From positions 1 through 37,506 of IMG/VR virus record IMGVR_UViG_3300020403_000034: a stretch of DNA of 37,506 bases. The stretch is one strand, 5' to 3'. A program made the position numbers and the translations under genes. The notes beneath the pieces were generated by a model. The model was not told where the DNA came from. It searched no databases and worked only from the letters and a program-made list of their open reading frames with translations. Source of the DNA: a virus. Lineage: Duplodnaviria > Caudoviricetes. The stretch's first letter is position 1; every line of letters starts with the position of its first letter. Below, piece by piece: positions 1 to 37,506 of the stretch.

Positions 1-125
1 CTTGTAGATTCGATTGTTATTTTTAGATCTGTTTCTGCTGGTGTTACAGTAGAAACATTTACACTACCTGGCTCTGCACATGCAGTAATCAAAATAGCAA
101 TCATAATTGTAATTAAATATTTCAT
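1..125 (-). CDS. Partial lipoprotein (runs off left edge); possible spanin or other envelope lipoprotein
   Basis: Not in ORF track. ATG at 123-125 with upstream AAGGAGAG. Translates MKYLITIMIAILITAC-AEPGSVNVSTVTPAETDLKITIEST..., a signal peptide with lipobox ITAC. Follows the tail fibre and a holin-like gene. Confidence 0.65.
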   Translation of the reverse strand, partial: MKYLITIMIAILITACAEPGSVNVSTVTPAETDLKITIEST

Positions 126-134
126 AATCTCTCC

Positions 135-329
135 TTATATGTTTTGTATTACGACTAAGACAGTCCCACCTAGGACTGAAAATAATGTTGCAAATAAAAG
201 ATACTCTAATCTTTTTACTCTGCTTAAAGTTTCTATTGATAGACTTTCACATGATCGTTGATGGTCCATAAGAGCTTGTTCTAGGACAGCCACTTTCTTG
301 TCTATATCTGCAACAGTTGTTCTAGGCAT
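135..329 (-). CDS. Small coiled-coil protein with C-terminal TM helix (XhlA/holin-like)
   Basis: 64 aa; amphipathic N-terminus (VAVLEQAL...RVKRLE) then hydrophobic YLLFATLFSVLGGTVLVVI; start overlaps the upstream stop; position after tail genes. Confidence 0.55.
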   Translation of the reverse strand: MPRTTVADIDKKVAVLEQALMDHQRSCESLSIETLSRVKRLEYLLFATLFSVLGGTVLVVIQNI

Positions 330-763
330 TATGGAGCATCCACTTGTGTAACTTCGCCTGTTGCACTTACTATTGTTTTGCTTCCATCTTGATAGGTTAT
401 AGTTCTTCCCAAGTTACCAGATGGCTCTGGCATTTCTTGTCCTTCTTCTGTTGGGAGTTCAATTGGATCTTCTTCTACATTAGATACAACAAACTTAGGA
501 TTTAAAGTAAAACCATCTTCTGGTGTATAACAATATTTAAAACTTTCAAAATCTTCTGGTAAGTCATGTGATGCACCCATATGTATGTCTGCATTTTCTA
601 AATTTAGATCTGAATAAAAAAAGAAGAATTGATTTGCTTCGTCTGATTTAAGACCTATTTTTTTTTGATCACTTTCATTTGTATGTTCTTCAATAGTAAT
701 TCCATCTTCAACATTACAAACCACTTGATTTGCTTCTTTCATTGTTAATAAATTTGGCATCAT
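329..763 (-). CDS. Hypothetical protein, probably tail-fibre associated
   Basis: 144 aa acidic ORF with GGAG RBS, directly downstream of the fibre chaperone. Confidence 0.55.
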   Translation of the reverse strand: MMPNLLTMKEANQVVCNVEDGITIEEHTNESDQKKIGLKSDEANQFFFFYSDLNLENADIHMGASHDLPEDFESFKYCYTPEDGFTLNPKFVVSNVEEDPIELPTEEGQEMPEPSGNLGRTITYQDGSKTIVSATGEVTQVDAP

Positions 764-769
764 TATCTC

Positions 770-1051
770 CTATAAAAAATCTGGTTTAGTTGGAAACTCA
801 ACATCTGGAAAACCTTCTTGTGCTGGTAAATCTCTTAATGCTTGTCGATATGTTGTAGCTTCGGTCTTTTGTTCATCTGTTAAAGGGCTATCAGAAGCTA
901 ATGCCCAATCAGTATCTTTTAACAATATGTTTCTATCTAATCTAAAATCTTTTTTTCTATCTTCTAAAGTCGCATCTTCATCTGGTGTAATAGTTACATC
1001 TATATCGACATATTGTTTTGTTGTTGCATTATATACTCTTTGTGTTGCCAT
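770..1051 (-). CDS. Tail fibre assembly chaperone
   Basis: Motif RNILLKDTDW...DSPL...YRQALRDLPAQEGFP..FPTKP is typical of phage tail assembly chaperones; directly after the fibre gene. Confidence 0.85.
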   Translation of the reverse strand: MATQRVYNATTKQYVDIDVTITPDEDATLEDRKKDFRLDRNILLKDTDWALASDSPLTDEQKTEATTYRQALRDLPAQEGFPDVEFPTKPDFL

Positions 1052-1060
1052 AATTTTCTC

Positions 1061-4000
1061 CTAACCTATAATTGCGTAAACTGATATTACGCCCTCCGTA
1101 ATTGCTACGCTTTGTACTGCTTGGCTGTCATTTCCTACATAAAAATAAAACCCATCTGCATAATTTGTAGTTGAGTTTGTGCTACTTGCAGAATGTGTGT
1201 ATATACCTTTTGCGTGATGATTGTTACCACTACCATACCTCCATGAAGAGACATTATGAAAACTGCCATTTTTTAAAGAATTTGTATAAACACCATCACC
1301 CGTTAGCTGTCCTCCATGACCTGAATTGTTATCATAAGTTTGTTTTTCTTGATTAGGTGTATTTGCACTATACAAATCATAAGTGGTTGAATTCCAATTA
1401 ATTATAAATGCAGTAGATTGTGTTTTACTGTTATTTGATGGATTACCAGAATTTGTTTGTATTTTAACAAAAGTATTATATGAAATATTATAAACACTTG
1501 ATGAACCATTGTAAGGTAACATACATAAAAAATTACCATCTGAAGCAAAGCCTATGCCATGATAATGTATTTCATACGACCTTACATTAGATGCGGTATA
1601 ATCTGATGGTAAACTAATTAAAACATTTTGTGCTGTGCTAGAACCATCTACTCTAAAATCATAAGAACCACAGAATATTCTAGCGTCACTACTACCACCA
1701 CCACCAGAGACTTCTTTTGAAGGTAATCTTAAATTAGTTGTGTGAATAGCTTCACCAACAAATGGGTTATCAGGATCATTGTAAATACTTGCATCTGGAG
1801 TTGTAGCTGTAGACAATGCTCCTGTTGAGCTTACATAATATTTTGTACCATGTGTTAAAGATGATTGGTTTTGTTCAATACTTTCACTGTCAAATGGTAA
1901 CACTGAAATTGTACTACCAGCACTACCACCTTTTTGAGCAAAGCCAAATGCCAAAGCTTTATTTGTACTGTTTGTCGTTAAGGTATGAGGAATGTTACCA
2001 GCACTATAAAAAGAATTTTGACCATTAGCAGACAGTGATGAATATGTTGAAGTATCAGTGTCGTTTATCTGTAACCATTTACCAGCATTAGCACTTGTAA
2101 TACTTGAAATAGACATAGTATCAACAATAGCTAAAGCCCTTCCCCATTGGTAAGCATTACTATTACCTCCACCACTTACAGCACTGTCTTGTGTTATACC
2201 AGTTCCGTCTGGAATATAGATACGCATATGTTGACCTTGACCGACTTGATGCAAGTTATGTGAAGAAGGAATAATGTAGCGATCATTTAAATAGTCATAA
2301 TGAAAAGATTGTACTGGTGCAGAATGATGTGAAGAGTTTGTGCTATTATGATTTATAACAGTTTGAATTGTTAAAGATGATGCTCCCATACTTATAGCAA
2401 GCCATTTAGCTCCATAGCTTGTGCTTGGCGAATAATAGGTATGTCTGTAAGAAAATAAAACTCTACCTTTACCATCAGCTTTTTGGAATTGGCTATACCA
2501 CTGAGCATTGTTATCAAATGTTCCATTGTTATTATCTGTTGTTAATTGTTCTGTGTATTGTGGTGTCCATGTTGGAGAGCTTGATGTTCCTGTATTTTCC
2601 CATACAGTAAATCTATTTCGTCTATTATTATCTAACCAAAAAGTACCAAGCCTTCCTGTCGTATAATCATACATAACTCGAACAGGTCTTGGCGTTGATG
2701 TATTCTGTGATGAGTTCCCATTTATACTTGTGAAATATTGTCTGCTTGTATAATTTTGTTGGTATGCTGATCCAGTCCATGTTATTTCGTTAGTAGCCAT
2801 TACAAAATATGATGCATAAGGATGTGTCCAATATACATAATGTTGACCAGCAGTAACAAGTGTTGCTTTATCAGTTGTCATACTTATTACAGATGTATCA
2901 GTTGTAAAATATGCCGATGATGTAGCATTTGGCATGCCTGACGGACCTTGAATAATTGCCATTCTGTTATAAAGAGTAACATGATCATTTGCATCAATAG
3001 TCATGGGTGTTACATATCTATTCATATTTCCAGCACTGTGATTATAATGCCAAATAATTAAGTAAGTTCCACCAGCAGATGCGTTCATATTTTTTTGCCA
3101 ACGAAGATAATGAAGACTTGCTTCTCCGTTAAAATTACCTCCAGCTCCTTGAAAGGCTGGACCACTTGTGTAGGTACTGTCTGGGGTAGAAAGGCTTCTG
3201 TTTTGTCCTGTGTGCGTTGACCAAGTTGATGACGCACTATCGTAATTAAAAATCTGAATACGAGTATGAGTTCCAGCTCTATAGACAATAATATATTTTC
3301 CACTGTCATTTGCTATAGCATCAGCATGTCCTGGATATTGTGCGTAGTAAGATGATGATCCACTCCAATCGTAACTACCACTTGGCATAGCAGTATTAAC
3401 TGTTGCTTGTCCTAAAGCTAAATTTTGAGTTGTTGTTGTTTTCTTAACTTTAGCTGTTTCGCCATTACTTTCTCTTGTTACAACATTACCAACAGATATA
3501 GCATCTGATCCAGATGCAACAACCATATTGATAGCATCAGTACCAGAGGATAACCCTGTTAAGTTAGATCCATCGACTGCTGGTAGTTTTGCATTACCAT
3601 CAAGTTGAGGAATATTATTTGCGCTTGTACCAACATTTAAAGTTGATGCTGTTCCAAGACCTAAGTTGGTCCTAGATGTACCAGCATTAGCAACATCAGA
3701 TAAATTATTATTAGCTGATAAGAAACCACCAGCACTGAAAGAAGCTTGTCCCCATGCAGATCCACTCCAAACATAAAGCTCATCATTGGATGAGTTAAAA
3801 TACAATGTGCCTTCGTATGTAGCATCAAGATTATTACCATCATTGTCTGTTGTTGGAGGTGATGATTTAGATCCAAGATATTGTTTTTCAAAGTTGGTTA
3901 AATTTAATGCACTTGCTGTAGCAGAATTTGAAGATGCTGTTGCAGAATTAGATGAATTTGTGGCATGGGTACCAGCAGTATTACTATGACTAAGAGCTGT

Positions 4001-4819
4001 AGCAACATGATTACTTGCAGTATTGCTATGGGTTAAAGCATTTGCTTCGCTAGTTGCACTAGCTGTCGCAGAATTTTGAGAAGCCGTAGCAGAATTTTGA
4101 GAAGCAACAGCAGAGTTTTGGGATGCTGTAGCGGAAGCAGATGCCGATTCACTATCCACCAATAAAGTATATTTAGATGCATTAGGATTAGTTGTTAGGG
4201 GCTGGGACCCAGAGGATGTGTGTGTACTGTTAACTTGAAAGACATTATTTGTAGATGTGTCTTTAACAAGATCTCTTTCATTATAATCTGTGCCTGAAGC
4301 CCAGTTACCTCTATTAGTCCCAATACTTGTAGCAATTGAAATATCGCCAGATGAATCAAAAGCAAATAATTTGTTAGCTCTGTCAGTTGCGTCATTAGTA
4401 AATTCAGTTGAAGAAATGGTATTTGTTACAGAAGCTTTGATGGATCTATCGACTTCTTCCTGTAGCTGTTGCACATGCATTGTAAGACGATCTAAACCTT
4501 CCTCGTGGGACTCGGCTGGGAAAGGATCATTCTCTACATAATCATGTGTTTGAGTTAAAGGTACTACTCTTTGTATTATTACAGTCTCACCATTAGCTGG
4601 TGTGTTGCCACCAGTAAAAGTTACATTACCACCAGAAGCAGATCCTACACCTGATACATTATAATGAGTTGTAATTGTTTTTAAGGTTTCAGTTCCAGTA
4701 GCAGATCTTATGTAAACTTTAAGATCTGAGCTTGCTAGTATTTTAAAGTTATAAGCAAAGACAGTTGTATTGCCGTTACCTGAAAACGATACCTTGTTTG
4801 ATGTTGTTGATAATGTCAT
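1061..4819 (-). CDS. Tail fibre / receptor-binding protein (1252 aa)
   Basis: N-terminal T7 gp17-like anchor (SGNGNTTVFAYNFKI...EEGLDRLTMHVQQLQEEVDRSIK); Ser/Ala/Thr-rich coiled stalk; NNLSDV..RTNLGLGT fibre motif; long beta-rich distal region; chaperone follows. Confidence 0.9.
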   Translation of the reverse strand: MTLSTTSNKVSFSGNGNTTVFAYNFKILASSDLKVYIRSATGTETLKTITTHYNVSGVGSASGGNVTFTGGNTPANGETVIIQRVVPLTQTHDYVENDPFPAESHEEGLDRLTMHVQQLQEEVDRSIKASVTNTISSTEFTNDATDRANKLFAFDSSGDISIATSIGTNRGNWASGTDYNERDLVKDTSTNNVFQVNSTHTSSGSQPLTTNPNASKYTLLVDSESASASATASQNSAVASQNSATASQNSATASATSEANALTHSNTASNHVATALSHSNTAGTHATNSSNSATASSNSATASALNLTNFEKQYLGSKSSPPTTDNDGNNLDATYEGTLYFNSSNDELYVWSGSAWGQASFSAGGFLSANNNLSDVANAGTSRTNLGLGTASTLNVGTSANNIPQLDGNAKLPAVDGSNLTGLSSGTDAINMVVASGSDAISVGNVVTRESNGETAKVKKTTTTQNLALGQATVNTAMPSGSYDWSGSSSYYAQYPGHADAIANDSGKYIIVYRAGTHTRIQIFNYDSASSTWSTHTGQNRSLSTPDSTYTSGPAFQGAGGNFNGEASLHYLRWQKNMNASAGGTYLIIWHYNHSAGNMNRYVTPMTIDANDHVTLYNRMAIIQGPSGMPNATSSAYFTTDTSVISMTTDKATLVTAGQHYVYWTHPYASYFVMATNEITWTGSAYQQNYTSRQYFTSINGNSSQNTSTPRPVRVMYDYTTGRLGTFWLDNNRRNRFTVWENTGTSSSPTWTPQYTEQLTTDNNNGTFDNNAQWYSQFQKADGKGRVLFSYRHTYYSPSTSYGAKWLAISMGASSLTIQTVINHNSTNSSHHSAPVQSFHYDYLNDRYIIPSSHNLHQVGQGQHMRIYIPDGTGITQDSAVSGGGNSNAYQWGRALAIVDTMSISSITSANAGKWLQINDTDTSTYSSLSANGQNSFYSAGNIPHTLTTNSTNKALAFGFAQKGGSAGSTISVLPFDSESIEQNQSSLTHGTKYYVSSTGALSTATTPDASIYNDPDNPFVGEAIHTTNLRLPSKEVSGGGGSSDARIFCGSYDFRVDGSSTAQNVLISLPSDYTASNVRSYEIHYHGIGFASDGNFLCMLPYNGSSSVYNISYNTFVKIQTNSGNPSNNSKTQSTAFIINWNSTTYDLYSANTPNQEKQTYDNNSGHGGQLTGDGVYTNSLKNGSFHNVSSWRYGSGNNHHAKGIYTHSASSTNSTTNYADGFYFYVGNDSQAVQSVAITEGVISVYAIIG
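4062..4130 (-). repeat. Three 21-nt tandem units encoding heptads SA[TV]ASQN in the fibre stalk
   Basis: gcagaattttgagaagc at 4068 and 4089, with variant gcagagttttgggatgc at 4110. Confidence 0.75.
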
Positions 4820-7800
4820 TATTTAAGTCCCACTTTTCTTTTTTGTTTGTTAGCTTTTTTCTCTCTTTTTTCGTTAATTAATTTTTTAAGTTTTATTCCA
4901 TACTTATATTTATTAGGCTGATAAAACATATTTTGTATGACTGCTTTTCTAAGTTCATCTACCTTTACATTTACCCTTGCCATAGCAATGTCTCTGGACT
5001 CAATGTCGGTATAATTACTTTCTATCCATCTCTTTTTGTTAAGCTTGTATAGGTAGTCAACCTTAGTAAATAGTTCCATATTCTTCTTGTAAGATTTTGC
5101 AAACTCTTGATGAATTTCATGCAATAAATATTTATCCTTGATTTCAATTTGACCAACACCAAAGTTTGTTGAAATTTTATTAGATGGTAATTTTGGTGCG
5201 CGACCTAATACCATCCATTCATTTTTTTCAAGGTTAGTAAATTCATCTCTTTTTACTGTTGTCTTTTTAAATGGATTAATAACAGTTGTAGTTCTTACTC
5301 TTGGATCACCATTAAGATCTAGTTTTGGAGGACTTAGTTTTCTAACACCTGGCACTGTTCTCGCAAATGTGTCCCAAAGTGTTAAAGCTTGTCTACTTAC
5401 TGGATCTTCCAAATCACCTATTTGTCTGACAATTGCTGGTATAAAAGAAGTTGCAAAACCTTTAGCAAAATTTTCCATGTTTACATCGCCTTGTAACAAA
5501 TCAAAAGTTCTATCAACAGTTTGTGTAAAAGACTTATTTTGTATTGAGTTACCTAGGGCTGTAGCTACCCCAACAAAAACTTTATAAGCATCAGCTTCTT
5601 GTTCAGTTCCATACAGATCTGGATCGTTAAATATTTTGTAAAAATCTACACCTATTCCAACAAAGCTTGAAAAAGGTTCTAATGATCTTATAGATCTGTA
5701 TGTGGGATTTCCATTCTTATCTTCTCCAGTATAAACTGCATAAGATGGAATACCTCTTTGATCAAGCATGGTATTATAAGATTGTAAATTTTTATCTCTA
5801 AATTGCTCTTCTCTTAGAGCTGAAGTTCCTTTTGGAACAGTAACATCTTCTTCAATAATTACTTCTTCTGAAGCTAAATAACTACCAATAGCTATTGCTG
5901 TCATACCAGTAGCCATCCTTGTTAACATCTTTTCTCTGTCTTCAGGAGACCTCATAAACAAAGCTCGTTGTTCTTTTGAAAACATAACACCTAATGGAGT
6001 TCCATCTCGAAAAGTTACTCTTGTAATATTGTATGGTGTTTTAAAAAAAGGAATTAAATATCTTATACCAGGTATGTCTCTTGCTTTAGCAAGACCTTTT
6101 GCAATACCATCTATCTCTTCTTGGAAAACTAAATAATTAGATTTTTTTTGCGAATCTATTAGAGCATTTTGAGGAGGATCAACAATAAATTCAGTTACAT
6201 AATCTAAAGCATCATCGCCAATTAAACCTCTTGATCTTGCACTTTTTCTTGCTTCCAATGATATGTAATATCTTTGAGCTAATACTTTAAAAAAAGTATC
6301 TTCAGCATCTAACATATCAGTCGGTATGTTTATGGTTTTTCCAATATTGTCAATTGCAACACCAATCATTGGTGTGTCCATATTGGCTTGCCAATTTTCA
6401 GAAGATATAGAGTTTCTTCTTTGTCCAACATCAATTTTACTTGTGTCTGCAATTTGTCCTGGTTTAATTCCAGTTTTAAATGACAATACTGAGCTATTCA
6501 CTGCTTCCATAAATGCCATAACTACAGCACCAGCAGATGCATGCACATCTTGAAATTGTCTGCCACCTCTTCCAGTAACAGTATTAACTGTTCCAATAGC
6601 ATAATCTTCAAGAATTTCTTTTGATAACATTAAGAAATTACCAACCATATTTCTTGCATGTGTAAGAGGAGAGCTTAACAAAGCATTCATCCAATACTCA
6701 GAAATATTGTCAAAAAACAATCCTACTTTGTTAAGATCACCAGTTGCATTTGTGTTGAAAGAATTAAAATCTTTCAACAATTTCATTTTGCCATGTTTAT
6801 GTGGCATTGACTTATAAGCCACAAAAAACTTTTTCATGCCTTCAAGCCCACCTAATCTATTAAGTGTAGACTCAAGACCTTCTGATAACTCAATAGGATC
6901 TGGGACCATATCTGTTTGATCAGATTTTTTTGTCGTAAAAGTATCTGGTCTACTTTGGACTTGAATAAGTTGACCATCAGGACCAAGCCTTGAAGGTTCT
7001 TGAAATGATCTTAATGCTCTACCAATATCTGTTTTAATTCCAGATATTTTCATCTGTAAGTTTGCAACAAGCTCTAATTGTTCTCTAACATTTAAATAAT
7101 CTTCTGGACCAGCATTGGTGTCCAAATCATTAATCATTTTATCAAGCTTCATCGTCTCAATATTAAAGACATCTCGCATTGCAAAAATTGTAGGAAGATC
7201 TGGGAGCTGACCAGATTTTAAATTAAGTAAGTTTTTTTCAATAGAGCTATCAGTTAACAAAGTTAAATCTGATATTTGACGCATGGTTTCTGTTGTTAAT
7301 GTATCAACACCACCTGACTGAGCTTTTATACCAGCTCTATATTGATTAGCAACATAAGAGATAGTTTTATCTATAAACTCTTCATCAGGATATTTTCTAT
7401 CCCCTTTAGCACCATAAACTCTATTACCACCAAGTATGCCATTAGTTAATCTAGGATCTTCGTAAACTTGTTTTGTTATATCATTAACAAGATCGGATCC
7501 TTGTCCAGTTACTAATAAAAGATTGTTAGCATCCTCACCATAAGTAATGCCTTTTTCTTTTAACTCTTTCTTTATTAGATCAGCTTGTTCTTGATTTGTT
7601 AAAGTTTTATCGTCTAATACTCTGTTAGTATTTTCTTCAAATTCTTTTTTCTTTTGTTCGTATAATTTTCTTTCTTTAAACCAACCGCCAACAAGAGGTA
7701 AATTTTCACCATTGTCTTTTAAAAGTTTAACAACCTCTTGTGCGCTTTTTCCAAGACCAGCAAACTGAAGTTCTTCGTTGTTATAAAAATCATAAGCAAA

Positions 7801-8040
7801 TGGACTATCTTCAAATGGAACAAATGGTATTGGCTCATTTTTATTTATTAAAGATGACTCTACATCTTCATCAGTAAATTCATTTATAACAGGATTTTGA
7901 GGTGTTTCTTCAGGCAAAGCAGTAGTCTCAACAGGATCCACTTTAGGGACATCTGGATTGTTGTTTGCTTGTTCTGTAAGTACCTCTTCTGGACCACCAG
8001 TTGCTACGGAGTCCAAAGCCAGCTCTTCTACTTCATTCAT
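4819..8040 (-). CDS. Large internal virion (ejection) protein, 1073 aa
   Basis: Position between other internal proteins and the fibre. Helical protein with NALLSSPLTHARN and LIPFFKTPYNI motifs typical of large podovirus core proteins. Confidence 0.75.
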   Translation of the reverse strand: MNEVEELALDSVATGGPEEVLTEQANNNPDVPKVDPVETTALPEETPQNPVINEFTDEDVESSLINKNEPIPFVPFEDSPFAYDFYNNEELQFAGLGKSAQEVVKLLKDNGENLPLVGGWFKERKLYEQKKKEFEENTNRVLDDKTLTNQEQADLIKKELKEKGITYGEDANNLLLVTGQGSDLVNDITKQVYEDPRLTNGILGGNRVYGAKGDRKYPDEEFIDKTISYVANQYRAGIKAQSGGVDTLTTETMRQISDLTLLTDSSIEKNLLNLKSGQLPDLPTIFAMRDVFNIETMKLDKMINDLDTNAGPEDYLNVREQLELVANLQMKISGIKTDIGRALRSFQEPSRLGPDGQLIQVQSRPDTFTTKKSDQTDMVPDPIELSEGLESTLNRLGGLEGMKKFFVAYKSMPHKHGKMKLLKDFNSFNTNATGDLNKVGLFFDNISEYWMNALLSSPLTHARNMVGNFLMLSKEILEDYAIGTVNTVTGRGGRQFQDVHASAGAVVMAFMEAVNSSVLSFKTGIKPGQIADTSKIDVGQRRNSISSENWQANMDTPMIGVAIDNIGKTINIPTDMLDAEDTFFKVLAQRYYISLEARKSARSRGLIGDDALDYVTEFIVDPPQNALIDSQKKSNYLVFQEEIDGIAKGLAKARDIPGIRYLIPFFKTPYNITRVTFRDGTPLGVMFSKEQRALFMRSPEDREKMLTRMATGMTAIAIGSYLASEEVIIEEDVTVPKGTSALREEQFRDKNLQSYNTMLDQRGIPSYAVYTGEDKNGNPTYRSIRSLEPFSSFVGIGVDFYKIFNDPDLYGTEQEADAYKVFVGVATALGNSIQNKSFTQTVDRTFDLLQGDVNMENFAKGFATSFIPAIVRQIGDLEDPVSRQALTLWDTFARTVPGVRKLSPPKLDLNGDPRVRTTTVINPFKKTTVKRDEFTNLEKNEWMVLGRAPKLPSNKISTNFGVGQIEIKDKYLLHEIHQEFAKSYKKNMELFTKVDYLYKLNKKRWIESNYTDIESRDIAMARVNVKVDELRKAVIQNMFYQPNKYKYGIKLKKLINEKREKKANKQKRKVGLK

Positions 8041-8050
8041 GTTTGGGTAT

Positions 8051-8074
8051 AAAAAAAGGATGCATAAGCATCCT
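8051..8074 (-). terminator. Rho-independent terminator
   Basis: Minus strand AGGATGC-TTAT-GCATCCT followed by a T run. Confidence 0.75.
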
Positions 8075-8106
8075 AATATATATTTTTATAATATGATTTT
8101 ACGACA

Positions 8107-8271
8107 TTAGCTACTATTTTCTACATCTAACTCAGGTCTTAAATGCATAGATCCAGTAACAGTTAACTGTTCTGATTCATCAGTTTGATTTTCCATAACC
8201 ATTTTATAGGTTCTGGAGTTCTCTCCGTACCTTTTTTTGATTAATTCAATTGTTTCAGTTGGTAATGCCAT
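8107..8271 (-). CDS. Unannotated 54-aa protein coupled to the 968-aa gene
   Basis: MALPTETIELIKKRYGENSRTYKMVMENQTDESEQLTVTGSMHLRPELDVENSS. ATG overlaps the upstream TAA (TAATG); fills the gap up to the terminator. Confidence 0.7.
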   Translation of the reverse strand: MALPTETIELIKKRYGENSRTYKMVMENQTDESEQLTVTGSMHLRPELDVENSS

Positions 8272-11177
8272 TAGTAATCCTTGCCTTTATTAAACACTTC
8301 TAAACTAAAATGTAGTAACTGCGAAGTTCTAATATAGTCTTCCTTTTCTATTTTTTCAAGTAAATCTAAATATTTAAACATTATTTCATTTTTAATATCT
8401 TCAGCCCTTGCTGGATCAAAAGCATCGTCATAATCTGGTACATATATAACTCTAATACCAGTAATACCAGCTTCAGCATCTACATTAGATCTAGCTTGTA
8501 CTCTCGGTAAATCTTTGTAACGACTGTCAGTTATATAAGCAAAAGGAACATCATTTTCTAATAAAAGCTCTTTTAATTTTTCTATATTTTTTGTGTCTGC
8601 TGTTTCTTGCCTATCAAAGAAAATTTCAAACCCAGGTGTATTATTTGGTTCTGATAAAGGTTTATTATTTGTTTTAGCAATAAAACCAGACCATTGATTA
8701 TTTTCTTTTAATTCATTTATAAATGTCTTTTTAAATTCTGTATTATCCCAGTCTTGATTAGTTACAATTTCCATATTTAAGGATCTTTCCATGCCAACAG
8801 TTTCACCCTCTTTCCAAACACCTAAATTATTATTAGATTGAAAAGCATTAACATTGTCATCGACCTTTAATGGTGCAGATAAGTTTTCACTTAATTGAGC
8901 TTGTTCTACATTTGTTGGAGTAACATCACCTTGCTGTCTACTAACACCAACAACAGATCTTTCCTGTGGCGCAATAAGTTGATCTAACTCTTCTTGAAAT
9001 TTTATTTTATCTTCAGGTGAAGTATTTTTAGATCTAATTTTACTTCTTAATGTTTTAACTTTTTCTTGATCTACTTGACCAGCAAAATTAAGTTCTGTGT
9101 CATAACTACCACCAGCTTCATTTGTCCAACCACCTTTATCCCAACGATCTTTTTCAATAAACCATGCAATAGCTTGTATGTCTCTAGGCTCAAGTTTTTC
9201 CAAATCTAAAAACTCATTAAGTTCAGATCCTTGTAAACTATCAGTTGTTCTTCTAAATATTTCTTGAGCAAAACCAAACTCAGATCCAATGTCTGGGCTT
9301 TCAAAAGCAGTAGAAAGATCACCTCTATATCCACCACTAATTACAACATCAGCATGTGCTGGGTACCATTTACCACCAGCATGTTTACCAATAAATCTGT
9401 TAGCCCATACATCAATTGTAGCATCTGGATTTATTCCCATTATATTTCCAAGAAAGTTTATGGTCTTTGGTTTTTTACCACTTTGAATATCTCTAAAAAG
9501 ACCTAATAAAGAAATAGTTGCTTTTGGTGAATTGGTATTAAATAGCTTACCAGCATCGTTAGATATTAATGGAAAATCTTTTTCAAATTTAGATAAGTCT
9601 CCACCCTCTTCCATTCTTTGAATAAAAGCTTCAATCTCTAGATCATATTCACCCTTAGTAAATTTTTCTAAAATTATTTTTGAGTTTTTAAAATTTTGAG
9701 CAACATCAACACCAGCACTTGTGCTTGCTAATAGATCAGCAAATACATCACCTAAACCACCATACTCAGTTCTAAGCCTGTTTTGAATTGCTCTATACCA
9801 ATTACCATTAGAAATTATTTGTTGTGCTTCTGCGTCTCCCTCACTGGCTCGCTGAAAAACTTCTTTAATATCGTTAACAACATTTTCAGTAATCTGATTT
9901 TTATATGTTTCGTCATCCATACCTTCTGGAGTTATGTGATATTTATATTTAGGTAATTCTCCAGTATTAGGATCAACCCATTTAAATGTATATTTAGGTT
10001 CGCCTTTTTTATTTCTTTTTATTATTACTCCACCAAGATCTGGATTAATAAAATCTTCGTTGTCAGCAAATCTACTTTTTATTTTTTTAACTCTATCAGT
10101 TAAATCCTTTTTTTCTTTTTTTGATAAATTTAATTTATTAATTATTCCAATTTCATTTTTGGTTAATTTAAAACTTACTGGTACAACAGGACCAGATCCT
10201 AAAATATTAGTTTTAGGTTTATCAAATGTTGGTCCTCTTTGAAAAAATTCTTTACCTTTGTTATAGGCAAAAGGTATTCCTGTTTCTGCTAACTCACCAA
10301 GACCAAGACCAAAAATACCTCCAATACCAAAAGATGTAAGTCCTTGTGCTGGATTATAGCTTGTTGGTTTTTCATTTGGTAGTCCAGCTATTGATTGATC
10401 TATTGCGTAGGCATCATTATTAGACTGTATTTGCATAGCTTGTCTATTTGCATCATCAACAGCCATCCATAGACCACCTTCAACAAATGCTAGTGTTCTT
10501 TTTGACATGTTGTGTTTTAAGAGTGTTCTCGCAAGATCTTTTCCAGCATAATTTTTTATAAGATCATCAATAAGAGGTACACCTTGTTTGTAAATTCCTA
10601 ATCCTACTAAATTAAGAGGATCGGTAAAAATGCCTTTAGCAACCCTCCAAACACCATCTTTTGAAAAAGTAGGTAAACCAGCTTTGTCACTAAAATAATC
10701 ATATAAATTATAAAAATCTAATTGAGATTGATCATCCATGTTTCTCATATTAGCTGTTTGAATAATGCCATTGGTAAGATTCATATCCCACATTGAAATC
10801 CAATTAATCATGTATTCCATTTTTTCTTCATCAGTTTGTAGGTCTTTAAACTTAGCTTCTGGAGGTCTGTTTTGATCAGATCCAGGAGGATTGTAAACAT
10901 TGTATATTCCCCCAGGTTTTACTTTGTCATAAAATCTATTAACCAAATCTCGTACTGGGTAAGATCCGTCTTCAAGTTTATAATTAAATAAAATTTCAGC
11001 ACCATTAGACATAACAGATGGTTTTCCATCTTCACCAAAATCTTGTTCTGGATTTATAGAAATATTATTTGAGATAACCTCATAAGGATTGTAGCCAAGA
11101 CTTTGTAAATGCTGAAATCTCTCAGAGCTGGGATCTATTTTATAATCCCTGTTATCGTAAATTGTTTTTAATGTCAT
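8271..11177 (-). CDS. Internal virion / polyvalent protein (968 aa) with a putative HhH-glycosylase-like domain
   Basis: In the core-protein block; Gly-rich membrane-like segments in the N-terminal third; aa ~455-685 carry WY...DLLASTS...N...PKTINF.GN...TIDVWA.R...IQAIAW. Confidence 0.65.
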   Translation of the reverse strand: MTLKTIYDNRDYKIDPSSERFQHLQSLGYNPYEVISNNISINPEQDFGEDGKPSVMSNGAEILFNYKLEDGSYPVRDLVNRFYDKVKPGGIYNVYNPPGSDQNRPPEAKFKDLQTDEEKMEYMINWISMWDMNLTNGIIQTANMRNMDDQSQLDFYNLYDYFSDKAGLPTFSKDGVWRVAKGIFTDPLNLVGLGIYKQGVPLIDDLIKNYAGKDLARTLLKHNMSKRTLAFVEGGLWMAVDDANRQAMQIQSNNDAYAIDQSIAGLPNEKPTSYNPAQGLTSFGIGGIFGLGLGELAETGIPFAYNKGKEFFQRGPTFDKPKTNILGSGPVVPVSFKLTKNEIGIINKLNLSKKEKKDLTDRVKKIKSRFADNEDFINPDLGGVIIKRNKKGEPKYTFKWVDPNTGELPKYKYHITPEGMDDETYKNQITENVVNDIKEVFQRASEGDAEAQQIISNGNWYRAIQNRLRTEYGGLGDVFADLLASTSAGVDVAQNFKNSKIILEKFTKGEYDLEIEAFIQRMEEGGDLSKFEKDFPLISNDAGKLFNTNSPKATISLLGLFRDIQSGKKPKTINFLGNIMGINPDATIDVWANRFIGKHAGGKWYPAHADVVISGGYRGDLSTAFESPDIGSEFGFAQEIFRRTTDSLQGSELNEFLDLEKLEPRDIQAIAWFIEKDRWDKGGWTNEAGGSYDTELNFAGQVDQEKVKTLRSKIRSKNTSPEDKIKFQEELDQLIAPQERSVVGVSRQQGDVTPTNVEQAQLSENLSAPLKVDDNVNAFQSNNNLGVWKEGETVGMERSLNMEIVTNQDWDNTEFKKTFINELKENNQWSGFIAKTNNKPLSEPNNTPGFEIFFDRQETADTKNIEKLKELLLENDVPFAYITDSRYKDLPRVQARSNVDAEAGITGIRVIYVPDYDDAFDPARAEDIKNEIMFKYLDLLEKIEKEDYIRTSQLLHFSLEVFNKGKDY

Positions 11178-11181
11178 AGGA

Positions 11182-13203
11182 TTATTGAATAGTAAAATCT
11201 TCCATGCTGGAGTTTTTAATTAAAAATTTTAGGTTATTAAGTTTTCTATATTCAGCTTCTTTATCTTCATTACTTAACTCTGATCCTTCTATAGAAGTTT
11301 TCATGTCAACAAATAATGCATCCTTGTGTGTTTTATAAGCATCAATCATTCCAGATCCAGTATTAATATCAGGGTATTTAAGATTATTATCATTACCAGC
11401 TATGCTACTAAGTTTTGTCATAGTCTCTCTGGACAATGCAAAAGCACTATATGGATTCATAGTCATAGTTTCATCGTCAGCTAATAATAACAATGAATTT
11501 AATGAATTTTTATTTGCTTGAACAAAACTTTCTACAGCTTCATTATAAGCTTGAATCATATCTTTTTTTTCTATTGATTTGCCAGTTATTAAATCTTCAT
11601 TTGTTCTTTCAATAAATGAGTTAACTATAAGACCTGAAGTAAGTTTATCGCCATTAGGCATACCCATCATATCTATGCCTAAATCAAAACCAGTAAAACC
11701 TTTTAGTCTTCCAACAAGTTCTTTTTGGAATTGTGCAGATGGTGTATTAAGAATTAAATTATCTATTTGCTTAAATAAAGTTAATCTGTCTTTTCCATTC
11801 AGATCTATATTACCACCTATTTTTTCTTTAACGATTCTAAGGTCTTCTTCATCAAAAGCAGATGTAATTAATTCTTGTGCGTTTGTTAAACTTACAATAG
11901 AGCTTGGAATAATATCTCCAGATCTTATCCTTTGATGTATGTCTAATAAATCATCTTTATGTTCTTTTGTAAGAAAAGCATCGTTATAATCTTGACGAAT
12001 TTGATTATCCAACAAATCAAATTTTGCTCGCAAATCTTTAGCATCTTCATTTGACGGATCAAAAATACTTGAATTTTCCATAAATGGTTCAAATTCTTTT
12101 GTATAAGTTAAAACTTTTTTATTACTAGTATTTGATCTTGTTTTTTCAAAAATTGCAGATTCATTTTCTAAAACATCAGCTATCTTTTTTGTAGATTCAC
12201 CTTGAGCAGTTATAAGCTTATTAATTAACTCTTGTCTTTTTAGTCCTTTTACATCAGGTAAAAAAGGATAGCTTCCATCAGGAGCTTTTTGCTCTAAACT
12301 TTTTCTTAAATCTTCTATGCCTTCATAAGCTTTTTTAAAGTCTGCTGGATCGTCATAATTCATTGCAGATAGTCTTATAGATGTATCTAGTTTTGTTACT
12401 AAAGCATCTGCTATTCTTCCTTGAGATTCTTCTCTATCAGTAAACATTCCTCGTAGACCTTCATCGTTATTATAAAGTTCTAAAGAGTCCATAAATATTC
12501 CATTTCTTCCAGCTACAAGAATATTCCCATTTTCATCTTTTACTTCTTCCGATCCAAAAAGATCGTAATAATAATCCATGTCCATAGTGTTAATAAAAGC
12601 TTCTTCAAGATTTTCTACAGTCTCATCTTTTAAGGCTATTTTTTCATTGTATAATTTTGTCGCTAAAGCTCCTTGAATAGCTACTTCACTTTTAACATCT
12701 GTTTGAGCAAAGCTAGTTGCAACAGCTTTTTTAACGGCATTGTTTTTTACAATAGCATTTGGAATAGATCCACCAGATCCATCACTAACCATGTTATAAA
12801 CATTACCACTATAACCATCTTGAGGATCTCGAATAGATCCAACAGGATAGTTTACTTGATAAGCTTGACCTTTTAATAATGCATTCTTTACTTTTGCTTT
12901 TTCAGTTTTAGCCCACATTTCAACATCAAAACCAAATGGTGCCTGAGGAACAAAGCTATCAATCTCTGCGACAGCTTTTGTATATTCATTATTAATTCTT
13001 GATGCTTCTGTATTGTTTTTTATCTCTTGTAATCTTGCCCCAAGAGTAAAAACTTGCTTACCTAGTTCTGTAACACTTTGTCCAAAACCTATTTGTGATC
13101 TAGCACCAAGGCTTGATGCATTTGGATCTTGTTGGATCTGTAAACTAACATTACCAGGCTCAGTACCCATTCTTGTTGTAGATGTATATTTTGGTATCTT
13201 CAT
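11182..13203 (-). CDS. Internal virion protein (673 aa)
   Basis: MKIPKY N-terminus and helical composition; synteny after the gp14-like gene. Confidence 0.7.
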   Translation of the reverse strand: MKIPKYTSTTRMGTEPGNVSLQIQQDPNASSLGARSQIGFGQSVTELGKQVFTLGARLQEIKNNTEASRINNEYTKAVAEIDSFVPQAPFGFDVEMWAKTEKAKVKNALLKGQAYQVNYPVGSIRDPQDGYSGNVYNMVSDGSGGSIPNAIVKNNAVKKAVATSFAQTDVKSEVAIQGALATKLYNEKIALKDETVENLEEAFINTMDMDYYYDLFGSEEVKDENGNILVAGRNGIFMDSLELYNNDEGLRGMFTDREESQGRIADALVTKLDTSIRLSAMNYDDPADFKKAYEGIEDLRKSLEQKAPDGSYPFLPDVKGLKRQELINKLITAQGESTKKIADVLENESAIFEKTRSNTSNKKVLTYTKEFEPFMENSSIFDPSNEDAKDLRAKFDLLDNQIRQDYNDAFLTKEHKDDLLDIHQRIRSGDIIPSSIVSLTNAQELITSAFDEEDLRIVKEKIGGNIDLNGKDRLTLFKQIDNLILNTPSAQFQKELVGRLKGFTGFDLGIDMMGMPNGDKLTSGLIVNSFIERTNEDLITGKSIEKKDMIQAYNEAVESFVQANKNSLNSLLLLADDETMTMNPYSAFALSRETMTKLSSIAGNDNNLKYPDINTGSGMIDAYKTHKDALFVDMKTSIEGSELSNEDKEAEYRKLNNLKFLIKNSSMEDFTIQ

Positions 13204-13212
13204 TGTGTTTCC

Positions 13213-13734
13213 CTATCTAATCATGGCATACTGCATACCTAATCCACTTAGAGTTGAAACCCCACCAAGTAGACTTGAATATGCACCATATTTTCCAGAA
13301 GTTCTTGCTTGATCTCCGTACATTCTTGATAGATCAGCTTGCATACCACCTTGTATTGCTTGTTCCTCTAACTGAGCTTGAGCAATCTGACTGTTGTATT
13401 TAATCATAGCTTTTTCTTTTTCGCCCTCATACGCATTATCAAGCATTACTGTTAATGGTGTACCAGTGTCAGCTCTAAATCCATTTACTCGGTAAGCTTG
13501 TGCAGTAGATTTTTGAAGCCTTTCAAAGCCTTTATCAAAATCAATAAGATCTTGTTCAGTTTGTCTTTTTTTTATTTCAGCAGATAAACGAGAAACTTTT
13601 GCATTTCTCTCATTAACTTTTGCGTTAAACTCTTGGGCTTCTTGTTGTTGCTTGCCAGCTTTTTTTGAAGCTTTGTAGCTCATGTAGGTGCCACCTACTG
13701 TAGCTGTAGCTCCAGCGATTAAAACTGCTTCCAT
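13213..13734 (-). CDS. Small internal virion protein (T7 gp14-like position)
   Basis: Hydrophobic Gly/Ala N- and C-termini, Gln/Ala coiled coil, G...DTGTPL motif. Confidence 0.75.
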   Translation of the reverse strand: MEAVLIAGATATVGGTYMSYKASKKAGKQQQEAQEFNAKVNERNAKVSRLSAEIKKRQTEQDLIDFDKGFERLQKSTAQAYRVNGFRADTGTPLTVMLDNAYEGEKEKAMIKYNSQIAQAQLEEQAIQGGMQADLSRMYGDQARTSGKYGAYSSLLGGVSTLSGLGMQYAMIR

Positions 13735-14193
13735 TTAAAACTCCTTATAGATTTTTCCGTATGTGTAATAGTCTGTTTCGTTAGGTCCGTATTTTTGGTG
13801 AAAGCCTTCTCGCTTAAAACCTAAAAATTCAATGAATCGGACTGCTTCATCCCAGTCAGTAAGGACATGGGTACTCACTCTTTTAAATTCATTATTCTTT
13901 GCAATTATATCCATTACCCTTCTTGTAACTTTTACAATTGATATTGTGTTTTTTGACAATAGGTGTGTTCCATAAAACCATGCATCACCATGATGCTTCC
14001 ACAGTTCCATAATGCCACCACATGCAACAATTCTGTTTTGATCATCTATTGCTGTAAAAGATGATCCGTCTACTTGATGTTTATCAGCCCAATCTCTCCA
14101 ATTAATAATTGGATTTCTCATATCTTCTGTTGCAGATCCATATGGCTTTTCTAACCAATCAATATGAGTTGGTATAAAAGGTATTAACTTCAT
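13735..14193 (-). CDS. GNAT-fold protein (T7 gp13-like position)
   Basis: IVACGGI..LW..HGDAW and AVRFIEFLGFKREG motifs; follows the nozzle gene. Confidence 0.75.
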   Translation of the reverse strand: MKLIPFIPTHIDWLEKPYGSATEDMRNPIINWRDWADKHQVDGSSFTAIDDQNRIVACGGIMELWKHHGDAWFYGTHLLSKNTISIVKVTRRVMDIIAKNNEFKRVSTHVLTDWDEAVRFIEFLGFKREGFHQKYGPNETDYYTYGKIYKEF

Positions 14194-16757
14194 TATTTCT
14201 CAAATGTTTGTAATCGTGGATAAATAGATAAAATTGTTAATGGCAAAGGCTGATCACTAACAACAAATATAAAACCATCGCTGTCATACCCAGAGGTAAA
14301 CTCAATTGTTTTGTCTCCAGTGTAAAGATCTAATGGCTGGTCCATAGCATCAGATGAGCTTCTAAAAGGAATAAGATCATTAGTTGCCAAACTTTGTCCA
14401 ATCTTTAATCCAACAGTCCTAAACAATCTAATTGTTACATCATAGATCCTTTTTGTTTTACCTTGTGATGTTCCTAAAGTTGCACCAGCATCTACTCGCA
14501 TAGTCTGAAGTGTAGATGTATATTTTAATCCAAAGTGAACAGTTTTTGCAGATCTATTTAAAGTAACAGATCCACTAGACACAACAACATCAGGATGCGT
14601 AGATCCGTCAGCTAGTACCGATAATGTTTGTCCCTCTAAATGACCAAGACCAGAGAAGGATGTAAAAGCATTTGATGTGTAAGATGATAATCCAGAATCA
14701 ACAAAGAAAGCATCTTTTACATCAGTTCCAAAATCAAAAAAGTTAAATCGTTCAACAAATCTTTTTGTTGCTCCATTTATTGTTCTTTTTACGACAACAT
14801 AAATATCGTCTTCATCTAACTCACCAGGGATAGTTGCAATACTTTCTACTACACCATAATTATAAGTTACATTAGGAGACACAGAAGTATCAGTCCAAGA
14901 TCCTCCAAGAGTATGTTCATGCCATGCAACAATATTTTCTTCCCTTCGGTAAGTCATGCATGCAAGTTTTCCATTATTTAAAACACACCAAATTGTGTTA
15001 TCTGGCTCTTGAGCATGTGCCATTTCTTTTATGCCAGATGCCGTTATATGCTCTGCCATGATCGTTAAATCTGGAGCTGTATATGAATCTGTATCAAAAC
15101 TATAAACTAGCTCTCTAACCTTCCTTCTTGCTCGTTGTACAAACAAAGTAACATTACCTACTTGTATAGGGCTGACATTCGATGTTCCATAATAGGCTTG
15201 TCTTTTTATCTGTGCAGATGTTGGTGATAATGGTGCATCAGATCCAGAGGATCTAACAGCAAACTCACCACCAGATGTTCCAACAAGAAGAGAGCTACTT
15301 GATGATAAATATCGAATAACATTTACCTGATTAGATCCTATTGTATAGATTAATCCATCGTCATCAGCTACACCAGATGCAAAGTTTTCAAAGTCTCCAC
15401 CTTTACTAAAAAATAAAGTTTGAGGATTTGAATTTGTTCCAGCTAAAACTAATCTTTCTTCATAAAATGCTATTGCTCTTGGATAACCAGTTGTTGATGA
15501 GAATGCTCCCAATGACCAATCTAAATCATCTTCTAAAGCACCATTAATTGATATAGCAGATCCAGAATTTGCATTAACTAAATCATCGGATGGTGCTAAT
15601 AAAATTGTATCTTCTGTAGCTTGTACAATTAATTTTGGAGGATAACTTGAGCTTCCTATTGTTGCATTGTTTTGAACATCTGAAGCTCCAGCAACCTCAA
15701 TAGACATTCCTGTTTTAAATCCTTCCGTAACAAAATTTTTATCACTATTAACTATTCTATCATTATGCTCTAGCCCAGTTGAAGATGGATCACCCTCTGC
15801 AAAACTAATTTTACTATTACTAATGAATGGCATTAGCTCTGTTCTATTGTCTTCATTTTCTTGGATAGTTGTATTGACAGAAGTTAAGCTTGTAACAGTA
15901 GCACCAGAGTTATGCGCTACGGCTGTTGTACCTAATTGTCCTCTTTGCACTCCATTGTTTACAGATCCTCCAGACATAGAGTTATATTTTATAATCTCAT
16001 CACCGATCTTAAAATATCCACCAGGACTGTCTGTTTGAAATCCTGTGTTGCTTGCAATATTAAATGAAGTAGCTGAGTTGCTTATGCCAGATGATAATGT
16101 TGTTGTTACTAATGATGTAATCTTTGTAATACCATCATGGACCTTAATAAGTCTTCCTACATCGGTACTTAAAAATCCTTGACCATCGTTTATGCCAACA
16201 ACATCACTTGCATAAATAAAAGCAGTACCAGTACGACTAGAAGCTCGCATAGTAGTTGCAGTTAAATTAATATCCATCATTGGACCATTTTTGAAAATAA
16301 CTTCAGTCAAGGTCCAGTTAATGTGACTTGTTCTTGTAAGTTTTCTAACAGGATGATCTGGATGTACTAGATACATAACATCGGCAGATTGAACAAACTT
16401 AATGTCAGATAATTGTGCAGATGTGTATGTTGTAGCTGTTTCGACAATGGTGTTACCGCCATCAACAATAATTCCACCATCACGATAAAAACGAATATAG
16501 TTGTTACCAAACTCTAAGATATAAGTTTGCGTAACATTAAACTCAAAAGGAATAAGACGAACAGCATTTGCAGAAGATTTTACTTCATTAACAAATATAG
16601 TTCCTGGTCTTCTTGATACACCACCATGAGGATGCACAAGTAAATTTTTCATTTGAGTAGCACCAGTGAAATATTTTTCTAAGTCAGTTCTACCTGACAT
16701 TTTTTCACTTAACTCTCCAGATGTAAAAGCATTAAATGATGGTGAAGATTTTGCCAT
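14193..16757 (-). CDS. Tail tubular protein B / nozzle (854 aa)
   Basis: FTSGELSEKMSGRTDL, HGGVSRRPGT, LEFGNNYIRFY, FVQSADVMYLVHP, GYPRAIAFYEERL, VAWHEH, QPLPLTILSI motifs. Confidence 0.92.
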   Translation of the reverse strand: MAKSSPSFNAFTSGELSEKMSGRTDLEKYFTGATQMKNLLVHPHGGVSRRPGTIFVNEVKSSANAVRLIPFEFNVTQTYILEFGNNYIRFYRDGGIIVDGGNTIVETATTYTSAQLSDIKFVQSADVMYLVHPDHPVRKLTRTSHINWTLTEVIFKNGPMMDINLTATTMRASSRTGTAFIYASDVVGINDGQGFLSTDVGRLIKVHDGITKITSLVTTTLSSGISNSATSFNIASNTGFQTDSPGGYFKIGDEIIKYNSMSGGSVNNGVQRGQLGTTAVAHNSGATVTSLTSVNTTIQENEDNRTELMPFISNSKISFAEGDPSSTGLEHNDRIVNSDKNFVTEGFKTGMSIEVAGASDVQNNATIGSSSYPPKLIVQATEDTILLAPSDDLVNANSGSAISINGALEDDLDWSLGAFSSTTGYPRAIAFYEERLVLAGTNSNPQTLFFSKGGDFENFASGVADDDGLIYTIGSNQVNVIRYLSSSSSLLVGTSGGEFAVRSSGSDAPLSPTSAQIKRQAYYGTSNVSPIQVGNVTLFVQRARRKVRELVYSFDTDSYTAPDLTIMAEHITASGIKEMAHAQEPDNTIWCVLNNGKLACMTYRREENIVAWHEHTLGGSWTDTSVSPNVTYNYGVVESIATIPGELDEDDIYVVVKRTINGATKRFVERFNFFDFGTDVKDAFFVDSGLSSYTSNAFTSFSGLGHLEGQTLSVLADGSTHPDVVVSSGSVTLNRSAKTVHFGLKYTSTLQTMRVDAGATLGTSQGKTKRIYDVTIRLFRTVGLKIGQSLATNDLIPFRSSSDAMDQPLDLYTGDKTIEFTSGYDSDGFIFVVSDQPLPLTILSIYPRLQTFEK

Positions 16758-16759
16758 TA

Positions 16760-17350
16760 TTACCTTCTTGAATTAATAAATGTGTGTGCTTGTATAGATC
16801 CAGTATCAGCTACATTATCAGTAGCACCTGGCATTCCTTCCGTTGCGTCAACAAATCTTGCTTCAGATAATTTAAGCATATAAATATCCATCATCTGAGC
16901 TGATAAAGTATTAGATCCGATAACAGGGTATGCAATATCAGAAGCTAATCTTGATGCTATAGCTTCTACCAGTAATTCATCGTACTGCATTGGATCTGTT
17001 ACTTGTGCAACATATTGTATTTTTAATGGTGCGCCTTCGTCTGTTACAATTTTTTTGCCTTCGACTTTATAAACAGTATCAAGATATTCTAATCTTAAAA
17101 CTCGTAAACAATCTGCTGGTAAAGAATAAGCATAAGCAAATTCCCAATCTGGTGCAGTTGTGTCTGCTGGCAATTGAGTTCTTTTAATTAAACAGTTCCA
17201 TGGATGCGCCCTAAAAACGGCATCTCTTACATGTGGGTATCTTTGGTTACAGATACGACCTACTTTACTGTCTTCTGTTAATGATAGTATTGTTGAAGCC
17301 CCTATCATATTGAGGGCTGAATTACATATATCTACATCTGAAGTTGCCAT
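16760..17350 (-). CDS. Tail tubular protein A / adaptor
   Basis: DICNSALNMIG, HPWNC, YAYSLPADCLRV motifs; synteny. Confidence 0.9.
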   Translation of the reverse strand: MATSDVDICNSALNMIGASTILSLTEDSKVGRICNQRYPHVRDAVFRAHPWNCLIKRTQLPADTTAPDWEFAYAYSLPADCLRVLRLEYLDTVYKVEGKKIVTDEGAPLKIQYVAQVTDPMQYDELLVEAIASRLASDIAYPVIGSNTLSAQMMDIYMLKLSEARFVDATEGMPGATDNVADTGSIQAHTFINSRR

Positions 17351-17366
17351 AATAAATCCTTATGTA

Positions 17367-17399
17367 AATATGGGAGGAGCAATCGCTTCCTCCCATATT
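17367..17399 (-). terminator. Strong hairpin after the capsid genes (terminator or mRNA stabiliser)
   Basis: 12-bp inverted repeat aatatgggagga (17367-17378) / tcctcccatatt (17388-17399); U-tract is short. Confidence 0.65.
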
Positions 17400-17408
17400 C
17401 TTTAGTTA

Positions 17409-17834
17409 TTAACTAACTGTGTAGTAAACGACACTTGTGATTGTGCCAGTAGCAGAGCCACCAGCAGTTGTAATCAATATGTCTGTTACATCACCAATCT
17501 CATAACCGATACCACCGATAACACCATCAGAAGACAATGAAATAAGCTTGTTAGCTGAGTTCATTGATTGAGCTGTGATGTAGCGATCTGCATCAGCAGA
17601 GTCACCAACAGCTAGAGTAACGGATCCACCTAAAGCATCAGCTTTAACATGAATGTCCACTACTTTAGCTCCTTTTGGGAGTCTTGCTACTGTGATGTCA
17701 GAACCAGCTCCGAGTGAAGATGCTTCATAAGTATCTTTAAACACTCTTACTGCTCCATGTACTTCACTAGCATTTGCTAAGACAGAAGGAGATGCGTCAA
17801 TGTTAGTTATATTTGTTGCTTTAACACTAGCCAT
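17409..17834 (-). CDS. Capsid cement/decoration-like protein
   Basis: 141 aa beta-rich protein directly after the capsid gene; ARLPKGAKVVD and LAVGDSADADRY motifs; strong RBS GGAGGT. Confidence 0.7.
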   Translation of the reverse strand: MASVKATNITNIDASPSVLANASEVHGAVRVFKDTYEASSLGAGSDITVARLPKGAKVVDIHVKADALGGSVTLAVGDSADADRYITAQSMNSANKLISLSSDGVIGGIGYEIGDVTDILITTAGGSATGTITSVVYYTVS

Positions 17835-17843
17835 TTAGACCTC

Positions 17844-18701
17844 CTATTCAGCACAGTTGATTTGTACGACTTTTGATTCTTCCATTCTGGTAGCACCAAA
17901 GTCAGCACAATAATAAACTTGAGTTGAGTATGACTTGTCTGCTCTTTCCTCGATTCGAGAAGTTACATTTTTGCCAACACCCAATAGAAGACCATCTTCA
18001 GCCCATGCAAAGCATTTTCTGTCAGATCCGTCTAAACCAAGTCTATTGGTTACGATAAATTTGAAGCCTACAAATGAATCAATTTCACCAGTTGATAGAG
18101 CTTTAACAGTGTTAAAGTCTGAGCTAGTTACTGTTGTTGAATTTAATAGGTCTTCAATTTGCTCTGGAGAAACAGCAATATATCTTGTGATAGATGGATC
18201 AACATTTCCTTCATCAAGTTTCTTTTTAGCAGAAACAAGTTTCGCAATTGTTAAACCAGTACCACCAGTTGCTATAACATTACCACCAGGCAATGCTACA
18301 GAAGATGATCCAGTTTTTCCAGTTAAGGCTGATCCTGTTGCACTTGTAATAATAGCATCATCCATAGCTCTACCCATTGCACCAGCCATAGCTTTTGCAT
18401 AAGTAGAAGAAGGATCTGTTAATAGACGGACTTTATCAGCATCGTCTATTAAATCAGCTACTTCATAAGTTGAAGTGAGGACCATGCGCCTAGCATGAGG
18501 AGTTTCAATTAAAGGTGTATCTGCGTGACGAGATGTTCTTAATTGAGCTGTGGTGCTTCCCACTTGATCAAAAAATGCTTTTTCGCCATTGATAGATTCT
18601 TCTCTAACTGCACCCCTAAGTAAGCTTACTTTCTGTTGAGAAAGAAGCTGAATATTTGCACTAAATTGTTGTACAAATGCTGTAGTAATTTGATTAGACA
18701 T
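17844..18701 (-). CDS. Major capsid protein
   Basis: MSNQITTAFVQQFSANIQLLSQQK, RTSRHADTP, SSDFNTVKAL, ERADKSYSTQVY, GATRMEESKVV: BPP-1/HTVC010P-type capsid protein. Confidence 0.93.
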   Translation of the reverse strand: MSNQITTAFVQQFSANIQLLSQQKVSLLRGAVREESINGEKAFFDQVGSTTAQLRTSRHADTPLIETPHARRMVLTSTYEVADLIDDADKVRLLTDPSSTYAKAMAGAMGRAMDDAIITSATGSALTGKTGSSSVALPGGNVIATGGTGLTIAKLVSAKKKLDEGNVDPSITRYIAVSPEQIEDLLNSTTVTSSDFNTVKALSTGEIDSFVGFKFIVTNRLGLDGSDRKCFAWAEDGLLLGVGKNVTSRIEERADKSYSTQVYYCADFGATRMEESKVVQINCAE

Positions 18702-18741
18702 TACTTACCTCTTATAGTTGTGATTAAAAAAAAATTAAGTA

Positions 18742-18856
18742 GGCTACCCATATAAATATGGACCAAGTTTTAGGAATGCAGAATCCGTCTGCTATCGGAG
18801 GGGCTTTTCAGCTTGTCCTAATCTTGTAAGGATAGTAGGGCTTGCGCTTATCTACT
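18742..18856 (-). promoter_or_regulatory. Structured RNA leader of the capsid gene
   Basis: Three hairpins sharing a 4x1 internal loop, two capped by GNRA tetraloops (see findings). Confidence 0.6.
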
Positions 18857-19730
18857 GGGTTTCAGGATATAGTTGTTCGTATAATTCCGAAACCTTTCTT
18901 ACATAAGAATCGTGTTCAGGATGTTTTTTATCGCCATAAGGTCCGTTAAGATCTTGTAGCTTTTTCAATTCATCCTCTAACTGAGTTGGATTATAGGCAG
19001 TTGTACCTTGTAACCCATCAATAGAATCTTCACCTATTCGTGAGTTAATAAACTCACCTACACTAGCCATCATTTTAATAAACTCAGCATTATCACCAAG
19101 TCTAGTTCCGTCAGCTAATGAAGTTTCAAATAAAGCTTCTTTGTCTCCAGTAAAAAATTTATCTATGACATTTTGTGACATGGCTAAGTTATTGTCATAA
19201 GCTTGCCCCCACTCTTGTCGTAGTTGTTTAGCAGATGCTTCCTGAGATTGACGAGCAGTTTCTTCATTCATACTTGCCAATTCAGAATTGTTTGCATTCC
19301 ACTGTTCAATTAAAGATTGTGCTTGGCTGTTGTTTAATCCAACCTTGTGTGCCACCTCTTTAAACCAGCCAATTAGATTTTCATCTACCTCCATGTTTTC
19401 ACCTAGACCAGCATTTGAATCAAACTGATACTCGCTACTGGTGGCTGGTAAGCCTAGCTTTGTATAAGTCTCTCTCCATTCTTCCTCTGTAGCTGATTGA
19501 CCAGGTATAACTATTTTATCCTTTCCAATCATACTCTGAGCATTCATATAACTTTTTGCTAATGCTCCTACATCAGTGAAATGAGATATTGATTTGTGAT
19601 CTCTAATATCTTCTGGAAGACTATCTCTCCAAGAAGATTCTGATACTTGCTCTTGACTAACAGACTCCGTAGATTCCACTGGGGCTTCTACTGGAGTTGC
19701 CTGTTCAGTTACTTGCGCTTCTTCAGACAT
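18852..19730 (-). CDS. Capsid scaffolding protein
   Basis: Acidic helical protein; WRDSLPED, LAKSYMNAQSMIG, LRQEWGQAYD, HPEHDSYVRKV; located between portal and capsid. Confidence 0.85.
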   Translation of the reverse strand: MSEEAQVTEQATPVEAPVESTESVSQEQVSESSWRDSLPEDIRDHKSISHFTDVGALAKSYMNAQSMIGKDKIVIPGQSATEEEWRETYTKLGLPATSSEYQFDSNAGLGENMEVDENLIGWFKEVAHKVGLNNSQAQSLIEQWNANNSELASMNEETARQSQEASAKQLRQEWGQAYDNNLAMSQNVIDKFFTGDKEALFETSLADGTRLGDNAEFIKMMASVGEFINSRIGEDSIDGLQGTTAYNPTQLEDELKKLQDLNGPYGDKKHPEHDSYVRKVSELYEQLYPETQ

Positions 19731-19749
19731 TTTTATTTATTCTCCTATT

Positions 19750-19992
19750 TTATTTTTCAGCTTGTTTACCAATTTCTCCCATAGCTATGAGAAATAACAC
19801 TACAGATCGCTGACCTTCTGCATATGCTAATTCGTGTGAATCTATTGTGCCTGTTTTGACTGTTGTTGAATTGTAATGAAATCTTTTTTTCAAATCATCG
19901 AGAACAATTTGACCAATCGCATTTTCACTAAAATTTGCATACATTACATGCATTCTTTTTAGTTCTTCTTCAGGGCTTACTATATCTTCCAT
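19750..19992 (-). CDS. Conserved small head-morphogenesis protein (BPP-1 Bbp19-like)
   Basis: GQIVLDDLKKRF...AYAEGQRSVVLFL motif; directly after the portal. Confidence 0.8.
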   Translation of the reverse strand: MEDIVSPEEELKRMHVMYANFSENAIGQIVLDDLKKRFHYNSTTVKTGTIDSHELAYAEGQRSVVLFLIAMGEIGKQAEK

Positions 19993-21654
19993 TTAGATCT
20001 CCTCTGTGTCCATTTGGTTAACAGCTTCAATCATAGGAGCTGTATTTTTTGCCACCTCAGATTGTTGCATCTGTTGTTGCATTTGCTGTTGAGCTTGAGC
20101 TTGTTGTTGTTTCTCGTTTCTCTTAGCTTGTATTTCATCTTCTGATCGTATTACTGAAGCTGGTATTGATAAGCTTTTTAATAAATGTTTAATTAAGCCA
20201 TCACCATCTAAGTGATCAATAATACTAGGATCTATTTGAGCTACTGGCTGGACTACCTGAAGCATCTGAAGTGTTGATTGAACATCTGTCTGTCTTTGTG
20301 CTTTAGCTAATGGAGATACATATTCAATATCAATATCCTGACCAGCAATAATTTGCGGTGGTGGAGGTAACTGTTCTTGTCTCAATAATATATTGTAACA
20401 TCTGTTAATAAGGGGCTGGAGCAATTCAGCTTGCAATCTCCCCAAGACTGGACCAAGAAGTCTCATTTTTTCTTCGGTCCTTGCAACCACCTCAGTAGCC
20501 GTCATTTGAGGACCAGCCCCCATGACCAATTGATCGACATAAAACGCAGATCTTATCGCTTGCCGTCTTTGGTCTTCCATTTGCAGACCAAGAGGATTAT
20601 TAGATCCAGTTTGTAAAGGCTCTAGTCTATCTCTTGTTCCACTTCTGTAGAAATTTAAACCACCTGGTACAGTTCTTATTGGTAACATAAAACCATCGTC
20701 AGGTAGCATAAGAGGAGGATCTACTTGTTTCTCAGCAGATCTAATAGTTACTTCACTCATCTTGTTTAACATTTTAACATCAGGTAATGATTGCATAGCT
20801 GGAGATCTTCCATAACCACTTTCAAAACTTGCTTTTAAGTATCGTGGACACATGTAAGGAAACTCATCAAAACCAGATTCTTTAATAATTACTTTTTCTT
20901 CTGGATCTATATAGATAGACGCAAAAGGTTTATTTTCAGCAGATAGTTTTTCTACATCTCTATCATCTCTTGGCATTACAACATGAACAATCTCAATCTC
21001 TTCATAGGGATTTGTTTTCATTAATTTGTTAATACGAGAAGACGCTTCTTCACCAAAAAGTTTTTGAGCAGAACGAACAGACATTTTATATTTTCTATAA
21101 ACTGTATCGACTCTGCCTTCGCTATTCTCAGCTAAGAAGCATTCAGAAATATGTCTAGTTTCAAAACGAAAACCAGATTCAGGATTACTTTCTACATAAA
21201 TGACGGCTGTACCAAAAGTAATAAGATCGTGGTAAAGTTCATGGATCTGTTCTTGAAAGTTAGATCTATGAAAATGAGCATACATAATGTTCTCTACTTC
21301 TTCTAACCATTCTTTTGCTTCATCAATTAAAGTAAGCTGAAAGTTCATGTAACATAAATTAAACCAGTTAGTTGATGCAGAAGTTAACATGCCATGAATA
21401 GATGCTGATAAAAGTTCAGAAGAATGTATTGCAGTACCATCGTAGATCTTTTCCATTCTCTTATCACCAGCAGATCGTGTACGAGTAAAATCTGCTTTTC
21501 TTGGTACAATGTAGTCAGCAACATCTTGCCAATGTTCTTCCCAAGTTTCTCTTTGCTCTTCTAAAGAAGACAGCCTATCTAAAAGTTTAGAAGCTATTTT
21601 TTTTGTATCTTCATTTATAGATGGCTCTACATCTATTATTTCTTCATCAGCCAT
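19993..21654 (-). CDS. Portal / head-tail connector
   Basis: WEEHWQDVADY, IYDGTA, YGRSPAM..LPDVKMLN, QMTATEV..R.EEKMRLLGPVLGRLQAELLQPLI, IEYVSPLAKAQR. Confidence 0.95.
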   Translation of the reverse strand: MADEEIIDVEPSINEDTKKIASKLLDRLSSLEEQRETWEEHWQDVADYIVPRKADFTRTRSAGDKRMEKIYDGTAIHSSELLSASIHGMLTSASTNWFNLCYMNFQLTLIDEAKEWLEEVENIMYAHFHRSNFQEQIHELYHDLITFGTAVIYVESNPESGFRFETRHISECFLAENSEGRVDTVYRKYKMSVRSAQKLFGEEASSRINKLMKTNPYEEIEIVHVVMPRDDRDVEKLSAENKPFASIYIDPEEKVIIKESGFDEFPYMCPRYLKASFESGYGRSPAMQSLPDVKMLNKMSEVTIRSAEKQVDPPLMLPDDGFMLPIRTVPGGLNFYRSGTRDRLEPLQTGSNNPLGLQMEDQRRQAIRSAFYVDQLVMGAGPQMTATEVVARTEEKMRLLGPVLGRLQAELLQPLINRCYNILLRQEQLPPPPQIIAGQDIDIEYVSPLAKAQRQTDVQSTLQMLQVVQPVAQIDPSIIDHLDGDGLIKHLLKSLSIPASVIRSEDEIQAKRNEKQQQAQAQQQMQQQMQQSEVAKNTAPMIEAVNQMDTEEI

Positions 21655-21655
21655 A

Positions 21656-23752
21656 TTATGATCCCACTAAAGTTTTTCTGTTTACACTTCCACCGAGTAA
21701 AGAAGCAGTACGAGTTTTGTTTCTAAAATTAGGTCCCCTAGTCTGACCTTGCCTAACTTGGTTTGGATCCTCGTCACCTATACGAACAACATCTTTAGGT
21801 GCAAAGAAAGATCCAGTAGATTGTTTTTTCTTCTTATCTTTTTTAGCTTTCGCTGTATTAATTTTAAGTTCTTCTGTTGTTGTTCCCCATGCTTCAGCAA
21901 TTTGCTCTAAGCTTAATCCATATGCTGAAAGATCCAGATCTTCATTAGCTAACCAGAACGAAGTTACATATTCTTGATCCGTTCCTCTAGCATCTAAAAT
22001 CATTTGCTGAACAAGGAAGTTTGTTACACTAAGGTCTTGTTTTCCAATAGCATCTCCACCTACACCATAGGTCCATACACCATCAAGCTTCCAGGAGTAA
22101 TCGGTTAGGTAACGCATAGCTTCTTCAGGTGTAAGAGTTCTACCCTCTCCATAAACAAGCTCAATAAGATTACCTAAGTTTTCGTATTGACTATGTTCAG
22201 TAATATTATCGAGACTCCATTTTTGTGAGTTATCTAATGAAGACTCAAACAATACAGATTCAGCTAACCAGTCAGCTAAGAATTGGTCCAGATCTGCTTC
22301 TGCTATTTGACCATTATATTGACCAGTATATTCTTTAACGAGTTCAAAATAATCGCCCATTGTTTTAGAAGACATGATTACACCAGTTGTTTCACCTTGC
22401 TCAATCATAGTGTTCCAGAAAGCTGTAAGCCTTACTTGATCGTCTTCTGTCAAAGATCCGTTTTCGCCTGTAGCAAATAAACCAGAGATCTCGTTATAAT
22501 ATCCAACAAGCTCTTCTGTTGTGTCGGATCCTGTATTAACTAATATTGTCTCTAATGTCGTTACAACAGTATCGTATTCATCCTGTGTTAATCCTGTATT
22601 GCCAACAGTGTTAGTATCACCATCGCCATCACCATCACCATCGCCATCGCTAGATCCAGTTGTCTGATCTGTTAATGCTTTACCTTCGCTATCGACTACC
22701 TGACCTTTTTCATTAAAATAAAATATAGGTGCTTGGCTCATGCCTGTAATTTCATTTGATGGTAAGACATAAACAAATCCTTTTGATCCGTCAGCAAAAG
22801 TATGTTCTTGAATAAGAGTTGCCATCAAGCCATTGCCTTCGCCATCCATATTGGTAATACCATCTGGAATACCATCGCCATTAAGATCCTCTGATCCTGT
22901 ATTCCAAACATGATCCTCACCAAGAGTAGTAGCCATGTTGACAAACACTTCATCGGTACTCGCTGGCACTGTATTAAGACCAGCATAATCTACACCAGTA
23001 AACTGATCAGCATTAATTGTTTCTACTTCAGCTCCAGTTGAATCTTCAATTCTATAGGTATCTATTTCGCCATCATTATTGCTATCAAATCCATAAGCAA
23101 GATTGCCATTATTTAATTCAATTGGCTCAGTATTAATTGTCGATACATTTTCAAGTGTATCGTTACCAACACCACCAATAATAGAATCCTCACCAGATCC
23201 ACCAACAATACTATCGCTATCTATAGGTCCTGTGGCTGGGGTTCTTGTTCCATCCGATATACCAATAAATTTTCCGTCTTTTGTATAGTCATAGCTAACT
23301 GTTGTCTCACCCTCACCACCAAAGTCAGTAAGATCTATAACACTGGTTTGCGTATAACTGCCATCAGTGTTTTGGGACCAGCTTGATCCTGGAACATTGT
23401 TATTAATAGATTGCCAATTAGGATCTAATACAAAATCAGGTGTTACAGATTCAACATCAATGTTACCAGAAACACCAGTATTATCACCACCAGCAATTTG
23501 AGGAGTGTCAGTAGTTGTCTCATTTGAAACAGTAGAGAGTAAAGTGGTGTCAAGACCAGTTGTTTTAGTAATTGAATTAGCATCTATTTGATCCTCATTT
23601 GTGGTTACAACATCATCAGGGCTTACTGCACTATCATTGCTTATTAAAGATCCACCAGAAGAAGATACAGCATTAGCCGTTTGATTATTCGGTCCCATTA
23701 ATAAATTGGGATCTATTCCTGAAAGATCTATCCCTAATCCTGTTGTACTCAT
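21656..23752 (-). CDS. Large acidic protein (698 aa) with RTX-like and DxDxDG calcium-binding motifs and a basic C-terminal tail
   Basis: Long ORF between terminase and portal; GGSGEDSII-GGVGNDTLE, DSNNDGEID, DLNGDGIPD, (DG)n; ends RTASLLGGSVNRKTLVGS. Confidence 0.7.
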   Translation of the reverse strand: MSTTGLGIDLSGIDPNLLMGPNNQTANAVSSSGGSLISNDSAVSPDDVVTTNEDQIDANSITKTTGLDTTLLSTVSNETTTDTPQIAGGDNTGVSGNIDVESVTPDFVLDPNWQSINNNVPGSSWSQNTDGSYTQTSVIDLTDFGGEGETTVSYDYTKDGKFIGISDGTRTPATGPIDSDSIVGGSGEDSIIGGVGNDTLENVSTINTEPIELNNGNLAYGFDSNNDGEIDTYRIEDSTGAEVETINADQFTGVDYAGLNTVPASTDEVFVNMATTLGEDHVWNTGSEDLNGDGIPDGITNMDGEGNGLMATLIQEHTFADGSKGFVYVLPSNEITGMSQAPIFYFNEKGQVVDSEGKALTDQTTGSSDGDGDGDGDGDTNTVGNTGLTQDEYDTVVTTLETILVNTGSDTTEELVGYYNEISGLFATGENGSLTEDDQVRLTAFWNTMIEQGETTGVIMSSKTMGDYFELVKEYTGQYNGQIAEADLDQFLADWLAESVLFESSLDNSQKWSLDNITEHSQYENLGNLIELVYGEGRTLTPEEAMRYLTDYSWKLDGVWTYGVGGDAIGKQDLSVTNFLVQQMILDARGTDQEYVTSFWLANEDLDLSAYGLSLEQIAEAWGTTTEELKINTAKAKKDKKKKQSTGSFFAPKDVVRIGDEDPNQVRQGQTRGPNFRNKTRTASLLGGSVNRKTLVGS
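22616..22651. repeat. 6-nt tandem repeat (atcRcc) x ~6 encoding SDGDGDGDGDGD
   Basis: atcacc atcgcc atcacc atcacc atcgcc atcgct read directly. Confidence 0.85.
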
Positions 23753-23787
23753 TTACTTTCCTTCTGGGGTAATGTTTAAAAAAATTT

Positions 23788-24285
23788 TTAGACTTCCTGA
23801 GACTCAAACACTATGGTCTCGATTAACTCATCGCTATTTTTTTGAATTGTATCTAATGGTACAAAACCTTGTTCGGCACCTTGCTGTATAATTTGATCGC
23901 CTGTTGCACCATCGGTAATACCAAAAGCACCAGCATAGGCTACTGGAGTTGGTGTCATTAACCCCATAGGACCAGTGACAATTGTATTCTTTCTTGAAAA
24001 CCTTCTCATCAACATTTCTTTTGTTTTCTGCACAAGGTCTTTACGAATAACAACCGCATCAGGAATAATAGTTTCCCCTTCATTGATCATAGTTGGATCA
24101 ATAGGCTCGCCAGGATTTAACATAATACTTTGACCAGTTGTTGGATCCGTAAAAGTTTTCTTTTCAGAATATTGCGTTGTATAAGGATCAACGACTGGTG
24201 CTACTGGTTCCGTCTCTAGTAAATTATCTTGTGTAGTTTCTTTTTGTGTTTCTACAGGAACATATACTTTTTTTGTTTTAGCCAA
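23788..24285 (-). CDS. Hypothetical virion-associated protein (165 aa)
   Basis: TTG start overlapping the terminase end; contains RRFSRKNTIVTGPMGL, resembling the small pre-portal proteins of this phage type. Confidence 0.6.
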   Translation of the reverse strand: MAKTKKVYVPVETQKETTQDNLLETEPVAPVVDPYTTQYSEKKTFTDPTTGQSIMLNPGEPIDPTMINEGETIIPDAVVIRKDLVQKTKEMLMRRFSRKNTIVTGPMGLMTPTPVAYAGAFGITDGATGDQIIQQGAEQGFVPLDTIQKNSDELIETIVFESQEV

Positions 24286-25579
24286 TTGCCTTCATCCTTT
24301 TATCAGATCCAAGAGGATCCCATTTATTATCAGCAAAGCTTTGTGGGGCTTGCTGGACTTGTTGTTGTTTTAAACCTACTGCCATATAGCGAAATGCATC
24401 AGCTCCGTGGCTGGTCCAATCATGGACTGGTGTAGCTCGGAAAGTTCTGGTCCTTTCATTATAGGCTCGGTGATAATGTCGGAGGGCTTCAATACCTTCC
24501 TTACAGTTCTTAATATCAAAGGTGCATCGAGGTAACATCATCTTCACGGCATGGATCCCATCCTCCAGGGGAAGCTTCGGAACAACCCTAAAATTTATTC
24601 CTAGATCATAAGCTACTTCTCTTCTGGATCTTCCTGTACCAAGTTCTCGGACCTCAATATCATGTGGTGCATTGTGGGTGCCGTATAAATAATCTTTCTC
24701 TTCAAGTACATGAACGAAATGCGGAAGACCTTCGTTTCTAACTTCATAATAATCTATTACCGATACAGCTCCACCTCTGGATGTTTGTGCAAACCAAATA
24801 GCGGTACTATCGTTTAACCCAAGATCCCAATAAGTATCGACACGCAAAGAAGGATCATAAGGACAAGTTGTGATTTTCCCATTCTCTTGTAGCTCCTCCA
24901 TCTCCGATCCGTAGATAGATCCTGGTATATTTGCTACCCAACTACATTCAAATTCCTGATTGTACTGATCTGGGGACATTGTTTGAGAAGCTTGTCTCAA
25001 TTCCTCTTCATCTAATATATTTGTTTCACTAGCCTTATATAAAGCCGTATACCATTCAGGCTGTTGTTCTCCATTTTCATAAAGATCAAAAAACATATTA
25101 TGACCTTTAGGAGTCCCAATAAAATAACAGAAACCTTTTCTATCGGATAAAGCTGGTCTGATAACCTCTGGAAAGACACTCTCTGGCATGTCAGCTACCT
25201 CATCGATAACACAACCATCTAAATATATACCTCTAAGGCTATCTGGGTTTTCCGATCCTAGTAGAGTTATTCTAGCTCCATTTGGTAGATCGCATCGTAA
25301 TTCCGTTTCATTATATTTTATGTTGGGAATCTTACTGGTAAATTGTTTTATATAATCCCATGCCACCGATTTAGCTTGTCGATATGTGGGAGCTATATAT
25401 GAAAATCTAGGATTCTTTTTTTCGCTAAGAATACTTGCTCGCAATAAATGATTTATAGCCATAACAGTTTTACCAAATCTTCTATGGCAAACTATTACAG
25501 CCCATCTATGTTTATCTAACTCCTGGTGCAGATCATTCTGCAATGGTCTGGGAGTATATGGTATAACTACCTCAGTCAA
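24278..25579 (-). CDS. terL: Terminase large subunit
   Basis: Walker A HRRFGKT, LRGIYLDGCVIDE Walker B, IGTPKG, nuclease WDLG and HGADAFRY. Start placed at TTG 25579 with GAGGAG 9 nt upstream, not at 25693. Confidence 0.95.
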   Translation of the reverse strand: MTEVVIPYTPRPLQNDLHQELDKHRWAVIVCHRRFGKTVMAINHLLRASILSEKKNPRFSYIAPTYRQAKSVAWDYIKQFTSKIPNIKYNETELRCDLPNGARITLLGSENPDSLRGIYLDGCVIDEVADMPESVFPEVIRPALSDRKGFCYFIGTPKGHNMFFDLYENGEQQPEWYTALYKASETNILDEEELRQASQTMSPDQYNQEFECSWVANIPGSIYGSEMEELQENGKITTCPYDPSLRVDTYWDLGLNDSTAIWFAQTSRGGAVSVIDYYEVRNEGLPHFVHVLEEKDYLYGTHNAPHDIEVRELGTGRSRREVAYDLGINFRVVPKLPLEDGIHAVKMMLPRCTFDIKNCKEGIEALRHYHRAYNERTRTFRATPVHDWTSHGADAFRYMAVGLKQQQVQQAPQSFADNKWDPLGSDKRMKAIG

Positions 25580-25806
25580 TGTGTGTGTCTCCTCAATCGG
25601 TCTATAAACGATATACAGCTCCCCGCCAGCATTCTTGGGGGTACCGCCTTGGTTTTTTGTAGGTTTCGTGTTGCAAACAGTGTTGCGATTCATTTATTCC
25701 CAGAGATCTGCCAATGTTAAGGGGAACCATACCCCTTAGATCTGTCAGCAATCGCGTGTGCGCGTGAAGACTGACAGGGCTGGGCTTGTGCTTCCCGTCT
25801 CTCAGC

Positions 25807-25944
25807 CTATAGCAGTGTACTCCTTGGTCTAGCATAGCCATACTTAGTTGGTCTTCCTCCAAGGTCCACTGGTCCTTGCTTCTTCTTATTGCTTTGATCT
25901 GTTGTTGGCTTCATAGCTGGTGGCAATAGATTGTTGAGGTTCAT
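25807..25944 (-). CDS. Unannotated 45-aa basic protein
   Basis: MNLNNLLPPAMKPTTDQSNKKKQGPVDLGGRPTKYGYARPRSTLL; ATG 1 nt after the terS stop with upstream GAGG. Confidence 0.55.
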   Translation of the reverse strand: MNLNNLLPPAMKPTTDQSNKKKQGPVDLGGRPTKYGYARPRSTLL

Positions 25945-25945
25945 C

Positions 25946-26344
25946 TTACCCATCCTCATTGCCCCATCGAATAGTTATCTCACCACTGTCTTGCTTGTCT
26001 TCTACCTTGTTGCGTAAGCTACCGCGTGGTTGGAGCTGAGTCCTTCTCTTGTCTAGCCAGTAGGACATCTTATCTCTTCGCATGATCTCTGTATGCTTCT
26101 CTTTGACATCGATAGGATAGCTCTCATTCCATAGGTCAAGCATCTGGTCATGGATCTTCTCAGCTTGTAATGACCTTGCCTTCATGTACTCCTCATAAGC
26201 TTCCTCTGAGTCTTGCACATGTCGTAGAACAGTCCTATCCGAAGGCATGCCATCGTCAGTACAGATCTGTCTTAGGCTCTCACCATCTATGATGCGATCT
26301 AAGATCTCTTTAAATGTTGTTTTGTTAATTCTTGCTTTAGCCAT
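25946..26344 (-). CDS. terS: Terminase small subunit
   Basis: EILDRIIDGESLRQICTDDGMPSDRTV HTH (Sf6 gp1-like), C-terminal ITIRW; upstream of terL. Confidence 0.85.
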   Translation of the reverse strand: MAKARINKTTFKEILDRIIDGESLRQICTDDGMPSDRTVLRHVQDSEEAYEEYMKARSLQAEKIHDQMLDLWNESYPIDVKEKHTEIMRRDKMSYWLDKRRTQLQPRGSLRNKVEDKQDSGEITIRWGNEDG

Positions 26345-26487
26345 TAGCCTACTAATGTTTTCTTCTTCTTTGATTTAGGAAAGCCAGCTTTCATGTTGGC
26401 ATATGCTTTACTTGATATAGTGCTGTTCTTCTTGCTTCTGCTTGTTCCAGCTTTCTTTCGTTTATTAATGTTACGATATAAGCTCAT
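26344..26487 (-). CDS. Unannotated 47-aa very basic protein
   Basis: MSLYRNINKRKKAGTSRSKKNSTISSKAYANMKAGFPKSKKKKTLVG; ATGA overlap upstream and TAATG overlap with terS. Confidence 0.8.
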   Translation of the reverse strand: MSLYRNINKRKKAGTSRSKKNSTISSKAYANMKAGFPKSKKKKTLVG

Positions 26488-26630
26488 ATCAATACCAATA
26501 CTATTGCTACAGCTAATGTAATGCCTAAAAGCTTATATAAGCCTGTAGTTGTTAGTCCATGAAAGTAATCTAAAAAAGCATAGTCAAATTTATCCTTCAT
26601 CATTGTGAAGAAATTGTCTGTGTCATTCAT
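26484..26630 (-). CDS. Small membrane protein (48 aa), first gene of the late operon
   Basis: Start moved to MNDTDNFF (ATG 26630, AGGAG RBS); C-terminal TM LLGITLAVAIVLVLI. Confidence 0.6.
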   Translation of the reverse strand: MNDTDNFFTMMKDKFDYAFLDYFHGLTTTGLYKLLGITLAVAIVLVLI

Positions 26631-26772
26631 CGTTGTCTCCTGTACTCCTCTCAAGCTAGTCCTAGAGCAAGACAAGACAAGGGAATGTCGATCCGTCTAC
26701 TAGCCAACAGGGAGGAGATGTTTTTTTTGGTTTATTTGTGATTTTTAGCAGTGCGCACAAAAATGCTCTAGG

Positions 26773-27261
26773 TTACTTATTATTAAGCGAATTTGACGGC
26801 ATTGGCAACACCTTATAGTCAATATTTTGTGTGTTTGGCTTCAGTGAGTACCAAAGCTTGTATAATGCATCCATGTATCGTCTCTTCACAGTCCTGTAAT
26901 TGATATGCAATATTCTTCCGATCTTGGACCATTGTGGTCCTCTGTCTCGAAATGCTCCACTGTGATTGACAGCCCAGATAAGCCTTCTCTCGTCAAGTGT
27001 GCAATGTTCTGATAGCAATTCTATGACAAGGTCATAGCGGTCAATTTGTTTTGGTGTAGGCTTTGGAAGTCTTGACTTGCCCTTTCCATAGCCATAAGCA
27101 GTCCATTCCGTCTTGTAGTCCATCCAATGTGTTAGCTTTTGTTTTACTCTTACAGAAGGCATCATCTTTTCAGTCTCGCATGCTTCTGCTAGTAGGTTGT
27201 CAAGATGGTCTATGCCATTGCTTATGATAAGATCTAATTCATGCTGTTTAATAGTTTGCAT
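26773..27261 (-). CDS. Putative late-gene regulator, Q/sigma-r4-like HTH (DUF6362-like)
   Basis: PTPKQIDRYD, ERRLIWA, QWSKIGRILHINYRTVKRRYMDAL HTH; sits at the early/late boundary like lambda Q. Confidence 0.65.
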   Translation of the reverse strand: MQTIKQHELDLIISNGIDHLDNLLAEACETEKMMPSVRVKQKLTHWMDYKTEWTAYGYGKGKSRLPKPTPKQIDRYDLVIELLSEHCTLDERRLIWAVNHSGAFRDRGPQWSKIGRILHINYRTVKRRYMDALYKLWYSLKPNTQNIDYKVLPMPSNSLNNK

Positions 27262-27613
27262 GCTTGATCCATTCTTGTTTCTCTTTGTAGGTCATGTTGC
27301 CTACTCTTAGAGCTAGATCCTTCCATGCATCTCTGGACATGTTACTGCTGGCTTTGGTGAGCTTCTTATGTGTCTGCGTTTCGACATAGCCGTTCTTTTG
27401 GCTTTTGTCTTTTGCTACGACATAATAAGCATTCATATGCTTTAATGTGTCGTCTAATGTCTTGCTAATATCTGACTGTCTTATATTAGCATGGCTGACA
27501 CTTGGCTTATCAGTTGCTTTTTTTAAGTTAATTTTTTTTAGGTGATTAAGCAGATCTTGGGCTGTATTGTTGCCCTCGCTTATATTAGCCTTTTCGATAT
27601 CACATTTCGTCAT
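27248..27613 (-). CDS. Hypothetical protein (121 aa)
   Basis: ORF overlapping its neighbours in the early operon; GGAGG RBS. Confidence 0.6.
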   Translation of the reverse strand: MTKCDIEKANISEGNNTAQDLLNHLKKINLKKATDKPSVSHANIRQSDISKTLDDTLKHMNAYYVVAKDKSQKNGYVETQTHKKLTKASSNMSRDAWKDLALRVGNMTYKEKQEWIKHANY

Positions 27614-27891
27614 CTTTGTAAATCCTCTTCCATATTCGCCTTAAAAAGCCTAGATAATTCTTTTGTGGAAACAGTTCGAAGTCCTTTCCGATTGCATTCC
27701 AGTCCCATTCTGGGATCTCTTTTTTCTCTGGCTTTTTCAAAACAGTCAGTCCTTAATTCTCCATTCGTGTAGTCTAATTCGTAGCAAAGAAGTTTTCCGT
27801 TACCATTGAAAACCCATCCACCGAGATGGCTGTAATGTCTACGATCACAAACAAAACATTTGCCAACAGAAACAGCTTTTTTTCTTGGCAC
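27610..27891 (-). CDS. Hypothetical Cys-containing (possibly Zn-binding) protein
   Basis: GTG start overlapping the upstream stop; CFVC...C...C pattern. Confidence 0.6.
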   Translation of the reverse strand: MPRKKAVSVGKCFVCDRRHYSHLGGWVFNGNGKLLCYELDYTNGELRTDCFEKAREKRDPRMGLECNRKGLRTVSTKELSRLFKANMEEDLQR

Positions 27892-28121
27892 TAATGGTCA
27901 GCCCAGATCTTCACCAAAGATACACCGACATCCATCCAGTCAGCCTTCTTCCAGCCAACACCCGTTACTTTATTTGGTCTGATGCCAAGACCTTCCATGG
28001 CTTCTTGTACTGATACATCTTGATCCATCCAAAACTTTAGTTGTTCTGCTGTAATCATAAATATTTCGTCTGCTCTTCTTGGCTTGTTGTCTATCATTCT
28101 AATTTTTGGTTCTGTTTGCAT
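27891..28121 (-). CDS. Hypothetical protein (76 aa)
   Basis: Start moved to MQTEPK (ATG 28121) with GGAGG RBS. Confidence 0.55.
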   Translation of the reverse strand: MQTEPKIRMIDNKPRRADEIFMITAEQLKFWMDQDVSVQEAMEGLGIRPNKVTGVGWKKADWMDVGVSLVKIWADH

Positions 28122-28380
28122 GAAAATCCTCCGCCTTCTTTTTTGTTTTTGTTCCCTCAAACCAATCATAAAAATCCTTGCTCGTTACTTCGCCAAGTGT
28201 AGCTGTCTGAACATTGATGATGTTTTCTGGTGAGGGAAAGTTAAAGTTCTTGTCATGAGCATCAAGAGTCCATCGTCTTATAATGGATCCATCGCTAATG
28301 CCAAACCTATGCGCAAGCTCCTTCCAGGTAATTTGCTTTTCACCTTTTGCTTGTGACTTTTTCCAATCGATCAAATACAT
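28099..28380 (-). CDS. Cro-like HTH transcriptional regulator
   Basis: ITWKELAHRFGISDGSIIRRW HTH, FPSPENI..V...TLGEVT..DF; divergent from the cI-like gene; start at MYLIDWKK with AAGGA RBS. Confidence 0.75.
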   Translation of the reverse strand: MYLIDWKKSQAKGEKQITWKELAHRFGISDGSIIRRWTLDAHDKNFNFPSPENIINVQTATLGEVTSKDFYDWFEGTKTKKKAEDFHANRTKN

Positions 28381-28490
28381 TTCGAATCCTTTTTTGCGTA
28401 CCTTCAAGTGCTTCTAATTATTAATAAGCACAATCAAATACATATCGTTTATTTACTTATCTATTTTTGGGATTTCGAAAACTAATTCGT

Positions 28491-28534
28491 TTGACTTATA
28501 AAACCAATTATATATATTTTTGAAGGTAGGTCAA
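28491..28534 (-). promoter_or_regulatory. Sigma70 promoter for the cro-like operon with an overlapping operator-like box
   Basis: Minus strand TTGACC (28529-28534), 16 nt, TATAAT (28507-28512), then TTGGTTTTATAAGTCAA (28491-28507). A possible opposite promoter TTGACT-16-TATATT overlaps it on the plus strand. Confidence 0.65.
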
Positions 28535-28562
28535 TGATAATGAAACTTGAGGAGGTTTTAAA

Positions 28563-29570
28563 ATGGTTAGCAAGAAAAATGATCCTAAAGATATTCCTTT
28601 ATGGAATAATGTTCCCTATGGAAAAAAATTAGGTAATAATCTAAAAACTACAAGTGACGATATTGAACAGCAAGTTAAAGCTATTGGTAAATTTAATTAT
28701 AATGTTCCAATATCAGAAGGTCATCTTGGTATGAACAACAGAGGTAATGTTATAAGCATGGCAACACCTGAAGAATATAGTAACAAGCTTGATGAGGTTA
28801 TACGAAAATATAATCTTAGAAATGATGTTATTGCTAAAGGCTTAAAAACTAAAACGGAAACTGTGTCAAAACACAGGCATGGTAAAAGTCCTATTACATG
28901 GGAGATGGCACAAAAATATCAAACTTACTTTATTAAACATCATAACATTATGGTGGATTCTTTTTTATTGCTGACAGCCAGACAAGATGATTCTGATTTA
29001 TGTAGCCCTACATTACAACCTGGAAAGATTGAGATTGTTGGACAGTATTTACAGGATCAATATACTGTGGAATTATTTCCTTCAGATCAAAAAAAGATTT
29101 ATTTACAGTCAAGTATGTATAATCATTTTACCTTTAAATCTGCTCAACATTGGGGACTTGTTGGATTTATTTATGTCAATAAAAACAATGATTCAAAAGC
29201 ATTTACAGGCGATTTAGAAACATTTTTTGTAGAAGATTATCACTATTGGGTTTGTTTAAAATCACCTCTAATGAGAAACTATGTACATAAATCATGCCTT
29301 GGTAATTTTACAATTTGTAAGGTTAAAGACACTGGTGATATTGTTGTTGGTCATTTATATGAAAGACCGAAAAGGACCAGACAAGCACCTCAAACTTATG
29401 AAATTATAGATCCATTATTTTCTGTTGATGGTGGTTTTGTAAATCCAAAAATAGATTTTAGTTCTGTAGAATTAGAATGGGCTACTCCCATCTTATCTGC
29501 CTTAGTTAATGCATCAGCATCAGGGCTAGGAATTATCGAAGAAGAAGATGATGTGAGGATGTTTGATTAA
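28563..29570 (+). CDS. CI-like repressor candidate (XRE-type HTH plus large C-terminal domain)
   Basis: Strong RBS GAGGAGG; HTH-like LRNDVIAKGLKTKTETVSKHRHGKSPITWEMAQKY; divergent from cro-like gene and followed by a terminator. Confidence 0.6.
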   Translation: MVSKKNDPKDIPLWNNVPYGKKLGNNLKTTSDDIEQQVKAIGKFNYNVPISEGHLGMNNRGNVISMATPEEYSNKLDEVIRKYNLRNDVIAKGLKTKTETVSKHRHGKSPITWEMAQKYQTYFIKHHNIMVDSFLLLTARQDDSDLCSPTLQPGKIEIVGQYLQDQYTVELFPSDQKKIYLQSSMYNHFTFKSAQHWGLVGFIYVNKNNDSKAFTGDLETFFVEDYHYWVCLKSPLMRNYVHKSCLGNFTICKVKDTGDIVVGHLYERPKRTRQAPQTYEIIDPLFSVDGGFVNPKIDFSSVELEWATPILSALVNASASGLGIIEEEDDVRMFD

Positions 29571-29605
29571 TCCACAATGTAAATTCGATGTAAAATTTTA
29601 AAATT

Positions 29606-29632
29606 AAGGAGCATTTTTGCTCCTTTTTTTTT
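29606..29632 (+). terminator. Rho-independent terminator after the cI-like gene
   Basis: AAGGAGCA-TTTT-TGCTCCTT followed by a long T run. Confidence 0.85.
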
Positions 29633-29655
29633 AATTTTTTTTTCAACATTTAGTG

Positions 29656-29664
29656 TTATCCACA
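29656..29664 (+). promoter_or_regulatory. Perfect DnaA box TTATCCACA
   Basis: Exact consensus in an AT-rich intergenic region; near-matches at 29568-29576 and 29721-29729. Confidence 0.5.
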
Positions 29665-29755
29665 TACTTATAAACACAATTAATGTCTTCTGGAGACATT
29701 TATAAAGATTCATGAAATTATGTGGTTGACTTGTCAGGTCTTCTGAATAAATATT

Positions 29756-30757
29756 TTGATCATGGAAACATCGTCAAACATAACCACCAAAGATTCTTTT
29801 TCAAGCATACCTGATTGGGCTAGTAAACATTATTTTAAATGGCACAGTAATCCAGCTAGTAAACATTTTAGTAAAACAGTTTTTGATAAGTCTTTTATAA
29901 GACCTCAAACTGACAAAGCTTGGAAGATTTTAAAAGAGTCAAAAATAGATGAACAAAAAACACGAAAAGAAGCATCAGATATTATAAATAAATATTCTTA
30001 TGACTCAGCTCCTATGTGTCTCGGTAGAACAGTTCAAACCATCTGCGATGCTCGTCTTCTCCCCAAAGACGAGTTACTGAGAATCTATGACACAAGTGAT
30101 AGAGAGGAGATTGAGTTAAAAGCTCGTCAAGATATGGACACATATGTACCTTTTAAATATGCAAAAGATGATGAGCTAAAAGCAAAAGCTTGCTTTGAAG
30201 CCTTAGATGATACTGTAGATAATGCTATGGAGGGTTTAGAGCAAGCTTTTCAATTGTTAGGATTAAATCAATGGGAAGGTGAAACAGATGTATTTATGGA
30301 GCTTCATGGGATTGAGCTTCCTTATTACTTCAAGCCTGACTTTTGTAACCTGATTGAGCTAAAAATCCGTTCACCTCGTCTGAATCCTCCACGGAAAGAT
30401 GGTTCTCGTACCTGGTCTAAAGGTAATATTCCGAAAACACCTTATGGCGGATGGCTTAATCAGGTTAGTGTTTACAATTCATATTTTGGTAGACAGCCAG
30501 TTATTGTTTGCGCCAACAATGTGGAAAGTAAAGTTTATCACCCACAGAATGGTGATTGGATGTTAGAGCAAGATCACCTCAACAACACAATGCAGAACAT
30601 TGTTCAGGATCTAAAAAGACACGAACATATTTTAAGAAAAAGTGAAAACCTCGAAGAGTTGGTCCAGATGGTTATACCTGATTGGGATCACATCTCATGG
30701 AGCAGTATGAATCCAGAGGTCCTTGATGAAGCAAAATTATTATTTGGAGTTATTTAA
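29756..30757 (+). CDS. PD-(D/E)XK exonuclease-like recombination protein
   Basis: MCLGRTVQ motif I, E...KPDF..LIELK catalytic motif, QVSVY; directly upstream of ERF. Confidence 0.75.
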   Translation: MIMETSSNITTKDSFSSIPDWASKHYFKWHSNPASKHFSKTVFDKSFIRPQTDKAWKILKESKIDEQKTRKEASDIINKYSYDSAPMCLGRTVQTICDARLLPKDELLRIYDTSDREEIELKARQDMDTYVPFKYAKDDELKAKACFEALDDTVDNAMEGLEQAFQLLGLNQWEGETDVFMELHGIELPYYFKPDFCNLIELKIRSPRLNPPRKDGSRTWSKGNIPKTPYGGWLNQVSVYNSYFGRQPVIVCANNVESKVYHPQNGDWMLEQDHLNNTMQNIVQDLKRHEHILRKSENLEELVQMVIPDWDHISWSSMNPEVLDEAKLLFGVI

Positions 30758-31419
30758 TGAATGCAGATCTAAATTTACCTATTGTTAAAGTTGAAACCGA
30801 TACTGCTCCTGACATGATCAGTACAGTAGAAAAAATAGATCCTGATCTAGCTTCATCTCTTGTTAAATTTCAAAGCAAGATGAGATTAATTGAAAAAGAC
30901 GGCAAATCTCATAACAATACATACACTACTTATGACAAGCTTATAGAAGCCTTTAGAGAGCATGGACCAGAATGTGGTCTTACTCCATACATAATGCTTA
31001 GAGGTAACTTTATACAAGCTCATATGATCCATGAAAATGGATCTTTAAGTCCAGCATCTATTGTTGAGATGCCAGAGGAACATAGTCTTCGATCTGGCAA
31101 CAATCTACAAGGTTTGGGATCTGATATTACTTATCTTAAAAGATACATTTTATCAGCCATGTTAAATCTTGCGACTGGTGATGATACGGATGGCAATCCA
31201 CCTGAAAAAGAAATTCCAATTAAAGATCAAGATCCAAAATCAATGGAAGCTAATTTGATTGATGACATTATAAAAACAAAAAGTTTGCCAGCTCTTATGT
31301 CATGGAAAATTGACAATGCAGATCCATTAAAATTTTTAAAAGAAAAAAACAAGGAAGCCTATGATCGCATCCTTGAACACTACAACAAACAAGAAACTAA
31401 ATTTAAGGAGAAGAAATAA
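30757..31419 (+). CDS. erf: ERF-family single-strand annealing protein
   Basis: QGLGSDITYLKRYILSAMLNLATGDDTDG is the ERF signature. Confidence 0.9.
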   Translation: MNADLNLPIVKVETDTAPDMISTVEKIDPDLASSLVKFQSKMRLIEKDGKSHNNTYTTYDKLIEAFREHGPECGLTPYIMLRGNFIQAHMIHENGSLSPASIVEMPEEHSLRSGNNLQGLGSDITYLKRYILSAMLNLATGDDTDGNPPEKEIPIKDQDPKSMEANLIDDIIKTKSLPALMSWKIDNADPLKFLKEKNKEAYDRILEHYNKQETKFKEKK

Positions 31420-31706
31420 TGGGAAGACCTCATCTCGGAAATTCAAGGGTTACTGTTAAACAAGACATACAAAAAAATTGGGATCCAGTTAATCAAACTA
31501 ATATTGGATCTAAAGATATAAAAGCATCGGCATGGATTAATACTGGCAAGGAAGGTCCAAACGAAGAAGAACAACAAATGATAGATTTGTTTACTAAATG
31601 GCTATCGCAAAAAAAATACACTGTTGGTGTACAGATCCAAGAAAAGACTGGGGACAATTACAACACATTGTTAAGTGTAAATTTATTTGGGAATTGGGAG
31701 GAGTAG
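31419..31706 (+). CDS. Hypothetical protein, possibly ssDNA-binding
   Basis: 95 aa, coupled to erf (TAATG); function inferred from position only. Confidence 0.55.
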   Translation: MGRPHLGNSRVTVKQDIQKNWDPVNQTNIGSKDIKASAWINTGKEGPNEEEQQMIDLFTKWLSQKKYTVGVQIQEKTGDNYNTLLSVNLFGNWEE

Positions 31707-32012
31707 ATGAAGGATGACAAAAAAAACAGCATCTTGGTCAACACTAAAAAAGCTTCAGAAATTTTATGGGGAAGTGACTCAAGGTCAGCCCAAAGAAGGA
31801 CAACAAGGCTTGTCAAAAAAGGAATCCTCCAACACATCCGAGATGGAAAACTCTACTGGTTCAATAGAAATACCCTTGAACGAATTGCTGGTGATTCCAA
31901 CAGAGAACAAAATCACAGTAGTGATACAGGGGAAAGTTTATTTTGCGAGAGTAAGCAAGCAAGTAATGATTCGAAAAGCCCAGGAGTTTTTAACGAGAGG
32001 AATACTCAGTAA
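31707..32012 (+). CDS. Excisionase-like winged-HTH protein
   Basis: LVNTKKASEILWG...TTRLVKKGILQHIRDGKLYWFNRNTLER matches the MerR/Xis-type pattern; RBS GGAGGAG. Confidence 0.65.
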   Translation: MKDDKKNSILVNTKKASEILWGSDSRSAQRRTTRLVKKGILQHIRDGKLYWFNRNTLERIAGDSNREQNHSSDTGESLFCESKQASNDSKSPGVFNERNTQ

Positions 32013-32034
32013 CGACTACGCAAGAAGAGATTAA
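31843..32034 (+). CDS. Probable overlapping 63-aa protein in the +1 frame
   Basis: MENSTGSIEIPLNELLVIPTENKITVVIQGKVYFARVSKQVMIRKAQEFL...; protein-like; its stop abuts the next ATG. Confidence 0.45.
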   Translation: MENSTGSIEIPLNELLVIPTENKITVVIQGKVYFARVSKQVMIRKAQEFLTRGILSNDYARRD

Positions 32035-32035
32035 A

Positions 32036-32173
32036 ATGGGAAAGAGATTAATAGAGGGTAAGGAAAAATCTAAAGGCAAAAAGTACAGCCATAGACCGCA
32101 GAGGTTTATGGACCAATGGTACTGCAAAGAAACAAGAACATGGTTAAGAGGTCCAGCTCCAGATGACAGTTGA
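32036..32173 (+). CDS. Unannotated 45-aa protein
   Basis: MGKRLIEGKEKSKGKKYSHRPQRFMDQWYCKETRTWLRGPAPDDS; fills the gap between flanking ORFs. Confidence 0.55.
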   Translation: MGKRLIEGKEKSKGKKYSHRPQRFMDQWYCKETRTWLRGPAPDDS

Positions 32174-32357
32174 TAAGGGTATGATTTTGTATAATGCTTG
32201 TAGGGATCTTAATCACATCTGTAATGATGTATATCCATATGCACATGAAGATCACACAGTTAACGATAAGATACTAAAAGAGATGTATTCAGATCTCAGG
32301 GATCTTCAACAAAAATATTTACAGGAAGTTAGAAAACAAAGAGCTGAACATGGATGA
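32163..32357 (+). CDS. Hypothetical protein (64 aa)
   Basis: ORF with GAGG RBS in a tightly packed operon. Confidence 0.6.
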   Translation: MTVDKGMILYNACRDLNHICNDVYPYAHEDHTVNDKILKEMYSDLRDLQQKYLQEVRKQRAEHG

Positions 32358-32439
32358 ATTTGATTTTTATCTACGAGTAATCATGGTTACTATACTCGGA
32401 TATGCTTTTATCGTTAAATTACTCTTTAGTTTAGTATAA
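32350..32439 (+). CDS. Unannotated 29-aa membrane peptide
   Basis: MDEFDFYLRVIMVTILGYAFIVKLLFSLV; overlaps the previous stop; single TM helix. Confidence 0.45.
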   Translation: MDEFDFYLRVIMVTILGYAFIVKLLFSLV

Positions 32440-32522
32440 AAAACTGTCGGCATTGCTCAAAGCCGTTTTAAAGCCCATACAGAGAAATCAGTAGTTTTGC
32501 ATTAAATCCTATTCAGTTGATT

Positions 32523-32723
32523 CTAATTTATCTTCTCAGGGCTTATATGAAGTTTTTTTTCTGCCAGATACATGTTTGTAATGTCATTTACAAACTCGCT
32601 AATATCAAAAGCCAAATTATTGTCTAAGAGGTACTGCAAAGCTTCAATATACTCTTCTTCTTCTTTACAAGGTATCAGTCCATGGACCTTCATTATAACT
32701 TTGTAAAGTTTTTCTTCGGTCAT
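32523..32723 (-). CDS. Hypothetical protein (66 aa)
   Basis: Coupled (TGATG) to the upstream ORF. Confidence 0.6.
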   Translation of the reverse strand: MTEEKLYKVIMKVHGLIPCKEEEEYIEALQYLLDNNLAFDISEFVNDITNMYLAEKKLHISPEKIN

Positions 32724-33022
32724 CAGTTCGTCTCTATGATCTTTTTCTTCGGTCTGTGTTCTTTGTCAGAATTTTCAGCAAGCATACTTACCTCAATGTC
32801 ATTAGCGATCATTCCCTGGATTAAACTTTCAGCCAGAACATCATCGACATTGTAGCCCATGTTAGTTCTGCCAGCGACATTCCTCTTCCAATAATCCCTA
32901 GCCCATTGATTGTTAGGATGGAATGTATATATTGGTCCGTGGCATACGACATAGAAATCTATCTCATATGCTGGTGGGATCTCTGGTGATATGTTTGACG
33001 ATGTTTCTTCCTTTGGTCCCAT
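32723..33022 (-). CDS. Hypothetical protein (~99 aa)
   Basis: Start preferred at MGPKEET (ATG 33022) with GGAG RBS; the track start at 33037 abuts the terminator. Confidence 0.6.
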   Translation of the reverse strand: MGPKEETSSNISPEIPPAYEIDFYVVCHGPIYTFHPNNQWARDYWKRNVAGRTNMGYNVDDVLAESLIQGMIANDIEVSMLAENSDKEHRPKKKIIETN

Positions 33023-33037
33023 CTTTTTTTGCTCCAT

Positions 33038-33061
33038 AAAAAAAGGGACCCGAAGGTCCCT
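33038..33061 (-). terminator. Rho-independent terminator after the integrase
   Basis: Minus strand AGGGACC-TTCG-GGTCCCT (cUUCGg tetraloop) plus T run. Confidence 0.9.
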
Positions 33062-33083
33062 CTCATTTAGTATTTAGTTAAGT

Positions 33084-34292
33084 TTATAAACTAGCCACCA
33101 TATCTAATGTGGCTTGGTCTTGGTAATCCCTTAAAGCAATCAAGTGAGCATAAACTCTTTCAGTAGTTGCTATCTCAGAATGTCCAAGCAACATTGAAAT
33201 CTTTTTCATGTTATCTTTTGATTCACCTTCAGTTAGGATCAGCTTACTTGCAACATAATGTCTTAGGCTGTGCCATGATAACGGAACAGCTCCACTTTTC
33301 TTAATTGAATGTTTAAGAATATAAGCAAGTGTATCGTAAGTAGCTGGTACACCTTCATAGTTATAAGTTGATGAAGAAGCACCACCATAAGCTCTAAATC
33401 TTTCACCATATCTTGTAGCGATTCTTTGATCGTTCTGGCTGTACTTAGTCTCCATCTTCCAAACTAATAATAATTTTTTAAGATCTGGATTTAAAGGAAT
33501 CTTTCTGCCAGAAACATAACTAGATTTTCTTAACTTATCAGCTTTAGTTCCCTCACCTTCAGATATGTTTTTATTAATAGTGATAAGGTTTTTTTCAAAA
33601 TCAACATCATCCCATGTAAGAGCAAGTTGCTCACCAGCTCTCATGCCAGTCTTAATAGCCATCAAAAACATCAGCTTTGAAAATGTATCATCATAAACAT
33701 TTTCAAAAATTAACTGGATGTTTTCTTCTGAGATACTTTCAACATTAAACTCTTTTGAGTCGTCATCAAATAATGTAGCAATCATTCTTGAAGTGTACGG
33801 AGCAGTAGTCATGTATCTGTCATTCATGCACCAAGAAATAAATTTCAACATCATTGCGTGATAATTTTGAATAGTCTTTCTAGTCTTACCTTCAGATTTA
33901 AAATCTCTATAAAACTTTGCGACATCACTTACAATAACATCATCAGCAATCTTCTTACCTAAAGAATGTTTTTTGATAAGCTTACCTAAATAAACAATCC
34001 TGTTGTATTGATCCCTTGCTACTTTATTTTCATTGTACCTAGGCTCAACATGGCTATGAATATAAATAGCAAAAACTTCATTTACAGTTTTTTTATTTGA
34101 TTTAGGAATAATCTTATTAGTAAGTTTATTTTTATAAATCTTGTCAGCTTCTTCTCTGGCAAGAGATCTGGTTTCAAAATATGTATCTTTATATTCAGCC
34201 TTTAAATCAACATCTTCAAAAAGGATGGTCCAAGCAGACCATCCCTTTTTTACTCTTGATTCTCTTTTAGTAATTTTATAAGGAGATCTCAT
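33084..34292 (-). CDS. int: Tyrosine integrase
   Basis: KTGMRAGEQLALTWDDVDF (R), HSLRH, LLGHS...TTERVYAH (Y); 402 aa. Confidence 0.95.
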   Translation of the reverse strand: MRSPYKITKRESRVKKGWSAWTILFEDVDLKAEYKDTYFETRSLAREEADKIYKNKLTNKIIPKSNKKTVNEVFAIYIHSHVEPRYNENKVARDQYNRIVYLGKLIKKHSLGKKIADDVIVSDVAKFYRDFKSEGKTRKTIQNYHAMMLKFISWCMNDRYMTTAPYTSRMIATLFDDDSKEFNVESISEENIQLIFENVYDDTFSKLMFLMAIKTGMRAGEQLALTWDDVDFEKNLITINKNISEGEGTKADKLRKSSYVSGRKIPLNPDLKKLLLVWKMETKYSQNDQRIATRYGERFRAYGGASSSTYNYEGVPATYDTLAYILKHSIKKSGAVPLSWHSLRHYVASKLILTEGESKDNMKKISMLLGHSEIATTERVYAHLIALRDYQDQATLDMVASL

Positions 34293-34636
34293 TAGTTAAT
34301 CTCCTTATTCTCAAAACAAACCTTGTTTAAATTTCTAACAATTGTGCCAAATCTTTTTCCAAAAGTTTTGTAAGGTTCTTCGTCAGTACCATTTACATCC
34401 ATGTCATAACGATTTTCACAATCTTTTATAAAGCGCTCTAAAAGATCTTGATCGACTTCCTGACCTTTTTTCATTTCGCTATTTAAAAACTTTTTATATC
34501 GCAGATCAAAGACCTCACCATTGTCAACATAATATGAAAAATTATATATCTCATTATCAACATAATCTTGCAATTGCTTGCTTAGATTTTTGTCTTTAAC
34601 ATTTATATTTAATTTAATTTTAAAAGGAGATGTCAT
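34292..34636 (-). CDS. Hypothetical protein (114 aa) coupled to the integrase
   Basis: Start moved to MTSPFKIK (ATG 34636, GAGGAGG RBS); TAATG overlap with int. Confidence 0.6.
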   Translation of the reverse strand: MTSPFKIKLNINVKDKNLSKQLQDYVDNEIYNFSYYVDNGEVFDLRYKKFLNSEMKKGQEVDQDLLERFIKDCENRYDMDVNGTDEEPYKTFGKRFGTIVRNLNKVCFENKEIN

Positions 34637-34862
34637 AGTAATCCTCCTCATTCTTTGGCATGAAAGTATTTCCATCCCATTCATTATCAAAGCCTAGTTT
34701 TTTTTGTATTCTTACGATTGCACCTTTTGAATTAACAAGCTTTCTTAAATTACTTAAATAATTCGGATCCTCAATTAATTTTTGTGTATTTAATCTGCCT
34801 ACGGCAAGAGCCATCCTTAAAGCTTCTAGTTCTTTATCGGTTAGTTTTAAAGTAGTCATCAT
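34620..34862 (-). CDS. Hypothetical protein (80 aa), first gene of the integrase operon
   Basis: Start moved to MMTTLKLTDKEL (ATG 34862 or 34859, GAGGAGG RBS). The longer track ORF runs through the promoter. Confidence 0.65.
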   Translation of the reverse strand: MMTTLKLTDKELEALRMALAVGRLNTQKLIEDPNYLSNLRKLVNSKGAIVRIQKKLGFDNEWDGNTFMPKNEEDYYDISF

Positions 34863-34886
34863 GTCCTCCTCTGTTAATTGATATGT

Positions 34887-34930
34887 TTGACTTATAAGGT
34901 CAATATAATCATCAAAATCATACCTGTCAA
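34887..34930 (-). promoter_or_regulatory. Near-consensus sigma70 promoter with palindromic operator
   Basis: TTGACA (34925-34930), 17 nt, TATATT (34902-34907), overlapping TTGACCTTATAAGTCAA (34887-34903). Confidence 0.8.
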
Positions 34931-34981
34931 GAGGGGAACCTTGCCGTGAGCATTTTTTTTTGGCAAAATGGCGGAAAATAT

Positions 34982-35174
34982 AGTGTTGCATATGGTGTTG
35001 CGGGCAGGAAAACAGCAGAAAACTGGTAGTCCCTAGGGGAATCGAACCCCTAAACTAATGTTTTGTAGTCTCATTTAGTGCAGAATACAAGCATTTAATG
35101 TTTTGTAGTAACAGCTAGTAACTCTTAGTAAAGTGTTGCAGATGGTGTTGTAGAAATGTTTTTTCGCAACACCA
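34982..35174. mobile_element. attP region with arm-type and accessory repeats
   Basis: AGTGTTGCA[T/G]ATGGTGTTG at 34982-35000 and 35132-35150, inverted CGCAACACCA at 35165-35174, TAATGTTTTGTAGT at 35056-35069 and 35096-35109, all around a tRNA fragment. Confidence 0.85.
35024..35051 (-). other. att core: 3' 28 nt of a tRNA (probably tRNA-Glu); not a full tRNA gene
   Basis: Minus strand AGGGG-TTCGATT-CCCCT-AGGGACT-A-CCA = T arm, acceptor 3' strand and CCA. The T arm resembles proteobacterial tRNA-Glu; no 5' half is present. Confidence 0.85.
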
Positions 35175-35179
35175 AATTT

Positions 35180-35371
35180 TTAATAGTTAGATTTCTTCTG
35201 TTTTTTTCTTGGCTGTGCAGATGTTCTAACTACACCTTTTGTCTTGCCACGATCAGCAATTCTTTGAGCTGGTGAATTAGATTTTGTTCCACTTGGTAAA
35301 GCAGATCCACCTACTCCAGCAGTCTGTCCTTGCTTCTTTCTTCGCTGTGCAGATCCTAATAATGTTGTCAC
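35180..35371 (-). CDS. Small basic protein (63 aa)
   Basis: GTG start overlapping the upstream TGA, AGGAG RBS; Lys/Arg/Gly-rich; begins MTTLLGS. Confidence 0.65.
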   Translation of the reverse strand: MTTLLGSAQRRKKQGQTAGVGGSALPSGTKSNSPAQRIADRGKTKGVVRTSAQPRKKQKKSNY

Positions 35372-36519
35372 TTTATTACTCCTTTTTTTCTATAATCATC
35401 GTTCATTAATTTTAAAATATTAGCTCCATATTCTATGTCGCTGTAGATCTTTATTCTGTTCTGTTGAGTTGTAAATGGATCTATTACAATCAGTCCAGCA
35501 TGTCCGTAATCTTGTCTGGCAAAACCATGCTGATCTGCATATGAATCTATATCTTTAAATCCTTTTACTCTTAGCATGTGAGCTGGGCTTTTAAATCCTG
35601 TCTCATAGTTTGATTTATTAGTTGATGGCATTTCCATTGATGCGTAATTATGTCTGTGTCCAGCAACATATATATCTGCATTAGTGTTAAATAGATTTGC
35701 CTTTTGCAGTCCATGAAGGGGAGAAAATTGAGAATTACCTGGGAAGTCATGGCGGAAATCGGCTTTGACTGATACACCATTTGGAAATTGAAAATCTATA
35801 TTAGCTCTCCAATCTACTGCAAGTGTTCCAGATGCTTGTGCAAACCAATCCATCTTATCATAGTTAATATTATCTGGATTCCACATATCATGGTTACCAC
35901 GGATTAATAGAATAAAATTAATTTCTTCAATTAAATATTCAATGACCTTGTACACCATTGACTTACTCATTTTTTGCTCGATGTAGTATCTGCTTAATCT
36001 CGAAATCCAATTGTTGTGTGAATCTCCAATGTTTACAGAATAAATTGGGTTTTCAGATCCTCTGTCTGGATCATACTTTTTTAAGGTTTCTATTAAAGAT
36101 GTAAGTACATCCCAATTTGCTCCACCATCGTCTAAATGTGGATCACCCCATACGCATATTCCTGTAACAAGATCTTTAGAAAACTTTACTGGGACCAGCT
36201 CAAGTAAATCATCTTTTTCTTTTTTCTTTTTCCAATTTTTATGAGCATAAGAAATAATTTCTTTGGCAGACATCTCTTCATGATTTTGCATCTTTTCAAG
36301 ACCAGGGATTGTATAATACTGATGATCCGTCTCATCCCTTTGCATCTTAATAATATGTCTGGCTGACTTCAACCTACCTTTTAATTGATCGATAGTTAGA
36401 TCCATTGATAAAGCTAGATCTGATTGTTTTTTCCAAGGCTTATTACGACCTACTTGCTTTGCTTTTGCAACAAGCTCTTCAGCTTCCTCAAATGACATTG
36501 AGTTTGGTGATTTAGCCAT
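35368..36519 (-). CDS. Calcineurin-like metallophosphoesterase with N-terminal HTH-like domain
   Basis: All five motifs: GDPH, IGDSHNN, RGNHD, RH, AGHRH; N-terminal QSDLALSMDLTIDQLKGRL. Confidence 0.85.
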   Translation of the reverse strand: MAKSPNSMSFEEAEELVAKAKQVGRNKPWKKQSDLALSMDLTIDQLKGRLKSARHIIKMQRDETDHQYYTIPGLEKMQNHEEMSAKEIISYAHKNWKKKKEKDDLLELVPVKFSKDLVTGICVWGDPHLDDGGANWDVLTSLIETLKKYDPDRGSENPIYSVNIGDSHNNWISRLSRYYIEQKMSKSMVYKVIEYLIEEINFILLIRGNHDMWNPDNINYDKMDWFAQASGTLAVDWRANIDFQFPNGVSVKADFRHDFPGNSQFSPLHGLQKANLFNTNADIYVAGHRHNYASMEMPSTNKSNYETGFKSPAHMLRVKGFKDIDSYADQHGFARQDYGHAGLIVIDPFTTQQNRIKIYSDIEYGANILKLMNDDYRKKGVIK

Positions 36520-36704
36520 TAATTTGCTTCCACGACTTCATCATTCATTTCATACACAGTACGGCAATCACTATTAGAACATATAAGCTGTGTTATTTTA
36601 TGATCATCCATAGACTGCTCTGCTTCAATATGAAAATCTATAGATCCACATTCTGAGCATCCAAAGATTTCTCTCTTTGCAAAAGTTAAAATATTTTTGT
36701 TCAT
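36519..36704 (-). CDS. Small zinc-ribbon protein
   Basis: CSEC...CSNSDC; GAGGAG RBS; coupled to the phosphoesterase. Confidence 0.7.
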   Translation of the reverse strand: MNKNILTFAKREIFGCSECGSIDFHIEAEQSMDDHKITQLICSNSDCRTVYEMNDEVVEAN

Positions 36705-36952
36705 GCATTCTCCTCACACATCTGTATCGTCTAACTCGTTGGTTAATTTTCTTCTTCGACTACACGATGCAACACAAACATCTGTCGAAGTAAAAGAGAT
36801 CCTCTCGTGGATGAAGTAATTGAAACTAAAGACACAGATTAAACTTATTATGTTGACTGTGATTAGCTTCCAGCTATGGGACAAAGTAAACTAGCTAAGT
36901 TTAATTTTTATCCTGTATTTGCCTGTAAATTTCTATCCATGATAACCTCCCT

Positions 36953-37506
36953 TTATCTATTAATTAAATATAAAATTTCCGATATTTTCATTGCTGTTGC
37001 TTTTGTAGTTTTTAGATCAGGTGTTACACCTTCTCTGTATGTTACTAGCAAAACTCCCCATGCATCTTCGGATGACATTATGGGGCATGCAATATTTGGT
37101 ACATCTCTATCAAGAGAAGTACATTGACTTAAAACAAAATGACCAATGACATATTCGTCACCTTCCATCCAATATCCTGTTGGTAAAAGGTCTGCGCTGT
37201 TTCTTGGCTCAGTAAATAATGGAACAATGTTTCTGGCATCTACCCAATCGTATAACCATATTGAATCAATATCTCTGTCAGATCTTAGAAGCCTAGTCAT
37301 AAGATCCTCTACTTTAGTTTTCTTTTCAGGATCGTTCTCATACACTTCTACTATTGGGATCTCAGTATCTTCTTCAACACCAAGACTGAGGTATTGTTGA
37401 AAACCTATATATCCAATAACAGCTACAATAATAAGGCTTGTAATTTTCATTACAAATGCTGACCAAGATTGCTCTGGTGATATTATTCCTTTTATTGCAT
37501 CAATGA
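36953..37506 (-). CDS. Single-pass membrane protein with GAF-like C-terminal domain; 5' end probably outside the window
   Basis: Frame stays open from 37450 to the edge (...IDAIKGIISPEQSWSAFV-MKITSLIIVAVIGYIGF); TM helix then SIWLYDW...IACPI....AWGVLLVTY, a GAF-like strand pattern. Confidence 0.6.
   Translation of the reverse strand, partial: IDAIKGIISPEQSWSAFVMKITSLIIVAVIGYIGFQQYLSLGVEEDTEIPIVEVYENDPEKKTKVEDLMTRLLRSDRDIDSIWLYDWVDARNIVPLFTEPRNSADLLPTGYWMEGDEYVIGHFVLSQCTSLDRDVPNIACPIMSSEDAWGVLLVTYREGVTPDLKTTKATAMKISEILYLINR

Follow-up and report, generated by a model that had tools for sequence, protein, structure and literature searches.

The window analyzed here is a stretch of 37,506 bp, the whole genome of a podovirus-like temperate marine phage, whose features are collected in Table 1. 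For 12 of its 40 proteins there is a match in HTVC010P (capsid 65%, terminase 59%, portal 54%), it shares morphogenesis and packaging genes with HTVC010P-type pelagiphages and its G+C content of 35.2% falls within their range of 29–36%. An integrase with a tRNA core is also described for subgroup II of these phages in passages of PMC8477408. A SAR11 host is a further mark of HTVC010P-type phages; the att core found here matches a family of 25 alphaproteobacterial genomes. As the first-pass annotation had claimed, no methyltransferase was visible: none was found in the 40 ORFs using PHROGs or in 30 of the 40 using Pfam, many ORFs being without a family.

Table 1. Location of features and substituted sites (counts refer to distant homologues unless close relatives are named; AA, Ala-Ala; AxxA, Ala-x-x-Ala).
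Feature	Position	Strand	Remark
Whole genome, podovirus-like temperate phage	1..37506	.	0 GCNGC, 0 GCN7GC, about 16 more restriction-type words eliminated
Ala-rich tail-fibre stalk	3899..4153	-	heptad SATASQN
Nozzle ADGS, residues 716-719	14601..14612	-	AxxA in 50/66; in 8/9 close relatives covering the site
Major capsid Ser120-Ala121	18339..18344	-	position 120 Ala in 108/108
Major capsid AKAMAGA, residues 102-108	18378..18398	-	Ala run in homologues, commonest YSRAAAAAMGR; AKAMAGA common to whole clade
Portal Ser306-Ala307	20734..20739	-	AA in 105/122; SA throughout clade
Portal AMQS, residues 286-289	20788..20799	-	AxxA in 87/122; Ser also in L149, L176, L154
Portal AIHS, residues 75-78	21421..21432	-	AxxA in 100/116
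Terminase GADA, residues 430-433	24395..24406	-	AA in 49/80, AxxA in 50/80; GADA throughout clade
Terminase SYIA, residues 98-101	25391..25402	-	AxxA in 57/65; in 10/10 close relatives covering the site
66-aa gene	32523..32723	-	47%-identical homologue in restriction-modification island of G423 (candidate host family)
Tyrosine integrase	33084..34292	-	PHROGs, Pfam
Predicted attP core	35019..35051	-	3' end of tRNA-Glu(TTC) with CCA
G437 MwoI-family nuclease, 283 aa	L254:638-1486		adjoins C5 methyltransferase; pair at G437:C2, about 38.9-41.0 kb

Direct counting found not a single GCAGC, GCTGC, GCCGC or GCGGC in the 37,506 bp, compared with 58.4 GCNGC sites expected in coding sequence from codon-order shuffles, which bears out the total avoidance proposed by the first-pass annotation. 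A second run of 300 shuffles, with 3 of the 40 ORFs mis-stranded, gave 57.9 ± 6.7 and a minimum of 37. GCN7GC, the MwoI site, is likewise absent (0 vs 57 expected); in a scan of GC-N-GC spacings N7 gave 0 and the remaining spacings from N2 to N15 gave 33–113. Altogether about 18 restriction-site words are present at zero or nearly zero copies. Defining elimination as an observed count far under expectation (ratio <0.1), we found 18 of 405 eligible primary REBASE sites eliminated; the eliminated words include ACGT, GGCC, CCGG, GDGCHC, CMGCKG, CAGNNNCTG, CTGCAG, GGATAC, AGTACT, CCTNAGC, CGWCG and CTTAAG, plus others. Among two-plus-two words (gaps 0–14, expected at least 5) 7 of 2,040 are eliminated, every one of them a palindrome, and Biopython's REBASE list has 5 of the 7 as exact sites. 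Elimination of the remaining 6-mers affects 9/33 palindromes vs 15/1,558 others (p=2e-10). Non-palindromic exceptions are the 5-mers GAGGC, ACGGT, GGACG and GCAGG, which are absent from the REBASE-based site list. GGWCC (43 vs 30 expected) and GATC (248 vs 128 expected) are not avoided.

The loss is independent of reading frame. Synonymous shuffles still predict 10.7 GCNGC and 12.2 GCN7GC sites (3 ORFs mis-stranded), and the out-of-frame and non-coding sites are gone too, leaving 0 genome-wide. Depth of elimination, short palindromic sites and action at the DNA level in any frame and on either strand are the marks of Type II restriction-site avoidance. Contigs of another sample from the same study differ from the phage at 0–2 positions per ~500 nt, and the independent relative L149 (94.8% identical) shows the same two bans on GCNGC and GCN7GC, which together rule out an assembly artefact.

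The absence of these two words shapes the proteome. Since Ala is always encoded by GCN, a synonymous change cannot abolish the majority of GCNGC and GCN7GC sites; instead, one Ala per pair is substituted, Ser being the commonest replacement. Ala-Ala, expected 49.3 times in the 40 ORFs (11,676 aa, 736 Ala, 6.3%), occurs 0 times, the lowest of all dipeptides; the first-pass annotation had put the rough expectation at several tens of pairs. The absence of GCN7GC accounts in the same way for the lack of Ala-x-x-Ala (i,i+3; 0 vs 49.0 expected), while Ala pairs at gaps 2 and 4–10 number 44–79. Trp-Pro is missing owing to the loss of GGCC. The two Ala pairs show the strongest deficits of all spaced residue pairs, as selection against near alanines at the protein or translation level (ribosome stalling, tRNA-Ala supply, a host protease) would produce. 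We nevertheless regard such selection as extremely improbable, since sites outside the reading frame are missing as well, Ala frequency is normal, Ala-x-Ala is enriched (79 vs 49), sixteen further words have gone without such a protein effect, and the proteins of the candidate host genome G437 use Ala-Ala and Ala-x-x-Ala freely (567/469 and 541/467). In main texts of the largely open-access literature, our searches turned up no proteome described as lacking Ala-Ala or Ala-x-x-Ala.

The six motifs that the first-pass annotation had listed as substituted Ala-Ala sites were scored against distant homologues, de-duplicated by exact sequence only. Ala-Ala was found in the stretch aligned with capsid YAKAMAGAMGR in 107/109 homologues, at portal IRSAEKQ in 105/122, at adaptor EAIASRLASD in 68/89 and at terminase SHGADAFRY in 49/80, all consistent with the proposed replacement. 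Portal AIHSSELLSAS turned out to be mainly an Ala-x-x-Ala case (100/116), Ala-Ala being present in only 43/116. Nozzle GTTAVAH found no support, with Ala-Ala in 1/32 homologues. Among close relatives covering the portal AIHS site 13 of 14 have Ala-x-x-Ala, with Ser only in the phage and L149; at the nozzle ADGS site Ser is likewise found in the phage and in L149. The tail-fibre stalk reads SATASAS in G002, which has no Ala-Ala and allows Ala-x-x-Ala, and contains runs such as AAATA in G001.

Relatives at 76–95% identity avoid differing sets of words; G006, for example, has GGCC (62) but is without GCGC and CASTG. Across the relatives, the GCNGC purge proved to be common to most of the clade and to predate this genome. 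G001 carries 40 GCNGC, and in the GCNGC-positive branch (G001, L166, L146) capsid position 120 is again Ala. The loss of GCNGC looks ancestral and partly reversed in one branch, on a tree of two genes in which recombination could mimic reversion. At the regained Ala-Ala sites 5 of 11 scoreable positions match the distant consensus, three of those lying in one Ala run.

The loss of GCN7GC is recent. None of 29 sites common to both subclades is kept, vs 31/43 for N4 and 28/44 for N10 (p=8e-12; pooled controls 59/87). Seven relatives have Ala-x-x-Ala at normal levels (e.g. 53/54, 58/58, 75/69), while the phage and L149 have none. An ancestral GCN7GC purge was considered in view of partial depletion in the relatives (0.45–0.79 of N4/N10) and rejected, the depletion being unmatched at the protein level. 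Seven of the eight CCWGG sites of the phage read CCSGG at Pro-Gly codons in L149, which is without CCWGG. G005 has the same core type as the phage yet keeps GCN7GC, and att type is not one-to-one with the avoided word sets.

Several of the eliminated words are typical m5C sites, C5 methyltransferases are present in 12/25 candidate host genomes, and the partner of the G437 nuclease is a C5 enzyme. Host methylation marks eroded by deamination could have removed the words by mutation. We consider this very unlikely: C>T/G>A accounts for only 3 of 21 polarised single-base GCN7GC losses, while 10 are G>T. All 21 are non-synonymous (10 Ala>Ser), as are 20/20 of the in-frame ones. Loss is total and fixed non-synonymous changes, G437 DNA retains both words (O/E 0.97–1.01), and the CCWGG/CCSGG swap between the 95% relatives is reciprocal.

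The integrase and the tRNA-Glu core lead us to predict a host from one family of small-genome Alphaproteobacteria, which comprises 25 genomes and is the sole family in its order. The attP core has a 33-nt exact match in G069, G435 and G436 and a 32-nt match in G437 and G242. The att pattern is present in 15/25 genomes of this family and in 8/401 Alphaproteobacteria; five high-GC Alphaproteobacteria also bear the core. A second class-level control gave 0/201 and is weak, with genomes of 3–13 Mb. The pattern was not found in one Prevotella genome examined. Since a capsid homologue (prophage) was found in 0/25 candidate genomes, the host assignment stays a prediction. An integrase scan of genome contigs returned only distant relatives (22–40% identity) and no host. 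One member of the integrase cluster is labelled as a Flavobacteriaceae MAG.

Type II-like nuclease/methyltransferase pairs are scattered through the candidate family, with similarities to BglI/SfiI, HinP1I/MspI, MvaI/BcnI or TdeIII; a TdeIII-family cassette and a Dam plus MutH/Sau3AI-like cassette are also present, which tells against a simple match, given that the phage retains GGWCC and GATC. The nuclease of G421/G423 has a HinP1I/MspI fold, and a candidate nuclease of G432 could be assigned to no family. A GCNGC enzyme, which the first-pass annotation had expected in the host, did not turn up in the candidate family: PF09504 (Bsp6I family) was found in 0/25 genomes in a search run without positive control.

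G437 encodes a nuclease assigned to the MwoI family by ESM features (0.95). PF27366 was found on 48/51 of its homologues, including one 95% identical, and a local Pfam scan of the protein itself returned no family. Its model (pLDDT 92) matched BglI with a Foldseek E of 7e-7 and showed the BglI/SfiI fold with Z scores of 18.3 (rmsd 3.1, 226 aligned) and 17.6. D100, D113 and K115 are invariant in 26/26 rows, as are K241 and R258; the triad has the spacing of the MwoI PD-(D/E)XK residues D97, D110 and K112 given in passages of PMC3458533, which also set MwoI S310 against BglI R277. Two residues before R258 the G437 enzyme has Ser, and the 26 rows have Ser, Thr, Ala or Glu, never Arg or Lys. Judged by its spacing to the invariant Arg, this Ser is probably the equivalent of MwoI S310 rather than of BglI R277, and the enzyme is predicted to cut GCN7GC, not GCCN5GGC. 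Fold, catalytic spacing and the putative S310 equivalent agree with the R.MwoI/BglI/SfiI family as described in those passages; the protein differs from R.MwoI in having no evident long insertion and a C5 methyltransferase as partner. A similar nuclease/C5-methyltransferase pair lies on a Vagococcus plasmid. M.MwoI is an N4-cytosine enzyme. MwoI-like genes were found in 1/25 candidate genomes vs 1/400 other Alphaproteobacteria, and the chance of one such gene in a 25-genome family at base rate is about 6%, several nucleases having been examined. The main text of PMC11954522 does not mention a GCN7GC specificity. GCN7GC is undepleted in G437 DNA (O/E 0.97 over 410 kb out of 1.3 Mb). Pooled host loci had seemed low in GCN7GC (160 vs 236–291), a result discarded because the loci were redundant and the shortage was gone in these 410 kb. 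Codon usage of the phage and G437 correlates at r=0.98, a figure obtained without a control and given no weight here.

Site loss in the phage probably results from Type II enzymes of the predicted small-genome alphaproteobacterial host, which would select against unmethylated sites. Strains of the family seem to carry differing restriction cassettes; a phage moving between them would arrive unmethylated for most cassettes and would survive best with no site at all. Once pressure is lifted, sites would likely return, as at capsid position 120 (Ser to Ala); such a return suggests that the substitutions are costly. The earlier reading of restriction-type selection altering conserved residues is supported by the frame-independent loss, the replaced residues and the non-deamination spectrum, though a GCNGC-only account is incomplete given about 18 eliminated words, GCN7GC among them. 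An unlikely alternative is that selection against these words came from modification-dependent enzymes (BisI-type, cutting GCNGC when it is methylated) or from systems resembling BREX or DISARM: BisI shares the GCNGC site (REBASE-based list; PMC4926085), four eliminated 5-mers are neither palindromic nor in the REBASE-based list and the Bsp6I-family gene was not found, but palindromic Type IIP sites make up most of the eliminated words and the cassettes found in the family are nuclease plus methyltransferase pairs.

Building on Type II selection, we tentatively propose, as a less than even possibility, that this clade of temperate phages follows a changing stock of ~20 restriction cassettes spread over the population of a streamlined marine alphaproteobacterial family; conserved residues of capsid, portal and terminase would be rewritten in the process and later restored. 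A C5-methylating GCN7GC system would be predicted, as would undescribed enzymes for GAGGC, ACGGT, GGACG and GCAGG. If true, spaced pairs of residues absent from a phage proteome, Ala-x-x-Ala for instance, could reveal enzyme specificities of uncultured hosts.

On the main reading, that of Type II selection, a defence acting on DNA imposes a rule of helical spacing on the whole proteome, under which Ala may not recur at i,i+1 or at i,i+3. The missing word would also be connected with one particular nuclease, open to cloning, from a candidate host that is uncultured. Close relatives supply the states before and after, making the fitness cost of restriction avoidance testable at named residues. 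Intact R-M pairs are rare in pelagic MAGs according to passages of PMC8919816; our data suggest that the restriction pressure exerted by streamlined pelagic bacteria as populations is far above what single MAGs reveal.

Restriction-site avoidance itself is already known. Complete elimination of mostly palindromic orthodox Type II sites in a dsDNA phage resembles the avoidance in prokaryotic viruses of Rusinov et al. 2018 (PMC6286503), whose passages describe temperate phages as seldom eliminating sites and GCNGC as usually over-abundant in phages, and mention no effects on amino acids. Bearing an integrase and an att core, our phage falls in the group where elimination is less common. Avoidance within genes is mainly synonymous in passages of the codon-usage review PMC8410138, which says of a non-synonymous part that it 'cannot be excluded'; in the present phage that part was measured, as given above for in-frame GCN7GC losses. 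HTVC010P is likewise without GGCC, CCGG and CGNCG, but keeps 61 GCNGC and 73 GCN7GC, and Lederberg has 74 and 100, compared with 0 and 0 in our phage.

The absence of Ala-Ala (AA) and Ala-x-x-Ala (AxxA) from the phage proteome is real and probably represents a new form of a known anti-restriction strategy. GCNGC does not occur in the window, although codon-order shuffles predict 58.4 sites, and AA is missing from all 40 ORFs (11,676 aa, 6.3% Ala; 49.3 expected), both as claimed in the first-pass annotation. A test of all spaced residue pairs revealed a loss which that annotation had missed: Ala at positions i and i+3 occurs 0 times versus 49.0 expected. GC-N7-GC is absent genome-wide, the remaining spacings giving counts of 33–113; GCN7GC is the MwoI recognition site (PMC3458533; also REBASE list in Biopython). 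Since Ala is always encoded by GCN, loss of GCNGC and GCN7GC forbids AA and AxxA. Loss of GGCC likewise forbids Trp-Pro, found 0 times versus 5.3 expected. The first-pass annotation listed six motifs as usually AA in homologues; alignment bears out four of these as AA, shows a fifth to be chiefly an AxxA case and does not support the sixth. Translational selection is a rival explanation for the missing Ala pairs.

We defined a site as eliminated at or below one tenth of expectation. By this measure 34 of 405 eligible REBASE sites (Biopython) are eliminated, collapsing to 18 primary ones. Only 7 of 2,040 two-plus-two words are eliminated, all 7 being palindromes, and eliminated 6-mers are enriched in palindromes (9/33 palindromic vs 15/1,558 other). 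Depletion extends to the non-palindromic 5-mers GAGGC, ACGGT and GGACG (0 each) and GCAGG (1), all with a Markov expectation of 15–21, none of which is a listed REBASE site. Over-represented in the coding sequence are RGATCY (130 vs 41), GATC (248 vs 128) and AAGCTT (38 vs 13); the GATC and AAGCTT excess is also present in the related phages G001, G002 and G006.

Judged by sequence comparison, the GCN7GC purge is recent. Among the close relatives compared, only the window and its sister L149 lack GCN7GC, and of the sites common to both subclades 0/29 are kept in the window vs 59/87 control sites (p=8e-12). All AA (16) and AxxA (45) sites of relatives are altered in the window (identity at least 60%), and the fibre-stalk heptad SATASAS of G002 reads SATASQN there. 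Erosion of the words by deamination would be an alternative, but C>T/G>A changes account for just 3 of 21 single-base GCN7GC losses; all 21 are non-synonymous, 10 being Ala>Ser. A further exchange separates the window from L149 (94.8% identity): CCWGG is absent from L149 and CCSGG from the window, and 7 of 8 window CCWGG sites are CCSGG in L149. Because Pro-Gly always creates CCNGG, the two phages use opposite halves of this word.

The GCNGC purge, in contrast to that of GCN7GC, is shared more widely. Close relatives (75–95% identity) without GCNGC comprise G002, G003, G006, G007, L002, L149, L167, L176 and three short loci; those with GCNGC are G001, G004, G005, L146, L166 and three short loci. 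G001 has 40 sites, 27 of them in the tail-fibre region. AA scars in capsid (AKAMAGA, TTA), portal (SA) and terminase (GADA, AV) are common to all clade members covering the sites, GCNGC-positive ones included. In a portal-plus-capsid tree including 12 outgroups, GCNGC-positive genomes are nested among GCNGC-free ones (supports 92–93); their grouping together has a support of only 54. Scars and nesting together indicate that the purge is likely ancestral in the clade and has probably been undone in part. The clearest example of a regained site is in the capsid, where Ser120 has become Ala, the residue found there in 108/108 distant homologues; overall, 5 of 11 scoreable regained AA sites match the distant consensus. 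This pattern could also come from recombination. None of 121 distant loci (at least 5 kb) is purged, the lowest GCNGC/GCN4GC and GCN7GC/GCN4GC ratios being 0.62 and 0.57, and HTVC010P and Lederberg, unlike the window, keep both words. G006 avoids a different word set from the window and L149. Another distant branch (L009, L011, L012, L019, L027, L030, L050) keeps GCNGC and lacks, or nearly lacks, CCGG, GAGGC, ACGGT, GGACG and GCAGG; GANTC is nearly absent in the distant relatives L007, L008, L028 and L031.

Site avoidance by phages is well known. For proteome-wide AA or AxxA loss we found no report in the literature searched. We propose that host strains vary in restriction-modification (R-M) cassettes, so that a phage leaving one strain would be unmethylated against most enzymes of the next. 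Full escape would be reached only with zero sites, and at protein-forced sites one Ala would be swapped, mostly to Ser. Zero-site escape has a precedent in lambda/EcoRI, cited in a review (PMC8410138). Temperate phages are reported to eliminate restriction sites less often, and GCNGC to be usually over-abundant (PMC6286503); intact R-M pairs were rare in pelagic MAGs (PMC8919816).

Alongside podovirus-type morphogenesis genes the phage encodes an Erf-like annealing protein as well as a tyrosine integrase. Among named phages, the HTVC010P-type pelagiphages come closest, at up to 59% in the terminase and with 12/40 proteins in common. As first annotated, it has no visible methyltransferase (PHROGs, 40 ORFs; Pfam, 30/40 ORFs). 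Near-identical contigs from another sample confirm the sequence, and the phage is present in marine runs from several studies. Upstream of the integrase lies a tRNA-Glu(TTC) 3' end, conserved in relatives. The 27-nt att pattern matches 8/401 Alphaproteobacteria. Three of the eight have low GC, a size of 1.4 Mb and membership in a single family of 25 genomes; within this family 15/25 match. The longest matches (32–33 nt: G069, G435, G436, G437, G242) end in a T run that adds little weight. One phage gene has a 47% homologue inside an R-M island of the family genome G423. Since a search of the 25 genomes for prophage capsids gave no hit, we only infer this family to be the host. The two variant ends of the att core hint at possible host shifts within the phage clade.

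Coordinates of features in the window, a related phage and a candidate-host genome
Feature	Sequence	Position	Observation
CCWGG/CCSGG swap region	window	14431-22570	
698-aa acidic repeat-rich protein	window	21656-23752	upstream of portal; no family; fast-evolving (53-72% in relatives)
att core	window (also in relatives)	35021-35051	ends in two variants, matching two tRNA-Glu variants of candidate family
Calcineurin-like phosphoesterase and 165-aa membrane-anchored protein without known function	window	35368-37450	88-97% conserved in relatives
Whole tRNA-Glu(TTC)	G006 (L164)	17948-18022	adjoins att core; possible replacement for target gene
Second isolated tRNA-Glu 3'-end copy (L283)	G425:C25	105-132	resembles attachment-site scar

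C5 methyltransferases occur in 12/25 genomes of the candidate family. One orthologue (L255-L266) is common to nine genomes and has a HinP1I/MspI-fold nuclease partner in two, which is an orphaning of an R-M system. Cassettes confined to single genomes contain TdeIII-family (G423), MvaI/BcnI-family (G436) and Dam plus MutH/Sau3AI-like (G424) genes, and a further one in G432 has no nuclease family assigned; the MvaI/BcnI-family nuclease is of note in view of the CCWGG/CCSGG exchange. G437 encodes a MwoI-family nuclease with predicted GCN7GC specificity, showing MwoI-like catalytic spacing and a Ser two residues ahead of the invariant Arg. Its gene is convergent with a C5 methyltransferase gene, a similar pair is found on a Vagococcus plasmid, and many marine-looking homologues share 55–72% identity. 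The nuclease is present in 1/25 genomes of the candidate family vs 1/400 other Alphaproteobacteria. G437 DNA itself is not depleted of GCN7GC, as expected of a transient cassette, though this does not support the match. Against an enzyme match counts that the window does not avoid GATC and GGWCC, and a search run without positive control found a Bsp6I-family gene in 0/25 family genomes. Modification-dependent or BREX-like systems are rival candidates for the selecting agents. Three R-M cassettes of the family (L315, L317, L318) each adjoin a PD-(D/E)XK-like gene, with PF12705 in two, which suggests that they are part of a shared mobile unit.
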